In this document: piece after piece, positions 1-64,000 of the stretch
How positions within the stretch are numbered: position 1 is the first letter of the stretch
Layout: each line of letters starts with the position of its first letter
Assembly: GCF_036321535.1 (NCBI RefSeq)
Contig: NC_087452.1
Location: 34,658,001-34,722,000 of the forward strand
DNA from: Camelus dromedarius
Taxonomy: Eukaryota
Direction of reading: 5' to 3'
DNA: 64,000 nt
Notes under the pieces: generated by a model
Databases searched by the model: none
What the model was told of the DNA's origin: nothing
The model's input: the letters and a program-made list of their open reading frames with translations, nothing else
Made by a program: the position numbers and the translations under genes

Positions 1-99
1 CAGATGCCCCCTTGTGTAGGAGAGCTGGTGAAGCTATGGGCGGTGGAAAGAGCACTGGCCTGGGAGTCCAGCCCCAGTCTTGTTCCACTGTAGCCCATC

Positions 100-855
100 A
101 CAAGAAATTGAATATAGTTCCCTGTGCTGTACAGTAAATCCCTGTTGTTTATCTATTTTATGTATAGAAATGTGTATCTGTTAATCTCCAACCCCTAATT
201 TATCCCACCCTGCCCTTTCCCCTTTGGTAACTATTGTTTGTTTTCTATGTCCATGAGTCTATTTTTAGCTTGGAAATAGAATTTGTATCATTTTTTTTAG
301 ATTCCACATATAAGTGGCTTTCTCTGTCTGACTTANNNNNNNNNNNNNNNNNNNNNNNNNNNNNNNNNNNNNNNNNNNNNNNNNNNNNNNNNNNNNNNNN
401 NNNNNNNNNNNNNNNNNNNNNNNNNNNNNNNNNNNNNNNNNNNNNNNNNNNNNNNNNNNNNNNNNNNNNNNNNNNNNNNNNNNNNNNNNNNNNNNNNNNN
501 NNNNNNNNNNNNNNNTTTGAATTATAGTTTTCTCTGGATACATGCCCAGGAGTGGGGTTGCTGGACTATATGGTTACTCTATTTTTAGTTTTGTAAGGAA
601 CCTCCATACTGCCCTCCATAGTGGCTGCACAAATTTACATTCCCACCAAGAGTGTAGGAGGGTTCTGTTTTCTGCACACTCTCTCTAGCATTTATCATTT
701 GTGGACTTTTGAATGATGGCCACTCTGGCTGGTGTGAAGTGAAGTGAAGTGAAGTAGTTTTGATTTGCATTTCTCTGACAATTAGTAATGTTGAGCATCT
801 TTTCATGTGCTTGTTGGCCATCTCTCTGTCCTCTTTGGAGAGATGTCTATTTAGG
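100..855 (-). mobile_element. L1 3' fragment (ORF2 end and 3' UTR), antisense, with N run
   Basis: Typical L1 antisense text (catgcccaggagtggggttgctgg...aacctccatactg) and ORF2 C-terminal translation [23 protein letters not shown]. Boundaries are approximate. Confidence 0.85.
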
Positions 856-2456
856 GGTAATGATCTATTTCTTAGGACTTGAAATTCTTAGTAATTTTGA
901 ACAAGGGGCCCTGCATTTTTATTTTGCAAATGATATAGCTGATCCTGGCCAGTAGTGACTCCACATTTGAAGTAATACAGGATGGAGGCCCCGGAAAACA
1001 TTTTAAGAACAGCTTACTTCCCTCCATCCTTGATGCAATTCTCCCTGAGTCCTCCCCTCAAGGCTTCAGTAGCCAGAGGGCAGAGGATGCTCCTGAAGCA
1101 ACAGAAGAGAGTGGTACTTATCATAGATGGAGACCCCATTCATTCGCCCTGCAATACCCAGAGAGCAACTGGTCAAAAATCTCACTCTCCAGAACCTTTT
1201 AAAGCAATGGGCTGCAGGAGAGATGCAGGCCTGGCCAGGGTGAAGGTTGGTGGGATCAGGGAGAAGGGGCCAGGGAGCTCATCCAAGGGAGAGGGAGGCC
1301 CCAGATCATACCAGGGGAAATTCCACACAGGAGCCAGAGCTCTGAGTCCTGCCATCAACCACATCTTGGCCAAGACCTTCCTTCCAAGGCCATACCCATA
1401 CCCAACCTGGGCCTCAGTTTCCTCCCTGGCCAAAAGAGACTGGCGGTAAGCCCTGCCCTGCCCTGCTGACAAAAGTGCTGTGAAGTCAGAGGAGGTGGAT
1501 GCTCAGTACCCCTTTGTACCCTGCAGGATCACATGCTCAGGTCACATCTTGGTCTCAGGTGTTCAGACTCCACAGCCATGAAGGACTCAAGGGGCCCCAG
1601 GCTCCCCTCACAGTGTTGTTACCATGACCATCCCAGGGATGAGTATTAGGGTTGTTGCTTTGATGACAGAATGGACCCCAGGGGCCCCATTCAGTGTTGC
1701 TGCCATTAGTGAATTCCTTGGAAAGAAAGGCACTTCAGTGAGGTTTCCCGTTAGCACACAGGTGACCATCATGGCAGGACCTCCCAGCAGAGTGGAGAGA
1801 GACCCAACTTAAGAGTCAGCAGGACGATCAGGTTTGTTTCCTCTTCACAGGCTGGTGTCACCCCTACACAGCATGGCTTCCAGCATCCCAGCTCTACCCC
1901 TACAGTCCCTGCCACCCCTCAGCTTCCCGGTCTCCATCCCCTTCCCTCTCCAACCTGCAATCCCAGCTCCTGAGTCTCTTTTCCTTGTGCGTTGGTTGAA
2001 ATCCTTATGGAAGGAGATTATTGCTGGAGACAGGATCAGTGGTTCCCTATGGGCAGTTGAGTGGGCAGGAAGGTGTTTTAAAATCTAAATTTCCTTTGAG
2101 AAATAAACAAAATCAGGTGCCATCTGTATCTATTGAGTTGGACCTGGGACCCGTGAAAAGATTCCTGGCTGGAACAATGAAATCTGTGGAAATTCTATTC
2201 TGATCTCTAGTCCGTCCCTACCCTAGGAGTTGATCCCTTCTCTAGCCACTCTACAAAGGGTGTGCTAGCTGGCAAGGCCCAAGTGGGGGCTCTGGAGGGG
2301 CTGTTTCTACCTTACCAGGATATCCATGAGCAGACAAAACAGTTCTACTAGGACAAGCCATGTTCTGGGGAGGGACTGCAGAGACATCCAGGAAAGATGG
2401 AGGTGGGTATGTGCCTCGTGTGAGGTGCCCTGTCTGACTCCATCCTCCTGAAATTT

Positions 2457-3590
2457 TATTTATTTATTTTTAAATTTTTTAATTTAATTTTATTTTTAAA
2501 CATTTTTTATTGAGTTATAGTCATTTTACAGTGTTGTGTCAAATTCCAGCGTAAAGCACAATTTTCAGTTATACATGAACATACATACATTCATTGTCAC
2601 ATTCTCTTTCGCTGTGAGCCACCACAAGATCCTGTATGTATTTCCCTGTGCTACACAGTACAATCTTGTTTATCTATTCTACATTTTGAAATCTCAGTCC
2701 CTTCCCACCCCCCATCCCCCTGGCAACCACAAGTTTGTATTCTATGTCTATGAGTCTGTTTCTGTTTTGTATTTATGTTTTTTTTTAATTCCACATATGA
2801 GCGATCTCATATGGTATTTTTCTTTTTCTTTCTAGCTTACTTCACTTAGAATGACATTCTCCAATAACATCCATGTTGCTGCAAATGGNNNNNNNNNNNN
2901 NNNNNNNNNNNNNNNNNNNNNNNNNNNNNNNNNNNNNNNNNNNNNNNNNNNNNNNNNNNNNNNNNNNNNNNNNNNNNNNNNNNNNNNNNNNNNNNNNNNN
3001 NNNNNNNNNNNNNNNNNNNNNNNNNNNNNNNNNNNNNNNNNNTTTTGAAGTAGGGTTCCTTCTGGATATATGCCCAGGAGCAGGATTCCTGGGTCATGTG
3101 GTAAGTCCNNNNNNNNNNNNNNNNNNNNNNNNNNNNNNNNNNNNNNNNNNNNNNNNNNNNNNNNNNNNNNNNNNNNNNNNNNNNNNNNNNNNNNNNNNNN
3201 NNNNNNNNNNNNNNNNNNNNNNNNNNNNNNNNNNNNNNNNATGACGGCCATTCTGACTGGTGTGAGTTTTAATTTGCATTTCTCTGATAATTAGTGATAC
3301 TAAGCATTTTTTCATGTGCCTATTGACAATTTGTATTTCCTCCTTAGAGAATTCCTTGTTTAGGTCTTCTGCCCATTTTTGGATTGGGTTGTTTGTTTTT
3401 TTCTTATTAAGTCGTATGAGCTGCTCATATATTTTGGAGAACAAGCCTTTGTCGGTTTCATTTGCAAAACTTTTCTCCCATTCCATAGGTTTTCGTTTTG
3501 TTTTATTATGGTTTCCTTTGCTTCTAAGTTTAATTAGGTCCCATTTGTTTATTCTTGTTTTTATTTCTATTGCTTGGGTAGACTGCTCTA
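2457..3590 (-). mobile_element. 5'-truncated L1 with 16-bp TSD
   Basis: TSD CATCCTCCTGAAATTT at 2441-2456 and 3591-3606; T-rich tail on the left; ORF2 peptide [12 protein letters not shown]...MEWEK. The empty site is present in the paralog near 51577-51592. Confidence 0.92.
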
Positions 3591-4074
3591 CATCCTCCTG
3601 AAATTTAATGTCTGGATAGGCTTGACCTGCCTCCTGCCTGAAGCACACGGCCTCCAGGAGGCTGACCTGAGATGCTGGGCTTTGCAGGTCCTTGTCCTGG
3701 TAGAGGGGTGGGGAGGAGGTGCCCTCTGAGATGTACTTGAGGCATCCAGATCCTCAAATGGGAGAGAATACCCTCTTAGGCTCTGGAAACCAGCCTGGCT
3801 TCTCTGCACCCGTGTCCCCAGAAAAAACTCACTCACAGGAATGGTACCCATGCCCACCCATCTGCCCCACATCTGGAGCTGGGAGCCTGGTCTCTTCTGC
3901 AAAGCTGGGCATCCTCCCACTCAGCCTGCAGCCTGGCCCAGCTCAACGTGTCATCCTGCTGGGACCAGCTGGTTGGATGTTTGCTGTCCTAGTTGATGGT
4001 GAGATCGAGCCTGGGCCTGGCTCAGGCTGATGTCCATGGCCAGGGAGGTGGGTTCAGCTCAAGCCAGACTCTGG

Positions 4075-4075
<1 letters not shown>

Positions 4076-4114
<39 letters not shown>
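4076..4114. repeat. (CAG/CTG)n trinucleotide repeat; paralog at 52061-52100
   Basis: Encodes poly-Leu on the minus strand within pseudogene exon 1. Confidence 0.9.
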
Positions 4115-7014
4115 CAGCCCCGGATGCCCGCCGAGGCTCCTGGCTGCAGTGTGGCGGGTGCAGCCTCTGCTTGGTCTCCTGTCCTCCTGGGGTGGAGTAG
4201 GGCTGCCCTCCTGCCGGCTGCCTCCTTCTCCAAGCCCCAGGCCTGGGACATCCCAGCCTGGCTGAGGGGTTTCCAGGGTGACTTACCCTCGTGGTTCTCC
4301 CCCAGCACCTCACTTCACGTGAAGTGGTCAGTGGGAAAGAGGAAGCTGACCCTGCGTGGAGGGTCCTGATACTCACCCCCAGCCCAAATCTCCACCCTCA
4401 CAGGGACCTGGGGAGGGCAGGGGAGGAGCCCAATCCCTCCCCTTGTCCCCGTGAGAGGGACAGCATGGTGGGTCAGTGGGAGGCATTGGGTCCATGTCTT
4501 GGATTTGCCATTTTTCAGGCAGAGAATTCTTGTTTGAGTGATTTAATTGGGTCTCATTTTCCTCATCCACTGGGCAACTCAGAGAGCTGGTGGGTTTGGG
4601 GCACAGCAGACCGGGGTCCATTTCCTTTTATCCTGGATTCTCACAGACAGGAAAGATGGCTGGGAGGAGAAAAGCAGGCGGGCCATGCAGGATCACGGCT
4701 CATTCCCTGAGTTTATTGGGGTGACGGGTGCATAATGGTTTCTCAAGGACCAGATGTGGGTTCAGGGGCCAGCCTGCCTGGGCACAAGGGCTGTGGGGTC
4801 TTTCCTGAGAAAACCTCCACTCTGACAGGCTGTGAGGACAAACAAGGAAAGCCAGATGCTGGAGGCAGGGACGGCACACCCCCATCCAGGGAGTTGCAGT
4901 CTGAGAACCTGACAGGGGACACTCCAAGGACACAGGGAAGGATGGGCAAGGGGACTTCAGCCTAAAGTCTGGGCAAATGCAAAGGCGCAGAGGAGGAAAC
5001 CACAGGGAGGATTTCAGGGGGAACTGGTACCCGGTCACCATGGGTATTGCTAGGTATTTTTCTCCTGTAATCACCTCCTTTTTCTCCTCAGACTTGGGAA
5101 ATGATACATCTTGACCAAGAGGCCACTGGGGCAACACCTGGACTGTGACACCAGGTTGCCCAGACGTCCCTCTCTCTCCGTCCTTCTCTAAGGCTGAGTG
5201 TGCAACCAGCACATCCGTCCAGGCTGACACCTTGTAAGGTACCATGTCCAAGGCCCCAAGGGTCCTGAGGGCAAACTGATTCCAAGAACCACCACAGTCC
5301 TCACAGAAACACGGCCATTCCGTGGGAGACTGGAATAGAATTTGCTTCGAAGTCTTGAGCCCCTCTATTGCTTTGGCCCATTGTGTCTCCCAGTTGGGCT
5401 CCTCCACCTCCCACACTCACCACCTCAGCCTAGAGTTTCAGCCAGAGCCCTGGACAGGGAACCATTGAGGTCAAGTCAGAAGGGACGTCCTGAGGCTGTG
5501 AGAGCCAAGAGAGGAAGTGCTGTGTCTAGTTGGAGGTCAGAGGAGGCTTCACAAGGTGAAAGATGACAGCAGGCAGAGGGATCAGGTGCAGAGATGGGAG
5601 AAGAGCAGAGGCTTTGAGGGGCCTGAGAGGTTGGAGTGGATGTGCCCCCTGACACCTGAGAGTGCAGGGCTGCGACTGAGGAGGATGGGAGGTGGCAAGA
5701 CTCCAGCCCTGAGCCTGCTGGAGGTGTTGGGCCCCTGAAGGCAGGGGGTGAAATGTTGGAATCAGCAGCTTGGTATACCCCTGGATAATGGCATGGAGAG
5801 TGGACTTTGGTATGGGGGGAGACTGGAACCAGAGACGGTGGAGTCTGGAGGATATGGCTACGCTTCAGAGGAGAAGGGGAGGTGGTAGGACAGGGCAGGG
5901 GTGACAGGAGGGACAGGGAGTGTCCTCAGAGGAAGGAGGAGCAGGTGTGGGGTCCCAGGCTGTCAGCTCAGGTCTCCTGTGGGGGCTGCCAGCCAACAGC
6001 CCCAGACAGCCCCGTGCGGACAACCAGGATGTTCATAGGTGTCTTGACTCAGAGACACAGACCAGTGATGTGTGTCCCTGATAACTGGCATCTGGAGAAG
6101 GGATGTGCCCAGGAATGTGTGAGGATGGGGAGGAGAAGCCGCCCGTGTGCACCTGTGCAAGCCCTGTGTACTATGAGGAGGGTCCTGGGAGGGTACCGAG
6201 CAGGAGCCACCAAGGAGGTGGGAGGTGACCCAGGAGAGGGACACCAGGGGAAAAGTGGAAGAGAGCTGTTTCACAGGACAGAGAGTCCACAGTCCTGTGA
6301 TGATAAGGACAATATTTGAGTGTAGCCTCTGGATCCAGGGAAGGCTGGCCATCCTGCAGTGGTTCTGAGTGTGACAGAGGACAAAGAAATGTGGTCAATA
6401 GTGTACGTGACCTTTCTTTGGGCTCGGCTGGGAAGGACTAGGGCAACAAGCCAGTTCTTTTGGGATCTACGGATGCGACATTTTTAATCTGAGAAAGGCA
6501 GAGAAGACTAGGAGCGGGGACAGATGCAGTCACGCCCCTCACTGGCTGATGGTTAGGTCCAGAGAACAGGATGGTGTGGCCTTGGTGTCTGGGGACAAGC
6601 TGGGTGGGAAGGCAAAGATGGAAGTGGGCTGTCATCTGTTCATCATATGTTAACTGTGTACCGACTGGGTGCCAGGCGGTGTGTAGAGCTGGAGGTTGTG
6701 TGGTCAATACACTCCTTCAGCTTAATTCTCAGGAGGTCACAGTGAGGAGGCAGAGAGGGTGTAGGACACAGCCTGGTTCCTCCATCTCCTGGAGGACTCA
6801 ACCCTCTGGAGCAACCCTGCCAATGAAACTCCCCATGGGGCCCAGAAGAGGCCAAGATGTTGTCAGGGAGATGGAGAAACCATTTCTTCACCTTACACAG
6901 GAGGCAACCTCACCCACTGCCCAGCAATCCCCTGAGGCAAGAGCGGGGCCTGAGGCAAGTCCAGCTCACACCCTGGCCGGGGGCAGGGATGGGGCAGGTG
7001 GGGAAGGCTCCTGC

Positions 7015-7049
7015 TTGAGCAATTGCATCAGGCCCAGGCTGAGCATAAA
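7015..7049 (+). promoter_or_regulatory. Core promoter of gene 1: C/EBP site TTGAGCAAT, overlapping ATTGCATCA (CARE/AARE-like), TATA-like CATAAA
   Basis: Motifs at 7015-7023, 7022-7030 and 7044-7049. The same module lies at ATG-75..-41 of genes 2-6 (15224-15258, 24416-24450, 32585-32619, 39593-39627, 55057-55091). Confidence 0.7.
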
Positions 7050-7089
7050 GGAGGGTCCTGTGGGCTGGGAGGAGGCAGACTCGGGGACC

Positions 7090-9083
7090 ATGGAGACCCA
7101 GAGGGCCAGCCTCTCCCTGGGCCGCTGGCCACTGTGGCTACTGCTGCTGGGACTAGCGGTGCCTTGGGCCAGCGCCCAGGCCCTGAGCTATAGGGAGGCG
7201 GTGCTTCGAGCTGTGGATCGCCTCAATGAGCAGTCCTCAGACCCCAATCTCTACCGCCTCTTGGAGCTGGACCTGCCGCCCAAGGCTGTGAGTCGGGGAG
7301 GGGCTGGGGAGGGAGGTGTCTCCTGCCAGGCTTGGCCACACTGTCCCTCCCTTTGCTCGTGCTGTACCTCCTGTCAGGAAGGCACCTCTCCCTCTAAGTG
7401 GGATCCCACCTCTACAGAAATCCTCCCAGAGCTGGGTCCCCTCCCCTTGTGAGAGCCTTCTGCCTGGCATCTCTGCTGTGGGAACAGAGCCCTGACAGCC
7501 CGCTCAGGCTCCAGGGACTCCTGGGGGCTCCAGGGATACGCTGGGGTCACTGGCTCTGGGATGTGACTTCCCTGCTTCCAGTCCCCTGTGCACCCCATTG
7601 TCTTCCCACCAGGGAAGGGCTGTGCTCAGCCTTGGGGTTCCAGTGACAAGGTCTTTCCCTGCAGGTGTTCCCTGACTTCCCTCAGCCCCTCCAAGGGGAA
7701 CTGCCCCTCAGGAGAGCGGGTCTGAGTTCCCCTCCTGCTCCCTGTGAGCCTGGGAGCACAGGACCAGGCTGTGTCCTCCTCCCCTCTGCACCCAGCCCCC
7801 AGCCCAGGGCCAGGCACATGTGAGGGGCTGTCAAGGGGGCTGTCCTGCTGGGGGCAGGGACACAGGTCACACAAAGGAGCATGAGCCTGAGCCAGTCTCC
7901 CCACTTTGATCCTTGAGCAGGACGAGGACCCAGATGCCCCGAAGCCTGTGAGCTTCACGGTGAAGGAGACCGTGTGTCCCAGGAGGACACAGCAGCCACC
8001 GGAACAGTGTGACTTCAAGGAGAATGGGGTGAGGCTGGGGGCTTAAGGTGCTGGTGGGTGCCTCCCAAGACCCGAACAGGAGGCTTGGGGCGGGTTGTGG
8101 TTAGCAGCCCCTGGGGTGAGGCTGGTAGCTGGGGGTGCTGGTGGATGCCTCCCAAGAACAGGAACAGGAGGCTCGAAGGTGTGGTGTTATTTGCAGCCCC
8201 TGGGGTGAGGCTGGGTGGTTATGGCTCAGGGGTTACAGTGTGACCTGGTGTCTCCCCTTCCAGGTGGTGAAACAGTGTGTGGGGACAGTCACTCTGGACC
8301 AGTCCAGGGACCAACAGGACATCACCTGTGATGAGGTGAGTGACCCCTTCCAGGCTGCAGAGGCTGCTGCTGGGTCTGGTTTGTGGAACATCCTTTGGAC
8401 CAATTCTCCTCTGTGCCATCCCTGTAGCGGCAGGAAAGCCCTCCTCCCCTGGCTCCCCCTCACCCGAGCCCCAGGTCTCCAGGCCGGGCTCTGCAATCCC
8501 TTAGAGCAGTGGTTCTCTCATTGGGCTCCCCATACAGGACGTGTCAGAACGGCAAAAATTCTCAGGCCCCACTCTGACGTACTGAATCAGAGTCTAGGTT
8601 GGGGCCCAGTAATTTGTCTTGTAAGAGCCCTTGTAAGGGATTCTGTGCTGAAGTTTAAGAGGCACTGAGTAGGGTAATGGGCTTTTAGCCCCTGCTTCTG
8701 TCCTGCTTTGCTGGGAAGGGCTTGTGCCCCTGGGAAGCCCCTTGTCATCTCTGGGTCTTGGCTTCCTCCTCTGTGAGTGAGTGTAGGGATTCAACCATGT
8801 GCTCCAAAGGTCACACCCAGAGGGTGAACGGGGGCCTCAGGGCTCCTGGGGTGGCACTGGGAGGGGGATCAGCAGGTGAGGACAGGGGGTCTTGGGTTGA
8901 CCCTGGTTCCGACCCAGAAGAAATCTGTTTCCTCCTGGTTCACAGCTTCAGAGTGTTAGGAGCATTCGCCGGCCACGGCTGCCAAGGCCAAGGGTGCCAC
9001 GTCCATATATCCCACCAAGGATACCAAGGCCAGTATTGCCGCCACCACGGTTTCCTATTCCAAGGTTTCCGAGAGGACGGTGA
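7090..9083 (+). CDS. CATHL: Cathelicidin gene 1, 171-aa precursor; predicted mature Pro/Arg-rich peptide [39 protein letters not shown](-GR), PR-39/VicBac-like
   Basis: Exons 7090-7287, 7921-8028, 8264-8335, 8946-9083, all GT-AG and phase 0. [13 protein letters not shown] signal, [21 protein letters not shown] and four cathelin Cys are present. LQSV precedes the peptide and G-R precedes the stop. Confidence 0.97.
8507..8667. mobile_element. MER5A-like hAT element in intron 3 of gene 1, shared by all seven genes
   Basis: CAGTGGTTCTC...GAGGCACTG termini and tactgaatcagagtct core. Copies at about 16628-16792, 25799-25964, 33988-34152, 40974-41124, 56452-56610 and 61797-61955. Confidence 0.75.
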
Positions 9084-9168
9084 ATGGTTTGCTGATAACT
9101 GTCCCATAAAGGCCGAAGGAAGACTACAGAGGGTTTGCCTGCCCCGGGTCAGGACCTGGACATCAAAA

Positions 9169-9174
9169 GATAAA
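9169..9174 (+). terminator. Variant polyadenylation signal GATAAA of gene 1
   Basis: Occupies the position (followed by ttttTATGAA) where genes 2-7 have AATAAA. Confidence 0.55.
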
Positions 9175-9214
9175 TTTTTATGAAAAAAATTTCTCCAGGC
9201 TTCAATTTTAATTG

Positions 9215-12200
9215 TGTCACCTGATCCCACACAGAGATGGGTGAGGCAGCTGTTCCTTCCAGGAGGGCAGGGGGAGGCAGCAGGGCCGGGAGGGACAGGA
9301 CAGGGCTCCATTCTCAAGAACCCCATGCCCTTCACACTCCCCCGCCCTCCTCCTCCTCCACCAAGTAGGGGCTTAAGGAGACCTAGTCTGTGTGCAGTGC
9401 TGCTGGGGATGCTGTTCCTGCTGGTATGGAGGTGACAGTCCAGGAGGACCAGGCCTCTTGTTAATCACTCAGGGAGACGCAGTTCACTCTCCTGCTGGTG
9501 GGCTCTAAGGTCAGCCTGCAGGTACAATGTGCAGACTGTTCCACTTCCCTCACAATCTGAACTCTGCAAGACTACCCCACCCCCGGCTTTTGCTCTGGGC
9601 ATTGAGACACATCAGTCTTTCTTCTGCGAGGTCTCAGATTTCAGATGTGGGCTTGTGTTCAGGGATCCAATGGTACCACAATTGGCACCATTAGAAGCAA
9701 GCCTCCTGCTCATCGGGGTGAAGGGCTCTGCCTGAGTGAGAGACACACACAGTGACACACAGGCCACATGTCTGTTTGCCTGGGGGTTTCAGACACTGTC
9801 CCTGTCCTGCCCACTCCCCACTCTGTAGCTGACCTTTGTTGGGGGGCAGACTGGAATCACGGGGGAGGCGGCAGTCCCGGGAGCAGCCTCAACCAACCAT
9901 CGCTGGGACATTTCCCTCATTGGTGGAAACGTGTCTTCTGTTCCTCACTCCTTGGGGGGCCCACTCCCAGATGTGTCCCCCCTCCCTGAGGTCCCCAGCT
10001 GGGTGGAGCCCCTGTCCCCACTTCAGTGACCTGTCTATTGACTTGTCCTCTTCTGATGTCGATTCTGCCCGGTCTCACTTCCCTATTTTTCTGCTGGTGC
10101 TTCGAAGGAATCGCCTCCCAGAGCACCTGCTTCCTCTTGAATGCTGGCCTGAGCTCTGCTCCTGGGCCGACCTGCACCAACACACAGAGCCCCGTGTGTC
10201 AGAGGGACAGCGGGCGGGACCGCGCAGAGCACGTGCTCTGTAATCTGTCAGGCTCGTCTGTTCTTGGGGAGCAGGTGGGGCTGATTTCAGGCAGGTTAGA
10301 GGAACCCATGCTTCTCACTCTACGTCACCCCAGGTTGAGGCAGGAAACCTCACAGAGGAAACCCAGGGACTGTGTCGTGTCTCTGCCACAGCATACAAGA
10401 CTGCAAGAGCTACTTGTTAAAATTTCAGGATTTTCTGAGATGGTCATTAAACTCTTGGTCGCTTGAAAGCAGACTTGGTGGAAGAATTTACAGCATGGAA
10501 ATCAGCAAATGCTACACGTCAGGCCCATCACAGCTGGTCCATCACTGTCCAACCTGAGAGAGGGCTCACTCATCAGGATGATATGGGCTGTGCTGATGTC
10601 ATCTGTTTGCAGTTGTCTCCCAGGATTGCTGATCCTGCTTCAGGAGGGTGGGACAAGGATGCTGATGGCTCTCAGGTGCCATATTCCACGGCTTCAAGGC
10701 CTCCCCAAGAGAAGCCTGGGGGTTTTGTCCTCTCTGCCCCCATTCTGTGGCTGGTGACTGACTATGAGGGGACATCAGAGCCCAGCCCCTGCCACAGTCA
10801 CTCCTAAAGCAGGGGTGCAATTCTGGTTCCTGGGCTTTTCTAGGTGAGGCTGAAGCTGGGCTCACAGGGAGCATCTCTGTGCTCAGCTCCTTCCTCTGCA
10901 CAACCCTGCTCTCCTCCCCCTCCTGCTGACCACACCCCTCAATTAATCACATGACTCTGAATTCCCAGCTCAGGCCCTGCTTCTAGAGAAGCGGCCTAGG
11001 ATGGCGGTGGAGCTGTGTGGAGCCCGGCCAGCTCATCCCAGGTGGCTCGGGTGTGGGGCCTGACGTGGAGCTGAGAGAGAGGAGAGGCAGAGGTGTGCAG
11101 GGTAGGGGTGCGGGAGAGGGGTTGGGGCGGGGCAGCGCTGGCAGCCAAGGGGCCCTGAGGAGTTTACAAAGTGCTCAGAGTAGGACAGGAGGCCGAGAGC
11201 CCGGGGCGATGACTCCTAGTGGTTTCCCGGTGTTTGTGCAGATGTGGAGGCCACGGACCTCAGTGGGGGCAGCCTCAGAGATTTGGGGGCACAGAAGTCC
11301 CATGCAGTGAGGGGAGGAGAACCAAGAGGTAAGGAAGAGGGGAGGCCTTGAATGGGGACACACAGGGGCTTCTCCTTCCCCCAGACCCCCTCTGTGCGAG
11401 GGAGGGACACTGGGCTGTTATCAGGCAAGGTCCTTGTTGATGTGGCCCTTGACCCCCATTTCTGAGGTCTCCAGAGTCATTTTCGGGGCCCCTATATGTG
11501 ACAGGGCACTTCACATTGTCATGAATAGGGCAGAGAAAGAGAATTCTGAGGAGTATGGACATCTGAAAGCCATTGCTCCTCTGCCTGTGTGGCCCTAGGC
11601 AGAAGAAGAGATCTTTCTGGGCCTTTGTCTATCTGTAATTGGGACCCACATAGCCTAATTTGAGAGGATGGTCAATGGCTTAGCTCGAGAAACAAGGTCG
11701 AGTACCACATAGGGGCTGAATCTGAGGCGGAGGCTGATGGAGTCTAGGAGACCATAGTTAGTCTGGGTCCATCTCACGGCACAGATCTGGCTCGTGTGTT
11801 GGAGCAGGGACCCAGAGAGACACTTGGAATCCCCATCAGAGCAGCAGGAGGGAAATACATGTCATTCTGTCCTGAGCGAGCAGAATTGGCCCGTCTGCAC
11901 GAGCCTTTAGCGTCTGGTCCTTACTAGTCAGCAGCTGACACAGTGGGGGGCCTCCAGGCTTGCTCTGCTCCGACTGAGGGATGCCCGTGCCAGTCACATC
12001 CCGAGTCCTGTTCCCCAGCCCCATGGACTCTCTAGCTTCAGCCCGAGAGTGGGGGTTCCTTGTGTCCCATTCGCACCCCGTGTTCTCCTGTGTGTCACTC
12101 TGCCCCTGTGCCTACCCAGCCAGAGCAGGGAAGGATGCTGACAGGGGAGACAGGAGTACACTGGGACTTTCAGGGCCCTGGCACTTCTATCTTCCTGGGC

Positions 12201-15200
12201 CTCTTCATTCACAGAATACTCTTAAAACTTGTATTATACAACTGCATTCATATAAACATGAATATAACCCAAGCTGCTTTTCATCTTATGTATTCATCAA
12301 TATGTCAGTGTTTTCATCCGTGATTTTAAACAATTAAAAGTAAAACTTTCTGTGGATCCCTAGATGTCTCAGGGGCTAGGAACGCTGCCTAGTGTGCTGA
12401 CCGATAAGTGGGTCCTGGCAGGTGACGATCCTGTAGGCGCCCAGACACGCCTGCAGACACTAAATGCCTTCTGCTGTCTTTTCCAGGATGACTTAACCTC
12501 GTGGTTCTCTTTCAGCTCCTAGTTTCAGCTGAATTGGTCCATGGGAAAGAGGAAGCTGATCCTGAGCGGAGGGTCCTGACCCTCACCCTTGACCCAAATC
12601 CCTGCCTTCACAGCACCATGGCTGCCATCGCAGGTCCCTGCAGAGGGCAGGGGGCAGGGGGCAGGGCCTGAATCCTTCCCCTTGTCCCTGTGAAAAGGAC
12701 AGGTGGTGGGTCATTGAGGGGCATGACTCCATGTCCCCAGTCTGTCATTTCTTGAGTAGGAGGTCCTTGATGGAATGACGTAGCCCATGGGTCTCATTTT
12801 CCTCATCAAATGGGCAGTCAGAGCTGGTGGAGATTTCCAAGGTTAGGGGCACAGTTTGGGGTTCTGGTCCAGTTCCATTGCTCTGGAGCCTCTGGAGTCT
12901 CACAGACAGGAAGGATGGTTGGGAGGAGAAAAGGAGCCGGGACGTCCAGATCATGGCTAATTTCCTGAGGTTGTTGGCACGACGGGTGCATGAGGGTTTC
13001 TCAATGATCAGATGTGGAGTCAGGGGCCAACCAACCTGGGGACAAGGGCAGAGGAGCCTTTCCTGAGAACACGTCTGCTCTGACAGGCTATGAGGACAAA
13101 CCAGGAAAGTCAGATGCTAGAGGCAGGGACAGCACACCCCCATCCAGGCAGTTGTAGTCTGAGGACCTGACAGGCGACATTCCAAAGACCCAGACTGTCC
13201 AAAGTCTGAGCAAACGCAAAGGTGCAGAGGCAGGAAAGCACAGAGAGGATTTCAAGGGGATCTGATACCCGGTCACCGTGGGTTTTGCTAGTTATTTTCT
13301 ACTGCAATCACCTCCTTTTCTTCCTCCTTCTTGGGAAAAGGATACAGCTTGACCAAGAGGCCACTGGGGCAACACCCGGACTGTGACACCAGGTTGCACA
13401 GAAGCCCCTCTCTCCTTCCTTCTCGAAGGGTGAGTGCGAAACCAGCACATCCGACCAGGCTGTTACCTTCTGAGGTGCCCCATTCCGTTGCCCAGAGTCC
13501 CCAGGTCACAGGTGGCCATGGCCTATCCCAGGCCTTCAGTCTCAGGGCCATTCCATGGGACACTGGATTAGAATTGGCATCTGGTCTCTGGGATCCTCTA
13601 ACACATCGGCTCATTCACTTTCCCAGCTGGACCCCCTCCTCCTCCCTCTCTGGCCACTCCATCCTGGTGTCTCAACCTGAGCCCTGGAGAGGGAGTACCT
13701 TGGGGACAAGTCAGAAGAGACTTTGTGAGGCTGTGGGAGCTAAGATGGGGAGTTGCTGTTTCTCTGGTTGAAGGTCAGATAAGGCTTCACAAAACGAAAA
13801 GTCACGGCAGTCAGAGGGATCAGGTGTAGCGATATGAGAAGAGCAGAGGCTCCGAGGGGCCTGAGAGGTTGGGGTGGACGTGGCGGCCTGACACAGGGTT
13901 TTGCAGGTGAGCACCTGAGGACAACCTGATCCAGACCCTGAGCCACTGACTCAAGGCGGGAGGTTTGATGGACCCCTGGACAATGGCAGGGAACACTGGG
14001 CTGTGGTGTGGGAAGAGCCTGGAACCAGAAAAGGTGGAGTCTGGAGGTTGTGGCTACACTTCAGAGGAGAGGAGATGGTGGTAGGACAGGGCAGGGGTGA
14101 CAGTGGGGACAGGGAGGGCCCTCAGAGGAAGGAGCAGGTGGGGTTCCCAGGCTCTCAGCTCAGGGCTCCCGTGAGGGCTCCTAGCCAACAGCCCCAGACA
14201 GCCCTGTGCTGACAACCAGGAGTGTTCACAGGAGTGTTGCCTCGGACCCACAGACCAGTGATGTGTGTCCCTGATAACTAGTATCTGAGGAAGGGATGTG
14301 CCCAGAATGCATGAGAACTGCTTTGAGAAGCTGTACAGATCACGTGTGCAAGCCCTGCAGTAAAAGTTTTATTAAAAGTTCAGTACTTAGATTAGACAGA
14401 GCAGGAGGCACCCGGGAGGCCAGGAAGTGGACCCAGGAAGGTGGTCCCAGGGGAGAATGGGGGAGGGGGCAGTTTCAGTAGACAGAGGGGTCCCTGGCAC
14501 CTGTGAAGGCAAGGACAAGGCTTCAGCATGCCCTTTGTATCATTCGAAAGCTGTTAAGCAGGCATGGACCTTGAGTTGAAAGAGGACAAATAGTGGGGTC
14601 AGAGTGTAGATGAGCCTTCTCTTACTGGCTGTCTGGGTAAGGGGAACAGTGTGCATCTGGAAGGGGCTGGGACAGGACATTTTTAGAGTGAAGAAGGCAA
14701 AGGAGAAGAATCCAGAAGAGGGGACAGTGGAGGAGATGCCCTGACTGGCTGAGGGCTGGGTCCGCAGAATAGGACGGTGTGGCCCTGATGTCTGCCTAGG
14801 GAGTGGATGGGTGTGAAAGGCACTAGATGGGGGTGGTCCTGCCATCTATTCATCATATGTTAACTGAGTGCCTACTGGGGGCCAGGAGGCCCAGGAGCTG
14901 GAGGTTGTGTGGTGAATACACTCTTTCAGCCTGATTCTGAGGAGATCACAGTGAGGAGGCCGAGAGGGTGTAGGACACAGCCATTCCCTCTGTCTCCTGG
15001 AGGACTCAACCCTGTGGAGCAACCCTGCCCATGAAACTCCCCATGGGGCCCAGGAGAGGCCGAGATGCTGTCAGGGAGATGGAGGAACCTTTTCTTCACC
15101 TTGCACAGGAGGCAGACCTCACCCACTGCCCAGCAATCCCCTGAGGCAAGAGCGGGGCCTGAGGCAAGTCCAGCTCACACCCTGGCCGGGGACAGGGATG

Positions 15201-18200
15201 GGGCAGGTGGGGAAGGCTCCTGCTTGAGCAATTGCATCAGGCCCAGGCTGAGCATAAAGGAGGGTCCTGTGGGCTGGGAGGAGGCAGACTCGGGGACCAT
15301 GGAGACCCAGAGGGCCAGCCTCTCCCTGGGCCGCTGGCCACTGTGGCTACTGCTGCTGGGACTAGCGGTGCCTTGGGCCAGCGCCCAGGCCCTGAGCTAT
15401 AGGGAGGCGGTGCTTCGAGCTGTGGATCGCCTCAATGAGCAGTCCTCAGACCCCAATCTCTACCGCCTCCTGGAGCTGGACCTGCCGCCCAAGGCTGTGA
15501 GTCGGGGAGGGGCTGGGGAGGGAGGCGTCTCCCGCCAGGCTTGGCCACACTGTCCCTCCCTTTGCTCGCGCTGTACCTCCTGTCAGGAAGGCACCTCTCC
15601 CTCTAGGTGGGATCCCACCTCTAACAGAAATCTTCCCAGAGCTGGGTCCCTTCCCGTCGTGAGAACCTTCTGCCTGGCATCTCTGCTGTGGGAACAGAGC
15701 CCTGACAGCCCGCTCAGGCTCCAGGGACTCCTTGGGGCTCCAGGGATACGCCGGGGTCACTGGCTCTGGGATGTGACTTCCCTGCTTCCAATCCCCTGTG
15801 CACCCCATTGTCTTCCCACCAGGGAAGGGCTGTGCTCAGCCCGGGTGTTCCAGTTTCAAGGTCTTTCCCTGCAGGTGTCCCCTGACTTCCCTCAGCCTCT
15901 CCAAGTAGAGTTGCCCCTCAGGAGAGCGGGTATGAGTTCCATTCCTGCTCCCTGTGTGCCTGGGAGCTCAAGACTAGGCTGTGTCCTCCTCTCCTCTGCA
16001 CCCAGCTCCCAGCCCAGGGCCAGGCACATGGGACGGGCTGTCAAGGGGGCTGTCCTGCTGGGGGCAGGGACACAGGTCACACAAAGAAGCATGAGCCTGA
16101 GCCAGTCTCCCTACTTTGATCCTTGAGCAGGACGAGGACCCAGATGCCCCGAAGCCTGTGAGCTTCACGGTGAAGGAGACCGTATGTCCCAAGAGGACAC
16201 AGCTGCCTCCGGAGCAGTGTGACTTCAAGGAGAATGGGGTGAGGCTGGGGGCTTCGGGCGCTGGTGGGTGCCTCCCAAGACCCAAACAGGAGCCTTGGGG
16301 CAGGTGGTGGTTAGCAGCCCCTGTGGTGAGTCTGGGTGTTTATGGCTCAGGGGTTCCAGTGTGACTTGGAGTCTCCCCTTCCAGGTGGTGAAACAGTGTT
16401 TGGGGACAGTCAACCTGTACCAGCTCAGGGACAACTTCGATATAACATGTAATGAGGTGAGTGACCCCTTCTGGGCTGCAGGGGCTACTGATGGAGGTGG
16501 TGTGTGAAACAGCCTTTGGACCAATTCCCCGCTGTGCCATCCCTGTAGTGGCAGGAGGGACCTCCTCCCCTGGCTCCCCTTTACCTGAGCCCCAGGTCTC
16601 CAGGCCGGGCTCTGCAGTCCCTTAAAGCAGTGGTTCTCTCAGTGGGCTCCCCTCTTGGGAACTAGAGAAAAAGGCTGATTCTCAGGCATGACTCAGACCT
16701 ACAGAATCATTGTGTGATGTGGAGCCCAGTAATTTCTATTTTAAGAGCCCTTCTGAAGGATTTCTGAGTGTGCTGAAGCTTGAGAGGCAGTGACTAGAGA
16801 CAGGACCTTTCTGCCCCTGCTCCCGTCCTGCTTTTCTGAGATGGGTTTGTGCCCCTGGGAAGCCCCCTGTCATCTCTGGACCTTGGTCCTCATCTGTCTG
16901 TGGGAGTGATGATTCAACCACGTGCTCCAAGTGACACAGACAAGGAGGTCTAATGGTGCCTCAAGTCTCCTTCGGTGTTCCAAGATGGAAGAATTTCAGA
17001 TGGGGAGGGATCTGGTCTTGTCCCTAAGTCAGTCCTCACAAGAATCCTGTTTCCTTCTGCTTCACAGCTCCAAAGTGTCGGGTTATTTGGCCCGATTCTT
17101 GGTATCGTCCGTGCCGGTGTGAAATTGGTTCTAGATAAGTTTGGCAAATAATCGGATAGATTGGTGATAAAATTCGCCCAGGGTAGAGTCCTAATGATCA
17201 CCTAACTCTGGCTCAGTTGTTCAAACTCTGGAAATAAATTCTTATGAATTTCAAATTCACCTGTCTCTTGTCCTACTCTTACCAGGGGTCCTTAACCCCC
17301 ATTGCCCTCTTGAGTGTGTGTGTGTGTGTGCGCGCGTGTGTGGTCACTTCCGTGAACACAGAGATGGGTGTGGCAGCTGTTCCTTCCAGGAGGGCAGGGG
17401 GAGGCAGCAGGGCCGGGAGGGACAGGACAGGGCTCCATTCTCAGGAACCCCATGCCCTTCACACTCCCCCGCCCTCCTCCTCCTCCACCAAGTAGGGGCT
17501 TAAAGAGACCTAGTCTGTGTGCAGTGCTGCTGGGGATGCTGTTCCTGCTGGTATGGAGGTGACAGTCCAGGAGGACCAGGTGGCTTGTTAATCACTCGGG
17601 GAGACACAGCTCTGTCTCCTGCTGGTGGGCTCTAAGGTCAGCCTGCAGGTACAATGTCCAGATTGTTCCACTTCCCTCACAATCTGAACACTGAAAGAGC
17701 CCATCCTTCCTGGCTTTTGCTCTGGGCATTGAGACACATCAGTCTTTCTCCTGTGGGGTCTCAGATTTCAGATGTGGGCTTGTGTTCAGGGATCCAATGG
17801 TACCACAATTGGCACCATTAGAAGCAAGCCTCCTGCTCATCGGGGTGAAGGGCTCTGCCTGAGTGAGAGACACACACAGTGACACACAGGCCACATGTCT
17901 GTTTGCCTGGGGGTTTCAGACACTGTCCCTGTCCTGCCCACTCCCCACTCTGTAGCTGACCTTTGTTGGGGGGCAGACTGGAATCACGGGGGAGGCGGCA
18001 GTCCCGGGAGCAGCCTCAACCAACCATCGCTGGGACATTTCCCTCATTGGTGGAAACGTCTCTTCTGTTCCTCACTCCTTGGGGGGCCCACTCCCAGATG
18101 TGTCCCCCCTCCCTGAGGTCCCCAGCTGGGTGGAGCCCCTGTCCCCACTTCAGTGACCTGTCTATTGACTTGTCCTCTTCTGATGTCGATTCTGCCCGGT

Positions 18201-18470
18201 CTCACTTCTCTATTTTTCTGCTGGTGCTTCAAAGGAATCGCCTCCCAGAGCACCTGCTTCCTCTTGAATGCTGGCCTGAGCTCTGCTCCTGGGCCAACCT
18301 GCACCAACACACAGAGCCCCGTGTGTCAGAGGGACAGCGGGCGGGACCGCTCAGAGCACGTGCTCTGTAATCTGTCAGGCTCGTCTGTTCTTGGGGAGCA
18401 GTTGGGGCTGATTTCAGGCAGGTTAGAGGAACCCATGCTTCTCACTCTATGTCACCCCAGGTTGAGGGAG
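9215..18470 (+). repeat. Segmental duplication, copy 1 of a ~9-kb block repeated ~17.36 kb downstream (about 26580-35850)
   Basis: Near-identical spurious ORFs recur at offsets of 17,356-17,382 bp (11981/29344, 12745/30101, 16736/34096, 17963/35345). The 3'-flank block also recurs at about 8.13-8.15 kb spacing. Confidence 0.9.
15299..17151 (+). CDS. CATHL: Cathelicidin gene 2, 153-aa precursor; predicted mature [21 protein letters not shown](-GK)
   Basis: Exons 15299-15496, 16131-16238, 16385-16456, 17068-17151 with GT-AG sites and four Cys. AATAAA at 17233-17238. Confidence 0.95.
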
Positions 18471-19419
18471 GTTCTACAGAGGAAACTAAGGGAATTACTT
18501 CTGTCCGCCGCTGGATACTTCATTGCGACAGGCAGAACAGAGACCGGGGGAGGATCTGAGCCACGTCACTGAGCCCCCCAGCCCCAGACAGGAGCCTGCA
18601 GGTGCTGTGGGGTCTGGGGGCCCTGTTGGGGATGGGTGCTGAGGCTCAGGCTTCCGAGGGCAGACCCTAGGAGTGGTCTGGGATTGGCAGTGTGGGGACC
18701 GCCTGAGAGGGCTGGAGCGCGGTAAGGGCTGAAACTGGGAGTGTGTGCGAAGGAATCGGTCTGTCATAACCCCCGTTATTAGGTTGCTGCGGAGGGAGGA
18801 GCGGAACTCCTCACTCTGCCTGGCCCGCTGGCCCCTGGGAGCTGTGGGAGGGCAGAGTGCTGGGGCAGAGGCGGGGCCCAGGTCTGAGCCCATTCTCAGA
18901 ATGAGCTAAGTTCAAGGTTGTTGTGTGGGTTTGGCCGCTGCAGCTGTTCAGCCTCCAAGACATCCGTTTACACCTGTGCATGAACAAGGTCCCTGTGCTC
19001 AGTGGGCAGAGTTGTGGGCTGTGATGCTTGCCCCGGAAGACAGCCCCCAAAATTTATCTTGTTCACTCTGTCTGTGCCTCCCTAGTGGTTCTAACTGGGG
19101 CCACAGGTGTGGACTTTCGCCCTCACTGGCCCTGAAATAGGTAAATGAACGGTGACTGTCCCTGCTGAGCAAGGCATCCCCTGCTTGGAGGTCACGTCCA
19201 CTGGGGAGAGATTTTCTATGGAGAGGAGGGGAGATGCCCTCCTCTCTCCAGCCCCATCTCACTGAGTTTGGTAACTGCTCTCAGAGCAGCTCTGGGACCC
19301 TTCCCATCGCCAAGGCAAAACCTGCTTCTGGGGTTGTCATAGTGACAACACTGTGAAGAGCACCTGGGCCCACGGAGTCCTACACCCATCGTGCCTCCTC
19401 CTCCTGCTCCTCCTCCCTC

Positions 19420-20180
19420 CTCACCCACTTCTTTTTAATTGTAAGCGTTGTTAAGGGACATATCCTCCTTATAAAATATTCAAGCAATCCTAGTACAAAT
19501 ACACTCCTTTTGACAACTTGCTTTCCTGCCTCACGCATCACAATCTCCACATTAGAAACAACCTCCATTCATCAATCGTGTGAGTGTCTGTTCTGATGTT
19601 TTTTCTAGACATGTATATACATATAGGCACATAAAGATACCGTGTCTTGCTTTATGGTGACTGATGTTTACATAAATGGAATCAGTTAGTACGTTTATTT
19701 TGCAATTGGCCTTTTCCCCTTAAAGATACATCTGGCAACTTTCTAGTTTTAAAACCTTCAATTGAAATATTACAACTACATAAGAAAAACACACCACTGA
19801 TAAATGGACAGCTTGCTGAGTGCTTGCTATGTGAACGCCAAAGTGTAATCAGCACCCAGAAGTCTCCTCCCCCTTCTACCCTTAACCATGACCCCGACTT
19901 TGAACGCCACAGATCAGTGATGCCAGATTTTGAAATGTGTAGAAAATAGAACCATACCGTATATACGCTTTTCAGGTAATTTCTTCATGCAACATGTTTG
20001 TGAGAATCCTCCGTGTTATTGTGTGTAATTATCTTCGTTCATATTTTGTTGCTAAGTTGTAGTCCGCTGTATAAATATACCAGAATACGCTTATTCTTTT
20101 ACTTATGAAGGATATTTGGGTAGTTGCCAGCTCATTTTTTGAAACGGCTGCACTGTAGTCCATATGGTGGACATAGCATT
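19420..20180 (-). mobile_element. Old L1 (L1M-type) 3' fragments
   Basis: AT-rich sequence with L1 3' UTR-like antisense phrases (ttcatgcaacatgtttgtgagaatcctccgtgtt, gtagtccgctgtataaatatacc). Boundaries are approximate. Confidence 0.55.
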
Positions 20181-22970
20181 CGCACCAATACGTGTCTCAA
20201 GGGTTTCTAGTTCCCCAACTCGGCCCAACAAAGATACAAGGAAGCACCATGGTTTCTTCCTCCCCATGCACGTGAGTGAGGCTCCCGACAAGTGGGACTT
20301 CAGGGGGACGCCGACAATGGCCTGTGCTGTGGCAGGCTCTCCATGTGAGCATGTCCTGGGGGTGGCTATGGAGTGGATGGCTGCTGTCCCTCTTTCCCCC
20401 AGGAGTCTGGAAGGCTCTGTAGAGACTGGGACTCTGATCCTCATGTCCAAGTTCGTATGGGAGGAGTTTCTCTATGGAGGAGAAGAGGGCCTTCCATGCA
20501 TGTGTAAGAAATCTCCCATTTTACAAACCAGGAGAAAGAGGTGCAGTTGGTGAAGGTCTGGTTTAAGGTCACGTATGTGCTCCCCAGGTTGGGCAGAAGG
20601 CAGGACCAGAGGACAGGTCGCTCAGCCCTGACCCTGGCTCCTTCTCTTGTACCATTTTGAAGTCCAGGGCTTGGGGCTGGGATAAGGAAGTGTCTAAACA
20701 CAGGTGAGACTGTGCTTTTTCCAGTTGGGGGTTTTAACTGCAGGATGGGATGTCTGCCTCAACCAGACTGGGATGGGAAATAGAGGGGGATGGGAAAGGA
20801 GGGAACCCACGTAGGGTGCCAGGCGGTGGAAACACACTCTTACCAGCTCCAGCAGGACCGTCTGCTCCCACCTCTTGGCTGGGGTGTCCTCTGTTGGGTT
20901 GGGGGGAACGTTAGGAGAGAACCCAAGGCCTAGCCTGACCATCTCGAGGCACAGCTACTGTGACCTTGGAGACCCTCCCAGTCCTGACCCGGCTCCTTAG
21001 ACCCCCTTCCCTCTCACCCTGCTCCTCTCGCTGTCTAAGCAAGAACTCAGCCAGGGAATGCAGGAAATGGAGGCAGTGCCCAGATGCGCCTGTCTACAGC
21101 TCACCCTCCCGCTCCCCGTGTGGGCTTCTCAGTTGTGTCTGAGACAATGAGAGCTGGGCTCCCACTCATTGCTGCTGCGAGTTCCCACCAGGGCAGAGTT
21201 TTCCCAAAGAAGTCACAGCTGATAAGAGGCCAACCAATGATCAGACACATGTCTGCTGGACTCCAGAGTCTAAGGACCCATCGAGCCCTCGGGGGCCGCT
21301 TTCTGCCCTGTTGATAATAAGAGATGCTGTTTCTGGACCATCAATCCTGGTCTCTTTGGTCCCAACTTCTTTCCGTGGGTTGACTCCTTTATCAGACCTC
21401 ATCCTTGATCAGCCACCTGTCCCCATGGAAGGATGGGGAAGGGGACCTCAGTCCTAAGGTTTAGGAAACACAAAGGTGCAGAGGCAGGAAAGCACAGGGA
21501 GGATTTCAGGGGGACCTGATACCTGGTCACCGTGGCTATTGCTAGTTATTTTCTCCTGTAATCACCTCCTTTTCCAACTCTGACTTGGGAAAATGATACA
21601 GCTTGACCAAGAGGCCACTGGGGCAACACCTGGACTGTGTTACCAGGTTGCACAGAAGCCCCTCTCTCCTTCCTTCTCCATGGCTGAGAGTGCAACCAGG
21701 GCCATCTGTCCAGACTATCGCCTTCTGACTTGCCCCAGCCAAACACCGAGAATCCCACAGGTCACCTGAGGCCAATTGGTACCCCAGTCATTCCATGGGA
21801 GACTGGATTAGAACTTGTGTCATGGTCTCTGGGCCACTGTAACACATTGGCTCATTCATTCTCCCAGCTGAGCTCCCTTGTCCTCCCACACTGGCCACCT
21901 CAGAGCCCTGGAGAAGGGGTCACTTGGGGACAAGTCAGAACAGACTTCCTGAGGCTATGGGAGCCAAGATAGGAGTTGCTGTTTCTCTGGTTGAAGGTCA
22001 GACAAGGCTTCACATGGTGGAAGGTCACAGCAAGCAGAGGGATCAGGTGCAGAGTCGGGAGGAAGGGAAAGAGCTCGAGACAGGCCTGAGAGGTCGGGGT
22101 GCACGTGGCAGCCTGACCTGAGCATGCAGGGCAGCGAGTGAGGACCGTGGGAAGCATCAAGGTTCAGACCCTGATGCCGGGAGGAGGTGTGTGAGCTGCT
22201 GAAGGCAGGGGGTAAAATGGCCAAATCGGCAATTTGATGGAGCCCCCAGACACAATGTGGAAGGAGAATTGATTTCTAGAAGAGCCTGGAACCAGAGACG
22301 GTGGAGTCTGGAGGTTGTCACTACACTTCAGAGGAGAGGGGGTGGTGGCAGGACAGGGCAGGGGTGACGGGGGGACAGGGAGGGCCCTCAGAGGAAGAAG
22401 GAGCCAGTGGGGGCTCCCAGGCTGCCAGCTCAGGGCTCCCGTGGGGGCTCCCAGCCGACAGCCCCAGACAGCCCTGTGCGGACAGCCAGGGGTGTTCACA
22501 GGAGTCTTGACTCAGAGACACAGACCAGTGATGTGTGTCCCTGGTAACTGGTATCTGAGGAAGGGATGTGCCCAGGAATGTGTGAGGACTGCGAGGAGAA
22601 GCCATCTGGGTGCACCTGTGCAAGCCCTGTGTATTACGAAGAGGGTCCTGGGAGGAGACGGAGAAAAAAGAGGAAACAAGGTGGCAGGAGGGGACTCAGG
22701 AGAGCGACACCAGCAGAGAATGGGGCAGGAGGCGGTTGCGGGAGGACAGAGGGAAGCCCAGAGCCTGTGTAAATAAAGACAGCGCGTCAGCATGGGTTTT
22801 GGATCCAGCGACGGCTGGCCAGCTTATAGGGCCTTGAGTGTGAGAGAAAACACATTGGGGTCACGATGCGGGTGATCCGATCTCAGGCTTGGTTGTGGGG
22901 AATCTCGGGCTTGGTTTTGGGAGGCAGGACAGCAGGACAAGATAGTGGGGTCTGGGGACACGACATTTTT

Positions 22971-23856
22971 ATTCATTTTTTTTATTGAAGTATTGTTGAG
23001 TTACAGCGTTATGTTAGTTTCTGGCATACAGCATAGTGATTCAGTTATACATGTATGTATTTCTTTTCATATTCTTCTTCAGTACAGGTTTTTACAGGAT
23101 AGTCAATATAGTTCTCTGTGCTATACAGTAGGACCTTGTGTGTCTATTTTACATATAGTAGCATCTGCTAATCCTGAACTCCCAGTTTATCCCTCCCCAC
23201 CCCTTTCCCACTCCTGGTAGCCATAAGTTTGTTGTCTATGTCTGTGAGTGTGTTTCTGTTTTGTAAATAAGTTCATTTGTGTCGTTTAAAAAGTCCACAT
23301 ATGAGTGATATCATGTAGTTTTTGTCTTTCTCTTCCTGGCTTATTCACTTAGTATGATAATGTCTGGGTCCATCCATGTCGCTGCAAAAGGCATTATTTT
23401 ATTCTTTCTTATGGCTGAGTAGTATTCCACTGTATATAAATACGACAGCCTCTTTATCCAGTCGATGGACATTTAGGCTGTTTCCATGTCGTGGCTATTG
23501 TAAACAGTGCTGCTATGAACATTGGGGTGCAGGTATCTTTTCGAATTAGAGTTTCCTCTGGATATATGCCCAGGGTTGCTGGATTATACAGTGAGTCTAT
23601 CTTTAGTTTTTAAAGGTCTCCACTGTTTTCAATCACAGTTTCACAAAATTACACTCCCATCAACAATGTAGGAGGGTTCCCTTTTCCCTAGACACTCTCC
23701 AGCATTTTAATAATGGCCATTCTGACCAGTATGAGTTGATACATTGCTGTAGCTTTGATTTGCATTTATCTGATAATTAGCCATATTGAGACTCTTTGCA
23801 CGTGACTATTGGCCATCTGTATGTCTTCATTGGGGAAATATCTGTTTAAGTCTTCA
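22971..23856 (-). mobile_element. 5'-truncated L1 with 15-bp TSD (one mismatch)
   Basis: GGACACGACATTTTT (22956-22970) and GGACAAGACATTTTT (23857-23871); ORF2 tail LNRYFPNEDIQMANSH. Empty site GGACAGGACATTTTTAG in paralogs near 14670 and 32030. Confidence 0.9.
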
Positions 23857-24490
23857 GGACAAGACATTTTTAGGTTGAGAAAGGCAGTGGAGAAGAATCC
23901 AGGAGAGGTGACAGATGGAGCGCAGCCCCTCACTGGCTGAGGGCTGAGTCTGGAGAGCAGGATGGAGGGTTCTTGACTGTCTGCCCAGGTGCTGGCTGAC
24001 TGCATCAGGCTTTGGTTGGAGGTGGTGCTGTCATCCATTCATCGAACTTTAACTAGATGCCTACTGGGTGCCAGGCGGTGTGTAGAGATGGAGGTTGTGT
24101 GGTGAATAAACTCCTTCAGCTTGATTCTCAGGAGGTCACAGTGAGGAGGCCGAGAGGGTTTAGGACACAGCCTGGTCCCTCCGTCTCCTGGAGGACTCAA
24201 CCCTCTGGAGCAACCCTGCTCATGAAACTGCCCCATGGGGCCCAGGAGAGGCCGAGATGCTGTGAGGGAGATGGAGAAACCATTTCTTCACCTTGCACAG
24301 GAGGCTGACTTCACCCACTGCCCAGCAATCCCCTGAGGCAAGAGCGGGGCCTGAGGCAAGTCCAGCTCACACCCTGGCCGGGGGCAGGGATGGGGCAGGT
24401 GGGGAAGGCTCCTGCTTGAGCAATTGCATCAGGCCCAGGCTGAGCATAAAGGAGGGTCCTGTGGGCTGGGAGGAGGCAGCCTCGGGGACC

Positions 24491-26357
24491 ATGGAGACCC
24501 AGAGGGCCAGCCTCTCCCTGGGCCGCTGGTCACTGTGGCTACTGCTGCTGGGACTAGCGGTGCCTTGGGCCAGCGCCCAGGCCCTGAGCTATAGGGAGGC
24601 GGTGCTTCGAGCTGTGGATCGCCTCAATGAGCAGTCCTCAGACCCCAATCTCTACCGCCTCCTGGAGCTGGACCTGCCGCCCAAGGCTGTGAGTCGGGGA
24701 GGGGCTGGGGAGGGAGGCGTCTCCCGCCAGGCTTGGCCACACTGTCCCTCCCTTTGCTCGTGCTGTACCTCCTGTCAGGAAGACACCTCTCCCTCTAGGT
24801 GGGATCCCACCTCTCACAGACATCCTCCCAGAGCTGGGTCCCCTCCCCTTGTGAGAGCCTTCTGCCTGGCATCTCTGCTGTGGGAACAGAGCCCTGACAG
24901 CCCTCTCAGGCACCAGGGACTCCTGGGGGGCTCCAGGGATACGCTGGGGTCACTGGCTCTGGGATGTGACTTCCCTGCTTCCAAACCCCTGTGCATGCCA
25001 TTGTCTCCCCACCAGAGAAGGGGTGTGCTCAGCCTGGAGATTCCAGTGACAAGGTCTTTCCCTGCAGGTGCCCCTGACTTCCCTCAGCCCCTCAAAGGGG
25101 GATGTGCTTCTCATGAGATGGGGTCTGAGGTCCCCTCCTGCTCCCTGTGTGCCTGGGAGCCCAGGACCAGGCTGTGTCCTCCTCCCCTCTACACCCAGCC
25201 CGCAGCCCAGGGCGAGGCACATGGGATGGGCTTTCAAGAGGGCTGTTCTGCTGCGGGGCAGGGACACAGGTCACCCAAGGAAGCATGAGCCTGAGCCAGT
25301 CTCCCCACTTCGATCCTTGAGCAGGACGAGGACCCAGACGCCCCAAAGCCTGTGAGCTTCACGGTGAAGGAGACCGTGTGTCCCAGGAGGACACAGCTGC
25401 CACCGGAGCAGTGTGACTTCAAGGAGAAAGGGGTGAGGCTGGGAGCTGAGAACGCTGGCGGATGCCTCCCAATGACCCGAACAAGAGGCTTCGGAGGGTG
25501 GTTAGCAGCCCCTGGGGTGAGGCTGTGTGTTTATGGCTCAGGGATTCCAGTCTGAACTGGAGGTTCCCCTTCCAGGTGGTGAAACAGTGTTTGGGGACAG
25601 TCACTCTGGACCAGGTCAAGGACCAAATAGACATCAGTTGTAATAAGGTGAGTGGCCCTTCTTGTTTTGAGCTGCTCTGGGGAGAGGTGTGGAACATCAT
25701 TTGGACCAGTTTTGTTCTTGTTCATTCAGGGCTTCCTACCCTGGCTCCCCCCTCACCTGAGCCCAAGTCTCCAGCCTGGGCTCTGCAATCCCTTGGAGCA
25801 GTGGTTTGTTCTCTAAGTGGCATTATCACCTGGGAACTATTGGAAAGGCAGCTTCTTAGTCCACATTCAGACCTACTGAGACAAAGTTGGGGTGGGTCCC
25901 AGAAATTTGTATTTTAAGAAGCCTTCCTGGGGATTCTGACTGTGCTGAAGTTTGAGAGGCACTGACTACAGTAATGGGATTTCTGCTTCTGCTTCTGTCC
26001 AGCTGTGGTGGCCAGTGATCCGGGGAGGCCTTGGCATCTCTGTGTCCTGGTTTTCTCATCTGTCTATGGGAGTAGGGATTCAACCACATGCTCCAAAGTT
26101 ATAGCCACAGAGTGAATGGGACCCAAGCCTCCAGGAGTGGCTCAGGAGTAGGATGTGTAGAAAGGGACCTGAATCATTTTGATTCTGGATCAGTACTGAC
26201 AAGAAGCCTGTTTCTTCCTGCTTCACAGCTCCAGAGTGTAAGGGGATTTTTTCCACCACCATTCCCACCTGGACCCTTCCCATTTCCCCCTTTCCCACCA
26301 ATCCCGCCAATACCACCATTTCCATTTCCGCGGCCATTTGTTAGAAGACGACGGTGA
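24491..26357 (+). CDS. CATHL: Cathelicidin gene 3, 168-aa precursor; predicted mature [38 protein letters not shown]
   Basis: Exons 24491-24688, 25325-25432, 25576-25647, 26229-26357 with GT-AG sites and four Cys. AATAAA at 26460-26465. Confidence 0.96.
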
Positions 26358-29300
26358 AGGATTGGCTGATACTTTGCCCATCAGAGGACTCTGCTGAATT
26401 GTGAGCCCCCGGAAGTCCTAAGGGTCTTCTTTATTCTGGCTCAGTGTTTCAGATTCTGAAATAAATTGTTCTGAAAACAACTTCCTCTGGTATCTCCCAC
26501 TTACTGTCACCAGGTCCTAAACGCTGGGAGGCCGAGGTTGTGTGTCGGTGTGTTTGCGTGTTTGTGTCTGTGAATGTGGTCACTTCCGTGAACGCAGAGA
26601 TGGGTGTGGCAGCTGTTCCTTCCAGGATGTCGGGGAGAGGCAGCAGGGCCGGGAGGGACAGGACAGGGCTCCATTCCCAGGAAACCCATGCCCTTCACAC
26701 TCCCCTGCACTCCTCCTCCTCCACCAAGTAGGGGCTTAAGGAGACCTAGTCTGTGTGCAGTGCTGCTGGGGATGCTGTTCCTGCTGGTATGGAGGTGACA
26801 GTCCAGGAGGACCAGGTGGCTTGTTAATCACTCAGGGAGACGCAGTTCACTCTCCTGCTGGTGGGCTCTAAGGTCAGCCTGCAGGTACAATATGCAGATT
26901 GTTCCACTTCCCTCACAATCTAAACTCTGCAAGAGCCAACCCTTCCTGGCTTTTGCTCTGGGCATTGAGACAATTCAGTCTTTCTCCTGCGGGGTCTCAG
27001 ATTTCAGGTGTGGGCTTGTGTTCAGGGATCCAATGGTACCACATTTGGCACCATTAGAAGGAAGCCTCCTGCTCATCGGGGTGAAGGGCTCTGCCTGAGT
27101 GAGAGACACACACAGTGACACACAGGCCACATGTCTGTTTGCCTGGGGGTTTCAGACACTGTCCCTGTCCTGCCCACTCCCCACTCTGTAGCTGACCTTT
27201 GCTGGGGGGCAGACTGGAATCACGGGGGAGGCGGCAGTCCCGGGAGCAGCCTCAACCAACCATCGCTGGGACTTTTCCCTCATTGGTGGAAACGTCTCTT
27301 CTGTTCCTCACTCCTTGGGGGGCCCACTCCCAGATGTGTCCCCCCTCCCTGAGGTCCCCAGCTGGGTGGAGCCCCTGTCCCCACTTCACTGACCTGTCTA
27401 TTGACTTGTCCTCTTCTGATGTCGATTCTGCCCGGTCTCACTTCCCTATTTTTCTGCTGGTGCTTCGAAGGAATCGCCTCCCAGAGCACCTGCTTCCTCT
27501 TGAATGCTGGCCTGAGCTCTGCTCCTGGGCCGACCTGCACCAACACACAGAGCCCCGTGTGTCAGAGGGACAGCGGGCGGGACCGCGCAGAGCATGGGCT
27601 CTGTAATCTGTCAGGCTCGTCTGTTCTTGGGGAGCAGGTGGGGCTGATTTGAGGCAGCTTAGAGGAACCCATGCTTCTCACTCTACGTCACCCCAGGTTG
27701 AGGCAGGAAACCTCACAGAGGAAACCCAGGGACTGTGTCGTGTCTCTGCCACAGCATACAAGACTGCAAGAGCTACTTGTTAAAATTTCAGGATTTTCTG
27801 AGTTGGTCATTAAACTCTTGGTCGCTTGAAATCTGCCTTGGTGGAAGAATTTACAGCATGGAAATCAGCAAATGCTACACGTCAGGCCCATCACAGCTGG
27901 TCCATCACTGTCCAACCTGAGAGAGGGCTCACTCATCAGGATGATATGGGCTGTGCTGATGTCATCTGTTTGCAGTTGTCTCCCAGGATTGCTGATCCTG
28001 CTTCAGGAGGGTGGGACATGGATGCTGATGGCTCTCAGGTGCCATAATCCACGGCTTCAAGGCCTCCCCAAGAGAAGCCTGGGGGTTTTGTCCTCTCTGC
28101 CCCCATTCTGTGGCTGGTGACTGACTATGAGGGGACATCAGAGCCCAGCCCCTGTCTCAGTCACTCCTAAAGCAGGGGTGCAATTCTGGTTCCTGGGCTT
28201 TTCTAGGTGAGGCTGAAGCTGGGCTCAGAGGGAGCACCTCTCTGCTCAGCTCCTTCCTCTGCACAACCCTGCTCTCCTCCCCCTCCTGCTGACCAAACCC
28301 CTCAATTAATCACATGACTCTGAATTCCCAGCTCAGGCCCTGCTTCTAGAGAACCGGCCTAGGATGGCGGTGGAGCTGTGTGGAGCCCGGCCAGCTCATC
28401 CCAGGTGGCTCGGGTGTGGGGCCTGACGTGGAGCTGAGAGAGAGGAGAGGCAGAGGTGTGCAGGGTAGGGGTGCGGGAGAGGGGTTGGGGCGGGGCAGCG
28501 CTGGCAGCCAAGGGGCCCTGAGGAGTTTACAAAGTGCTCAGAGTAGGACAGGAGGCCGAGAGCCCGGGGCGATGACTCCTAGTGGTTTCCCGGTGTTTGT
28601 GCAGATGTGGAGGCCACGGACCTCAGTGGGGGCAGCCTCAGAGATCTGGGGGCACAGAAGTCCCACGCAGTGAGGGGAGGAGAAGCAAGAGGTAAGGAAG
28701 AGGGGAGGCCATGAATGGGGACACACAGGGGCTTCTCCTTCCCCCAGACCCCCGCTGTGCCAGGGAGGGACACTGGGCTGTTATCAGGCAAGGTCCTTGT
28801 TGATGTGGCCCTTGACCCCCTCTTCTGAGGTCTCCAGAGTCATTTTCGGGGCCCCTATATGTGACAGGGCACTTCACATTGTCATGAATAGGGCAGAGAA
28901 AGAGAATTCTGAGGAGTATGGACATCTGAAAGCCATTGCTCCTCTGCCTGTGTGGCCCTAGGCAGAAGAAGAGATCTTTCTGGGCCTATGTCTATCTGTA
29001 ATTGGGACCCACATAGCCTAATTTGAGAGGATGGTCAATGGCTTAGCTCGAAAAACAAGGTCGAGTACCACATAGGGGCTGAATCTGAGGCGGAGGCTGA
29101 TGGAGTCTAGGAGACCATAGTTAGTCTGGGTCCATCTCAGGGCACAGATCTGGCTCGTGTGTCGGAGCAGGGACCCAGAGAGACACTTGGAATCCCCATC
29201 AGAACAGCAGGAGGGAAATACACGTCATTCTGTCCTGAGCGAGCAGAACTGGCCCGTCTGCACGAGCCTTTGGCGTCTGGTCCTTACTAGTCAGCAGCTG

Positions 29301-32300
29301 ACACAGTGGGGGGCCTCCAGGCTTGCTGTGCTCCGACTGAGGGATGCCCGTGCCAGTCACATCCCGAGTCCTGTTCCCCAGCCCCATGGACTCTCTAGCT
29401 TCCGCCCGAGAGTGGGGGTTCCTTGTGTCCCATTCGCACCCCGTGTTCTCCTGTGTGTCACTCTGCCCCTGTGCCTACCCAGCCAGAGCAGGGAAGGATG
29501 CTGACAGGGGAGACAGGGGTACACTGGGACTTTCAGGGCCCTGGCACTTCTATCTTCCTGGGCCTCTTCATTCACAGAATACTCTTAAAACTTGTATTAT
29601 ACAACTGCATTCATATAAACATGAATATAACCCAAGCTGCTTTTCATCTTATGTATTCATCAATATGTCAGTGTTTTCATCTGTGATTTTAAACAATTAA
29701 AAGTAAAACTTTCTGTGGATCCCTAGATGTCTCAGGGGCTAGGAACGCTGCCTAGTGTGCTGACCGATAAGTGGGTCCTGGCAGGTGACGATCCTGTAGG
29801 CGCCCAGACACGCCTGCAGACACTAAATGCCTTCTGCTGTCTTTTCCAGGATGACTTAACCTCGTGGTTCTCTTTCAGCTCCTAGTTTCAGCTGAATTGG
29901 TCCATGGGAAAGAGGAAGCTGATCCTGAGCGGAGGGTCCTGACACTCACCCTCGACCCAAATCCCTGCCTTCACAGCACCATGGCTGCCATCGCAGGTCC
30001 CTGCAGAGGGTAGGGGGTAGGGGCTGAATCCTACCCCTTGTCCCTGTGAAAAGGACAGGTGGTGGGTCATTGAGGGGCATGACTCCATGTCCCCAGTCTG
30101 TCATTTTTTGAGTAGGAGGTCCTTGATGGAATGACGTAGCCCATGGGTCTCATTTTCCTCATCAAATGGGCAGTCAGAGCTGGTGGAGATTTTCAAGGTT
30201 AGGGACACAGTTTGGGGTTCTGGTCCAGTTCCATTGCTTTGGGGTCTCTGCAGTCTCACAGACAGGAAGGATGGTTGGGAGGAGAAAAGGAGCTGGGCCG
30301 TCCAGATCATGGCTCATTTCCTGAGGTTGTTAGCACGACGGGTGCATGAGGGTTTCTCAAGGATCAGATGTGGAGTCAGGGGCCAACCATCCTGGGGACA
30401 AGGGCAGAGGGGCCTTTCCTGAGAACACGTCTGCTCTGACAGGCTATGAGGACAAACCAGGAAAGTCAGATGCTAGAGGCAGGGACAGCACACCCCCATC
30501 CAGGCAGTTGTAGTCTGAGGACCTGACAGGCAACATTCCAAGGACCCAGACTGCGGTCTAAAGTCTGAGCAAACGCAAAGGTGCAGAGGCAGGAAAGCAC
30601 AGAGAGCATTTCAAGGGGATCTGATACCCGGTCACCGTGGGTATTGCTAGTTATTTTCTACTGCAATCACCTCCTTTTCTTCCTCCTTCTTGGGAAAAGG
30701 ATACAGCTTGACCAAGAGGCCACTGGGGCAACACCCGGACTGTGACACCAGGTTGCACAGAAGCCCCTCTCTCCTTCCTTCTCGAAGGGTGAGTGCGAAA
30801 CCAGCACATCCGACCAGGCTGTTACCTTCTGAGGTGCCCCATTGAGTTGCCCAGAGTCCACAGGTCACAGATAGCCATGGCCTATCCTAGGCCTTCAGTC
30901 TCAGGGCCATTCCATGGGACACTGGATTAGAATTGGCATCTGGTCTCTGGGATCCTCTAACACATCGGCTCATTCACTTTCCCAGCTGGACCCCCTCCTC
31001 CTCCCTCTCTGGCCACTCCATCCTGGTGTCTCAACCTGAGCCTTGGAGAGGGAGTACCTTGGGGACAAGTCAGAAGAGACTTTGTGAGGCTGTGGGAGCT
31101 AAGATGGGGAGTTGCTGTTTCTCTGGTTGAAGGTCAGATAAGGCTTCACAAAACGAAAAGTCACGGCAGCCAGAGGGATCAGGTGTAGCGATATGAGAAG
31201 AGCAGAGGCTCCGAGGGGCCTGAGAGGTTGGGGTGGACGTGGCGGCCTGACACAGGGTTTTGCAGGTGAGCACCTGAGGACAACCTGATCCAGACCCTGA
31301 GCCACTGACTCAAGGCGGGAGGTTTGATGGACCCCTGGACAATGGCAGGGAACACTGGGCTGTGGTGTGGGAAGAGCCTGGAACCAGAAAAGGTGGAGTC
31401 TGGAGGTTGTGGCTACACTTCAGAGGAGAGGGGATGGTGGTAGGACAGGGCAGGGGTGACAGTGGGGACAGGGAGGGCCCTCAGAGGAAGGAGCAGGTGG
31501 GGGTTCCCAGGCTCTCAGCTCAGGGCTCCCGAAAGGGCTCCTAGCCAACAGCCCCAGACAGCCCTGTGCTGACAACCAGGGGTGTTCACAGGAGTGTTGC
31601 CTCAGACACACAGACCAGTGATGTGTGTCCCTGATAACTAGTATCTGAGGAAGGGATGTGCCCAGAATGCATGAGAACTGCTTTGAGAAGCTGTACAGAT
31701 CACGTGTGCAAGCCCTGCAGTAAAAGTTTTATTAAAAGTTGAGTACTTAGATTAGACAGAGCAGGAGGCACCCGGGAGGCCAGGAAGTGGACCCAGGAAG
31801 GTGGTCCCAGGGGAGAATGGGGGAGGGGGCAGTTTCAGTAGACAGAGGGGTCCCTGGCACCTGTGAAGGCAAGGACAAGGCTTCAGCATGCCCTTTGTAT
31901 CATTCGAAAGCTGTTAAGCAGGCATGGACCTTGAGTTGAAAGAGGACAAATAGTGGGGTCAGAGTGTAGATGAGCCTTCTCTTACTGGCTGTCTGGGTAA
32001 GGGGAACAGTGTGCATCTGGAAGGGGCTGGGACAGGACATTTTTAGAGTGAAGAAGGCAAAGGAGAAGAATCCAGAAGAGGGGACAGTGGAGGAGATGCC
32101 CTGACTGGCTGAGGGCTGGGTCCGCAGAATAGGACGGTGTGGCCCTGATGTCTGCCTAGGGAGTGGATGGGCGTGAAAGGCACTAGATGGGGGTGGTCCT
32201 GCCATCTATTCATCATATGTTAACTGAGTGCCTGTTGGGGACCAGGAGGCCCAGGAGCTGGAGGTTGTGTGGTGAATACACTCTTTCAGCCTGATTCAGA

Positions 32301-32659
32301 GGAGGTCACAGTGAGGAGGCCGAGAGGGTGTAGGACACAGCCTGCTCCCTCCGTCTCCTGGAGGATTCATCCTTCTGGAGTAACACTGCCCAAAAAACTC
32401 CCCATGGGGCCCAGGAGAGGCCAAGATGTTGTCAGAGAGATGGAGAAACCATTTCTTCACCTTGCACAGGAGGCAGACCTCACCCACTGCCCAGCAATCC
32501 CCTGAGGCAAGAGCGGGGCCTGAGGCAAGTCCAGCTCACACCCTGGCCGGGGGCAGGGATGGGGCAGGTGGGGAAGGCTCCTGCTTGAGCAATTGCATCA
32601 GGCCCAGGCTGAGCATAAAGGAGGGTCCTGTGGGCTGGGAGGAGGCAGACTCGGGGACC

Positions 32660-34547
32660 ATGGAGACCCAGAGGGCCAGCCTCTCCCTGGGCCGCTTGTC
32701 ACTGTGGCTATTGCTGCTGGGACTAGCGGTGCCTTGGGCCAGCGCCCAGGCCCTGAGCTATAGGGAGGCGGTGCTTCGAGCTGTGGATCGCCTCAATGAG
32801 CAGTCCTCAGACCCCAATCTCTACCGCCTCTTGGAGCTGGACCTGCCGCCCAAGGCTGTGAGTCCGGGAGGGGCTGGGGAGGGAGGCGTCTCCCGCCAGG
32901 CTTAGCCACACTGTCCCTCCTTTTGCTCGCGCTGTACCTCCTGTCAGGAAGGCACCTCTCCCTCTAAGTGGGATCCCACTCTACAGAAATCTTCCCAGAG
33001 CTGGGTCCCCTCCCGTTGTGAGAGCCTTCTGCCTGGCATCTCTGCTGTGGGAACAGAGCCCAGACAGTCCGCTCAGGCTCCAGGGACTCCTGGGGGCTCC
33101 AGGGATACGCTGGGGTCACTGGCTCTGGGATGTGACTTCCCTGCTTCCAATCCCCTGTGCAACCCATTGTCTCCCCACCAGGGAAGGGCTGTGCTCAGCC
33201 TGGGGGGTTCCAGTGACAAGGTCTTTCCCTGCAGGTGTCCCATGACTTCCCTCAGCCCCTCCAAGGGGAGCTGCCCCTCAGGAGAGCGGGTCTGAGGTCC
33301 CCTCCTGCTCCCTGTGTGCCTGGGAGCCCAGGACCAGGCTGTGACCTCCTCTCCTCTGCACCCAGCTCCCAGCCCAGGGCCAGGCACATGGACAGGCTCT
33401 CAAAGGGGCTTGTTATCCTGGGGGCAGGGGGATATGTCACACATAGAAGCATGAGCCTGAGCCAGTCTCCCCACTTTGATCCTTCAGCAGGACGAGGACC
33501 TAGATGCCCCAAAGCCTGTGAGCTTCACGGTGAAGGAGACCGTGTGTCCCAGGAGGACACTGCTGCCACCGGAGCAGTGTGACTTCAAGGAGAATGGGGT
33601 GAGGTTGGGGGCTTAGGGCGCTGGTGGGTGCCTCCCAAGACCCGAACAGAAGGCTTGGGGCGGGTGGTCGTTAGCAGCCCCTGGGGTGAGGAAGGGTGTT
33701 TATGGCTCAGGGGTTCCAGTGTGACCTGAAGTCTCCCCTTCCAGGTGGTGAAACAGTGTTTGGGGACAGTCAACCTGTACCAGCTCAGAGACAACTTCGA
33801 TATAACATGTAATGAGGTGAGTGACCCCTTCTGGGCTGCAGAAGCTATTGGTGGAGGTGGTGTGTGGAACAGCCTTTGGGCCAATTCCCCTCTGTGCCAT
33901 CCCTGTAGCGACAGGAGAGCACTCCTCCCCTGGCTCGCCCTCATCCGAGCCCCAGGTCTCCAGGCCGGGCTCTGCAATCCCTTAGAGCAGTGGTTCTCTC
34001 ATTGGGATCCCCACTTGGCAACTAGAGAAAAAGGCTGATTCTCAGGCATGACTCAGACCTACGGAAGCACTGTCTGTGTTGGAGCCCAGTAATTTCTATT
34101 TTAAGAGCCCTTCTGAAGGATTTCTGAGTGTGCTGAAGCTTGAGAGGCAGTGACTATAGACAGGACCTTTCTGCCCCTGTTCCCGTACAGCTTTTCTGAG
34201 ATGGGTTTGTGCCCCTGGGAAGCCCCCTGTCATCTCTGGACCTTGGTCCTCATCTGTCTGTGGGAGAGATGATTCAACCACGTGCTCCAAGTGACACAGA
34301 CAAGGAGGTCAAATGGTGCCTTAACTCTCCTTCGGTGTTCCAAGATGGAAGATTTTCAGGTGGGGAGGGATCTGGTCTTGTCCCTAAGTCAGTCCTCACA
34401 AGAATCCTGTTTTTTTCTGCTGCACAGCTCCAAAGTGTTGGGTTATTTGGCCGGATTCGTGATTCCATCCGTAACCGTGTGAACAGGGTTCGAGATGCGA
34501 TTGGGAAAGTAATCGGATACGTTGGTGATAAAATTCGCCCAGGGTAG
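32660..34547 (+). CDS. CATHL: Cathelicidin gene 4, 165-aa precursor; predicted mature [34 protein letters not shown](-G), BMAP-34/PMAP-37-like
   Basis: Exons 32660-32857, 33491-33598, 33745-33816, 34428-34547 with GT-AG sites. AATAAA at 34595-34600. Confidence 0.96.
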
Positions 34548-34671
34548 AGTCCTAATGATCACCTAACTCTGGCTCAGTTGTTCAAACTCTGGAAAATAAA
34601 TTCTTATGAATTTCAAATTCACCTATCTCTTGTCCTACTCTTACCAGGGGTCCTTAACCGCCATTGCCCTC

Positions 34672-34672
<1 letters not shown>

Positions 34673-34724
<52 letters not shown>
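34673..34724. repeat. (TG)26 microsatellite 3' of gene 4
   Basis: Direct reading. Orthologous TG-rich tracts follow genes 2 (about 17312), 3 (about 26540), 5 (about 41990) and 6 (about 57158); others at about 57847 and 61207-61260. Confidence 0.95.
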
Positions 34725-34726
<2 letters not shown>

Positions 34727-37700
34727 TACTTCCGTGAACACAGAGATGGGTGTGGCAGCTGTTCCTTCCAGGATGGCGGGGAGAGGCAGCAGGGCCGGGA
34801 GGGACAGGACAGGGCTCCATTCCCAGGAAACCCATGCCCTTCACACTCCCCCGCCCTCCTCCTCCTCCACCAATTAGGGGCTTAAGGAGACCTAGTCTGT
34901 GTGCAGGGCTGCTGGGGATGCTGTTCCTGCTGGTATGGAGGTGACAGTCCAGGAGGACCAGGTCGCTTGTTAATCACTCGGGGAGACACAGCTCTGTCTC
35001 CTGCTGGCGGGCTCTAGGGTCAGCCTGAAGGTAAAATGTCCAGATTGTTCGACTTCCCTCACAATCTGAACTCTGCCTGAGCCCACCCTTCCTGGCTTTT
35101 GCTCTGGGCATTGAGACACATCAGTCTTTCTTCTGTGGGGTCTCAGATTTCAGGTGTGGGCTTGTGTTCAGGGATGCAATGGTACCACAATTGGCACCAT
35201 TAGAAGCAAGCCTCCTGCTCATCGGGGTGAAGGGCTCTGCCTGAGTGAGAGACACACACAGTGACACACAGGCCACATGTCTGTTTGCCTGGGGGTTTCA
35301 GACACTGTCCCTGTCCTGCCCACTCCCCACTCTGTAGCTGACCTTTGCTGAGGGGCAGACTGGAATCACGGGGGAGGCGGCAGTCCCGGGAGCAGCCTCA
35401 ACCAACCATCGCTGGGACTTTTCCCTCATTGGTGGAAACGTCTCTTCTGTTCCTCACTCCTTGGGGGGCCCACTCCCAGATGTGTCCCCCCTCCCTGAGG
35501 TCCCCAGCTGGGTGGAGCCCCTGTCCCCACTTCACTGACCTGTCTATTGACTTGTCCTCTTCTGATGTCGATTCTGCCCGGTCTCACATCTCTATTTTCC
35601 TGCTGGTGCTTCGAAGGAATCGCCTCCCAGAGCACCTGCTTCCTCTTGAATGCTGGCCTGAGCTCTGCTCCTGGGCCGACCTGCACCAACACACAGAGCC
35701 CCGTGTGTCAGAGGGACAGCGGGCGGGACCGCGCAGAGCATGGGCTCTGTAATCTGTCAGGCTCGTCTGTTCATGGGGAGCAGGTGGGCCTGATTTGAGG
35801 CAGCTTAGAGGAACCCATGCTTCTCACTTTACATCACCCCAGGTGAGGCAGGAAACCTCACAGAGGAAACCCAGGGACTGTGTCGTGTCTCTGCCACAGC
35901 ATACAAGACTGCAAGAGCTACTTGTTAAAATTTCAGGATTTTCTGAGTTGGTCATTAAACTCTTGGTTGCTTGAAATCTGCCTTGGTGGAAGAATTTACA
36001 GCATGGAAATCAGCAAATGCTACACATCAGGCCCATCACAGCTGGTCCATCACTGTCCAACCTGAGAGAGGGCTCACTCATCAGGATGATATGGGCTGTG
36101 CTGATGTCATCTGTTTGCAGTTGTCTCCCAGGATTGCTGATCCTGCTTCAGGAGGGTGGGACATGGATGCTGATGGCTCTCAGGTGCCATATTCCACGGC
36201 TTCACTGCCTCCCAAGGAGAAGCCTGGGGGTTTTGTCCTCTCTGCCCCCATTCTGTGGCTGGTGACTGACTATGAGGGGACATCAGAGCCCAGCCCCTGC
36301 CTCAGTCACTCCTAAAGCAGGGGTGCAATTCTGGTTCCTGGGCTTTTCTAGGTGAGGCTGAAGCTGGGCTCAGAGGGAGCACCTCTCTGCTCAGCTCCTT
36401 CCTCTGCACAACCCTGCTCTCCTCCCCCTCCTGCTGACCACACCCCTCAATTAATCACATGACTCTGAATTCCCAGCTCAGGCCCTGCTTCTAGAGAACC
36501 GGCCTAGGATGGCGGTGGAGCTGTGTGGAGCCCGGCCAGCTCATCCCAGGTGGCTCGGCTGTGGGGCCTGACGTGGAGCTGAGAGAGAGGAGAGGCAGAG
36601 GTGTGCAGGGTAGGGGTGCGGGAGAGGAGTTGGAGCGGGGCAGCGCTGGCAGCCAAGGGGCCCTGAGGAGTTTACAAAGTGCTCAGAGTAGGACAGGAGG
36701 CCGAGAGCCCGGGGCGATGACTCCTAGTGGTTTCCCGGTGTTTGTGCAGATGTGGAGGCCACGGACCTCAGTGGGGGCAGCCTCAGAGATCTGGGGGCAC
36801 AGAAGTCCCACGCAGTGAGGGGAGGAGAAGCAAGAGGTAAGGAAGAGGGGAGGCCATGAATGGGGACACACAGGGGCTTCTCCTTCCCCCAGACCCCCGC
36901 TGTGCCAGGGAGGGACACTGGGCTGTTATCAGGCAAGGTCCTTGTTGATGTGGCCCTTGACCCCCACTTCTGAGGTCTCCAGAGTCATTTTCGGGGCCCC
37001 TATATGTGACAGGGCACTTCACATTGTCATGAATAGGGCAGAGAAAGAGAATTCTGAGGAGTATGGACATCTGAAAGCCATTGCTCCTCTGCCTGTGTGG
37101 CCCTAGGCAGAAGAAGAGATCTTTCTGGGCCTATGTCTACCTGTAACTGACACCACATAGCCTAATTTGAGGGGCTGGTCAATGGCTTAGCTCGAAAAAC
37201 AAGGTCGAGTACCACATAGGGGCTGAATCTGAGGTGGAGGCTGATGGAGTCTAGGAGACCATAGTTAGTCTGGGTCCATCTCAGGGCACAGATCTGGCTC
37301 GTGTGTCGGAGCAGGGACCCAGAGAGACACTTGGAATCCCCATCAGAACAGCAGGAGGGAAATACATGTCATTCTGTCCTGAGCGAGCAGAACTGGCCCG
37401 TCTGCACGAGCCTTTAGCGTCTGGTCCTTACTAGTCAGCAGCTGACACAGTGGGGGGCCTCCAGGCTTGCTCTGCTCCGACTGAGGGATGCCCGTGCCAG
37501 TCACATCCCGAGTCCTGTTCCCCAGCCCCATGGACTCTCTAGCTTCCGCCCGAGAGTGGGGGTTCCTTGTGTCCCATTCGCACCCCGTGTTCTCCTGTGT
37601 GTCACTCTGCCCCTGTGCCTACCCAGCCAGAGCAGGGAAGGATGCTGACAGGGGAGACAGGGGTACACTGGGACTTTCAGGGCCCTGGCACTTCTATCTT

Positions 37701-39667
37701 CCTGGGCCTCTTCATTCACAGAATACTCTTAAAACTTGTATTATACAACTGCATTCATATAAACATGAATATAACCCAAGCTGCTTTTCATCTTATGTAT
37801 TCATCAATATGTCAGTGTTTTCATCTGTGATTTTAAACAATTAAAAGTAAAACTTTCTGTGGATCCCTAGATGTCTCAGGGGCTAGGAACGCTGCCTAGT
37901 GTGCTGACCGATAAGTGGGTCCTGGCAGGTGACGATCCTGTAGGCGCCCAGACACGCCTGCAGACACTAAATGCCTTCTGCTGTCTTTTCCAGGATGACT
38001 TAACCTCGTGGTGCTCTTTCAGCTCCTAGTTTCAGCTGAATTGGTCCATGGGAAAGAGGAAGCTGACCCTGAGCGGAGGGTCCTGACCCTCACCCTCGAC
38101 CCAAATCCCTGCCTTCACAGCACCATGGCTGCCATCGCAGGTCCCTGCAGAGGGCAGGGGGTAGGTGCTGAATCCTACCCCTTGTCCCTGTGAAAAGGAC
38201 AGGTGGTGGGTCATTGAGGGGCATGACTCCATGTCCCCAGTCTGTCATTTTTTGAGTAGGAGGTCCTTGATGGAATGACGTAGCCCATGGGTCTCATTTT
38301 CCTCATCAACTGGGCAGTCAGAGAGCTTGTTGATATTCCCCCATATTTGGGGTACTATTTCGGACAGTGGTACACTTCCATTTCCTTGGTGTCTCATGGA
38401 TAGGAAGGATGTCTGGGGAGAGAAAAGGAATGATGTCCATGGAGGATCATGGCTTACTCCCTGAGTTTATCGGGGTAATGGGTGCATGAGGGTTTCTCAA
38501 GAACCAGATGTGGAGTCAGGGGCTAACCTGCCTGGGCACTAGGGCTATGGGGTCTTTCCTGAGAAGACCTCTGCTCTGACAGGCTGTGAGGACAAACCAG
38601 GGAAGTCAGATGCTAGAGGCAGGGACAGCACACCCCCATCCAGGCAGTTGCAGTCTGAAGTCCTGAAAGGGGACACTCCATGGACCCAGGGAAGGATGAG
38701 GAATGGAAGTTCAGTCTAAAGTCTGAACAAACGCAAAGGTGCAGAGGCAGGAGAGCCGACTGAAGATTTCAGGGGGACCTGACACCCAGTAACCGTGAGT
38801 ATTGCTAGTTATTTTCTACTGTAATCACCTTCTTTTCCATCTCTGACTTGGGAAAATGATACAGCTTGACGAAGATGCCACTGGGGCAACACCTGGACTG
38901 TGACACCAGGTTCCCCAGAAGCCCCTCTCTCCTTCCTTCTCCAAGGCTGAGTGTGCAACCAGTGCATCTGTCCAGGCTGTCACATTCTGAGGTGCCCCAT
39001 CCGATTGCCCAGAGTTCCATAGGTCAAAGAAAGCCAAGAGGTAACTCAGGCTTTCGATCACAGGGCCATTCCATGGGAGACTGAATTAGAATTGACATCA
39101 CGGTCTCTAGGCCGCTCTGACATATCGACTCATTCATTTTCCCAGCTGGGCCCCCTCCTCCTCCCACACCGGCCGCTCCATCCTGGTGTCTCAACTTGAG
39201 CCCTGGATAGGGAGTACCTTGGGGACAAGTCAGAAGAGACTTCGTGAGGCTGTGGGAGCCGAGATGGGGAGTTGCTGTTTCTCTGGTTGGATGTCAGCCT
39301 GATTCTGAGGAGGTCACAGTGAGGAGGCCGAGAGGGTGTAGGACACAGCCTGTTCCCTCTGTCTCCTGGAGGACTCAACCCTCTGGAGCAACCCTGCCCA
39401 TGAAAGTCCCCACGGGGCCCAGGAGAGGCTGAGATGTTGTCAGGGAGATGGAGAAACCATTTCTTCACCTTGCACAGGAGGCAGACCTCACCCATTGCCC
39501 AGCAATCCCCTGAGGCAAGAGCGGGGCCTGAGGCAAGTCCAGCTCACACCCTGGCCGGGGGCAGGGATGGGGCAGGTGGGGAAGGCTCCTGCTTGAGCAA
39601 TTGCATCAGGCCCAGGCTGAGCATAAAGGAGGGTCCTGTGGGCTGGGAGGAGGCAGACTCGGGGACC

Positions 39668-41740
39668 ATGGAGACCCAGAGGGCCAGCCTCTCCCTGGGC
39701 CGCTGGCCACTGTGGCTACTGCTGCTGGGACTAGCGGTGCCTTGGGCCAGCGCCCAGGCCCTGAGCTATAGGGAGGCGGTGCTTCGAGCTGTGGATTGCC
39801 TCAATGAGCAGTCCTCAGACCCCAATCTCTACCGCCTCCTGGAGCTGGACCTGCCGCCCAAGGCTGTGAGTCAGGGAGGGGCTGGGGAGGGAGGCGTCTC
39901 CCGCCAGGCTTGGCCACACTGTCTCTCCCTTTGCTCGTGCTGTACCTCCTGTCAGGAAGGCACCTCTCCCTGTAGGTGGGATCCCACCTATCACAGAAAT
40001 CCTCCCAGAGCTGGGTCCCCTCCCGTTGTGAAAGCCTTCTGCCTGGCATCTCTGCTGTGGGAACAGAGCCCTGACAGCCCGCTCAGGCTCCAGGGACTCC
40101 TGGGGGCTCCAGGGATACGCCGGGGTCACTGGCTCTGGGATGTGACTTCCCCTGTGCACACCATTGTCTCCTTTCCAGGGAAGGGCTGTGCTCAGCCTGG
40201 AGGTTCCAGTGACAAGGTCTTTCCCTGCAGGTGTCCCCTGACTTCCCTCACCCCTCTAAGGGGGAGCTGCCCCTCAGGAGAGCGGGTCTGAGGTCCCCTC
40301 CTGCTCCCTGTGTGCCTGGGAGCCCAGGACCAGGCTGTGTCCTCCTCCCCTCTGCACCCAGCCCCCAGCCCAGGGCCAGGCACATGGGACGGGCTGTCAA
40401 GGGGGCTGTCCTGCTGGGGGCAGGGACACAGGTCACACAAAGAAGCATGAGCCTGAGCCAGTCTCCCCACTTTGATCCTTGAGCAGGACGAGAACCCAGA
40501 TGCCCCAAAGCCTGTGAGCTTCACGGTGAAGGAGACCGTGTGTCCCAGGAGGACACAGCAGCCAACGGAGCAGTGTGCCTTCAAGGAGAATGGGGTGAGG
40601 CTGGGGGCACTGGCGGATGCCTCCCAAGGACCTGAACAGGAGGGTCCAAAGGAAGGCTTGCAGCCCCTGTGGTGAGGCTGGGTGGTTATGGTTCAGGGCT
40701 TCCAGTCTGACCTGGAGTCTCCCCTTCTAGCTGGTGAAACAGTGTGTGGGGACAGTCACTCTGGACCAGTCCAAGGACCAAAAGGACATCACCTGTGATA
40801 AGGTTAATGACTCCTTCTGGGCTGTAGGGGCTGCTTGTAGGAGTGGGGTGTGGAACATCTTTTGGACCAATTCCCTTCTGTGCCATCACTTTAAGGGGAG
40901 GAAATTCCTCCTCCCCTGGCTCCCCCTCACCAGAGCCCCAGGTCTCCAGGCTGGGCTCTGGAATCCCTTACAGCAGTGGTTCTCTCAGTGGGCTCCCCAC
41001 TTGGGAACTAGAGAAAATGGCTGATTCTCTGGCCCCACTGAGATCTACCCAATTAGTTTGAGGTGGGTGCCAGCAATTCTTATTTTAAGGCTTCCTGGGC
41101 ATCCTGACTGCTTGAAAGGCACTGACTAGAGTAATGGACTTTCTGCCCCTGCTCCCATCCAGCTTTGCTGGGATGGGCTTGTGCCCCTGGGAAGCCCCTT
41201 ATCATCTCTGGAACCAGTGTCCTCATCTGTGCGTGGGTGAGGTGATATGCTCCTAATGTCACAGGCAGAGGTGAACTGGGGACCCAAGTTCCTGGAGTCC
41301 ACCTGGAATGTGGTTCAGTGTGGAGAGAAGGGCCTTGTGATTGTGGCCCAGTTAGTACAAGAAAACTTTCTTTTGATCCACAGGCCCGGAGATTTCGCCC
41401 GCTACCCTTTCTACCGCCGAGGATACCACGGCAGAGGTTCCCTGCGCCAAATTTCCCTCCGCCAAATTTCCCTCCTCCTGAGTTTCCTCTGCCAAATTTC
41501 CCTCCGCCAAATTTCCCTCCTCCTGAGTTTCCTCTGCCAAATTTCCCTCTGCCAAATTTCCCTCCGCCAAATTTCCCTCCTCCTCAGTTTCCTCCGCCAA
41601 ATTTCCCTCCTCCTCGGTTTCCTCCGCCAAATTTCCCTCCGCCAAATTTCCCTCCTCCTGAGTTTCCTCTGCCAAATTTCCCTCCACCAAATTTCCCTCC
41701 TCCTGAGTTTCCTCTGCCAAATTTCCCCCCTCCCATCTAA
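39668..41740 (+). CDS. CATHL: Cathelicidin gene 5, 244-aa precursor; prophenin-like exon 4 ([18 protein letters not shown] plus 20 FPxPx pentamers)
   Basis: Exons 39668-39865, 40487-40594, 40731-40802 (donor GTTAAT), 41384-41740. ORF is open through the repeat. AATAAA at 41896-41901. Confidence 0.9.
41438..41737 (+). repeat. Coding 15-bp minisatellite (20 units) in gene 5 exon 4
   Basis: Units of TTCCCTCCGCCAAAT, TTCCCTCCTCCTGAG and TTTCCTCTGCCAAAT. A 45-bp higher-order unit occurs 4 times. Confidence 0.95.
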
Positions 41741-42040
41741 TTACCCCTGCCAAATTTGCATTCCCATTCAGCCCGCCAAGATTTGCTACAAGAAGGTGAA
41801 AGATTTACAGATAACTCCTGTATAAGGGCATTTAGCGAATCAGAGGCCCGGGGAGACTCCTAAGGGTCTGCTTTGCCCTGGGTCAGGATTTGAAAAATAA
41901 ATTCTTGTGAAAACAGTTTGCTCCAGGCTTCACTTTTACTTTTCTCCCCTCCTCCCACTTACCAGGACCAAGTACTTAACTGTGGCAGGCCGTGTGCGCT
42001 CGTGCGTGCGTGCGTGTGTGCATGTGCGTGTGTGTTTTCA

Positions 42041-42587
42041 TGAGGTGGGAAGCCCCATGAAAAAGACGGTAAGACCCCCAGGTAGGGGTACTACCCTCCT
42101 GCCAGCACAATTCAGTTTCCTGGCCCAGTGGCATTATCTCGCTATTTAAACTCTGAAATGGCTTACTTCTAGGAACGCGGAACTTACCCGTTAGATTCTA
42201 CTGGTTCTCTGAGCTAACTCCTGATTGGTCCATTAGTAGTGCTTCATCTGCACGGAGCTCACTCCTGATTTGTCCATTTCTCTCACTCCTGATAGGTCCA
42301 TTTCTACAAAGCTTGTTCCTAATTAGTCACCTTTGTTATACCTTATTTGCAAATGGTGTTGCAAAATGTTGCAAAGTCTAGACTGGTAGCCTATAAAAGC
42401 CTGTGTAAACCTACAGACGGGGTCCAGAGCTTGGAGTGTTAACTTTTCTGGGCCCTCTGGCATAATAAACCTGAGATCTCCAACCCTCCGAGTGCTGCTT
42501 GGTCCCTTGCCCGGATCCAGCTTGCTGTCACAACTGAGCTATAACACTAAGCTGTAACACTGAGATGTGACACACTTTGCTGAAACA
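42041..42587 (+). mobile_element. ERV 5' LTR
   Basis: Starts TGAGG and ends AAACA; CCAAT-type boxes (GATTGG), TATAAAA and AATAAA present; the PBS follows 4 nt later. Confidence 0.9.
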
Positions 42588-42591
42588 TTTC

Positions 42592-42609
42592 TGGAGGTCC
42601 CAGCGAGAT
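42592..42609 (+). promoter_or_regulatory. ERV primer-binding site TGGAGGTCCCAGCGAGAT (tRNA-Thr or tRNA-Gln type)
   Basis: 18-mer beginning TGG right after the 5' LTR. From memory it is one mismatch from both the Thr PBS (TGGAGGCCCCAGCGAGAT) and the Gln PBS (TGGAGGTCCCACCGAGAT). Confidence 0.8.
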
Positions 42610-42900
42610 TCCAATCACATCAGCCCCTTGAGCTGCTGGGGCGGCAGAGCAGCCGCCTGGAGGTCAGGAAGGCCAAAAGCCAAGGAGGAGGCGCACCACC
42701 TGACAGTATCCTGGGTCCTCCTTCGCGGAGGTGATTGAGTCCTCTGGACAGCTATGCCCCAATGGGACTCTGGAAGGACGGACCAACTCACCAAGTAACA
42801 CGGCCGGACAAGGTAGGAGCCCTAGGAAGCATCCATATTTAGGTAGGGTATTCAGGTTCTGTCCAAGTGGAAGAAGAGGAGATAGATCACCTCCTCCAGG

Positions 42901-43068
42901 CTCCCAGTCTGACGGTATTCCAGTCAGAGAGATCAAGTTGCACTCCCCACCTGACAGTATTCTGAATGGGGCGATCAGGTTATGCTCCCCGTCTGATAGT
43001 ATTCTGCACGGGGAGATCAGGTTATGATCCCCATCTGATGGTATTCTGGACAGGGAGATCACGTTAGA
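42901..43068 (+). repeat. Four tandem 42-bp repeats in the ERV leader
   Basis: Units start at 42901, 42943, 42985 and 43027; consensus approximately CTCCCCRYCTGAYRGTATTCTG...GGGGAGATCAGGTTATG. Confidence 0.85.
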
Positions 43069-43986
43069 TTAGGTTAGATTAGGGACACCCCGGTGATAGG
43101 GAGGGAAATGTGCAAGTAATCTGTGTTTGTGTGTGTGTGTGTGTGAGAATTTGTGTGCGGCCTGAAAAACATGCGATCAGGTTCGAGTTTGTAGCTCCAT
43201 GGCATTCTGCTATGGAGTTCGAGTGAGTCCCAACCTGCAGTTCCGTGGTGACCTCATACGGCTCGTGGTGGTATCGGCCCCTCGGTGTGTCGATCGGAGT
43301 CAGCGGCTTATACTGACCCGCCAAAGCTAAGAGGCACCTTCGTCCCCACCAGGGGAGCGGCCAGGCGGGCTCAGCAAAAACCCTCCCTTTGTCTCGTTTG
43401 CGACACCGGCACGGGGTGGCTACACAGGGAGGGAAAGTGACGTAGAACAGCCTATGAGTAAATGACCCCTGTGCCCTTGGGAACTAAGACGAGATTATTT
43501 TTAAAAGTTTCAGACACGACCTTGTCACCAGTCCCCCAGAATATCCTGTCGCAGTTAATAAACCAGGCTCAATACTACCTTTCTGTCTAAAATTAAGACC
43601 ACAAGACCTGAGCTAGAGGGACCCACCCCAGGACTGGCTGGAACCCTCCTTTGAGGTCCTCCTTTTTGGTCCATTTATTCTGCCACCAGCCAGCCATCCT
43701 GGCCTCATATTTTGTCAATTCAGGCTATAGAAAAGACTTTATGCAGGGACCCCCAGAGCTCATCCAGGCCCAGGGGAGTCTCAGGGTTACTTGCCAAACG
43801 TTACAGCCCTGACTCACTGGCAGCACTTGCAGCCAAGCAGATAGGTATTAGGCCCAGTGAGGCAGCGAGCTTTTTGAGAACTCCACAGTTTTGAGGGGTG
43901 GAAAAAACAGAGATGCTGGGGTCACAGTCCTCGGTGCCAGGAGCACACCCACACCTATAGGCCACAAAATCTGTCAGCTAATAATA

Positions 43987-45070
43987 ATGGGAGCCTCAAA
44001 ATCAAGGCCGACAGTTCTGGACTGCATGATTAAAAATTTCAGAAAGAGTTTCTCAGGAAACTATAGAATTAAATTGACACCAGAAAAATTGCGCACGTTG
44101 TGCGAGTCAGGGTGGCCCGCCTTTGGATGGGATGGCCCCCGGAAGGCACACTCGACCTGTCAGCTGTCGGGGCCATATACTGGATAATCACCACGCCCCC
44201 AGGGCACCGCGACCAAATCCCATATATTGACTCTTGGCTAACGATCGCCCAGACCTTGCCTCCATGGGTCCAGGTCTGTGTGAATGATCAAGGACAATAT
44301 AAGATCCTTGTGGTCCCGACGTTAAAGATGAAAAGAAAGGACACAACGAGGCCAGTCCTTCGTGGGAACCCTGAAGGACTGCCAGTGCTACCGCTGCCGT
44401 ATGTTCCTCCTGCTTCTGCGGCTCCACCACAGCTGCCTCTCCAGACGGTCCACCGCCGCCTGTACCACCACGGTGGCCCTGGGCTCTGGGCCGGGAGCCC
44501 AAGGGGTGGAAACTCCATTCGGCCCTGCAGGCCGCCCAGCCAGTGGCTACCCTCCAGATGCCTCTCTGGGCGACACAAGGACCCCAACAAGTTAATGATG
44601 ATGGGTCCGTACAGCCCAGCCACTCCATCCTGTACCACCAGCCTGTCAGTACAACGGATCTCCTGAACTGGCGACACCACGCTCCGCCACATTCAGAAAA
44701 ACCCCAGGCCATGATTGGCCTCCTAGAGTTCATCTTCCAGACCCACCAGCTGACTTGGGATGACATTCAGCAGCTGCTCCTGACACTCTTCAATACTAAA
44801 GAAAGAAAGCAGATCATAACAGAAACTAGAAAATGGCTACAAGAGCAGGCCCCAGAGGGAACCCTGGATGCGGAGGAATGGGCCTGGAACGCAGCCCCAG
44901 ACGCAAGACCAGAATGGAACTCTAACTCCCAAGCCGAACGGGAGGCTCTGCGGACATATCAGAGAGCCCTCCTACATGGGTTGCGAGCCGGGCCAAAGAA
45001 ACCAACCAACATGTCTAAAATCACCATAATCCAAAAGCCAGACGAGTCCGCCATGGGCATCTATGAGAGA
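43987..45070 (+). pseudogene. gag: ERV gag (MA, Pro-rich region, CA up to the major homology region), frameshifted
   Basis: MGASKSRP myristoylation start, W(M)GWPPEGTLD, GHRDQIPYIDSW, DLLNW...THQLTWDDIQQLL, IIQKPDES. Frameshifts near 44120 and 44540. Confidence 0.9.
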
Positions 45071-46510
45071 CAATCTGGGAGCCCACAGAGATGTCATTCA
45101 TCCGCTGTAAAGGACACCAAAAAAGGAAATGACCCCATAAACAGAAGAAACCAACTAGCAGATCAGGCTACGCAAAAAGCGGCAAGTCGATCATGCCATG
45201 CCAGAGATCTTGGGGCCATCTCAAAGGTTCGACTGGCACCCAAACTGCTGCCAACATCTGCAGCATACAGCCAAGAGGAAAACTCATGGGCCAAAACTAG
45301 AGGAACCAGCGGAAAGGAAGGATGGTGGGTGATGCCTGACAAACGGATATATATACCTGAACGATTAGCCCACCAGGTGGTCCTTCAGCAACATGAGCTC
45401 ACCCACCTGGGAAAGAATGCCTTAGAGGCCCTGCTGGAACGGTACTGTCTGATCCCTCGTCTTCCATCCCTCTGTGCCTCAGTCTCACAGCGCTGCCCCA
45501 TATGTGCTCAAAACAATGCACAACAGGGGTCAGCTGGACCAAGAGAAATCCAGTGCTATGGCCAGGCTCCTTTTAAAGATATGGAAATGGGTTTCTCAGA
45601 AATGGGGCCCAGCAGAGGATACAACTACTTGCTGGTTGTTATCTGCACCTTTTCAGGATGGGTAGAAGCATACCCAACACGGACTGAGGAAACAAGAGAA
45701 GTAATAAAGGGCTTACTCACAGACATTATTCCCAGATTCGGGATGCCATTAACCGTAGGGTCAGACAATGGACCCGCACTCATGGTGGAAATAGCACAAG
45801 TGGCAAAAACACTAAACGTCCGCCAGAATGTACATGAGGCCTACAGGCCCCAGAGTTCAGGGAGGATAGAGCGCATGCGCCGGACCCTAAAACAGGATAT
45901 AACAAAGCTCAGTTGAGAGACTCAACTACCTTGGACTGACACCCTTCCCATGGCTCTCCAGTGGGTACTCTGTGCCCCTTGGTCCAAGATGGGATCCTCC
46001 CCTTTTGAAATCCTACATGGGAAACCCCCTCCCCTAATGATACTGGGAGAAAGACTTAGAGACACGGGAAGCTTAGAACTTCATAAGCAAATGCAGGGCC
46101 CCGAAAAAACTATGCAGAAAGTCCATAGGTGGGTAACTGACAGGATCCCAGTCTCACGGGGAACAATGTTAAACCCATATGAGCCTGGAGATCAAGTCTG
46201 GGTAAAAGACTGGGAAAAGGAGCCCCTCGAGCCCACTTGGAGAAGCCTCTACCCAGTTATGTTAACCATTCCAACAGCTCTTAAAGTTGCAGGTATCACC
46301 CCGTGGATTCATCACACCAGAGCAAAGAGGGAAGCGCCACTGCGAGACGAGGATGTCTGGAGAATCAACCAGGACCTCGAGGAGCCGCTTGAAATGAGGA
46401 CCAGAGACACCCGCCTCACCTGCCAGAGAGCTTGCTCTAGCCACACCCGGAAGCTGGCTAGTGAACGCACGGCGGAAGCCCGAGGAACCACTGATCAAGA
46501 CATAAAGTGA
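45071..46510 (+). pseudogene. pol: ERV pol remnant (RNase H tail plus integrase)
   Basis: IWEP..IRCKGHQK in an alternate frame and NQLADQ; HHCC zinc finger (HELTH...CPIC); FSGWVEAYP, SDNG, ERM. The first catalytic Asp appears as Gly (MGFSEM). TGA at 45914-45916. Confidence 0.9.
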
Positions 46511-48003
46511 ACTGCCGCCCCGACTTTATTTTAGTAGAGTATTGCTATATTGCTGGCTGTAGGACTGATAGTCACTGCACTCCAGGATTGGAACATAGGC
46601 CAGAATCTAATACTAGCTGTACTCTATCTCTCTACAATAGGAAGCCTAATGGTCCGTCAGTGTCTGCTGTAGGAACCATACCTCTCTGTTAAAAAAAAAA
46701 AAAAAAAAAAAGAAACCTCAGTCCCTTCTGGTACTTGTAAAAATAGTTGCTAACATATCTGTTTCAATGATGGGGGTTCCAATGGGACCCGTTCACCGAT
46801 TTGCACTTGGCAGGGACCTTTTTCCCCCAAAAAATCCCCGGCCCACACGCTCAGGGCTCTTCTATAGACCCGGTAAGGACTGGGGGTAAAAAACAGACGT
46901 AGGCCCACGCCTTATAACCGGAACCCTCAATTAAGTCCCTTATTAGGCAAGGTCCATTACCATATTAATACTACTAACCCACAACTAGCAAGTGATCGCT
47001 GGCTCTGCCTGCGTCCTGGTCCCCTGCACCATGTAGCCAGCCCGATAGGTCTCTCAGATCTAATCAAGTTTAATGGTCAGCCTGGGTAGTCCCCAGACTC
47101 CGCAGATGTAAGCCGCAAGTCAGTTAATGTATGATTGGCCCATACAGCTCTTGACTGCATCTACAACCCAGGGACAAAACATTCAATGAGAAATCTAGCT
47201 ACTGCCCAGTGTGCCCAAACCCATAACTGCACAGCTGTTTATGGTTGTATATCTGTCAAACCCTGGTGCACACTGAGCCCAGGAACCTTTTTTGTATGCG
47301 GGACACACACCTAGCGGTGCCTACCAGCCAGTTGGACAGGTACTAGCACATTGGCCTTCCTTACCCCTCAGATGGACATAATACCTAATAACCAGAGCCT
47401 TCCCATACCCCTGGTGGCCCATACTCAATCAAAAAGGGCCATCCCACTGATACCACTACTCACTCGGTGGGAATAGCAACTGGAGTAGGCACAGGTATAG
47501 GAGGAATAGCCTCATCATCCTACTATTACCAGCACTTATCTGCTGAGGTCACTGAAGACTCAAAACGAGTGGCTGAGTCCTTAATGTCTCTACAAAACCA
47601 GTTGGACTCCCTAGCAGCAGTAGTCCTACAGAACAGGAGGGGTTTAGACTTGCTCACTACCGAAAAGGGGGGACTCTGTCTCTTCCTAAATGAGAAATGC
47701 TGTTTCTGTGTAAATCAATTAGGAATTGTCAGAAATATGGTCCAACAACTACGAGATCGAGCTGAACGCAGAAACTAGGAATTAGCAAATTCCTGGGCAC
47801 AATGGAATAACGTCTGGAGTTGGGCCTCCTGGCTCCTCCCCCTAGCGGGCCCCCTCCTTATGATTCTTCTAGCACTGCTGTTTGGTCCCTGCATCGTTAA
47901 ACTCGTTACCCATTTCATTAGCTCACAAATAGAGTCACTAAGGCTACAGCTACTAGTTACTCAGTATAGGCCTCTGGACCAGGAAGAGCCCAGTGATGAA
48001 TAA
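46500..48003 (+). pseudogene. env: ERV env, disrupted
   Basis: WLCL motif, QSKR/AIPLIPLL cleavage site and fusion peptide, LQNRRGLDLLTTEKGGLCLFLNEKCCF (ISD and CX6CC). TAG at 47776-47778, then an in-frame TM anchor and tail to TAA at 48001-48003. The 5' boundary is approximate. Confidence 0.9.
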
Positions 48004-48064
48004 TGGGCACCACTCTAAAGGTTGATGCTCAGTACATATATTAGAGAGCATCGAAAGTGGGGAA

Positions 48065-48588
48065 TGAGGAGGGAAGCCCCATAAAAAAGAATGGCAGGAC
48101 CCCCAGGCAGGGCCATTACTCTCGTGCCAGCACCATCTGGTTCCCTGGCCCAGTGGCTTTATCTCACTTTTTGCCTCTGAAACGGCTTACTTCTAGGAAA
48201 GTGGAACTTACCCGTTAGATTCTACTGGTTCCCTAAGCTAACTCTTGATTGGTCCATTTGTAGTGCTTCATTTGCATGAAGCTCACTCCTGATTGGTTAT
48301 TTCTCTCACTCCTGATTAGTCCATTTCTACAAAGCTTGTTCCTAATTAGTCAACTTTTGTTATACCTTATTTGCATATGATATTGCAAAGTGTAAACTGA
48401 TAGCCTATAAAAGCCTGTGTAAATCTACAGACGGGGTCCAGAGCTTGGAGTGTTAACTCCACTGGGCCCGCTGGCGTAATAAACCTGAGTTCTCCAACTC
48501 TCCGAGTGCTTCTTGGTCTCTTGCCCGGATCCAGGTTCCTTTCACAACTGCCCTGTAACAGTGAGCTGTAACACATTTTTCTGTAACA
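48065..48588 (+). mobile_element. ERV 3' LTR
   Basis: Preceded by the polypurine tract GAAAGTGGGGAA (48053-48064); TGAGG...TAACA; homologous to 42041-42587. Confidence 0.9.
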
Positions 48589-49535
48589 CCACCACATCCA
48601 TCCCAACCTCAGGCCCCTCAAAGCCTCTGTTCTTCTCCCATCTCTGCATCTGATCCCTCTGCTTGCTGTGACCTTTCACCTTATGAAATCTTATCTGACT
48701 CCAAGCAGACATGGCACTTCCTTTCAGGTCTCCCACAGCCTCAGGAGGTCCATTCTGACTTGACGTCAGTGACTCCCTGCCCAGGACCCTGGCTGAGACA
48801 CCAGCCTGAAGTGGCGAGCATGGGAGGAGAAGGGAACCCAGCTGGGAGAATGAATGAGCCAATGTGAAAGAGGAATCCAGAGACCATGAAGTTAATTCTA
48901 ATCTCGTCTCCCATGGAATGGCTCTGTGTCTGGAGGTGTAGCTCTTGGTCTTGGTTGGCCTGTGGGTCACTGGGAGATTGGATGGGGCACCTTGGAAGCT
49001 GACAGCCTGGACAGATGATGCTGATTGCACACTCAACCTTGGAGAAGGAAGGAGAGAGGGGCTTCTGGGCAATCCAGCATCACTGTTCAGTTGTTGCCCC
49101 AGTAGCCTCTTGGTCAAGCTGTATCCTTTCCCTAAGTCAGAGGAGGAAAAGGAGGTGATTACAAGGAGAAAGTAACTACATACCCACGGTGACTAGATAT
49201 CAGGTCCCCCTGAAATCCTCCCTGTGCTTTCCTGCCTCTGCACCTTTGTGTTTCCTAAACCTTAGGACTGAGGTCCCCTTCCCCATCCTTCCATGGGGAC
49301 AGGTGGTTGATCAAGGATGAGGTCTGATAAAAGAGTCAACCCAGAGAAAGAAGTTGGGAATGAAGGACCCAGAATTGCCCCATAAACAGCAGCTATTACT
49401 ATGAACAGGGCAGAAACCTGCCTCCAAATGCTCATTGGGTCCTTAGGCTCTAGAGTCTGGCAGTCTAATCATTGGTTGGCTTCTCACCAGCTTTGAGTTC
49501 CTTGGGAAAATTCTGCCCTGGTAGGAACTCTCAGC
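48589..49535 (-). repeat. Inverted orphan copy of the gene-3-type upstream block
   Basis: Reverse complement aligns to about 21170-22110; it is truncated exactly at the 3' LTR end. Confidence 0.85.
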
Positions 49536-49790
49536 AGTAATGAGCTGCATTGATTCCTGTACTATGTCCTTGACCAGCCACATGAGGTGTGTACTTTCTG
49601 AGGACAAATTTACAGAGAGGGAAATGGAGGCACAGGGAGGTTGGGAGCCTCTTGCTGCAAAGTAAATAGCAAGCGAGAGGCAGTGCTACTGCCGGATGTT
49701 GGACACTGGCTGCAGTGTCTGTTGTGTAGGCAGTGGAAAGAGCACTGGCCTCAGAGTCCAGCCACAGCCCTGCCACTTCCGCCTCTGAGG
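49530..49790. mobile_element. MIR-like SINE fragments
   Basis: ttacagagagggaaatggaggcacagggaggtt and gtggaaagagcactggcct are MIR core-like phrases. A similar fragment lies near 60080-60180. Confidence 0.55.
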
Positions 49791-50055
49791 CCTCACTAAT
49801 CCCGTTCTCCCGTGTTCTGCTGGGGCCTGGTCACCCCTTCTGAATAATGGGAGTTGCAACAGTCAGCACTGATACGTGCCTGTATGAGTGTGTTTAGAAC
49901 TCTTATTTTTTTTATACAGAAGACTTCAGTGAACCAGTAAATCAGAGTCGTGAGTATTCTATTTTGCAGACTATTAAAACCGCCACTATCTGAGGAACTC
50001 CTGAAGCAGCTCCTTGGAGCCCTTCTTGCCATGACTGTATTTGGGGAGCTGGGGG

Positions 50056-50225
50056 CAGGGCCAGCATCATGACTGTGTCACCAGTGCAGTCACACAGGCC
50101 CCCTATGGTCAGGAGGGCCCTATACTTGGTTTAATACTCTGTTCTTGAGGTCTTGAAATACTCTATACTATTTGAGCAAGGGGTCCTGCAATTTCAATTT
50201 GCTAGTTATGTAGCCAGTTCTGGCC
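50056..50225. mobile_element. MER45A-like hAT fragment (partial paralog at about 866-950)
   Basis: cagggccagcatcatg...gcagtcacacaggcccc...cttggtttaatactctg...gtcttgaaat...ttgagcaaggggtcctgc resembles MER45A as I recall it. Confidence 0.6.
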
Positions 50226-50846
50226 AGTGGTGATGCCACACTTCCCACAACACATGCAGGAGGCGCTAGAAGCTGATTTCCCTGTGCACTTGCCTAAAAA
50301 TCCTTGAGACCTTGCCCGCAGCCTTGAGCAAGCAGAGGGCAGGGGAGGGCCCAGGAAGGGAAGGAAGAGAGCGGGAAAACAAGGCAGAAGCGGACCCCAG
50401 AGCAGCTCTTGGGTGCCCAGAGTGCTGTTGGACTGTAGCCCAGAGTTAGAACTGAGTCTCCAAAAGCAATGGGCTGCAGGAGAGATGCAGGGCTGGCCAG
50501 GGTTGGGGGTGGTGGGGACAGACAGAGGGGACCAGGGAGCTAGTCTGAGAGAGAGAGAGGCCCCAGATGGGGCCATGGGAAACTCCACACACGAGCCAGA
50601 GCTCTGGATCCTGCCATCAACCCTGACTTGGCCAAGACCTCCTCCCAAGGCCACACCCCAACCCCGCCCTGGACCTGAGTTTCCTCCCTGCCCAAAGGAG
50701 ACTGGTGGAAGCCCTGGCTGCCCTGCTGACAAGAGTGCTGTGAGCTCAGAGGAGGTGGATGCTTGGGTGTCCTTTGTGCCCTGAAGGACCACATGCACAG
50801 GCCGCATCCTTGGACTCAGGTGGCCAGTCCTTGGAAAGAAACACAC

Positions 50847-52057
50847 TTCAGTGAGGTTTTTCATGGGCACACAGGTGACCATCACGGCAGGACCTCCTTC
50901 CACCATGGAGGGACCCCCCTGCTTCACCAGCTGCACGGACAGCAGGGGATCAGGCTGGTCTCCTCTTCATATCTTGAGTTTCACACCAACGCAGCATGGC
51001 TCCCAGCAGCCCCAGCTCTACCCTCCACAGTCCCTGCCACCCACCAGCCTTCCCAGTCTCCATCCCCCTCCAGCCTGCGATCCCAGCTCCCCAGACTCTT
51101 CCCTTGTTTGTTGTTTTAATCCGAGCTCCGTTTCAGAAAGGGAAGAAACTCCTAGGGAGGGAGGTTTTGCTGGAGACATGATCAGTGGTTCTCAGCTGGT
51201 GGGGAGTGGTCAGAAACGTGCCTTTAAAATCTCCTAAATTTCTTTTTAGAAATAAGCAAAAGCAGGTGAGACCTGGATCTGCTGAGCTGGACCTGGGATC
51301 CATCTGAGTGGTGGGACTGGGGAAATGAAATCTGTGGAAATTATATTCTGATCTCCAGTTCGTCCCTCCCCCAGGAGTTGGTCCCTTCTCAAGTCACTTT
51401 ACAAAGTGCATGGTAGATGTCAGAGCCTCTGGAGGGGCTGTTTCTACCTTCCCAAGGCATCACGAAAAGACTGATTGATCTACACTAACAACAAGCCAGG
51501 CTGTGGGGAAGGACCACAGAGCCACCTGGGGAGATGGAGGGGGTGTGCGCCTCGTGTGAGGTGTCCTGTCTGACTCCGTCCTCCTGGAATTTAATGTCTG
51601 GATAGGCTTGGCCTGCCTCCTGCCTGAAGCACACGGCCTCCAGGAGGCTGACCTGAGATGCTGGGCTTTGCAGGTCCTTGTCCTGGTAGAGGGGTGGGGA
51701 GGAGGTGCCCTCTGTGATGTACTTGAGGCATCCAGATCCTCAAAGGGGAGAGAATACCCTCTTAGGCTCTGGAAACCAGCCTGGCTTCTCTGCACCCGTG
51801 TCCCCAGTAAAAACCCACTCACAGGAATGGTACCCATGCCCACCCGTCTGCCCCACATCTGGGGCTGGGAGCCTGGTCTCTTCTGCAAAGCTGGGCATCC
51901 TCCCATTCAGCCTGCACCCTGGCCCAGCTCAACGTGTCATCCTGCTGGGACCAGCTGGTTGGATGTTTGCTGTCCTAGTTGATGGTGAGATCGAGCCTGG
52001 GCCTGGCTCAGGCTGATGTCCGTGGCCAGGGAGGTGGGTTCAGCTCAAGCCAGACTC

Positions 52058-52100
<43 letters not shown>

Positions 52101-52128
52101 CAGCCCCGGATGCCCGCCGAGTCTCCTG
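50847..52128 (-). pseudogene. Diverged cathelin-like pseudogene, copy B
   Basis: Exon 1 52128-51823 (306 nt, QETRRASGAV-L13-QSLA*...AQARSH..., GTGAGT donor). Exon 2 51682-51575 is exactly 108 nt with AG/GT borders: [36 protein letters not shown]. Exon 3 starts at 50930 after a cag acceptor: LVKQGGPSMVEGGPAVMVTCVPMKNLTE. No ATG; in-frame stops in exon 1. Confidence 0.75.
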
Positions 52129-55100
52129 GCTGCAGTGTGGCGGGTGCAGCCTCTGCTTGGTCTCCTGTCCTCCTGGGGTGGAGTAGGGCTGCCCTCCTGC
52201 CGGCTGCCTTCTCCTCCAAGCCCCGGGCCTGGGACATCCCAGCCTGGCTGAGGGGTTTCCAGGGTGACTTACCCTCGTGGTTCTCCCCAGCTCCTCACTT
52301 CACGTGAAGTGGTCAGTGGGAAAGAGGAAGCTGACCCTGCGTGGAGGGTCCTGACACTCACCCCCGGCCCAAGTCCCCACCCTCACAGCACCATGGCTGC
52401 CTTCCCAGGACCCTGGGGAGGGCAGGGGTGAGCCCAATCCCTCCCCTTGTCCCCGTGAGAGGGACAGCATGGTGGGTCAGTGGGAGGCATTGGGTCCATG
52501 TCTTGGATTTGCCATTTTCCGGGCAGAGGCTCCTTGTTTGAGTGATTTACTTGGGTCTCATTTTCCTCATCCACTGGCCAACTCAGAGAGCTGGCGGGTG
52601 TTTCCCACAGTTGTAGGAAGGGCAGACTGGGGTCCAGCTTTCATTCCCCTGGAGTCTCGTGGACAGGAAGGCTGAAAGGGAGGAGCAAAGGAGCGGTGGC
52701 CATGGAGGACCAGTGCTCACTCCTGGAGGTTGTTGGGGTGACGGGTGCATGAGGATTTCTCAAGGACCAGATGTGGAGTCAGGGGTCAACCCTTCAGGGG
52801 ACAAGAGCTGGGGTGTATTTCCAGAGAAGACCTCCACTCTGATAGATGTGAGGAGAAACCAGGAAAGCCGGACGCTGGAGGCAGGGACGGCACACCCCCA
52901 TCCAGGGAGTTGCATCCTGAGAACCTGGCAGGGGACACTGCAAGGACGCAAGGAAGGATCGGGAAGGGGACTTCAGTCTGAAGTCTGAGCAAATCAAAGG
53001 TGCAGAGGAGGAGAGCACAGGGAGGATTTCAGGGGGAACTGGTACCCGGTCACCATGGGTATTGCTAGGTATTTTCTCCTTTAATCACCTCCTTTCCCTC
53101 CTCTGACTTGGGAAAAGGACACAGCTTGACCAACAGGCCACTAGGGCAGCACCCAGACTGTGACACCAGGTTGCCCAGAAGTCCCTCTCTCCTTCCTTCT
53201 CCAAGGGTGATTACCTAAGTAGCAGCGTCCACCACAGCTGTCACTTTCTGAGGGGCTCCGCCCACTTTCTGAGGGACTCGTTCCACAAGTCCCATAGGCC
53301 AACCAAGTCCCGGAAATATCCCATTCCTCACAGCCACAGGGCCATTTCATGGCCTCTAGATGCCTTTATCATTTTGACTTATTCTCCCAGCTGTGCTCTC
53401 TCTCCTTCCAGCTCAGCCACCCCAGCCTAGAGTATCAACCAGACCCCCTGACAGGCTATCAAATCAGAAGAGACTTCCTGAGGCCGTGGGAGCCAAGAGA
53501 AGGAGGTCGTTGTGTGGTTGGAGGTTAGATAAGGTTAGGAAGGTCACAGCAAACAGAGGGATCAGGTGTGGAGATGTGAGAAGAGCAGAGACTTCAGGGG
53601 TCTGAGAGGTTGGGATGGATGTGGTGGCCTGACACAGGGTCCTGCAGAGCTGGGGCTGCGGTCCATGGGGACATCCACATCCAGACCCTGACACAGATGT
53701 CTAAGGAAGGAGATAAAATGGCCAAGTCAAAGGTTTGATGGACCCTGGACAATGATAGGGAACGTGGACTGTGGTGTGGGTGGAGCCTGGAGCCAGAGAC
53801 GGTGGAGTCTGGAGGTTGTGGCCACACTTCAGAGGAGAAGGGGGTGTGGTAGGACAGGACAGGGGGGACAGGGGGACAGGGAGTGCCCTCAGACGAAGAA
53901 GGAGCAGGTGGGTGTTCCCAGGCTCTCAGCTCAGGGCTCCTGTGGGGGCTGCCAGCCAACAGCTCCAGACAGCCGTATGCGGACAGCCAGGTGTGTTCAT
54001 GGGAGTCTTGACTCAGAGACACAGACCAATGATGTGTGTCCCTGATAACTGCTATTTGGAGAAGGGATGTGCCCAGGAATGTGTGAGGACTGGGAGGAGA
54101 AGCAGCTCAGATGCACCTGTGGAAACCCTGCGTATTATGAGGAGGGTCCTGGAAGGAGACAGAACAGGAGCTGCCAGGGAGGTGGGAGGTGACCCAGAAA
54201 AGCAGAATTGGGGGAGAAAGGGAAAGAGGGCTGGCTGTTCAGGAGGGCTGAGGGATCCCCAGCACCTGTGAAGATAAGGAGAAAGCTTCAGCACTGGCCA
54301 CTGGATCCAATGAGGCATGGCCAGACTGCAGTGGCCTTGAAAGTCAGGGAGGGCAAAGAAATGGAGTGAGTGGTGTAAGAGACTTTCCTCAGGCTGGGCT
54401 TGGAGAAGTGCCAGGGCAATAGGTCATGCCTGGTGTGGGCTAGAGATGGGACATTTTTAGACTGAGAAAGGCAGGGGAGAGGGGACTGATGGGGACTGAT
54501 GGCAACTGGCTGAGGGCTGGGTCCACAGAACAGGATGGTGTGGCCTTGAAGTCTCCCTAGGGAGTGGGTGGGTGGGAAGGGCACTAGATGGGGGTGGTGC
54601 TGTTATCAATTCATCAAATGATAACTGAATACCTACTGGGTTCCAGGAGGGCCTAAGGCTGGAGGTTTAGTAGTGAATAAAAATCACACGGGAGGGGCTG
54701 TTGAGGGGGCTGTACTGCTTGGGGGCAGGGAGACAGATCAGACAAGGAAGCACTCTTTCAGCCTCATTCTGAGGAGGTCACAGTGAGGAGGCAGAGAGGG
54801 TGTAGGACACAGCCTGGTTCCTCCATCTCCTGGAGGACTCAACCCTCTGGAGCAACCCTGCCCATGAAACTCCCCATGGGGCCCAGGAGAGGCCGAGATG
54901 CTGTCAGGGAGATGGAGGAACCATTTCTTCACCTTGCACAGGAGGCAGACCTCACCCACTGCCCAGCAATCCCCTGAGGCAAGAGCGGGGCCTGAGGCAA
55001 GTCCAGCTCACACCCTGGCCGGGGGCAGGGATGGGGCAGGTGGGGAAGGCTCCTGCTTGAGCAATTGCATCAGGCCCAGGCTGAGCATAAAGGAGGGTCC

Positions 55101-55131
55101 TGTGGGCTGGGAGGAGGCAGACTCGGGGACC

Positions 55132-56989
55132 ATGGAGACCCAGAGGGCCAGCCTCTCCCTGGGCCGCTGGCCACTGTGGCTACTGCTGCTGGGACTAGCG
55201 GTGCCTTGGGCCAGCGCCCAGGCCCTGAGCTATAGGGAGGCGGTGCTTCGAGCTGTGGATCGCCTCAATGAGCAGTCCTCAGACCCCAGTCTCTACCGCC
55301 TCCTGGAGCTGGACCTGCCGCCCAAGGCTGTGAGTCAGGGAGGGGCTGGGGAGGGAGGCGTCTCCCGCCAGGCTTGGCCACACTGTCCCTCCCTTTGCTC
55401 GCGCTGTACCTCTTGTCAGGAAGGCACCTCTCCCTCTAGGTGGGATCCCACCTGTCACAGAAATCTTCCCAGTGCTGGGTCCCCTCCCGTTGTGAGAGCC
55501 TTCTGCCTGGCATCTCTGCTGTGAGAACAGAGCCCTGACAGCCCGCTCAGGCTCCAGGGACTCCTGGGGGCTCCAGGGATACGCTGGGGTCACTGGCTCT
55601 GGGATGTGACTTCCCTGCTTCCAGTCCCCTGTGCACCCACCCCATTGTCTCCCAACTAGGGAAGGGCTGTGCTCAGCCTGGATGTTCCAGTGACAAGGTC
55701 TTTCCCTGCAGGTGTCCCCTGACTTCCCTCAGCCCCTCCAAGGGGAGCTGCCCCTCAGGAGATGGGGTCTGAGGTCCCCTCCTGCTCCCTGTGCGCCTGG
55801 GAGCCCAGGACCAGGCTGTGTCCTCCTCCCCTCTGCACCCAGCCCCCAGCCCAGGGCCAGGCACATGGGACGGGCTGTCAAGGGGGCTGTCCTGCTGGGG
55901 GCAGGGACACAGGTCACACAAAGAAGCATGAGCCTGAGCCAGTCTCCCCACTTTGATCCTTGAGCAGGACGAGGACCCAGACACCCCAAAGCCTGTGAGC
56001 TTCACGGTGAAGGAGACCGTGTGTCCCAGGAGGACACATCTGCCACCGGAGCAGTGTGACTTCAAGGAGAAAGGGGTGAGGCTGGGGGCGCTGGTGGATG
56101 CCTCCCAAGGACCCAAACAGGAGGCTCCAGGAGAAGGCTTGCAGCCCCTGGGGTAAGGCTGGGTGGTTATGGCTCAGGGGTTCCACTGTGACCTGGAATA
56201 TCCCCTTCCAGTTGGTGAAACAGTGTGTGGGGACAATCACCCTGGACCAGGTCAAGGGCCAAATGGACATCGCCTGTGATGAGGTGAGTGAGTCCTTCCG
56301 GGCTGCAAGGGCTACTGGTAGGGGTGGTGTGTGGAACAGCCTTTGGACCAGTTCCCCTCTGTGCCATCCCTATAGCAGCAGGAAAGCCCTCCCCTGGCTC
56401 CCCCTCACCCGAGCCCCAGGTCTCCAGGCCGGGCTCTGCAATCCCTTAGAGCAGTGGTTCTCTCAGTGGGCTCCCCACCCAGGACTTGTCAGAAAGGCAG
56501 ATTCTGTTTCCACTGAGACCTACTGAATCAGAGTCTGGGGTGGGACCCAGCAACTTGTATTTCAACCAGCTGAAGGGGATTCTGACTGTGCTAACGTCTG
56601 AGAGGCACTGACTAGAGTAATGGGCTCTCAGCCCCTGCTCCCCTCTGGTTTGCTGGGATGGGCTTGCGACCCAGAGTAGCCCCTTGTCATCTCTGGACCT
56701 CGATTTCCTCATCTGTGTGTGGATGTAAGGACTCAACCACATGCTCCAAAAGTCACAGCCAGAGGGTGAACTGGGGACACAAGGCTCCTGGGGTTACCCA
56801 GTTAGGGGAGGTGCCCAGGTGTGGAGATGTCTGGTCTCACCTCTGGTTCCATTCCCCATATGTAACCCGGTTCTTCCTACTTCACAGCTCCAGAGTGTTG
56901 GGTTTTTTAAGAAGGCACGTAATAAGCTTAAAAACGCCTGGCGGAAGGTTGGCCCGATAGTTGGCCCGTTACTCACTTTCTTCGGGTAA
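55132..56989 (+). CDS. CATHL: Cathelicidin gene 6, 159-aa precursor; predicted mature [28 protein letters not shown](-G), BMAP-27/28-like
   Basis: Exons 55132-55329, 55968-56075, 56212-56283, 56888-56989 with GT-AG sites. AATAAA at 57055-57060. Confidence 0.97.
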
Positions 56990-57843
56990 ATCGGGAGCCC
57001 ATGGAAGAGCCCTAAGGGTCTGCCGGCATTGCCTCAAGCTACTGGACTCTGAGAAATAAAGTCTTGTGAAAGCAACTTCCTCCAGACTTCAGTTTCATTT
57101 GTCTCACCTCCTCCCATTTACTGAGACCAAATCCTTAACTCTGGAGCTGTCCTGCGTATGTGTGTGTGTGTGGGCATGTGATCACTCGAGTGAACACAGA
57201 GATGGGTGAAGCAGTTGTTCCTTCCAAGAGGGCAGTGGGGGAGCCACCAGGGCCAAAAGGTCCAGGACAGCATCTCCATTCTCAGGCCCCCCACATCACA
57301 AACCAGGACATGAACATGCATATATGAAAACTGATACCAGAAAAAATGGAATATATTTCATCTCAACCCTTGAGAAGGGAACTGTAATGGGCCCATGGCT
57401 GGGAAGTCTGCAGGCCTTATCAGTGCCGTGTAAATTGATTCACTGGTGAGAGTGTCAGATGTTGGCCCATGAGACCTTCTAATCTTGTGACAACAAGTTA
57501 CAGAACCTGTCATGAATGGTATTGAGCCTTAGGCCACTGCACCCTGGCTTCTTAGTTTTCCTTGATAGTAAAACTGGGTTGTGAGTTCCATTGGGAAGTG
57601 ATGCCTACAGTGTTACAGGTGTGCAAAGGAGGGGGCCTGAGTCCAGCATGGGGGAAAGGAGGGTGTTTTGGCATGGTAGGAGTGAGGAATGACACTCTGC
57701 TCAGTGTTCTAGGTGGGCATGCAAGGGGTGGGCCAGGGTGGGAGTGGAGAGATGGACAGACCCAGGTCCTACACTGCAATAGGGAGCCAGTGATGGTTTT
57801 AGCAGGAGAGTCAATCTTTGTCCATTTTAGCCGCCATCCTGAC

Positions 57844-57844
<1 letters not shown>

Positions 57845-57877
<33 letters not shown>

Positions 57878-60800
57878 TCATGTGGGGTGAGTCGTGAAGG
57901 AGCCCAGCAAGGACCTGTCCCCCAGGACAGTGGCCAAGAGAGAGGAGAAGAGACAATAGAAGGAGGGTTGTCCCAGAGGCTGACAGTGTCAGGCTGACTG
58001 GGGTGGGGTCACTGCAGAGAGGATGAGGCAGGTTGATTCTCTGACAGGTGGACAATGGGGGGCTTCCTAACAGCAGGGTCACAGGCTGCTCAGTGTCCTG
58101 GTATAGGTATGAGATGAGCGTGGGGGGAGGTGACAGTTCAGTTTTGACCCCATTGGTTCTGAAGTGCTCAGGGGGATACTGGTCCCTGTGCAGGGCACTG
58201 GGTAGTAGGTGCTGTGAGCACCCTGCCCAGATCCTGCTCACTGGGTGGTGCTCCATCCCCCAGCTGATTGCAGTGTAGGACATGGATGCTGATGGCCCCC
58301 AGGTGCCCCCTTTCCAGCTTCCTTCCCAACCTCCCCAGGAGATGCCTGGGGGGTTTTGTTCCCTCTGCCCTCAGCCTATGGCTGGTGACTGACTATGAGG
58401 GGACATCAGAGCCCAGCCCCTGCCTCAGTCACTCCTAAAGCAGGGGTGCAATTCTGGTTCCTGGGCTTTTCTAGGTGAGGCTGAAGCTGGGCTCAGAGGG
58501 AGCACCTCTCTGCTCAGCTCCTTCCTCTGCACAACCCTGCTCTCCTCCCCCTCCTGCTGACCACACCCCTCAATTAATCACATGACTCTGAATTCCCAGC
58601 TCAGGCCCTGCTTCTAGAGAACCGGCCTAGGATGGCGGTGGAGCTGTGTGGAGCCCGGCCAGCTCATCCCAGGTGGCTCGGGTGTGGGGCCTGACGTGGA
58701 GCTGAGAGAGAGGAGAGGCAGAGGTGTGCAGGGTAGGGGTGCGGGAGAGGGGTTGGGGCGGGGCAGCGCTGGCAGCCAAGGGGCCCTGAGGAGTTTACAA
58801 AGTGCTCAGAGTAGGACAGGAGGCTGAGAGCCCAGGGCGATGACTCCTAGTGGTTTCCCGGTGTTTGTGCATATGTGGAGGCCACAGATCTCATTGGGGG
58901 CAGCCTCAGAGATTTGGGGGCACAGAAGTCCCACGCAGTGAGGGGAGGAGAAGCAAGAGGTAAGGAAGAGGGGAGGCCATGAATGGGGACACACAGGGCC
59001 TTCTCCTTCCCCCAGACCCCCGCTGTGCCAGGGAGGGACACTGGGCTGTTATCAGGCAAGGTCCTTGTGGACCCAGTGCTTGACTCCCACATCTGAGGTC
59101 TCAGGAGTTAGTTTGGGCTCCACCGGGGAGACAGGGCACTGCACTTCAATCTCAGTGGGGCAGAAAAAGAGAATTCTGAGGAGTCTAGACATCTGAAAGC
59201 CATTGCTCTTCTGCCTGTGTGGCCCTGCACTGAGAACTGACCTTTCTGGGCCTCTGCCTCTTTATGTGTAATTGGGAACCACATATTTTCAGGGGTTGTC
59301 AATGGTTTAGGTAGAGAAACAAGGTCAAGGACCTCACAGGGGCTAAATCTGAATGAGGGAGGGTGAGGGAGTCAAGGAGACCATAACTAGTCTGGGTCAG
59401 TGGCAGGGCACAGAGCTGGGTCATCTATCAGAGCAGGGACCCACAGAGACACTTGGAATCCCCATCAGAGCAGAAGGAGATGAATAAAATGCAGCCCCTG
59501 CACCCACAAGACTTCTCTGAGAACAGGAACTGTCCTTTCCCTCTGCACTAGCCTTTCCCATGAGGCCATTAGAAGGTCAGCAACTGGCATAGTAGGGGGA
59601 GACCCTCCAGACTTCCTCCGATATGACTGAATGACGCCCGTGGCAGTGAGAGCTCAAAAGTCCTGTCCCCTGGCTGGTTCCCCTAGGTACCATGCCTACT
59701 GTGCCTAATGGATAAGCTGGTCCTGGGGAGGTGGTTTTCCTGGTAGCAGTGTGGGTGCCCTGCCAGGGAAATAAATGCTGCTGCTGTCTAGGGACACTGG
59801 GCACTTGCTGGAGCTGCTCTGAGATCACCCCCACTGGCCGTCTGTGGGTACTGCAGGGCAAGCAGGAGGGCTAATGCGGGGACCTGGAAGGCACTGTCCG
59901 GGGTTCTTCTTCCTGCCTTGGTGCCTTGGCCAACTGCAAGCTAGCAGCTGGGGCTTGCCTGGGAGACTCCATCCTCTCATCTCGTTTTAATTGGATCTCA
60001 CCTCTATTGAATGAGATTTTGTTAAAACTAAAATCAGTTTTCCAGAACATTGCCACCCTAAATTACTGTCAGTAAAACTGAGAACTAGCTGTTACATAGA
60101 CTTGTTCTGTGCTATGACACACGGGAAACTGAGACACAGAGAAGTTATTTCAAGCTGAGATCGTAGAGCTGGCTATTTACCCTTAAATAATTCCATTTGT
60201 CTTTCTTAAGACTAGGGGTAGCCTCTTGTATAACTACAGAGCAGTTACCAACTTTACATGTTTACATGCATGGACATTACACTTTTTCCTTCATGCTGGC
60301 CCAATCCAGTTGTGTCAGTTGATAAAGTCATGCACTTTACAGTACTTTGTCACCGTCAGTACAGAATCCAGCCTAGGGTCAGGTGTTTCAGGAATTCGTA
60401 AGTTCCTATTAGCCTCCTTTACTCTGGAACACTTCCACAGCCTTCTGAATATTTTACTCTAAACATGTTTGTGTCTGTGTGGATGTGTTTGTGTATGTGC
60501 GTATGCAGAGTGGGGTTGTTGGGTATTAAAATGTCACAGTGTCTGTAATGTGTGAGGTGTTTTGTGCAGTGTGTGAGGGTGTGGGTGTGTGCAGAGGTGT
60601 GTTTGCTTGTGTATGTGTGATGTATATGGTTCTGTGTGGGGTGTACGACTGAAGCAGAGACTGGGCTCTGATGTCCCCTCATAGTCAGTCACCACCCACA
60701 GGCTGAGGGCAGAGGGGACAAAACCCCCCAGGCATCTCCTGGGGAAGCTGGGAAGGAAGCTGGAAAGGGGGCACCTGGGGGCCATCAGCATCCATGTCCC

Positions 60801-61218
60801 ACACTGCAATCAGCTGGGGGACAGAGCACCGCCCAGTGAGCAGGATCTGGGCAGGGTGCTGACAGCACCTACTACCCATTGCCCTGCACAGGGACCAGTA
60901 TCCCTCTGAGCACTTCAGAACCAATGGGGTCAAAACTGAACTGTCACCTCCCCCCACGCTCATCTCATACCTATACCAGGACACTGAGCAGCCCGTGACC
61001 ATGCTGTCAGGAAGCCCCCCATTGTCCACCTGTCAGAGAATCAACCTGCCTCATCCTCTCTGCAGTGACCCCACCCCAGTCAGCCCGACACTGTCAGCCT
61101 CTGGGACAGCCTTAGTTCCATTGTTTCTTACCTCCTCTCCCTTTGGCCACTGCCCTGGGGATAAGTGTCCTTGCTGAGGTCCCTCACCATTCACCCAACA
61201 TGAATTCACACACACAGA

Positions 61219-61262
<44 letters not shown>
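57845..61262. repeat. Inverted repeat, arms about 57845-58430 and 60645-61262, between convergent genes 6 and 7
   Basis: Both arms give the same spurious ORF (MDNGGLP.S.VTGCSVSWYRYEMS) on opposite strands. Confidence 0.9.
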
Positions 61263-61433
61263 CATATCACAAGGCCTCCCAGATTTAAGGACACAATCTT
61301 GGTAAGTGGGAGGAGGGGAGAAAAGTGAAATTGAAGCCTGGAGGAAGTTGTTTTCACCAGAATTTATTTCTCAGAGTCTAGTAACCTGAGCCAAGACAGG
61401 AGGACCCTGAGGACTCTTTCCTGGACTCACAAT

Positions 61434-63278
61434 TCATAAAAACCAGCTGGCTATACGGATGACTGTCGGGACATACTTGATCGCCTTTCTTACTATCCTG
61501 CCCAAACCGACACTCTGGAGCTGTACATGGGAAGAAACAAGTTACTTGTGAGAAATGAACCCAGATGTAAGAACAGAATCTTTCCCATTTACACACCTCC
61601 CCTACCTGGGTGACCCCAGGGGCCTTGTGTCCCCAGTTCACCATCTGGCTGTGACCTTGGAGCATGTGGTTGAATCCCTACACCCACACACAGATGAGGA
61701 AACCAAGGTCCAGAGATGACAAGGGGCTTCCCAGGGTCACAAGCCCATCCCAGCAAAGCTTGACAGAAGCAGGGGTTGAAAGCCTTTTACTGTGGTCAAT
61801 GCCTCTTAAACTTCAGCACAGAATCCCCAGGAGGACTTCTTAAAATACAAACTGCTGAGCCCCACCCCAGACTCTAATTCAGTAGGTATGAGTGGGGCCT
61901 GAGAGTCTGCTTTTCTGACAAGCCCTGGGTGGGAAGCCCACTTAGAGAACCACTGCTCTAAGGGATTCCAGAGCCTAAGTGGGAGATCTGGGGCTACAGT
62001 GAGCGGGGTCCAGGGTACAAGGGCTTCCCCTAACCTGGATGGGACATAAGGTAATTGGTCCAAAGAATATTCCACACACCACCCCCACCAGCAGCCCCTG
62101 CAGCCCAGAAGGGGTCACTCACCTCATCACAGGTGACTGCCAATTGGCCCGTGATCTGGTCCAGGGTGACTGTCCCCAAACACTGTTTCACCACCTGGAA
62201 GGGGAGACCCCAGGTCAGACTGGAACCCCTGAGCCATAACCACCCAGCCTCACCCCAGGAGCTGCTAACCACCCCCTGAAGCCTTCTGTTAGGGTCCTGG
62301 GGAGGCACCCACCAGTGCTCCCAGATCCCAGCCTCACCCCATTCTCCTTGAAGTCACACTGCTCCGGTGGCTGCTGTGTCCTCCTGGGACACACGGTCTC
62401 CTTCACCATGAAGCTCACAGGCTTTGGGGTGTCTGGGTCCTCGTCCTGCTCAAGGATCAAAGTGGGGAGACTGGCTCAGGCTCATGCTTCTTTGTGTGAC
62501 CTGTCTCCCTGCCCCCAGCAGGACAGCCCCCTTGACAGCCCGTCCCATGTGCCTGGCCCTGGGCTGGGGGCTGGGTACAGAGGGGAGGAGGACACAGCCT
62601 GGTCCTGGGCTCCCAGGCGCACAGGGAGCAGGAGGGGACCTCAGACCCGCTCTCCTGAGGGGCACCTCCCCCTTGGAGGGGCTGAGGGAAGTCAGGGGAC
62701 ACCTGCAGGGAAAGACCTTGTCACTGGAACCCCAAGGCTGAGCACAGCCCTTCCCTGGTGGGGAGACAAAGGCGTGAACAGGGGACTGGAAGCAGGGAAG
62801 TCACATCCCAGAGCCAGTGACCCCAGCGTATCCCTGGAGCCCCCAGGAGTCCCTGGAGCCTGAGCGGGCTGTCAGGGCTCTGTTCCCACAGCAGAGATGC
62901 CAGGCAGAAGGCTCTCACAATGGGAGGGGACCCAGCACTGGGAAGATTTCTGTGACAGGTGGGATCCCACCTAGAGGGAGAGGTGCCTTCCTGACAGGAG
63001 GTACAGCACGAGCAAAGGGAGGGACAGTGTGGCCAAGCCTGGCGGGAGACGCCTCCCTCCCCAGCCCCTCCCCGACTCACAGCCTTGGGCGGCAGGTCCA
63101 GCTCCAGGAGGCGGTAGAGATTGGGGTCTGAGGACTGCTCATTGAGGCGATCCACAGCTCGAAGCACCGCCTCCCTATAGCTCAGGGCCTGGGCGCTGGC
63201 CCAAGGCACCGCTAGTCCCAGCAGCAGTAGCCACAGTGGCCAGCGGCCCAGGGAGAGGCTGGCCCTCTGGGTCTCCAT
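61434..63278 (-). CDS. CATHL: Cathelicidin gene 7 (inverted), 154-aa precursor; predicted mature [28 protein letters not shown]-29-like
   Basis: Minus-strand exons 63278-63081, 62445-62338, 62194-62123, 61520-61434 with GT-AG sites and four Cys. AATAAA (TTTATT on +) at 61363-61368. Exon 4 was translated by hand; it is absent from the ORF track. Confidence 0.95.
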
Positions 63279-63318
63279 GGTCCCCGAGTCTGCCTCCTCC
63301 CAGCCCACAGGACCCTCC

Positions 63319-63353
63319 TTTATGCTCAGCCTGGGCCTGATGCAATAGCTCAA
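63319..63353 (-). promoter_or_regulatory. Core promoter of gene 7, with variant C/EBP site (TTGAGCTAT) and intact ATTGCATCA and CATAAA
   Basis: Same spacing to the ATG as the other six genes, with one substitution in the GCAAT half-site. Confidence 0.65.
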
Positions 63354-64000
63354 GCAGGAGCCTTCCCCACCTGCCCCATCCCTGCCCCCGGCCAGGGTGT
63401 GAGCTGGACTTGCCTCAGGCCCCGCTCTTGCCTCAGGGGATTGCTGGGCAGTGGGTGAGGTCTGCCTCCTGTGCAAGGTGAAGAAATGGTTCCTCCATCT
63501 CCCTGACAACATCTTGGCCTCTCCTGGGCCCCATGGGGAGTTTCATGGGCAGGGTTGCTCCAGAAGGATGAATCCTCCAGGAGACGGAGGGAGCAGGCTG
63601 TGTCCTACACCCTCTCTGCCTCCTCACTGTGACCTCCTGAGAATCAAGCTGAAGGAGTGTATTCACCACACAACCTCCAGCTCTACACACCGCCTGGCAC
63701 CCAGTCGGTACTCAGTTAACATATGATGAACAGATGACAGCCCCACTTCCATCTTTGCCTTCCCACCCAGCTTGTCCCCAGACACCAAGGCCACACCATC
63801 CTGTTCTCTGGACCTAACCATCAGCCAGTGAGGGGCGTGACTGCATCTGTCCCCGCTCCTAGTCTTCTCTGCCTTTCTCAGAGTATAAATGTCGCATCCC
63901 TAGACCCCAAGAGAACTGGCTTGTTGCCCTAGTCCCTCCCAGCCGAGCCCGAAGAAAGGTCACGTACACTATTGACCACATTTCTTTGTCCTCTGTCACA

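Follow-up and report, generated by a model that had tools for sequence, protein, structure and literature searches.

Within a window of 64,000 nucleotides of the Camelus dromedarius genome (contig NC_087452.1, positions 34,658,001 to 34,722,000; all coordinates below are those of the window), we found seven cathelicidin genes, G1 to G7, each with four exons and all intact. G1 to G6 lie head to tail on the plus strand, with start codons at 7090, 15299, 24491, 32660, 39668, and 55132; G7 is inverted at the end of the array and starts at 63278 on the minus strand. Every one of the seven reading frames is open, and the 42 splice sites are without exception intact, of the GT-AG type, and in phase 0. 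Exons 1, 2, and 3 measure 198, 108, and 72 nt in every gene and are followed by an exon 4 of variable length, giving predicted precursors of 153 to 244 amino acids. Runs of N occur only at 336 to 515, 2889 to 3042, and 3109 to 3240, and the array itself is free of gaps. The count of seven refers to this window, not to the genome. The original prediction had placed seven genes at these positions, with a conserved signal/cathelin carrier and a different peptide in every exon 4, and this is borne out by the gene models and the identities. It had also named two extra cathelin-like copies, "A" and "B," which gained no support: the rest of the window yielded no cathelin exons, and a sensitive tblastn search over 1 to 7000 and 42000 to 55000 gave a best E value of 0.007, the matches being of low complexity.

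The first three exons encode the carrier. In G1, the Pfam Cathelicidin profile (PF00666; gathering cut-off, 21 bits) scored 51.8, 59.6, and 27.6 bits on exons 1, 2, and 3, covering profile positions 1 to 36, 38 to 73, and 75 to 97 of 101, and the identity of the other six genes in exons 1 to 3 is 83 to 99%. Exon 1 is the most uniform part of the genes (mean pairwise nucleotide identity of 0.989; range, 0.975 to 1.000), with 61 of its 66 residues invariant. All seven predicted precursors keep the cathelin cysteines 85, 96, 107, and 124, and all begin with the N-terminal hydrophobic core LW(L)4GLAVPWASA followed by QALSYREAV, which, on direct reading, looks like a signal peptide; the matching alpaca sequences were annotated as such with SignalP by their authors (PMC9146984). 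Exon 4 opens with LQSV in six genes, the exception being G5. Between −160 and the start codon, the promoters of the seven genes are nearly identical and have CATAAA at −46, and an AATAAA lies 48 to 156 nt past the stop codon in six genes, G1 having GATAAA instead. Each predicted prepropeptide consists of a signal peptide, a four-cysteine cathelin-like prodomain encoded by exons 1 to 3, and the C-terminal peptide of exon 4. By analogy to cathelicidins that have been studied, cleavage after the valine of LQSV would free the peptide in six of the seven genes, and peptides that end in G, GK, or GR (G1, G2, G4, and G6) may be amidated at the C terminus. The peptides belong to known functional types: those of G1, G3, and G5 are proline rich, and those of G2, G4, G6, and G7 are amphipathic or hydrophobic, of the membrane-active type.

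The seven exon 4 peptides are all distinct and mostly unalignable. G1 (7090 to 9083, plus strand; exons 7090-7287, 7921-8028, 8264-8335, and 8946-9083) encodes a Bac7/PR-39-like, Pro/Arg-rich peptide of the CamBac type, with 41 residues and a GR end. Its N terminus (12 residues, letters not shown) contains R-RP-R-LPRPR, matching the consensus (R/K)XX(R/Y)LPRPR given for proline-rich ribosome inhibitors of the Bac7/oncocin type (PMC9146984), and judged by this match, the motif is of the ribosome-binding type. G3 (24491 to 26357, plus strand; exons 24491-24688, 25325-25432, 25576-25647, and 26229-26357) encodes a Pro/Phe-rich, Vp38-like peptide of 38 residues with a (PPX)4 motif at its center and RRRR at its C terminus; a (PPX)4 peptide of this type has been described as having no similar known peptide (PMC9146984). 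G5 (39668 to 41740, plus strand; exons 39668-39865, 40487-40594, 40731-40802, and 41384-41740) is the prophenin-like gene, the exon 4 of which encodes 118 residues with repeats of (N/E/Q/R)FP(P/L)P, 50% Pro, 19% Phe, and a low net charge. It deviates from its neighbors in a fifth cysteine (R44C), an exon 3 donor that reads GTTAAT, and the junction ...CDK|ARRFRP, which has no LQSV.

Among the remaining genes, G2 (15299 to 17151, plus strand; exons 15299-15496, 16131-16238, 16385-16456, and 17068-17151) encodes a hydrophobic peptide of 23 residues that ends in FGK, an amidation signal; its exon 4 is of the G4 type but cut short by the frameshift of a 1-nt deletion. G4 itself (32660 to 34547, plus strand; exons 32660-32857, 33491-33598, 33745-33816, and 34428-34547) encodes an amphipathic, Vp35-like peptide of 35 residues with an RPG end and a helical hydrophobic moment of 0.47. 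PDB searches with the G1 and G4 peptides gave no meaningful match. The 29-residue, Vp29-like helix-hinge peptide of G6 (55132 to 56989, plus strand; exons 55132-55329, 55968-56075, 56212-56283, and 56888-56989) ends in FFG and is identical to CdCATH; its sole PDB match was a weak one to 2KET (bovine cathelicidin-6, BMAP-27; residues 1 to 25 versus 1 to 24, E = 0.19, 15.1 bits). G7 (61434 to 63278, minus strand; exons 63278-63081, 62445-62338, 62194-62123, and 61520-61434) encodes an amphipathic, Vp24-like peptide of 24 residues with a hydrophobic moment of 0.66, for which no PDB match was found at E values up to 10, in a PDB copy that may or may not hold a SMAP-29 chain.

Most class labels of the original prediction are reasonable in the light of these features: Bac7/PR-39-like for G1, in which the N-terminal consensus is present; a short hydrophobic amide class for G2, with its 23 residues and amidation-signal end; Pro/Phe-rich for G3; MAP-34-like for G4, which belongs to a group aligned in the literature with BMAP-34; and prophenin-like for G5, with long tandem Pro/Phe-rich repeats after the cathelin domain. 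MAP-27/28-like for G6 may also be called reasonable, albeit the PDB match to BMAP-27 is weak. The label SMAP-29-like for G7 found no support in the PDB search; being amphipathic, the peptide may nevertheless act like SMAP-29-type peptides without kinship in sequence.

All of these peptides are already catalogued. Panteleev et al. (2022, Membranes 12:515, PMC9146984) mined the genomes of all living camelids, using criteria for a functional gene like those applied here, and sorted the cathelicidins into nine subgroups, with the peptides listed in Table S2. The G2, G6, and G7 peptides are letter-identical to C. dromedarius entries of that table: G2 is the "23-residue cathelicidin (MAP-like)" of C. 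dromedarius and C. bactrianus, and G6 and G7 are the Vp29-like and Vp24-like entries of three Camelus species. G1 (CamBac), G3, G4, and G5 match the entries in length, motif, or repeat order, save for single letters, which we attribute to the machine-read PDF of the table; the 41 letters of G1, compared to 42 in Table S2, may be a real difference of one residue. G4 has the SIRNRV of the Vp35-like entry of C. dromedarius, where C. bactrianus has SIRKRV, and the order of repeat units in G5 is that of the long C. dromedarius prophenin-like entry. Two further peptides of the Camelus list, one of 22 residues that is PMAP-23-like and a second one of the Vp35-like type, have no gene in this window.

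With regard to experiments, the G6 peptide was synthesized and assayed as CdCATH by Al-Mamari et al. (2026, Front Immunol 17:1745714, PMC12872550), together with CdPG-3, and both were reported to be active against Gram-negative and Gram-positive bacteria. CdCATH is identical to the G6 peptide in 29 of 29 positions and CdPG-3 to the G4 peptide in 32 of 35; hence, it was CdPG-3 that was tested and not the form encoded by G4 itself (identified by a stretch of 13 residues, letters not shown). In-depth studies exist of VicBac, the alpaca ortholog of G1, and the name CamBac belongs to a peptide that was assayed on Escherichia coli. In the literature searched, we found no experimental work on the peptides of G2, G3, G5, and G7, and it is these catalogued camel peptides that the map singles out. 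No cathelin peptides were found in the mass spectrometry supplement of the 2026 paper. Small sequencing runs containing 24 to 71% of the G2 or G5 exon 4 and 3′ untranslated region words were considered as RNA, but this reading was rejected, since no run was on record as RNA; one sample comprised many runs of 50 to 100 million letters, each with different loci, a pattern that, with the partial word shares, fits noisy long-read DNA equally well. The original prediction, by which the peptides of G1 and G6 alone would resemble camelid peptides described before, therefore fails for description, with all seven in Table S2, but comes close for experiments, which cover the G1 lineage, G6, and a relative of G4; annotation is complete for the seven peptides, whereas characterization is not.

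How a nearly constant carrier came to be joined to such different peptides may be read from the distribution of divergence along the genes. Mean identity between paralogs is 0.916 in the 500 nt upstream, 0.989 in exon 1, 0.945 in intron 1, and 0.947 in exon 2 and then falls to 0.856 in intron 2, 0.826 in exon 3, and 0.783 in intron 3, until exon 4 is unalignable. Synonymous divergence follows suit, with 0.014, 0.085, and 0.179 in exons 1, 2, and 3. Beyond the genes, identity is high again. Self-BLAST revealed a 9.3-kb block at 9229 to 18493 that is 96.1% identical to 26592 to 35877 and includes an apparently homogenized intergenic spacer, copies of which follow G1 (9229 to 13778), G3 (26539 to 31137), and G4 (34685 to 39297), with a partial copy after G2 (17356 to 18493). 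In sliding comparisons of the same gene pairs, the spacers are 0.96 to 1.00 identical, compared to 0.58 to 0.76 for intron 3 plus exon 4, and the jump in identity lies 150 to 250 nt past the stop codon, just beyond a (TG)n tract. Between G2 and G4, the part encoding the mature peptide has a pN of 0.314 and a pS of 0.056, while the flanks differ by 2 to 7%.

In this one genome, the pattern points to homogenization around an old, fast-evolving exon 4 island. Homogenization, by gene conversion or unequal exchange, would be strongest at the promoter, exon 1, and the intergenic spacers, and exon 4 with its surroundings would be an old island that escapes it and changes by an excess of amino acid substitutions, by frameshift (as in G2), and by repeat expansion (as in G5). 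The contrast between constant carrier and variable peptides would then have two causes, the homogenization of the flanks and the escape of the exon 4 island. We consider it very likely that the window holds most of the C. dromedarius cathelicidin cluster, as seven paralogs with homogenized carriers and spacers and exon 4 islands that escape homogenization.

Exon 1 may instead be nearly identical only because the signal/cathelin protein is under purifying selection, or because the genes were duplicated very recently, with no gene conversion at all. Indeed, exon 1 is highly conserved across artiodactyl species too, and pN/pS stays under 1 both in exon 2 and in the part of exon 1 that encodes cathelin. 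The alpaca prepro sequences in the supplement of PMC9146984 also look very similar (machine-read text). However, synonymous sites and introns follow the 5′-to-3′ gradient of the protein, and noncoding spacers are 96 to 100% identical in gene pairs whose intron 3 shows 58 to 76% identity; the near identity of the carrier therefore exceeds what protein constraint alone would give. A single date of duplication is insufficient as well, since divergences differ more than tenfold within 1 kb, and the peptide lineages are common to alpaca and llama and hence older than the flanks appear. We regard selection or recent duplication alone as very unlikely and prefer homogenization of the flanks. That the near-identical spacers, the copy number, or the gene order are artifacts of assembling a repetitive region would also explain why some 200-nt spacer windows are 99 to 100% identical, and Table S2 cites earlier camel assemblies in which the genes are spread over many separate small contigs (PMC9146984). 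This explanation deserves hardly any credence, for every peptide was recovered independently from two or three assemblies of the dromedary as well as from two further Camelus species, the array has no gaps, and the copies are not exact duplicates but are set apart by scattered substitutions and indels.

A further question is whether all seven genes work. G5 has the extra cysteine R44C, a weak GTTAAT donor, and no LQSV, G2 carries a frameshift that truncates a G4-type peptide, and G1, with GATAAA, lacks the canonical AATAAA; furthermore, none of the runs containing G2 or G5 exon 4 words is on record as RNA. With such a donor, junction, and polyadenylation signal, one or more of the genes could be poorly expressed, and some copies, chiefly G5, G2, or G1, might be unexpressed or unprocessed pseudogene-like duplicates in a working library of fewer than seven. 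We think this unlikely. Every frame and splice site is intact, C. bactrianus has an identical G2 peptide and Lama species a 23-residue relative of it with the same end (PMC9146984), and all camelids retain the G5 type, the alpaca prophenin gene sharing with G5 not only the GTTAAT donor but also the acceptor (Fig. S4 of PMC9146984). As these species parted many millions of years ago, the retention of such features argues for function.

Compared to the camelid repertoire described before (PMC9146984), the genes are the same, with the same 2-kb layout of four exons, TATA-like box, and polyadenylation signal, and the subgroups matched are VicBac/CamBac, Vp38-like, prophenin-like, Vp35-like, Vp29-like, Vp24-like, and 23-residue MAP-like. 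That catalogue lists the peptides by contig accession, without a physical map; the window adds order, orientation, the duplication unit, and the identity profile. CdPMAP-23, which also comes from PMC12872550, is not encoded in this window. With all seven peptides catalogued in 2022, the cluster is an ordinary one for its gene family, and its value lies not in a new peptide but in a gap-free physical map of seven camel genes, with a two-gene duplication unit, one inverted member, and homogenized flanks set against old, fast-changing exon 4 islands. A bolder view, which we hold to be possible yet rather doubtful, is that of a "cassette" locus, in which recurrent homogenization keeps promoter, carrier, and spacers nearly identical but halts sharply next to a (TG)n tract just past each polyadenylation site, so that old, fast-evolving exon 4 islands persist, and in which the G2, G3, G5, and G7 peptides have activities or targets that are perhaps undescribed.

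Cathelicidins, a main class of mammalian host defense peptides, are used as templates in the design of antibiotics, and those of camelids (VicBac, CdCATH, and CdPG-3) are under active study. The original prediction had pointed to the cathelicidin expansions established in pig and ruminants, and its structural reading is correct: the clusters of these animals likewise have a common prepro region on exons 1 to 3 and a variable exon 4, and proline-rich and helical peptides occur there side by side in a tandem array. The camel peptides, however, are sequences separate from those of pig (PR-39, prophenins, and PMAPs) and ruminants (Bac5, Bac7, BMAP-27/28/34, and SMAP-29). The repeat of the prophenin-like G5 has a pentameric unit, xFP(P/L)P, where the unit of pig prophenin is a decamer.

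A cluster of seven cathelicidin genes (G1 to G7 in window order), as first predicted, is confirmed by copy number, gene models, profile matches, conserved cysteines and tblastn. A six-frame scan revealed seven copies of the signal/cathelin exon 1, with start codons at 7090, 15299, 24491, 32660, 39668 and 55132 on the plus strand (G1 to G6) and at 63278 on the minus strand (G7), and the first and last of these are exactly the predicted limits, 7090-63278. Each exon 1 is followed by an exon 2 of 108 nt, an exon 3 of 72 nt and then exon 4; GT...AG and phase 0 are found at every exon boundary, all frames are open, and the predicted precursors of G1 to G7 have 171, 153, 168, 165, 244, 159 and 154 residues. 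Exons 1, 2 and 3 of G1 are each above the gathering cut-off of Pfam PF00666 (Cathelicidin) and jointly span positions 1-97 of the 101-position profile, and the four cathelin cysteines are kept in 7/7 copies. Further cathelin exons in the window were not detected by tblastn, loose settings included, and the assembly gaps (336-515, 2889-3042 and 3109-3240) are all outside the array. The last 160 nt upstream of the start codon are almost invariant among the seven genes, with CATAAA at −46. Intron 2 of G1 (8029-8263) has 235 nt compared to 136-146 nt elsewhere in the array; in its translated frames, one short stretch occurs twice, suggestive of an internal tandem duplication (about 89 nt).

The structural reading of a constant carrier (signal peptide and cathelin pro-domain) with differing exon 4 peptides was right: seven distinct peptides are encoded, and exon 4 opens with LQSV in six of the seven genes. 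The peptide of G1 has 41 residues, is Pro/Arg-rich, starts with [12 protein letters not shown] and ends in GR; that of G2 (23 residues) is hydrophobic and ends in FGK; that of G3 (38 residues; 47% Pro, 24% Phe) has the central motif [12 protein letters not shown] and a C-terminal RRRR; and that of G4 (35 residues) is amphipathic and ends in RPG. G5, the gene without the LQSV site, encodes 118 residues with xFP(P/L)P repeats, G6 a 29-residue peptide with a Gly/Pro hinge and the C-terminus FFG, and G7 a strongly amphipathic 24-residue peptide (hydrophobic moment, 0.66). No support was found for calling the last of these SMAP-29-like, and the label MAP-27/28-like for G6 is based on a weak BMAP-27 match (E 0.19). 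The camel locus is a textbook cathelicidin cluster, in which one pro-region is common to all genes and the C-terminal domain varies, and it is expanded as in pig and ruminants.

The members of the cluster are already catalogued for C. dromedarius, and the idea that several peptides are undescribed was therefore wrong. Full-text searching for parts of the peptides retrieved Al-Mamari et al. 2026 (PMC12872550) and, through it, Panteleev et al. 2022 (PMC9146984), who searched the genomes of all seven extant camelids and reported 62 cathelicidins, of which 35 are unique, grouped into nine structural subgroups. To count as functional in that study, a gene of about 2 kb needed four exons with intact splice sites, together with a TATA box and polyA signal; the window copies share these features. 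In Table S2 of PMC9146984, the peptides of G2, G6 and G7 are letter-identical to C. dromedarius entries, the G4 peptide carries the dromedary-specific SIRNRV (SIRKRV in C. bactrianus), the repeat units of G5 are arranged as in the long prophenin-like entry, and the CamBac and Vp38-like entries for C. dromedarius correspond to G1 and G3. The G4 and G5 matches are diagnostic at the species level and point to C. dromedarius as the most likely source of the window. The table was compared as machine-read PDF text, in which letters are visibly dropped in proline runs and the "38-residue" group is printed as 35 letters; single-letter differences for G1, G3, G4 and G5 are attributed to this machine reading, although a genuine one-residue difference between G1 and CamBac is possible. 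The main text of PMC9146984, with 41 and 38 residues and a (PPX)4 motif, fits G1 and G3 exactly. The published camel list also has a 22-residue PMAP-23-like and a second Vp35-like peptide, neither of which is encoded in the window; hence, "seven" is the count for the window. The window adds little beyond this: a physical map, and a view of exon-4 islands set in homogenised flanks.

Averaged over all pairs of the seven genes, identity is 0.916 in the 500 nt upstream, 0.989 in exon 1, 0.945 in intron 1, 0.947 in exon 2, 0.856 in intron 2, 0.826 in exon 3 and 0.783 in intron 3, and exon 4 is mostly unalignable. Synonymous divergence follows the same slope (0.014, 0.085 and 0.179 in exons 1, 2 and 3) and pN/pS in exon 3 is near 1; therefore, constraint at the protein level alone cannot account for the near-identity of exon 1. 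After the gradual fall from exon 1 to exon 4, paralog identity returns abruptly within about 50 nt; this jump lies 150-250 nt past the stop codon and directly follows the polyA signal and an intact or degraded (TG)n tract. Self-alignment revealed a segmental duplication of 9.3 kb (9229-18493 versus 26592-35877; 96.1% identity), which is a repeated two-gene unit, G1-G2 versus G3-G4, and a spacer of about 4.6 kb that recurs after G1, G3 and G4. In sliding windows, these spacers are 0.96-1.00 identical, whereas the corresponding gene pairs reach 0.58-0.76 over intron 3 and exon 4. A more-than-tenfold spread of neutral divergence within 1 kb cannot be explained by a single duplication date, and the exon-4 lineages are old, since they are common to alpaca and llama (PMC9146984, Table S2). 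The conclusion, inferred from this one genome, is that gene conversion or unequal exchange has homogenised the flanks and the 5′ gene part, and that the exon-4 island has escaped. Despite the 96.1% identity of the 9.3-kb block, divergence between G1 and G3 is deep across intron 3 and exon 4. The (TG)n microsatellite or degraded remnant (17313-17341, 34673-34724 and equivalents after G3, G6 and G7) is found 60-100 nt past the polyA signal in most genes, where paralog identity returns to over 90%; G1 is without the tract.

The exon-4 island itself evolves fast and in several ways. G2 and G4 are closely related (intron 3, 93% identical; flanks, 96.5-98%), yet their mature-peptide codons have a pN of 0.314 versus a pS of 0.056. 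In G2, at 17068-17186, exon 4 is a G4-type exon 4 in which a 1-nt deletion after codon 27 leads to a TAA stop, and the old C-terminus, IGDKIRPG-stop, is still legible downstream in the +2 frame; the short peptide of G2 is thus the product of this deletion. Lama species have a 23-residue peptide that ends in the same way (PMC9146984, Table S2), and therefore, the truncation is probably old. Exon 4 of G5, in turn, is enlarged by repeat expansion.

G1, G2 and G5 have features that could reduce their output and be read as decay. G2 is a truncation, G5 has an extra cysteine and a GTTAAT donor and is without the LQSV site, and the polyA signal of G1 (9170-9175) is GATAAA compared to AATAAA in the other six genes, in an otherwise alignable context. 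However, reading frames and splice sites are intact in all seven genes, the G2 and G5 types are retained across camelid species (PMC9146984, Table S2), and the GTTAAT donor of G5 is also printed for the prophenin gene of alpaca (PMC9146984). Small sequencing runs contain part of the exon-4 words of G2 and G5, but none of them is recorded as RNA, and noisy long-read DNA would give such a pattern as readily as RNA.

Experimental work is on record for three lineages, those of G1, G4 and G6. For G1, the alpaca ortholog VicBac is known in detail as a Bac7-like inhibitor of translation (PMC9146984), and a peptide named CamBac, putatively that of G1, has been assayed on E. coli in single-cell assays. 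The G6 peptide, CdCATH, and CdPG-3, which is identical to the G4 peptide at 32/35 positions, were synthesised and tested (PMC12872550). In the literature searched by names and sequences, there were no experimental studies of G2, G3, G5, G7 or their alpaca counterparts, and for these four the milder claim of peptides without a functional test appears to hold.

Between G5 and G6 lies a gammaretrovirus-like endogenous retrovirus remnant (44100-46510, plus strand) with a Gag matrix (44100-44663), Gag p30 fused in one open frame with the integrase zinc finger and core (44543-45913) and an MLV-type integrase C-terminal domain (45950-46507), all on the plus strand. It looks internally deleted, since its scanned ORFs gave no match to protease or reverse transcriptase. 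Two distant stretches, 3593-6709 and 51579-54679, are 81% alike over 3.1 kb and have in common a short poly-leucine open frame (3972-4139 and 51958-52125, both minus strand); with the seven cathelicidins as queries, sensitive tblastn revealed no convincing likeness there (best E, 0.007-0.15).

Follow-up and report, generated by a model that had tools for sequence, protein, structure and literature searches.

Gene 2 of the dromedary cathelicidin cluster is probably an apparently functional member of the 23-residue MAP-like cathelicidins, which was truncated twice in its descent from a 35-residue MAP-34/PMAP-37-like gene and whose predicted product is an amidated 21-mer. Its exon 4 can be matched codon by codon to that of a 35-residue paralog except for one missing G, the deletion is found again in a second camel species, and a stop codon in the former coding tail is the working stop of a 26-residue alpaca relative. 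The peptide itself is not a discovery, as it has stood in a published supplementary table since 2022.

Gene structure and membership in the cathelicidin family

The window, i.e. the whole stretch of 64 kb from Camelus dromedarius that was analysed, contains a mammalian cathelicidin cluster of seven complete gene units, whose start codons in exon 1 are located at 7090, 15299, 24491, 32660, 39668 and 55132 on the forward strand and at 63278 on the reverse strand. Gene 2 (15299-17151, + strand) is intact and consists of four exons of 198, 108, 72 and 84 nt, which according to our own splicing encode a precursor of 153 aa; all borders follow the GT/AG rule and internal stops are absent. Exon 1 (15299-15496, +; donor GTGAG) encodes the signal peptide and the first part of the cathelin-like domain, together 66 aa ending in LPPKA, and matches the Pfam profile PF00666 with E = 1.1e-13. 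Exon 2 (16131-16238, +; 36 aa) and exon 3 (16385-16456, +; 24 aa) match the same profile with E = 7.8e-15 and E = 6.3e-06, respectively. The matches of the three exons are above the curated cut-off and cover positions 1-97 of the 101 profile positions, and the precursor contains the four conserved cathelin cysteines (Cys85, Cys96, Cys107, Cys124). The acceptor of exon 2 (gagCAG|GAC) is a NAGNAG site at which one extra Gln is possible; the RefSeq X1/X2 isoforms of the paralogs differ in the same way.

Exon 4 begins at 17068 after the acceptor cacag, and its coding part (17068-17151, +) opens with LQSV|G. It encodes LQSV with the predicted elastase site Val|Gly (17068-17079), the 21-mer (17080-17142), Gly-Lys (GGC AAA, 17143-17148) and the stop TAA (17149-17151), all on the + strand. 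A polyadenylation signal AATAAA (17233-17238, +) follows 82 nt 3' of the stop, inside the range of 60-120 bp given for camelid cathelicidin genes (PMC9146984). With a signal peptide, a four-Cys cathelin-like pro-domain, four exons separated by three introns and the variable peptide in exon 4 behind the Val site, gene 2 is a cathelicidin. Its 153-aa product is not among the protein clusters listed in the database matches.

A particular form of a 15-residue segment within exon 3 of gene 2 is otherwise restricted to gene 4 and to alpaca genes of the Vp22, Vp26 and Vp35 types, and it is absent from genes 1, 3, 5, 6 and 7 of the window. The lineage of Vp35-like, MAP-34 (cathelicidin-7) and PMAP-37 peptides, to which gene 4 and CdPG-3 belong, shares the gene structure and this special exon 3 with gene 2. 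Gene 4 was used as comparator: its exon 4 (34428-34547, +) encodes LQSV, a 35-residue peptide and the stop TAG, and its spliced product is identical to XP_064352648.1 of C. dromedarius. From the MAP-34 lineage gene 2 keeps the GLFG start, Ile6, Arg11, Val14, Val17 and Asp19. Peptides of the MAP-34/PMAP-37 type have 33-37 residues and a charge of about +6. In gene 2 no more than the first 21-23 codons remain, and compared with gene 4 it has lost Arg5, Arg7, Arg13, Arg16 and Arg18. The motif G[LI][FL]xR[LI]RD is half kept (GLFG-P-I-L-G), with Arg5, Arg7 and Asp8 replaced, but the homology of exon 4 is clear. Judged from these sequence features, gene 2 is a derived offshoot of the MAP-34 lineage by descent, but not a typical member in its properties.

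The deletion and its occurrence in camelids

In a BLASTN comparison within the window, positions 17000-17300 match positions 34361-34662 around exon 4 of gene 4 with 275 of 302 identities (E = 1e-118). The sole 1-nt gap between the two genes lies where GGCAAA-TAATCGG of gene 2 faces GGGAAAGTAATCGG. The site of the missing G is 17148..17149 (+), with AAA|TAA instead of the AAA GTA A found in all 35- and 26-residue paralogs. This gap apart, the two exons can be aligned codon for codon, as a preliminary description of this DNA had reported, and its view of the peptide as a truncated derivative of the 35-residue gene 4 type is borne out. The loss of the G directly after GGC AAA sets the stop TAA right behind Gly-Lys, so that the product of gene 2 ends with DKF-G-K-stop.

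The former coding tail (17152-17186, +) now belongs to the 3' UTR and is still visible, as had been described. Translated in its original frame it gives (V)IG-TAG-IGDKIRPG-TAG, it shows only 2 mismatches in 38 positions to the coding sequence of gene 4, and like gene 4 it ends with CCA GGG TAG (17178-17186). The last of these codons (TAG, 17184-17186, +) is where the 35-residue form terminates. The inner TAG (17157-17159, +) faces a TAC in gene 4 and is the stop used by alpaca VpCATH-26. All coordinates and bases of the preliminary description proved to be correct.

It had been proposed to look for the deletion in other camelids. In the assembly GCA_048773025.1 of Camelus bactrianus (L005) a segment is 98.3% identical to positions 14500-28003 of the window, and exon 4 of gene 2 is 100% identical, so that both the deletion and the tail TAG are present there. 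The annotation of this assembly contains a gene model of 154 aa whose range ends exactly on the TAA. Our own splicing of the locus also gives 154 aa; compared with the dromedary product, exon 3 encodes an additional Asn and the signal peptide differs by four changes. The introns of the two orthologs differ by 1.0-1.2%, exon 4 by 0%. Because exon 4 is identical in separate camel assemblies, the deletion is not a sequencing error; it is real and fixed in at least two Camelus species.

The peptide had been presented as new, together with the suggestion of a database search for a prior description, and such a description exists. In a genome-mining survey that covered every living camelid, Panteleev et al. 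(2022, Membranes 12:515; PMC9146984) assigned 62 cathelicidins to nine groups, one of which is named "23-residue cathelicidins (MAP-like)" in their Table S2. The exact 23-mer of gene 2, with zero sequence difference, is listed there for C. dromedarius (JWIN01033265.1, JDVD01079641.1) and for C. bactrianus (JARL01035147.1). Lama guanicoe (PNXV01004884.1) and L. glama (PNXU01036743.1) have a counterpart, GILGPILRIVAAGLDWLQHKRGK, which, like the camel peptide, has 23 residues and ends with GK (PMC9146984, Table S2). The mature peptide of gene 2, with its 23 residues, its Gly-Lys end and the core GxxGPILxIV, falls into this family. The paper lists the 23-mers; origin, amidation, expression and activity are absent from it (PMC9146984).

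In a full-text literature search the sequences of the camel 23-mer, the Lama 23-mer and Vp26 occurred in no main text, only in that supplement. A literature search for precedents of a frameshift-born cathelicidin gave nothing relevant, the "frameshift" of a rumicidin paper being one of bacterial sbmA. A comparison of the 58-aa ORF containing exon 4 (window 16975-17148) with a set of 5.8 billion proteins gave no candidate from llama or another camel, and an exact-pattern scan of JGI metagenome contigs for the deletion junction gave 0 hits. A dromedary cathelicidin study of 2026 tested three other peptides, including the 35-mer CdPG-3 of the gene 4 type (PMC12872550).

Probable history of the truncations

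About 68 kb of the alpaca cluster were compared with the window, and the exon 4 sequences of this type were matched codon by codon. No 23-mer gene was found in these approximately 68 kb, which extend as far as 20,935,599 with an interruption of 16 kb. The 35-residue genes split into two subtypes, GVNW and RVNR. Among the members of the GVNW subtype (Gly13, Trp16, Lys20, GGC22) are one gene of alpaca and the FFHDGVNW gene of the Bactrian camel, whereas gene 4 is of the RVNR subtype, as are two genes of alpaca. The GVNW marks are carried by gene 2 and likewise by alpaca VpCATH-26 (RSFPRIYGIIRDGLNWVRDNFGRVIG; XP_072797301.1), which belongs to the same exon-4 lineage. Furthermore, gene 2 and VpCATH-26 share four derived bases: GAT to GGT in codon 8, TTC to ATC in codon 9, GTT to TTT in codon 21 and TAC to TAG in codon 27, the first three of which yield Gly8, Ile9 and Phe21. 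None of the five 35-mer genes compared has these bases. VpCATH-26 differs from gene 2 in that it lacks the 1-nt deletion: the TAG in codon 27 is its real, working stop (GRVIG-stop), which gives a peptide of 26 residues with a Gly end. It is also more cationic and less hydrophobic than the peptide of gene 2 (charge +3, hydrophobicity 0.44).

Since the relatives from deer, musk deer and pig have 33-37 aa and start with G[LI][FL]xR[LI]RD, the long form and the GLFG start are ancestral. Since the TAG in the tail of gene 2 is the working stop of VpCATH-26 and is accompanied by three further shared derived bases, the nonsense mutation would have preceded the deletion. The preliminary description was thus right about the change from TAC to TAG at 17157-17159, but not in regarding it as gained after the release of the tail. 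A recent truncation is not supported either. As a 23-mer with a GK end is known from Lama, too, the deletion should be older than the separation of camels and llamas, which is the most likely reading of the Lama protein sequences. Lama has the 26-mer as well as this 23-mer, and the latter shares Pro5, Leu7, Val10 and Ala12 with the camel peptide.

The path that fits best would lead from a 35-mer to a 26-mer by a nonsense mutation and, after duplication, to a 23-mer by loss of a G in codon 24. In the first step, codon 27 of a GVNW-type 35-mer gene would have changed from TAC to TAG together with the replacements D8G, F9I and V21F, and the resulting 26-residue form would survive as VpCATH-26 in llamas and alpacas. 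In the second step, a duplicate of the 26-mer gene would have lost one G at codon 24, which would have placed the stop right behind Gly22-Lys23. Afterwards the 23 retained codons would have kept changing, with removal of Arg and Asp and addition of Leu, Pro and Ala, while the cathelin pro-region would have stayed conserved and the introns would have been partly homogenised with those of neighbouring paralogs. The corrected history, a nonsense mutation followed by a frameshift, ties the camel 23-mer to the 26-mer of llama and alpaca.

The introns group by species and not by peptide type, and those of gene 2 and Vp26 are 9-10% apart. We assume that this grouping is due to gene conversion or concerted evolution between neighbouring paralogs. 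As the introns fail to group gene 2 with Vp26, the sister relation of the two genes rests on the four characters in exon 4.

Two other explanations were weighed against this history. Single-base indels are a frequent type of assembly error, and the missing G could be of this kind, in which case gene 2 would encode a peptide of 26 or 35 residues. The same exon 4 in GCA_048773025.1 makes this hardly conceivable, as do the entries for the same peptide from two other dromedary assemblies and one other Bactrian assembly (PMC9146984, Table S2). Moreover, the missing G is not within a G run, and with the G restored the frame still stops at the TAG three codons further on. According to the second explanation a new peptide arose when a gene resembling gene 4 lost 1 nt in a single event of fairly recent date, and the stop in the tail arose later by drift. 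Deletion and tail are indeed real, and apart from gene 2 itself the window has no gene of this type but gene 4. But gene 2 derives from the GVNW subtype and not from the RVNR subtype of gene 4, and with alpaca Vp26 it has in common three derived bases in addition to the TAG, which works as a stop in Vp26. In addition, Lama possesses a GK-ended 23-mer, and the sequence was published in 2022 (PMC9146984). We therefore regard a single recent event as very unlikely and prefer the two successive truncations.

Divergence, predicted processing and properties of the peptide

Only those codons that continue to be translated carry the replacement changes. In the 23 retained codons gene 2 and gene 4 differ at 17 of 69 nucleotides (24.6%), in comparison to 7-9% in the introns, 2 of 114 positions in the 3' UTR and 2 of 38 in the old tail. 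This excess is significant both against the introns (Fisher p = 4e-5) and against the tail (p = 0.016). Of the 17 changes 16 are nonsynonymous and one is synonymous, which corresponds to dN 0.41, dS 0.06 and a dN/dS of about 7 (Fisher p = 0.03). For the pro-region the pairwise dN/dS of the same two genes is 0.017/0.079, and on the gene 2 lineage this region has 2 synonymous changes and 1-2 replacements. When the changes are polarised with Vp26 and the 35-mers, the branch of gene 2 shows seven replacements (R5P, R7L, I10V, D12A, N15K, W16L, R18L) and no synonymous change. This count is suggestive but by itself not significant ((51/69)^7 = 0.12). The direction of the replacements is consistent, as charge was lost and hydrophobic side chains were gained.

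The predicted 21-mer has a side-chain charge of +2, a mean hydrophobicity of 0.71 and a helical moment of 0.446, which is exceeded by only 2.4% of shuffled sequences. The earlier characterisation as a hydrophobic, amphipathic peptide with charge +2 is thereby confirmed. The gene 4 peptide has a charge of +6 and a hydrophobicity of 0.20. Within the camel cluster the peptide of gene 2 is the one with the lowest cationic charge and the highest hydrophobicity.

Cathelicidins lose their signal peptide, are stored as pro-forms in neutrophil granules and are cleaved by elastase after a Val. A Gly that precedes a basic residue at the C-terminus is a classical amidation signal, and in gene 2 the codons GGC AAA TAA (17143-17151) place a Gly directly before the C-terminal basic residue and the stop. 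The GR end of CamBac/VicBac, CamBac being gene 1 of the window, has been read as such a signal for peptidylglycine alpha-amidating monooxygenase (PAM) (PMC9146984). By analogy, the 153-aa prepro-protein of gene 2 would be stored in neutrophil granules, elastase would cut after LQSV, a carboxypeptidase would remove Lys23 and PAM would use Gly22 to form the Phe-amide 21-mer. Amidation to the 21-mer is thus plausible from the encoded C-terminus. The predicted monoisotopic masses are 2210.37 Da for the 21-mer amide, 2211.35 Da for the free acid of the 21-mer, 2268.37 Da for the Gly-extended form and 2396.47 Da for the 23-mer. Such a 21-mer would be a very hydrophobic amphipathic helix of low charge that acts on membranes; its binding to membranes and their disturbance should depend little on charge, and its selectivity for bacteria may be lower.

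Alternatively, gene 2 could be intact and transcribed, but its end product would not be the amidated 21-mer but a 23-mer that retains Gly-Lys, a further-cut peptide or a drifting peptide of little use. The peptide is listed as a 23-residue form with no mention of amidation (PMC9146984), and a camel leukocyte LC-MS/MS study, in which the only match was prophenin-like, has no match to it. In the literature searched, gene 2 is documented neither by expression data nor at the level of the peptide, and a search for bone-marrow RNA-seq of camel cathelicidins gave nothing relevant. The peptide is rich in Val, Ile and Ala, which offer further elastase sites, so that the stable product could be shorter than the 21-mer. 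The drop in charge from +6 to +2 is also the direction expected under relaxed antimicrobial selection. On the other hand, 16 replacements to one synonymous change, with three times the divergence of the introns and only in translated codons, argue for selection over drift, and the amphipathic moment has been retained. Furthermore, neither Camelus nor Lama has lost the open frame or the GK end, although for the Gly-Lys this has a probability of about 0.26 by chance and is not statistically telling, and a Gly plus basic C-terminus was read as an amidation signal for CamBac of the same cluster. A product other than the amidated 21-mer therefore seems to us unlikely, and the amidated 21-mer is the preferred reading.

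A resemblance of this 21-mer to the frog skin peptide maculatin 1.1 (GLFGVLAKVAAHVVPAIAEHF-NH2, a sequence that occurs verbatim in eight published papers) had been noticed earlier and tentatively put down to convergence. Tentatively, one may imagine that camelids kept a twice-shortened cathelicidin (35 to 26 to 23 residues, each shortened end with a Gly as amidation donor) for well over ten million years, and that selection then turned it into a maculatin-like Phe-amide 21-mer of low charge and very high hydrophobicity. If this were true, the peptide would act in the manner of maculatin and not in that of the cationic cathelicidins of mammals, and it could have a distinct role, e.g. synergistic pore formation together with the cationic paralogs or, alternatively, an action on fungal or viral envelopes. 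Both peptides have 21 residues, a GLFG start and a Phe at the end, and their mean hydrophobicity and helical moment are close (0.71/0.446 for gene 2, 0.69/0.435 for maculatin 1.1). The gene 2 peptide thus resembles maculatin as a predicted amphipathic helix of about 21 residues that is hydrophobic and low in charge. However, only 6 of 21 residues are identical, the side-chain charge is +2 in gene 2 and 0 in maculatin 1.1, and the central Pro15 hinge of maculatin is absent from the 21-mer of gene 2, which instead has a Pro at position 5. The precursors are unrelated, a cathelicidin on one side and a frog skin-peptide precursor on the other; descent of the gene 2 peptide from frog skin-peptide precursors is ruled out by its PF00666 cathelicidin precursor. 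From the proposed convergence, length, hydrophobicity and the C-terminal Phe can be retained. The GLFG start can not, as it is ancestral to the MAP-34/PMAP-37 lineage and common to the MAP-34-type peptides of deer, musk deer and camelids, and because it was inherited from this lineage the likeness to maculatin is of a physico-chemical kind only.

Gene order in the camelid clusters

In the alpaca segment (L003, CM108736.1:20851614-20873499) the gene of a 35-residue peptide (XP_072796896.1) is flanked by cathelicidin genes of 171 aa and 169 aa, which by their lengths and a partial exon-4 similarity are probably VicBac and a Vp38-like gene. In the dromedary it is the gene of the 23-mer (gene 2) that stands between CamBac and the Vp38-like gene. 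Alpaca Vp26, the 26-residue paralog, lies about 45 kb from the alpaca 35-residue gene and on the opposite strand. Therefore, the order of the cathelicidin genes has been rearranged between the two tribes.

The segment with genes 2 and 3 is found in the Bactrian assembly as two inverted copies about 45 kb apart, one at CM109922.1:34822456-34844321 (L005, reversed) and the other, inverted relative to it, at CM109922.1:34888639-34910504 (L006). Both contain an identical 168-aa Vp38-like gene; upstream of it one copy carries the 23-mer gene and the other, at the equivalent position, a 35-residue gene with the motif FFHDGVNW. The paired copies are either a true inverted segmental duplication or haplotypes that were duplicated by the assembly. 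Stretches of N, either masked sequence or gaps, interrupt the dromedary window at three places (336-515, 2889-3042 and 3109-3240).

Gene 2, its Bactrian ortholog and CamBac

The Bactrian ortholog of gene 2 in L005 has a 3-nt insertion in exon 3 (RDNNFDITC versus RDNFDITC in the dromedary) and a signal peptide altered at four residues (W13S, P14S, A23T and P25T), yet it does not differ from the dromedary gene in exon 4. The four altered residues resemble a conversion tract derived from an adjacent paralog. Gene 1 (7090-9083) encodes a Bac7-like CamBac peptide of 41 residues ending in GR, already listed in the 2022 survey (Panteleev et al., PMC9146984). Exon 1 of gene 1 encodes the same protein sequence as exon 1 of gene 2, Pro14 included, and this match suggests that the two genes have exchanged sequence by gene conversion.

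The exon-2 acceptor of gene 2 is a NAGNAG site (gagCAG/GAC, 16120-16135), and paralogs are represented in RefSeq by X1 and X2 isoforms one Gln apart (PPKAQDED versus PPKADED). With such an acceptor and such isoforms in the paralogs, gene 2 may yield products of both 153 and 154 aa. About 170 nt past its stop codon a (GT)n/(GC) microsatellite is located (17316-17345).

Two subtypes of the 35-residue peptide

Comparing window 34428-34547, L001:19868-19990, L003, L004:18707-18830 and L006, we found that the camelid 35-residue peptides form two codon-defined subtypes, with GVNW or RVNR at residues 13-16; codons 20 and 22 differ along with this motif. Because Camelus and alpaca each possess both subtypes, the split is older than the separation of the two tribes.

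What the first reader, a model, noticed from the sequence alone, without database searches (positions are those of the whole stretch)
26229..26357. Gene 3: Pro/Phe-rich peptide with charge concentrated at the C-terminus
[38 protein letters not shown] has 18 Pro, 9 Phe and 6 Arg in 38 aa, and 5 of the Arg are in the last 8 residues. Known Pro-rich cathelicidins (PR-39, Bac5, Bac7) carry the cationic cluster at the N-terminus, where it is needed for uptake and ribosome binding. The end AGA CGA CGG TGA differs from gene 1's AGA GGA CGG TGA by one base, so the amidation Gly appears to have become Arg (inference). Carboxypeptidase trimming of the tail is also possible. The mechanism may differ from classic proline-rich AMPs.
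Basis: partly seen in the sequence, partly recalled or inferred. Interest (0 to 1): 0.72.

Follow-up and report, generated by a model that had tools for sequence, protein, structure and literature searches.

The report
Known camel proline-rich cathelicidin, amidation lost
This is the last exon of an intact, transcribed dromedary camel immune-peptide (cathelicidin) gene whose exact peptide was already listed in a 2022 survey of camelid genomes; its unusual four-arginine tail arose when camels lost the glycine that signals C-terminal amidation in llamas and alpacas.

Summary
Window 26229-26357 is exon 4 of a four-exon cathelicidin gene. The 38-residue peptide has 18 Pro, 9 Phe and 6 Arg, with 5 Arg in the last 8 residues.

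It is not new. The 168-aa product equals RefSeq "protegrin-2-like" of Camelus dromedarius and C. ferus. The peptide is listed as a "Vp38-like cathelicidin" in Table S2 of Panteleev et al. 2022 (PMC9146984), without any activity data.

New here:
Alpaca orthologs end AGA GGA CGA CGG TGA and camels end AGA AGA CGA CGG TGA. The change is therefore GGA>AGA at 26346-26348, not at the CGA codon.
- Camels also lack the two N-terminal Arg that alpaca has (positions 2 and 6) and carry Arg at 31. The 24-residue Pro/Phe core is unchanged.
- Spliced exon 3-exon 4 transcripts occur in two independent RNA studies.
- The Bac7/oncocin ribosome-binding motif is absent.

Most likely it is a hydrophobic, weakly cationic, membrane-directed peptide like dolphin Tur1B, not a classic translation inhibitor. 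That part is inference. The scan's follow-ups on neighbouring genes pointed to the same 2022 survey.

The parts
24445..24450 (+). TATA-like box (CATAAA) 46 nt upstream of the ATG
   Evidence: same arrangement described for alpaca cathelicidin genes in PMC9146984
24491..24688 (+). Exon 1: signal peptide and start of the cathelin domain (66 codons)
   Evidence: GT donor at 24689; an exon 1-exon 2 joint 24688>25325 is seen in a cDNA contig, which may come from a paralog
25325..25432 (+). Exon 2 (108 nt). A tandem acceptor 3 nt upstream (25322) gives the 169-aa RefSeq isoform
25576..25647 (+). Exon 3 (72 nt), end of the cathelin domain (...DQIDISCNK)
   Evidence: Pfam PF00666 covers residues 30-129, E 2.5e-48
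26229..26357 (+). Exon 4 coding part: LQSV elastase-site linker, 38-residue peptide and TGA stop
   Evidence: exon 3-exon 4 spliced joint in RNA runs X9 and X14
26241..26354 (+). Predicted mature Vp38-like peptide (P0126:131-168). The (PPX)4 core lies at residues 16-27
   Evidence: listed in Table S2 of PMC9146984. The cleavage site is inferred by homology and was not tested
26346..26348 (+). Codon 36 of the peptide, AGA (Arg). It is GGA (Gly, amidation donor) in both alpaca copies
26460..26465 (+). Polyadenylation signal AATAAA, 103 nt after the stop
   Evidence: an RNA contig covers 26342-26492

Best explanation
SHOWN. This is exon 4 of an intact, spliced, transcribed cathelicidin gene of the dromedary. 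RefSeq calls it 'protegrin-2-like'; the literature calls the family 'Vp38-like cathelicidin'. It is one of seven cathelicidin genes in the window and has a second, inverted copy about 66 kb away. The family is found only in camelids in the searches run here. In the Camelus lineage the tail ...R-G-R-R, kept in alpaca, became ...R-R-R-R through GGA>AGA. This removed the Gly that serves as amidation donor in Bac5, PR-39, rumicidins and the alpaca ortholog. Camel differs from alpaca at six residues, all at the ends of the peptide. Four of the six involve Arg (positions 2 and 6 without Arg, positions 31 and 36 with Arg). The 24-residue Pro/Phe/Ile core shows only synonymous changes.

INFERRED. The precursor is stored in neutrophil granules and cut by elastase after the Val of LQSV. 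The released peptide is an extended polyproline-II rod. In its core F15, F18, I21, I24 and F27 recur every third residue, so they would fall on one face of such a rod. Charge sits only at the ends. The peptide lacks the N-terminal Arg-rich (R/K)xx(R/Y)LPRPR pharmacophore and is very hydrophobic. It therefore most likely acts at the bacterial envelope (membrane or LPS association and permeabilisation, perhaps supporting its co-stored partners), as shown for low-charge aromatic cetacean peptides Tur1B and Neo1. It is less likely to block the ribosomal exit tunnel. The unamidated Arg4 tail either stays as the main cationic anchor or is trimmed. Trimming could come from basic carboxypeptidases, or from elastase after Val34, whose V|R context repeats the activation site.
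For: Gene model and identity to P0126.

Pfam cathelicidin domain.

Publication and annotation.

Ortholog codons. Codon-by-codon differences. Core 0 nonsynonymous and 4 synonymous changes versus ends 6 and 1, Fisher p = 0.015.

Homology of the tail with gene 1 and the extra CGA codon.

All other retrieved proline-rich precursors end in G[KR]R or GR.

The amidation role of this tail in Bac5, PR-39 and rumicidins, and its protection from carboxypeptidases: PMC11484942.

Spliced exon 3-exon 4 contigs with no mismatches in two RNA studies.

Motif absent here but present in CamBac of the same window.

Precedent that low-charge, hydrophobic proline-rich peptides with a disrupted motif permeabilise membranes and barely inhibit translation: PMC7582929.

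Only two protein clusters (Camelus, Vicugna) carry this peptide type.
Against: - No activity, uptake, processing or mass-spectrometry data exist for this peptide or its alpaca ortholog, so the whole mechanism is by analogy.
- The direction of the N-terminal changes rests on resemblance to alpaca/Lama and to hippo and pig PR-39-type N-termini, not on a resolved tree. The cathelin-domain tree is a polytomy.
- dN/dS over exon 4 is 0.45 from only 11 differences and is not informative on its own.
- RNA support is from low-depth assembled contigs (depth 2.7-3.3) of reproductive-tract samples. It is not from neutrophils or bone marrow, and it cannot tell the two gene copies apart.
- Six Arg would still allow SbmA-type uptake.
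Confidence: 0.5

Rival explanations
1. It is a classic non-lytic proline-rich antimicrobial peptide. It would be taken up through SbmA and bind the 70S exit tunnel like Bac7, Bac5 or PR-39, with only the position of the charge altered.
For: Its exon 4 is homologous at DNA level to that of the Bac7-like gene 1, including the tail and the 3' flank. The alpaca ortholog starts RRFFPRP, resembling hippo and pig PR-39-type N-termini. One PRP triplet remains.
Against: The consensus (R/K)xx(R/Y)LPRPR is absent, and only one Arg lies in the first 30 residues. Cetacean peptides with a degraded motif and low charge barely inhibit translation.
Confidence: 0.15
2. It is mainly a host-directed polyproline-II ligand for immunomodulation, as PR-39 binds SH3 domains, and not a direct antimicrobial.
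For: Net charge is very low if the tail is trimmed. Three overlapping FPx(hydrophobic)P matches lie in the conserved core, and the core is under purifying selection.
Against: Such motif matches are expected from the composition alone. No SH3 class I or II motif is present in the camel peptide. No experimental hint exists.
Confidence: 0.15
3. It is a drifting, functionally redundant paralog. Loss of the amidation Gly and of the N-terminal Arg would be neutral decay of a peptide that no longer matters.
For: Both features that matter in known relatives (N-terminal Arg, amidation signal) are gone. Exon 4 divergence from alpaca (8.5%) exceeds that of introns 2 and 3 (3-4%).
Against: The open frame, splice sites and length of 38 residues are kept in three Camelus species and in alpaca, and in two copies per genome. 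The core has 0 nonsynonymous and 4 synonymous changes. Correctly spliced RNA is present.
Confidence: 0.12
4. It is a reverse-polarity ribosome binder of the apidaecin or drosocin type, in which the free cationic C-terminus points to the peptidyl-transferase centre.
For: It has a free (non-amidated) C-terminus preceded by PRPF and an Arg cluster. This is only a loose resemblance to the C-terminal pharmacophore of type II peptides (my own knowledge of Api137 and drosocin).
Against: The apidaecin C-terminal motif is absent. No mammalian type II peptide is known. The hydrophobic core has no counterpart in apidaecins.
Confidence: 0.03

Closest known systems
Vp38-like cathelicidins / VpCATH-38 of alpaca (Panteleev et al. 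2022, PMC9146984)
   Same: Same family and orthologous gene. The peptide has 38 residues, an identical 24-residue core with the (PPX)4 motif and the same four-exon gene. The Camelus sequence itself is listed in Table S2.
   Different: Alpaca keeps RR at the N-terminus, Arg6 and the GRR amidation tail. Camel has G2, P6, R31, F33, V34 and R36. Neither peptide has been tested functionally.
Bac5 / PR-39 type proline-rich cathelicidins (cattle, pig, hippo)
   Same: Same precursor architecture and LQSV|R processing context. Pro-Pro-X periodicity is present, and the ancestral tail is Gly plus two basic residues.
   Different: Those peptides carry many Arg spread along the chain, with a strongly cationic N-terminus needed for activity. 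Here Arg is replaced by Phe or Ile in the repeats, and in camels the Gly is lost.
Tur1B and Neo1, low-charge aromatic cetacean proline-rich cathelicidins (PMC7582929)
   Same: These are hydrophobic, aromatic-rich, lower-charge peptides with a disrupted ribosome-binding motif. They provide the functional precedent for a switch from translation inhibition to membrane action.
   Different: They are Trp-rich, not Phe-rich, keep an N-terminal RR, and belong to a different lineage. The likeness concerns how the peptide may work, not membership.
Prophenins (pig) and the prophenin-like gene 5 of this window
   Same: Pro/Phe-rich cathelicidin peptides. Gene 5 lies 15 kb downstream in the same cluster.
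   Different: Prophenins are built of many FPPPNFPxP-type decamer repeats. The peptide here has no such repeats, only a weak 9-bp by 2.9 array.
CamBac / VicBac (gene 1 of this window)
   Same: Its exon 4, tail and 3' flank are alignable at DNA level, and it sits in the same cluster.
   Different: CamBac has 13 Arg, the full Bac7 motif and a GR amidation tail. VicBac is a proven translation inhibitor with IC50 0.5 uM.

Membership tests
Cathelicidins (PF00666) | N-terminal signal peptide plus a cathelin-like domain with four conserved Cys | tested here: met
   Pfam PF00666 E 2.5e-48 over residues 30-129. Four Cys are present in exons 2-3.
Cathelicidins (PF00666) | Four exons, with the variable mature peptide in exon 4 | tested here: met
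   Exon sizes are 198/108/72/129 nt with GT..AG introns. The exon 2-3 and exon 3-4 joints are seen in RNA contigs.
Cathelicidins (PF00666) | Release of the peptide by elastase after Val | not testable with these tools
   The LQSV|R context is present, as in Bac5 and PR-39 precursors. Cleavage itself has not been observed.
Vp38-like cathelicidins (Panteleev 2022) | 38-residue proline-rich peptide with a central (PPX)4 motif | tested here: met
   Length is 38, and [12 protein letters not shown] lies at residues 16-27. The sequence is listed for C. dromedarius in Table S2.
Type I ribosome-targeting proline-rich peptides (Bac7/oncocin-like) | Consensus (R/K)xx(R/Y)LPRPR in a cationic N-terminal part | tested here: not met
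   No match was found. Only Arg1 lies in the first 30 residues. CamBac, the positive control in the same window, matches at residues 4-12.
Type I ribosome-targeting proline-rich peptides (Bac7/oncocin-like) | Inhibition of bacterial translation and SbmA-dependent uptake | not testable with these tools
   This needs cell-free translation and sbmA-deletion assays.
C-terminally amidated cathelicidins (Bac5/PR-39/rumicidin type) | Precursor ends in Gly followed by one or two basic residues | tested here: not met
   Camel ends RRRR with no Gly. Alpaca ends GRR. All other retrieved proline-rich precursors end G[KR]R or GR.
Prophenins | Tandem decamer repeats of the FPPPNFPGPR type | tested here: not met
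   Only a 9-bp period with 2.9 copies and score 38 was found. No decamer repeat is present in the peptide.

The most novel reading that the evidence does not exclude
In Camelus one G>A change turned a removable amidation signal into an Arg4 tail, while the N-terminal Arg residues were lost. The result would be a proline-rich cathelicidin of inverted charge polarity that works in a way not yet described for mammalian peptides. Two examples are a tail-gated peptide whose charge is removed by the activating elastase (V34|R35) or by carboxypeptidases, and a peptide that binds its target in reverse orientation through a free cationic C-terminus.
Probability: 0.08. Interest if true: 0.65.

Novelty: already known. 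Interest (0 to 1): 0.28.

Why it matters
The gene and peptide are already in RefSeq and in a published table, so there is no discovery of a new entity.

What remains of value is a small, clean evolutionary case. A single transition abolished the amidation signal that is otherwise universal among the proline-rich cathelicidins retrieved here. By the published table and text, a parallel loss occurred in the Lama Bac7-like peptide. The change is coupled with a shift of the few charges from the N- to the C-terminus around an invariant hydrophobic polyproline core.

The family is untested. Comparing the camel (free Arg4 tail) and alpaca (amidated) orthologs would be a natural experiment on what terminal charge and amidation do for proline-rich host-defence peptides.

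Tried and rejected
- Full-text searches for three substrings of the peptide found nothing. The peptide appears only in a supplementary table, whose machine-read text has dropped letters. I therefore relied on database proteins and DNA for the exact sequences.
- A word-based search with the peptide region returned only the Camelus and Vicugna clusters. This does not prove absence elsewhere.
- The ESM Atlas feature search gave no usable hit.
- The cathelin-domain tree left the family in a polytomy, so orthology to the Bac5/PR-39 lineage cannot be claimed.
- Exon 4 dN/dS is 0.45 on 11 differences, too few to test selection.
- Raw-read RNA run X21 laid no reads, so it gives no test.
- The supplement of the 2026 dromedary paper holds no peptide from this gene.
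- The look-up of encoding contigs had no record for P0010 and P0129.
- No structure or complex prediction was run. A 38-residue Pro-rich peptide would give an uninformative model, and I make no protein-binding claim.
- I rejected a prophenin classification.

Full report
WHAT IS THERE

The window holds a tandem cluster of cathelicidin genes. A six-frame scan finds seven units carrying the conserved signal/cathelin exons, six on the + strand and one on the - strand. Their exon-4 peptides are:
- gene 1, Bac7-like ("CamBac")
- gene 2, a 23-residue helical peptide
- gene 3, the peptide of this finding
- gene 4, a 35-residue helical peptide
- gene 5, a long prophenin-like peptide
- genes 6 and 7, 29- and 24-residue helical peptides

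Gene 3 runs from ATG 24491 to TGA 26355-26357. Its exons are 24491-24688, 25325-25432, 25576-25647 and 26229-26357. All introns are GT..AG. A TATA-like box lies 46 nt before the ATG and an AATAAA lies at 26460.

So are the quoted end codons of genes 3 and 1.

IDENTITY

- The spliced 168-aa product is letter-for-letter P0126. That protein is RefSeq XP_064352647.1 (Camelus dromedarius) and XP_032314496.1 (C. ferus), named "protegrin-2-like".
- The window is identical over 2.4 kb to the dromedary assembly GCA_036321535.1, chromosome record CM070326.1, near 34.68 Mb.
- Pfam places residues 30-129 in the cathelicidin family with E 2.5e-48.

ALREADY DESCRIBED

Panteleev et al. 2022 (PMC9146984) mined all seven living camelids. 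[quoted passage not shown] The alpaca member is VpCATH-38.

Their Table S2 lists "Vp38-like cathelicidins" for C. dromedarius, C. ferus and C. bactrianus, ending ...PFVRRRR. It lists alpaca, vicuna, guanaco and llama ending ...PIIRGRR. The stored text is machine-read and drops letters.

They characterised only VicBac. The only other paper found that names VpCATH-38 is a 2026 dromedary study, which uses it as a BLAST query and tests other peptides. I found no activity data for this family.

A word-based search of 5.8 billion proteins with the peptide region returned only the Camelus and Vicugna clusters.

THE TAIL

I fetched the genomic DNA of orthologs.
- Both alpaca copies end ATT ATT AGA GGA CGA CGG TGA (I I R G R R stop).
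- Dromedary (both copies), Bactrian (both copies) and wild camel end TTT GTT AGA AGA CGA CGG TGA.

The Gly-to-Arg replacement is therefore GGA>AGA at peptide codon 36 (26346-26348).

The DNA alignment shows that gene 1's GGA lines up with the alpaca GGA. It also shows that the Vp38 lineage has one additional CGA codon. The one-base likeness is a register artefact.

The idea itself holds. Every other proline-rich precursor retrieved ends in Gly plus one or two basic residues. These are pig PR-39, hippo, whales, musk deer, a Bos hybrid entry, bison Bac5-like, CamBac and alpaca Vp38. This tail is the recognised amidation signal in Bac5, PR-39 and rumicidins and is thought to protect against carboxypeptidases (PMC11484942). 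Gly is thus the likely ancestral state.

According to the 2022 paper, the Lama Bac7-like peptide also lacks the GR dipeptide that its orthologs have. In the machine-read Table S2 it ends in an Arg run. That would be a parallel loss.

OTHER CHANGES

Camel and alpaca differ at 11 of 126 exon-4 coding positions.
- Six are replacements: positions 2 (R in alpaca, G in camel), 6 (R/P), 31 (G/R), 33 (I/F), 34 (I/V) and 36 (G/R).
- Five are synonymous.
- All replacements lie in residues 1-6 and 31-38. The 24-residue core (7-30) has four synonymous and no replacement changes (Fisher p = 0.015).
- Four of the six replacements move Arg. Alpaca has Arg at 1, 2, 6, 35 (plus the removable 37, 38). Camel has Arg at 1, 31, 35-38.
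- An FPRPF pentapeptide sits at residues 4-8 in alpaca and at 29-33 in camel.

Alpaca, the Lama species and the hippo and pig PR-39-type peptides all begin RR(F/R). The camel state therefore looks derived. This polarity is an inference, because the cathelin-domain tree supports only the camel+alpaca clade (98/93) and leaves its sister unresolved.

Exon 4 is more diverged (8.5%) than introns 2-3 (3-4%) and exons 1-3 (1.3%), as is usual for cathelicidin peptides. A dN/dS of 0.45 from so few sites says little.

EXPRESSION

Twenty public runs hold the stretch or part of it. I laid four of them on 24400-26520.

Assembled contigs of two RNA-seq libraries from different studies (X9, X14; reproductive-tract samples) join 25647 to 26229, GT..AG. 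Exon 3 and 104-109 nt of exon 4 show no mismatches. X9 also shows the exon 2-exon 3 joint. A spliced form cannot come from contaminating DNA, so the gene is transcribed and correctly spliced.

Limits of this evidence:
- Depth is low (2.7-3.3).
- The tissue is not myeloid.
- The contigs stop just before site 26336, which distinguishes the two dromedary copies.
- The 3'UTR contig of X9 carries the Bactrian/wild-camel type letters at 26373 and 26429.
- Raw-read run X21 laid nothing, so it is no test.

HOW IT LIKELY WORKS

Shown:
- The Bac7/oncocin consensus (R/K)xx(R/Y)LPRPR is absent, while CamBac in the same window has it.
- Only one PRP triplet remains.
- There is no amidation signal.

Read directly from the sequence: in the core, F15, F18, I21, I24 and F27 recur with period 3. 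On a polyproline-II helix (three residues per turn; established knowledge) they would form one hydrophobic ridge, with Pro on the other faces and charge only at the ends.

Precedent: cetacean proline-rich cathelicidins with lower charge, higher hydrophobicity and a disrupted motif (Tur1B, Neo1, Del1) permeabilise membranes and barely inhibit translation. The canonical ones do the reverse (PMC7582929). In VicBac the hydrophobic C-terminal part provides membrane penetration.

I therefore rate a membrane/envelope-directed, weakly cationic peptide, possibly acting with its co-stored partners, as the most likely mode (about 0.4-0.5). The rivals are:
- classic SbmA/ribosome action, about 0.15
- a host-directed polyproline ligand, about 0.15
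- neutral decay, about 0.12
- an apidaecin-like reverse binder, about 0.03

The fate of the Arg4 tail is open. Without amidation it is exposed to basic carboxypeptidases. The V34|R35 bond also repeats the V|R activation context, so elastase itself might remove it. Removal would leave a peptide with only two Arg. None of this has been tested.

OTHER COPIES

Each genome examined has two inverted copies with the same peptide.
- Dromedary: 34.616 Mb (reverse strand) and 34.682 Mb, about 1% diverged within the gene.
- Bactrian: 66 kb apart and identical over the compared 2.4 kb.
- Alpaca: 87 kb apart.

VERDICT

The entity is already known from RefSeq and a 2022 supplementary table, so novelty is low.

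The modest new points are the exact mutational history of the tail, the charge relocation around an invariant core, and direct RNA evidence of splicing. The scan's earlier follow-ups on genes 2 and 5 of this window reached the same 2022 source.

Noticed in passing
L007 (dromedary CM070326.1 34614401-34620249, reverse strand), about 40 kb upstream of the window start; also L001/L002 and L003/L004: A second, inverted, intact copy of this gene with the identical peptide exists in dromedary, about 1% diverged. Bactrian camel also has two copies, identical over 2.4 kb, which may reflect gene conversion or an assembly duplicate. Alpaca has two as well. The cluster seems to contain an old inverted segmental duplication.
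   Followed up: partly
window 25319-25327: A tandem NAGNAG acceptor (gag|cag|GAC) precedes exon 2. It explains the RefSeq 169-aa (extra Gln) and 168-aa isoforms. The one cDNA contig seen uses 25325.
   Followed up: partly
window 9060-9083 (gene 1 tail) and Table S2 of PMC9146984: The paper states that the Lama Bac7-like ortholog of gene 1 (LamBac) lacks the GR dipeptide kept in Camelus and Vicugna. In the machine-read table it ends in an Arg run. This looks like a parallel loss of the amidation Gly in a paralog.
   Followed up: no
window 26250-26264 and 26325-26339: The pentapeptide FPRPF sits at residues 4-8 in alpaca but at residues 29-33 in camels. It is as if the single internal Arg had been moved from one end of the invariant core to the other.
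   Followed up: partly
window 34428-34547 (gene 4 exon 4): The 35-residue helical peptide encoded here differs at three positions from the 'CdProtegrin-3' tested in the 2026 dromedary paper (PMC12872550). It matches the second dromedary Vp35-like entry of the 2022 table. Dromedary therefore has at least two Vp35-like genes.
   Followed up: no
window 24481: One cDNA contig (run X7) ends at 24481 with loose letters that look like a template-switch oligo (from memory, not tested). This hints at a transcription start about 10 nt before the ATG. The contig has mismatches and may belong to a paralog or another camelid.
   Followed up: no
proteins P0001 and P0013 (GenBank models of C. dromedarius and C. 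ferus): Some deposited gene models fuse cathelin exons of two or three neighbouring genes into one chimeric protein. Names such as 'PMAP-23' or 'protegrin-2-like' in this cluster are automatic and misleading.
   Followed up: no
window 336-515, 2889-3042, 3109-3240: Three runs of N (466 bases in all).
   Followed up: no

Follow-up and report, generated by a model that had tools for sequence, protein, structure and literature searches.

The dromedary prophenin-like cathelicidin gene encodes an arginine-rich head followed by a weakly acidic array of 20 pentamers

The pig prophenins PF-1 (79 aa) and PF-2 (97 aa), which are accompanied by the tritrpticin segment, are products of exon 4 of cathelicidin genes with reported antibacterial activity, mainly against Gram-negative bacteria, and the pig peptide is active against E. 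coli. The PF-1 sequence printed in PMC10459379 consists of FPPPNFPGPR decamers, a FPPPI unit and an end reading ...PFGPPRFP; natural PF-1 starts exactly at the boundary between head and repeat. In camelids, Panteleev et al. 2022 (PMC9146984, Membranes 12:515) mined the genomes of all seven living species and reported intact prophenin-like peptides with differing repeat numbers in each of them. Their Table S2 contains the dromedary peptide (assemblies JWIN and LSZX) under 'prophenin-like cathelicidins', a 13-unit dromedary form (JDVD) and other lengths for Bactrian camel, wild Bactrian camel, alpaca, vicuna and guanaco. The mature peptide is started there at RFPAPN, so that the head is treated as a separate segment; a 3'UTR relic and the origin of Glu-containing units are not mentioned in that paper. 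Across Cetartiodactyla, the same group recognises a single structural family of prophenin-like peptides (PMC11484942). In a 2026 study of the dromedary, three peptides other than the prophenin-like one were tested, and the LC-MS/MS match to pig prophenin-2 described there does not single out the gene analysed here. A search of the literature revealed no functional data on any camelid prophenin-like peptide, and none appears to have been assayed.

The DNA analysed here (the window, 64,000 nt of the dromedary genome) contains seven cathelicidin genes, of which the prophenin-like gene is the fifth. Its spliced protein corresponds residue for residue to RefSeq XP_064352204.1 ('protegrin-2-like [Camelus dromedarius]'), and exon 4 is shared with an older model (XP_031327000.1, 'prophenin and tritrpticin precursor-like [Camelus dromedarius]'). 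The published camelid set (PMC9146984) contains this very gene, with no sequence difference. The gene is already annotated and published, hence not new, and the novelty implied in an initial annotation of the window has to be withdrawn because of the RefSeq entry and Panteleev et al. 2022; its prophenin-like reading is borne out by the name of the older NCBI model and by the published classification, and its numbering of the gene as gene 5 by the order in the window. Our additions to the published record, the 3'UTR relic and a series of Arg, Gln and Glu units, are both small. As the best explanation of the locus as a whole, we favour a prophenin-like identity together with the array history, the processing and the head activity proposed below (probability roughly 0.85).

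The gene spans 39668-41740 (+) and encodes 244 aa. Its four exons are 198, 108, 72 and 357 nt long, all in phase 0 with GT/AG at every junction, and 41384-41740 (+) represents exon 4 of this intact gene. The features of the locus are as follows.

39593-39601 (+): TTGAGCAAT element in the proximal promoter, kept in 6 of the 7 paralog promoters, the seventh being off by one base
39622-39627 (+): CATAAA, TATA-like box, 46 nt before the ATG and the same in each of the seven paralogs
39668-39865 (+): exon 1, signal peptide and start of the cathelin-like domain (66 codons), with the ATG at 39668 and a GT donor
40487-40594 (+): exon 2, cathelin-like domain (36 codons), AG/GT splice sites, phase 0
40731-40802 (+): exon 3, end of the cathelin-like domain (24 codons), AG/GT splice sites, phase 0
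41384-41740 (+): exon 4, coordinates exactly those of the coding sequence and its stop, with an AG acceptor ahead of 41384
41384-41437 (+): head of exon 4, 18 residues with 6 Arg, at the position of pig tritrpticin
41438-41737 (+): coding tandem array, 20 units of 15 nt, in part arranged as a 45-nt higher-order repeat
41738-41740 (+): TAA stop, common to camelids and early relative to the whale ortholog
41741-41799 (+): relic of what was C-terminal coding sequence in the ancestor, now part of the 3'UTR, with the ancestral TGA at 41797-41799
41896-41901 (+): AATAAA polyadenylation signal, kept in whale, 97 nt past the ancestral TGA

A comparison with Pfam PF00666 (Cathelicidin; cutoff 21 bits) gave scores of 50.7, 56.1 and 26.8 bits for exons 1, 2 and 3, which jointly cover profile positions 1-97 of 101; no Pfam model matched exon 4. 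The four conserved cysteines of the pro-domain are present (Cys85, Cys96, Cys107, Cys124). The protein displays an extra cysteine, Cys44. The distance of 97 nt to the polyadenylation signal fits the range of 60-120 nt given for alpaca cathelicidin genes (Panteleev et al. 2022, PMC9146984).

The exon-4 peptides of the seven genes match, one to one, camel peptides tabulated in the literature (CamBac, a 23-mer MAP-like peptide, Vp38-like, Vp35-like, prophenin-like, Vp29-like and Vp24-like), which places the prophenin-like gene inside the cathelicidin cluster. The 250 nt upstream of its ATG showed 97-98% identity to those of the six neighbouring genes, and exon 1 is 95-98% identical among the cathelicidin paralogs of the window. 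The cathelin exons are therefore too homogenised among paralogs to be used for orthology. Within the promoter, we take the TTGAGCAAT element to be a putative C/EBP-like element, from general knowledge of myeloid promoters. The TATA-like box has a counterpart in the alpaca cathelicidin genes, for which a TATA box has been described (Panteleev et al. 2022, PMC9146984).

Translation of exon 4 revealed an uninterrupted head of 18 residues, followed by 20 in-frame pentamers and the TAA. The pentamers comprise FPPPN (7), FPLPN (5), FPPPE (4) and four others that occur once each, FPPPI among them. The head starts with ARRF, contains PFL and has 6 Arg and no Trp (charge +6), and the 100-aa repeat with its 4 Glu and 1 Arg has a net charge of -3 and a computed pI of about 4.1. 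For the whole exon-4 peptide a net charge of +3 was obtained, with 50% Pro and 19% Phe. Tandem Repeats Finder detected periods of 15 (19.3 copies) and 45 (6.3 copies, 88% matches, score 452) at 41438/41446-41727; the tandem repeat of exon 4 is far beyond chance. The initial annotation had read the head and the number of pentamers, the charges of both parts, the missing Trp and the 45-nt higher-order repeat from the sequence, and all of these were reproduced exactly by the translation of 41384-41740 and the repeat search.

The dromedary peptide shares with the pig prophenins a Pro/Phe-rich composition (59 Pro and 22 Phe of 118 aa, compared with 42 and 15 of 79 in PF-1), FPPPN-based tandem units and, close to the end, a FPPPI unit. 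A head of the form RRF...PFL precedes the repeat in both; in the dromedary this head lies between the cathelin domain and the repeat, at the position of tritrpticin. Tritrpticin (VRRFPWWWPFLRR) begins VRRF...PFL, and RRF and PFL appear in the same order in the camel head; the pig head, however, has WWW and the dromedary head does not. Prophenins have a cationic second half-unit (FPGPR or FPPPR), which is FPGPR in pig, whereas FPPPE or FPLPN is found at this place in the dromedary, where Arg occurs in only 1 of 20 units and Glu in 4 of 20. Cationic half-units are present in the long alpaca array (7 Arg, +3). The repeat is laid out as a decamer in pig and as pentamers within a 45-nt repeat in dromedary. 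The C-terminal ...PPRFP(GRR) of prophenins is also absent from the dromedary peptide: its coding sequence ends at FPPPI, and the counterpart of the ...PFGPPRFP kept in pig lies behind the stop codon. Right after the exon-4 acceptor, nine nt (Leu-Gln-Ser) that the whale ortholog and the camel paralogs have are absent, and Ala takes the place of the usual Val at the elastase site of the dromedary prophenin-like protein.

Searches with exon 4 alone left room for the view that the resemblance to prophenin is a convergence in low-complexity composition and that exon 4 arose independently in camelids. A HMMER search with exon 4 in 1.8 billion representatives returned the Bactrian ortholog as its single real relative; the 11 other matches that were read are all unrelated Pro-rich repeat proteins, and the remainder has the look of low-complexity noise. 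Together with the absence of a Pfam model for this region, this counts in favour of convergence. A word-indexed search limited to the repeat yielded no matches outside the same camelid cluster. Hundreds of cathelicidins came up when the full-length Bactrian ortholog and pig PR-39 were used as queries, with no pig prophenin precursor among the 120 matches listed per search, and PF-1 was compared with the camel peptide at motif level, using the sequence printed in PMC10459379. Four pig candidates (P0274, P0280, P0198, P0218) were rejected as mis-spliced models without a prophenin tail.

The full-length protein search also detected a gray whale (Eschrichtius robustus) cathelicidin with a similar tail. 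Its genomic ORF (L002:4761-5060) contains LQSV, an RRFR head, FPPPIFPPGR decamers and ...FPFPPPRFPGRR-stop, ending in PPRFPGRR; the RefSeq model of this gene ('cathelicidin-2-like') exits exon 4 early and is mis-spliced. The whale gene resembles the dromedary gene in its orthologous 3'UTR, RRFR head, FPPPI-type units and ancestral stop context. Unlike the dromedary peptide, the whale peptide is short, with about 95 residues after Val, and has a strongly cationic charge of +14, a head starting VRRFR, and both LQSV and the PPRFPGRR end. The camel tail and roughly 130 nt of 3'UTR can be aligned base by base with the whale sequence as far as the polyadenylation signal. The two 3'UTRs are reciprocal best matches (score 58.5; camel paralogs score at most 44 against gene 5 and at most 39.5 against the whale gene). 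This reciprocity, and the homology of the non-repetitive flanks (RRFR head, FPPPI unit, ...PPRF..RR-TGA relic and ~130 nt of 3'UTR), argue so clearly against convergence that we give it hardly any credence. The dromedary gene is very probably an ortholog of the camelid prophenin-like cathelicidin, and, judged by these alignments and the motifs of pig PF-1, the prophenin lineage is present in Tylopoda, Suina and Cetacea. The older origin of prophenins that the initial annotation had inferred is supported by this, since the gray whale carries an ortholog; the same inference was previously in print.

Two further cathelicidins frame a Pro-rich repeat in a similar way. Bac5 (bovine/ovine cathelicidin-2) and a hippopotamus RRFGRPP... 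peptide both have a LQSV-(R)RFR start and a ...FPGRR-stop end, but in contrast to the dromedary array their repeats are built of RPPx- or PPIR-type units and carry a strong positive charge. From these shared ends, Bac5, the hippopotamus peptide and the prophenin-like genes may belong to the same ancient lineage.

The camelid TAA (41738-41740) directly follows the FPPPI unit, about 19 codons early compared with the whale; pig, judged by the PF-1 peptide, also extends about 19 codons past this position. The relic at 41741-41799 aligns with the whale coding sequence for ...FPFPPPRFPGRR-stop, and its frame +2 reads ...PFSPPRFATRR-stop. It is identical in the Bactrian camel and near-identical in alpaca, which both have the same early stop, and the truncation thus predates the split of camels and llamas. 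By comparison with the whale, the early TAA of camelids removed the ancestral cationic PPRFPGRR tail.

Tandem arrays of this kind can be collapsed or expanded during assembly, and the count of 20 units might be such an artefact. Shorter arrays are indeed found in older short-read assemblies (13 units in dromedary JDVD, 12 in C. ferus AGVR), and one alpaca model has 11 units compared with 21 in a newer one. The same 20-unit array was, however, recovered in the window, in two RefSeq models and in the assemblies JWIN and LSZX, and the chromosome-level assemblies of Bactrian and wild Bactrian camel also have 20 units in a different arrangement. An assembly artefact is consequently very improbable, though slightly less so than convergence. 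The JDVD form equals the dromedary array without units 3-9 (equally 2-8), a segment between two identical FPPPN units, and additionally carries an Ala-to-Val change; a true deletion allele and a collapse would both produce this pattern. The length variation expected from the 45-nt repeat is thus seen between assemblies (13 vs 20 units in dromedary, 11 vs 21 in alpaca); as an allelic polymorphism, it is plausible but unproven.

The long alpaca array alternates FPPPN with FPPPR (TTCCCTCCTCCTCGG), a decamer with the same logic as FPPPNFPGPR in pig and FPPPIFPPGR in whale. Judged from these arrays, the alpaca-type decamer is ancestral and was largely replaced in Camelus by a three-unit repeat. The Glu-containing unit of the dromedary is TTCCCTCCTCCTGAG (GAG). 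Unit 12 retains CGG (Arg), and unit 10 has CAG (Gln) at a place where the Bactrian camel has CGG. CGG, CAG and GAG versions are thus present in one array, and the path therefore leads from Arg over Gln to Glu, with a CpG transition as the first step. These versions of one unit type, and the decamer retained in alpaca, also speak for the replacement of the FPGPR half-unit by FPPPE that the initial annotation had proposed. The dromedary and Bactrian arrays are set apart by a gain and a loss of 15 nt each and by four point changes, none of which is synonymous. The net charges of the repeat in the different camelids are listed below.

Dromedary: -3
Bactrian and wild Bactrian camel: -1
Alpaca, short model: -1
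Alpaca, long model: +3

As the long alpaca array is cationic (+3), the charge reversal is a Camelus trend, which is strongest in the dromedary. The description of the repeat as an anionic rod applies to the dromedary with its net charge of -3, but the acidity is confined to Camelus and mild (-1 in Bactrian camel, +3 in the long alpaca array). With Arg, Gln and Glu forms in one array, the locus offers a clear case of the charge of a host-defence peptide being rewritten by the turnover of a coding minisatellite.

The main rival to our reading accepts a real prophenin ortholog, but one that drifts under relaxed constraint and has little or no antimicrobial role; the composition and charge of the array would then simply reflect unequal crossing-over and CpG decay after the loss of the tail and the Arg units. 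An alignment of 432 nt of non-repeat coding sequence from dromedary and alpaca showed 12 nonsynonymous and 0 synonymous differences, at an intron divergence of about 4.3%, and therefore no sign of purifying selection beyond the open frame. Drift is also consistent with the exon-4 point differences to the Bactrian camel, which are nonsynonymous in 4 of 4 cases, with the range of repeat charges from -3 to +3 among camelids, and with the disappearance of both the cationic tail and the Val cleavage site; a unit of 15 nt, moreover, holds the frame open without any selection. On the other hand, 0 of 12 synonymous changes fits positive selection at least equally well (chance about 0.04 if a quarter of the sites were synonymous, an estimate). 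Dromedary, Bactrian camel and alpaca all have an intact ORF with its six splice sites, an intact promoter and polyadenylation signal and all four cathelin cysteines; intact peptides are reported for all seven camelids, and the head is retained, with changes at only 3 of 18 residues. The 12:0 pattern as such fits positive selection or drift, the numbers being too small to separate the two. Taken together, we consider drift with little or no function unlikely, yet a more serious contender than either convergence or an assembly artefact, and continue with the preferred reading of a prophenin-like gene whose product is processed and acts through its head.

Following established cathelicidin biology, the pre-pro-protein would be made in myeloid cells and stored in neutrophil granules. 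Elastase may cut near Ala127, and the peptide set free would have 117 residues, a polyproline-II conformation and a mass of about 13.4 kDa. If a second cut occurred at the Gln/Arg boundary, a site that matches the natural N-terminus of pig prophenin-1, it might free a 16-mer head. Antibacterial action, if any, would be carried by the Arg/Pro head (+5 to +6), and the weakly acidic rod would add little to killing. This mechanism of granule storage, elastase release and a head as active part is put forward tentatively, with somewhat less than even odds. If the peptide is made, it would allow a test in nature of the amount of cationic charge that a prophenin requires and of whether the head at the tritrpticin position is the active part.

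For class I ribosome-targeting proline-rich peptides of the Bac7/oncocin type, PMC9146984 states the consensus (R/K)XX(R/Y)LPRPR, and a regular-expression search of the whole dromedary protein for it returned no match. The absence of this consensus from the head, the Ala in place of Val at the elastase site and the 12:0 substitutions are observations that count against the preferred reading. Fragments of Bac5 inhibit bacterial translation according to literature cited in PMC11484942. An intracellular target of the dromedary head is conceivable because its start resembles Bac5 and the hippopotamus peptide, though without the Bac7/oncocin consensus; such a target is possible but unsupported.

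A more elaborate alternative to the preferred reading would be a product in two parts, in which the freed 16-residue head acts inside bacteria like a fragment of Bac5 or PR-39, the 101-residue rod has a role other than killing, and the shift from Arg to Glu was driven by selection. The rod would in this case serve, for example, to mask the head until cleavage or as a scaffold for binding proteins or ligands. We regard this combination as improbable, more so than drift. Computed for the second cut, the 16-residue head has a mass of about 2.05 kDa, a charge of +5 and a pI of 12, and the 101-residue rod has a mass of about 11.4 kDa and a pI of 4.5.

Alignment of the proximal promoters (250 nt upstream of each ATG, n = 7 genes; window 39418-39667 for the prophenin-like gene 5) and of exon 1 showed 95-98% identity across all seven cathelicidin genes of the window. 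Their exon-4 sequences are unrelated to one another. The pattern is one of concerted evolution in the 5' half of these genes. The exon-4 peptides of the six other genes are matches or near matches to published camel peptides.

Cathelicidin genes of the window with exon-4 matches or near matches to published camel peptides
7090-9080, + strand, CamBac gene
15299-17148, + strand, 23-mer MAP-like peptide gene (gene 2)
24491-26354, + strand, Vp38-like gene
32660-34544, + strand, Vp35-like gene
55132-56986, + strand, Vp29-like (CdCATH) gene
63278-61437, - strand, Vp24-like gene

Directly 3' of the gene 2 stop (window 17139-17183), the C-terminal ...IGDKIRPG end of Vp35-like peptides is still readable in another frame, which suggests that the short 23-mer derives from the Vp35-like type by a frameshift. 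Between the intact genes, tblastn revealed weak, stop-containing hits on cathelicidin exon 1, with E values of 0.05-0.9. These could represent decayed copies, or they could be due to chance:
17571-17642, weak exon-1 match
34953-35012, weak exon-1 match
50896-51063 (-), weak exon-1 match

Codon 44 of gene 5 (window 39797-39799) is TGC (Cys) in the dromedary but CGC (Arg) in both the Bactrian camel and the alpaca; the dromedary cathelin-like domain thereby has a fifth, unpaired Cys. The identical RefSeq protein XP_064352204.1 also carries this Cys.

In the gray whale locus L002:3001-12604, the RefSeq 'cathelicidin-2-like' model (297 aa) leaves exon 4 by splicing to a distant exon at 12260, of which there is also a near copy at 1333-1674. 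This model looks chimeric, because the genomic exon 4 stays open to a natural PPRFPGRR-stop.

What the first reader, a model, noticed from the sequence alone, without database searches (positions are those of the whole stretch)
50780..52128. Hidden ancient cathelin-family gene lineage (copy B) with atypical architecture
Several independent features line up on the minus strand. There is an (M>Q)ETRRAS start, a Leu signal, AQARSH (compare AQALSY) and a phase-0 GTGAGT donor. An exactly 108-nt AG/GT exon carries E-A-V-C and F-Q-E-D-G, and a cag|LVKQ...VTC exon follows. It is far more diverged than the seven active genes are from each other: exon 1 is 102 versus 66 codons, introns 1 and 2 are 140 and 644 nt, and only two of four Cys remain. 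A possible 66-nt intron 3 leads to a candidate exon 4 at 50780 (GTKDTQASTS...), which is low confidence. It may be the relic of a distinct NGP-like or CATH-B1-like branch that could be intact in other mammals (inference).
Basis: partly seen in the sequence, partly recalled or inferred. Interest (0 to 1): 0.75.

Follow-up and report, generated by a model that had tools for sequence, protein, structure and literature searches.

The report
Dead second-lineage cathelicidin gene in camel
This stretch of the dromedary antimicrobial-peptide (cathelicidin) gene cluster is the decayed remains of a second, very old cathelicidin gene that is dead in camels, cattle, hippos and whales but still intact in manatees, tenrecs and elephant shrews.

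Summary
Several details are wrong.

**What it is.** Window 50859-52120 (minus strand) is a non-processed cathelicidin pseudogene.
- The spliced exons 2+3 are the top hit among all 3652 comparable exon pairs in the window (16 bits, E=0.0012).
- Profile-profile probability is 96%. Pfam itself finds nothing.

**Where else it occurs.** Orthologous relics lie in alpaca, banteng, hippo and minke whale. All are broken, so the gene died before these groups split.

**Closest intact relative.** The relic's promoter and exon 1 align at DNA level with an intact manatee cathelicidin gene (E=1e-27 and 3e-57).
- The match is reciprocal: the manatee gene hits only the relics, and tree-shrew CAMP hits only the seven active genes.
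- The same gene type is intact in tenrecs and elephant shrews.
- The relic is therefore a second placental cathelicidin lineage. It is not NGP-like. A CATH-B1-like origin was not tested directly.

- "QETRRAS" is an out-of-frame reading. The true start maps to 52120-52118, which is now TCG.
- The leucine run is a camelid CTG expansion of a real leucine-rich signal-peptide core.
- "Exon 1" holds three unmentioned TGA codons.
- The GTGAGT donor lies about 100 nt past the ancestral exon end, so the "atypical architecture" fails.
- Exon 4 is unsupported.

**Expression.** Contigs from RNA libraries show no splicing.

The scan had already noted copy A at 1734-4142 of this window.

The parts
52121..52631 (-). 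Former promoter and 5' flank of the dead gene
   Evidence: Window 52631-51960 aligns with manatee L008 9517-10144 at 63% over 693 nt, E=3e-57. That manatee stretch is the upstream region plus exon 1 of the intact gene P0291. The relic DNA profile hits L008 9820-10126 at E=1.1e-27.
52118..52120 (-). Position of the lost start codon (TCG here, TTG in banteng, ATG in manatee)
   Evidence: Four-species DNA alignment A2. Translations from this point are SAGIRGC (camel), LEGIKVT (banteng) and MEGIRVP (manatee).
51924..52120 (-). Relic of exon 1 (signal peptide plus start of the pro-region). The 3' end is uncertain, somewhere in 51918-51933.
   Evidence: Camel AEPTSLATDISLSQA matches manatee SEPTSLTEDFSLSQA at 11 of the 16 residues from EPTSL onward. 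The Afrotherian HMM scores 15.4-17.6 bits. The exon end is placed from the manatee TGG|GTAAGA boundary and the banteng/whale AAG|GTGA site.
52061..52103 (-). CTG microsatellite, a camelid expansion of the leucine core of the signal peptide
   Evidence: There are 13 CTG copies in both dromedary copies, more in alpaca and none in banteng. Afrotherian proteins have L6-7 at this position.
52045..52047 (-). Nonsense codon TGA where the intact genes have TGG (Trp of ...GLTW|)
   Evidence: Translation. The stop falls in the same alignment column in camel, alpaca and banteng. The Afrotherian sequences have W there.
51575..51682 (-). Relic of exon 2 (108 nt, open in camelids only)
   Evidence: The orthologous exon is 109 nt in hippo and whale and 110 nt in banteng, with stops in the camel reading frame (banteng TAG and TGA, whale TAG) and a frame shift plus TGA in hippo. 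The relic DNA profile hits true exon 2 of gene 4 and of whale genes in register, at E=0.03-0.12.
50859..50930 (-). Relic of exon 3 (LVKQG...MVTCVP). Cys3 is lost and there is no donor after 72 nt.
   Evidence: Banteng has LLKQG...MVTCLP and hippo has ...RVTCAP. The 'TC-x-P' ending is shared with Afrotherian and platypus proteins.
51576..52600 (-). Tract made uniform between copies A and B (gene conversion)
   Evidence: Copies A and B are 96-99% identical here but only 70-88% in the flanks. Across the 5' tract the figure is 97.5%, against 74-77% just downstream. Camel and alpaca orthologues are about 98% identical in both parts.
1715..4400 (-). Copy A of the same relic, split by an inserted element at 2459-3593
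   Evidence: The target-site duplication covers IKFQED. A 10-nt deletion removes the LVKQ start of exon 3 in copy A.
50780..50858 (-).
   Evidence: There is no similarity to Afrotherian exon-4 peptides. Alpaca has a 1-nt deletion here, and the other species diverge as neutral DNA.

Best explanation
This is a non-processed (intron-bearing) pseudogene of a second cathelicidin lineage. It does nothing as a coding gene.

**Origin and spread.** Its orthologue is intact in Afrotheria: manatee, tenrecs and elephant shrews. In the ancestor of camels, ruminants, hippos and whales it lay head-to-head, about 3 kb upstream of a classic cathelicidin gene, and it was already disabled. It was then copied along with that unit. 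This window holds copies A and B, and promoter stumps remain upstream of genes 2, 4 and 5. Alpaca has a third copy.

**Decay.** The copies decay at the neutral rate. A roughly 1-kb 5' tract is the exception and is kept alike between copies by gene conversion.

**Shown:**
- homology to cathelin;
- orthologous relics in four other cetartiodactyl species, all broken;
- DNA-level reciprocal match to the manatee gene;
- the list of lesions;
- the conversion tract;
- no spliced RNA.

**Inferred:**
- that both lineages were present in the placental ancestor;
- the time of death.
For: **Homology to cathelin**
- The exon 2+3 pair is top of 3652 candidate pairs, at 16.0 bits and E=0.0012.
- The independently decayed hippo copy scores 15.4 bits, and hhalign gives 96.4% probability.
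- The three exons joined, with X at stops, align collinearly to a classic HMM at 24.1 bits.

**Distribution**
- Relics were found in alpaca (96% identical), whale, hippo (two copies) and banteng (two copies).

**Shared lesions**
- Shared by camel and banteng: the first base of the start codon changed (ATG to T-G), TGG to TGA, and loss of Cys2 and Cys3.

**Orthology to the manatee gene**
- The relic profile hits L008 at E=1.1e-27, and blastn gives E=3e-57.
- In reverse, the manatee gene hits only the relics and their stumps, and Tupaia CAMP hits only the seven active genes.
- The constrained tree joining the relics to the Afrotherian group has the best likelihood found. It is 5.4 lnL above the free search and about 9.8 above the relic-plus-classic tree.

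**No sign of function**
- Camel and alpaca are about 98% identical in both the 5' tract and its flank.
- RNA-library contigs run unspliced through both proposed introns.
Against: - Pfam hmmscan gives no hit for the spliced exons 2+3.
- Single-exon HMM scans do not lift the relic above noise.
- AU tests do not reject relic plus classic eutherian genes (p=0.23 and 0.37) or relic plus NGP (p=0.36).
- Exons 2-3 score higher with the classic HMM (11.6 bits) than with the Afrotherian HMM (1.7 bits).
- No relic was found in 39 kb of the pig cluster or in the 10 kb upstream of Tupaia CAMP.
- In manatee and tenrec no classic gene lies within 10 kb, so the head-to-head arrangement is not shared.
Confidence: 0.8

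Rival explanations
1. It is a cetartiodactyl-specific duplicate of a classic cathelicidin gene that died early. It looks ancient only because it has decayed neutrally for more than 60 million years.
For: - AU tests do not reject grouping the relic with classic eutherian genes.
- Exons 2-3 and FQEDG|LVKQ resemble the classic type.
- The relic sits inside the classic cluster.
Against: - The promoter and exon 1 match the manatee gene at E=3e-57, but match no classic gene in the same window. Tupaia CAMP matches all seven classic genes and not the relic.
- The N-terminal pro-piece extension EPTSL..D.SLSQ is present in Afrotherian proteins and absent from classic ones.
Confidence: 0.12
2. It is a relic of the NGP/p15 branch or of an avian CATH-B1-like branch.
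For: - The relic plus the armadillo p15/NGP protein P0258 is not rejected by the AU test (p=0.36).
- The relic falls in the non-classic half of the tree.
Against: - The closest intact genes are ordinary cathelicidins with a cationic C-terminal peptide after a VRxRR site, not NGP.
- Holding the relic with NGP costs 6.8 lnL, whereas holding it with the Afrotherian genes gains likelihood.
- In published synteny maps NGP lies in a different place, beside KLHL18 (PMC12006171).
Confidence: 0.03
3. The resemblance is chance, or the stretch now works as something else: a non-coding RNA or a regulatory element of the neighbouring active gene.
For: - Pfam finds nothing, and single-exon scores are at noise level.
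- RNA-library contigs cover 50000-52520.
- The 5' tract is 97-99% alike between copies.
Against: - Chance is excluded by the window-wide ranking and by the DNA match to a real gene.
- Depth is only 3-5, with no joints, and could be genomic DNA.
- Between camel and alpaca the tract is no better conserved than its flank, which fits conversion rather than constraint.
Confidence: 0.05

Closest known systems
Afrotherian cathelicidins annotated by NCBI as 'cathelicidin-related peptide Pt_CRAMP1-like' (Trichechus inunguis, P0291), 'cathelicidin-2-like' (Tenrec, P0233/P0289), 'cathelin-like' (Echinops, P0290), 'CAP18-like' (Elephantulus, P0292) and 'Pt_CRAMP2-like'/'lutzicidin-like' (Rhynchocyon, P0293/P0254)
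   Same: - The promoter and exon 1 align at DNA level (E=3e-57).
- MEGIR start, L6-7 core and ...TW|(A/S)EPTSL..D.SLSQ pro-piece.
- 108-nt exon 2.
- 'TC-x-P' end of exon 3.
- Best-likelihood tree position.
   Different: - Those genes are intact, with four cysteines and a lysine-rich exon-4 peptide.
- The camel copy has no start codon, a frame shift, two stops in exon 1, two cysteines lost, a ruined donor and no recognisable exon 4.
Classic eutherian cathelicidins (CAMP and the seven active genes of this window; Pfam PF00666)
   Same: - Same family and the same cluster.
- Same exon plan.
- FKENG|LVKQ junction motif.
- First and fourth cysteines.
   Different: - There is no detectable DNA similarity to them apart from a 145-nt upstream piece.
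- The promoter is different.
- The relic has an extra 10-residue N-terminal pro-piece.
- It falls outside the classic clade (bipartition support 97/95).
Known ruminant cathelicidin pseudogenes (CATHL3L2, CATHL9, CATHL8p, CATHL1p; PMC3932039, PMC6719980)
   Same: Dead cathelicidin genes inside the same cluster.
   Different: Those are young, classic-type copies that are easily recognised by sequence. This relic is far older, of another lineage, and not mentioned in those papers.
Platypus cathelicidins P0179/P0193 ('PMAP-36-like') and P0217
   Same: - Best single-sequence match of exons 2+3 (39% over 61 residues).
- They group with the relic and the Afrotherian genes in the tree.
   Different: Monotreme genes. 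The grouping is weakly supported (52-56% bootstrap; 92/83).

Membership tests
Cathelicidin family (cathelin-like domain, Pfam PF00666) | Significant match to the family profile | tested here: inconclusive
   Pfam hmmscan gives no hit at E<=10 for spliced exons 2+3 of camel or hippo. A broad home-made HMM gives 16.0 bits, E=0.0012 over all 3652 candidates. hhalign gives 96.4% probability. The three exons against the classic HMM give 24.1 bits.
Cathelicidin family (cathelin-like domain, Pfam PF00666) | Four-exon plan with a 108-nt phase-0 exon 2 and a short exon 3 | tested here: met
   Exon 2 at 51682-51575 is 108 nt with AG/GT boundaries, and exon 3 starts after cag at 50930. The layout matches the seven active genes and the manatee gene. 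Exon 4 was not found.
Cathelicidin family (cathelin-like domain, Pfam PF00666) | Four conserved cysteines and PROSITE motif 2, F-x-[LIVM]-K-E-T-x-C-x(10)-C-x-F-[KR]-[KE] | tested here: not met
   Only Cys1 (EAVC) and Cys4 (VTC) remain. Cys2 is Ile and Cys3 is Gly. The motif reads V-S-L-L-E-A-V-C-x(11)-I-K-F-Q-E. This is as expected of a dead gene.
Cathelicidin family (cathelin-like domain, Pfam PF00666) | Start codon, signal peptide and open reading frame | tested here: not met
   The ATG position reads TCG. There is a frame shift before the leucine run, and TGA codons lie at 52047-45 and 51939-37.
Afrotherian-type cathelicidin orthology group | DNA-level reciprocal best match that includes non-coding flank | tested here: met
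   The relic matches manatee L008 at E=1.1e-27 and 3e-57. In reverse, the manatee gene's best hits in the window are relic B (215 bits) and relic A (141 bits), with no hit to any classic gene. Tupaia CAMP shows the opposite pattern.
Afrotherian-type cathelicidin orthology group | N-terminal pro-piece ...LTW|(A/S)EPxSLxxDxSLS and MEGIR start | tested here: met
   11 of the 16 residues from EPTSL onward match manatee. GIRG in camel and EGIKV in banteng appear in the manatee frame.
Afrotherian-type cathelicidin orthology group | One clade with these genes in a family tree | tested here: inconclusive
   This is the best-likelihood topology (p-AU 0.56 and 0.72), but the rival placements are not rejected. 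Only 60-110 sites are available.
NGP / p15 (neutrophilic granule protein) | Groups with NGP proteins and lies at the NGP locus | tested here: inconclusive
   Constraining the relic with armadillo P0258 costs 6.8 lnL, with p=0.36. The relic's DNA orthologue is a cathelicidin with a cleavable cationic peptide, not NGP. The relic lies inside the classic cluster, whereas NGP lies beside KLHL18 according to PMC12006171. The locus itself was not examined here.
Avian CATH-B1-like | Groups with CATH-B1 | not tested
   No sequence identified as CATH-B1 was in my set. The only named bird sequence, P0209 (CTHL2), is not near the relic.

The most novel reading that the evidence does not exclude
The placental ancestor carried two cathelicidin lineages in the CAMP cluster: the classic one and an 'Afrotherian-type' one with platypus relatives. 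The second survives intact only in Afrotheria and persists as a recognisable corpse, more than 60 million years old, across Cetartiodactyla. This would qualify the published picture that eutherians keep only classic cathelicidins plus NGP (PMC12006171, PMC12002115).
Probability: 0.6. Interest if true: 0.6.

Novelty: new member of a known kind. Interest (0 to 1): 0.5.

Why it matters
Cathelicidins are a main family of mammalian antimicrobial peptides, and their history in placentals is usually told as one classic lineage plus NGP.

- **A datable fossil.** A relic shared by camels, cattle, hippos and whales, whose live counterpart exists in manatees, tenrecs and elephant shrews, points to a second lineage in the placental ancestor.
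- **Peptides worth testing.** The Afrotherian peptides (lysine-rich, about 35 residues) form a distinct and little-studied group.
- **Annotation.** For the camel genome the message is plainer: the locus should be marked as a pseudogene, not a hidden gene.

Tried and rejected
- **First HMM test.** I used wrong exon-3 coordinates and a narrow cetartiodactyl-only model. It gave about 0 bits and was discarded.
- **Single-exon HMM scans of the six-frame window.** The true genes score 33-75 bits. The relic exons sit in the noise, so there is no power for 24-36 residue pieces.
- **DNA local alignment of classic exons to the relic.** z was only 1.1-1.9, although exons 1 and 2 landed at the proposed places.
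- **blastn of the relic against the active genes.** Nothing was found apart from 52256-52400.
- **Pfam.** No hit.
- **Pig locus L004 (39 kb) and Tupaia L007.** No relic was found. Neither covers a whole cluster, so this is not evidence of absence.
- **Missing sequence.** Donkey P0143 and bat P0133 are not on record. Tenrec, Rhynchocyon and Elephantulus loci came back without DNA.
- **Read laying on four RNA-library runs.** Only contigs, at depth 3-5 and with no joints. This cannot show transcription or its absence.
- **AU tests.** No placement was rejected.
- **Literature.** I found no description of this relic, nor of the Afrotherian genes as a separate lineage. The library holds open-access papers only.

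Full report
**Setting**

The window is part of the dromedary cathelicidin cluster. Exon 1 of one gene is 98% identical to 'protegrin-2 [Camelus dromedarius]'. The window holds seven intact classic genes, with ATGs at 7090, 15299, 24491, 32660, 39668 and 55132 on the plus strand and at 63278 on the minus strand. All have the usual plan: exon 1 of 198 nt, intron 1 of about 630 nt, exon 2 of 108 nt, intron 2 of 140-235 nt and exon 3 of 72 nt. The finding lies on the minus strand about 3 kb upstream of gene 6, head to head with it. A second copy (A, 1715-4400) lies the same way upstream of gene 1.

**The observation**

**Is it more than chance?**

The first tests were discouraging.
- blastn finds no DNA similarity between the relic and the active genes.
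- Single-exon HMM scans of the six-frame translation leave the relic exons in the noise.
- Pfam's hmmscan finds nothing for the spliced exons 2+3.

An unbiased test was positive. I listed every open AG-108nt-GT exon followed within 1 kb by an open AG-72nt piece on both strands of the gene-masked window, which gave 3652 pairs.
It aligns end to end at the right positions. The best unrelated pair scores 24.6.
- It is also first with a broad cathelin HMM, at 16.0 bits and E=0.0012 for that set. The best unrelated pair scores 5.3, and the best of 5000 shuffles scores 10.3.
- hhalign of the relic alignment against the family gives 96.4% probability.
- The three exons joined, with X at the stops, align collinearly to a classic eutherian HMM at 24.1 bits.

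**Relatives in other genomes**

I fetched loci around annotated cathelicidin genes and searched them with the relic.
- Alpaca has the orthologue at 96% identity, plus a further copy upstream of the gene-7 orthologue.
- Minke whale has one copy.
- Hippo has two copies and banteng has two.
- All are on the strand opposite to the next classic gene.
- All are broken. Exon 2 is 109 nt in hippo and whale and 110 nt in banteng, and carries stops. Whale and hippo lack the 5' half of exon 1. Whale lacks exon 3.
- LVKQG (LLKQG in banteng) and MVTC are shared, so they are ancestral and not chance.
- The loss of Cys2 and Cys3 is shared by all species. The TGA at 52047-45 is shared by camel and banteng.

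The gene was therefore already dead in the common ancestor of these groups. By established dates that is at least about 60 million years ago.

**What lineage?**

A family tree placed the five relics (100/100 as a group) outside the classic clade of eutherian, marsupial and some platypus genes. They sit next to platypus P0179 and two proteins that turned out to be Afrotherian. A search with the tenrec protein found the same type in Tenrec (two genes, tail to tail), Echinops, Amazonian manatee, Elephantulus and Rhynchocyon, all intact.

Their N-termini explain the relic's exon 1 better than classic genes do. Manatee reads ...LLLLLLLGLTWSEPTSLTEDFSLSQAEV and camel reads ...LLLLQSLA*AEPTSLATDISLSQAQA, with the stop exactly where the Trp codon stands.

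The decisive result is at DNA level.
- The relic profile hits the manatee locus at 9820-10126 with E=1.1e-27.
- Window 52631-51960 aligns with manatee 9517-10144 at E=3e-57. That stretch is about 480 nt of upstream sequence plus exon 1.
- A further upstream block also aligns.
- In reverse, the manatee gene region finds relic B, relic A and short stumps upstream of genes 2, 4 and 5, and none of the seven active genes.
- The tree-shrew CAMP region finds all seven active genes (E down to 1e-144) and not the relic.

These are two separate orthology groups. The likelihood of the tree is highest with the relics joined to the Afrotherian genes. With 60-110 usable sites, however, the AU test rejects neither a classic nor an NGP placement.

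- *Start codon.* Aligned to manatee and banteng, the ATG falls on TCG at 52120-52118 (TTG in banteng). In that frame camel reads SAGIRGC, banteng LEGIKVT and manatee MEGIRVP. 'QETRRAS' is therefore the same DNA read in another frame, and its likeness to METQRAS is accidental.
- *Leucine run.* It is a CTG microsatellite that grew in camelids on top of a real L6-7 core.
- *Exon-1 end.* By the manatee boundary and the banteng/whale AAG|GTGA site, exon 1 ends at about 51918-51933.
- *Overall plan.* The ancestral gene had the ordinary plan, like the manatee gene: exon 1 of 195 nt, exon 2 of 108 nt and intron 2 of 173 nt. Only the 644-nt intron 2 is long.
- *Exon 4.* The proposed 66-nt intron 3 and exon 4 have no support. 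There is no similarity to the lysine-rich Afrotherian peptides, alpaca has a 1-nt deletion there, and the other species diverge freely.

**Copies and conversion**

Copies A and B are 96-99% alike over about 1 kb (B 51576-52600) but only 70-88% alike on both sides. The tract ends at the element inserted in copy A. Camel and alpaca orthologues are about 98% alike in the tract and the flank alike. Five sites group the copies by species, against one or none otherwise. This is gene conversion, not selective constraint.

**Expression**

Four RNA-library runs hold pieces of the stretch, but only as low-depth contigs. These run straight through both proposed introns and show no joint. This gives no support for splicing and may be genomic DNA.

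**Literature**

- The 2022 camelid survey lists functional genes only.
- The ruminant pseudogenes on record are classic-type.
- Two 2025 papers state that eutherians keep a single cluster with classic cathelicidins plus NGP.
- I found no paper that treats the Afrotherian genes as a separate lineage. This is within an open-access library only.

**Verdict**

This is a real, very old, dead cathelicidin gene of a second lineage. The claimed odd architecture, the start motif and exon 4 are not.

Noticed in passing
window 54679-54751 (and the same point upstream of each active gene): There is a sharp identity step. From about 380 nt upstream of each ATG through exon 1, the seven active genes are 95-100% alike. 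Just upstream they are only 70-80% alike. This is the edge of the concerted-evolution block of the classic genes.
   Followed up: partly
window 12480-12782, 29843-30138, 37987-38282: Stumps of the relic's promoter lie upstream of genes 2, 4 and 5. They match manatee L008 9585-9858 at E~1e-21 and window 52256-52400 at 84%. The rest of the relic has been deleted in these units.
   Followed up: partly
L001 20947-21858 (alpaca): A third relic copy lies upstream of the orthologue of gene 7 and is 98-99% like the alpaca B copy. The dromedary may have one just beyond the right end of the window (past 64000).
   Followed up: no
window 2459-3593: An inserted element splits exon 2 of copy A, with a target-site duplication over ATTAAATT(C/T)CAGGAGG. 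It contains the masked N runs, and its class was not checked.
   Followed up: partly
L008 22935-23024 (manatee, minus strand): A degenerate exon-2-like piece lies about 10 kb downstream of the intact manatee gene. It matches the camel relic's exon 2 (69%, E=3e-5) better than the intact gene's own exon 2 does. It may be a second, decayed copy placed tail to tail, like the tenrec pair.
   Followed up: partly
proteins P0233, P0289-P0293, P0254: Afrotherian cathelicidins are named by automatic annotation after snake, bird or rabbit peptides. They carry a PQPDWD motif and a lysine-rich C-terminal peptide, and they fall outside the classic mammalian clade.
   Followed up: partly
window 52525-53000: None of the four RNA-library runs has a contig here, although all cover parts of 50000-52520. 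The cause is unknown and may be filtering.
   Followed up: no
L004 10001-29045 (pig), L005 10001-39223 (hippo): Annotated gene models for PR-39 (pig) and a PR-39-like protein (hippo) span 19-29 kb across several cluster units. These are probably chimeric models.
   Followed up: no
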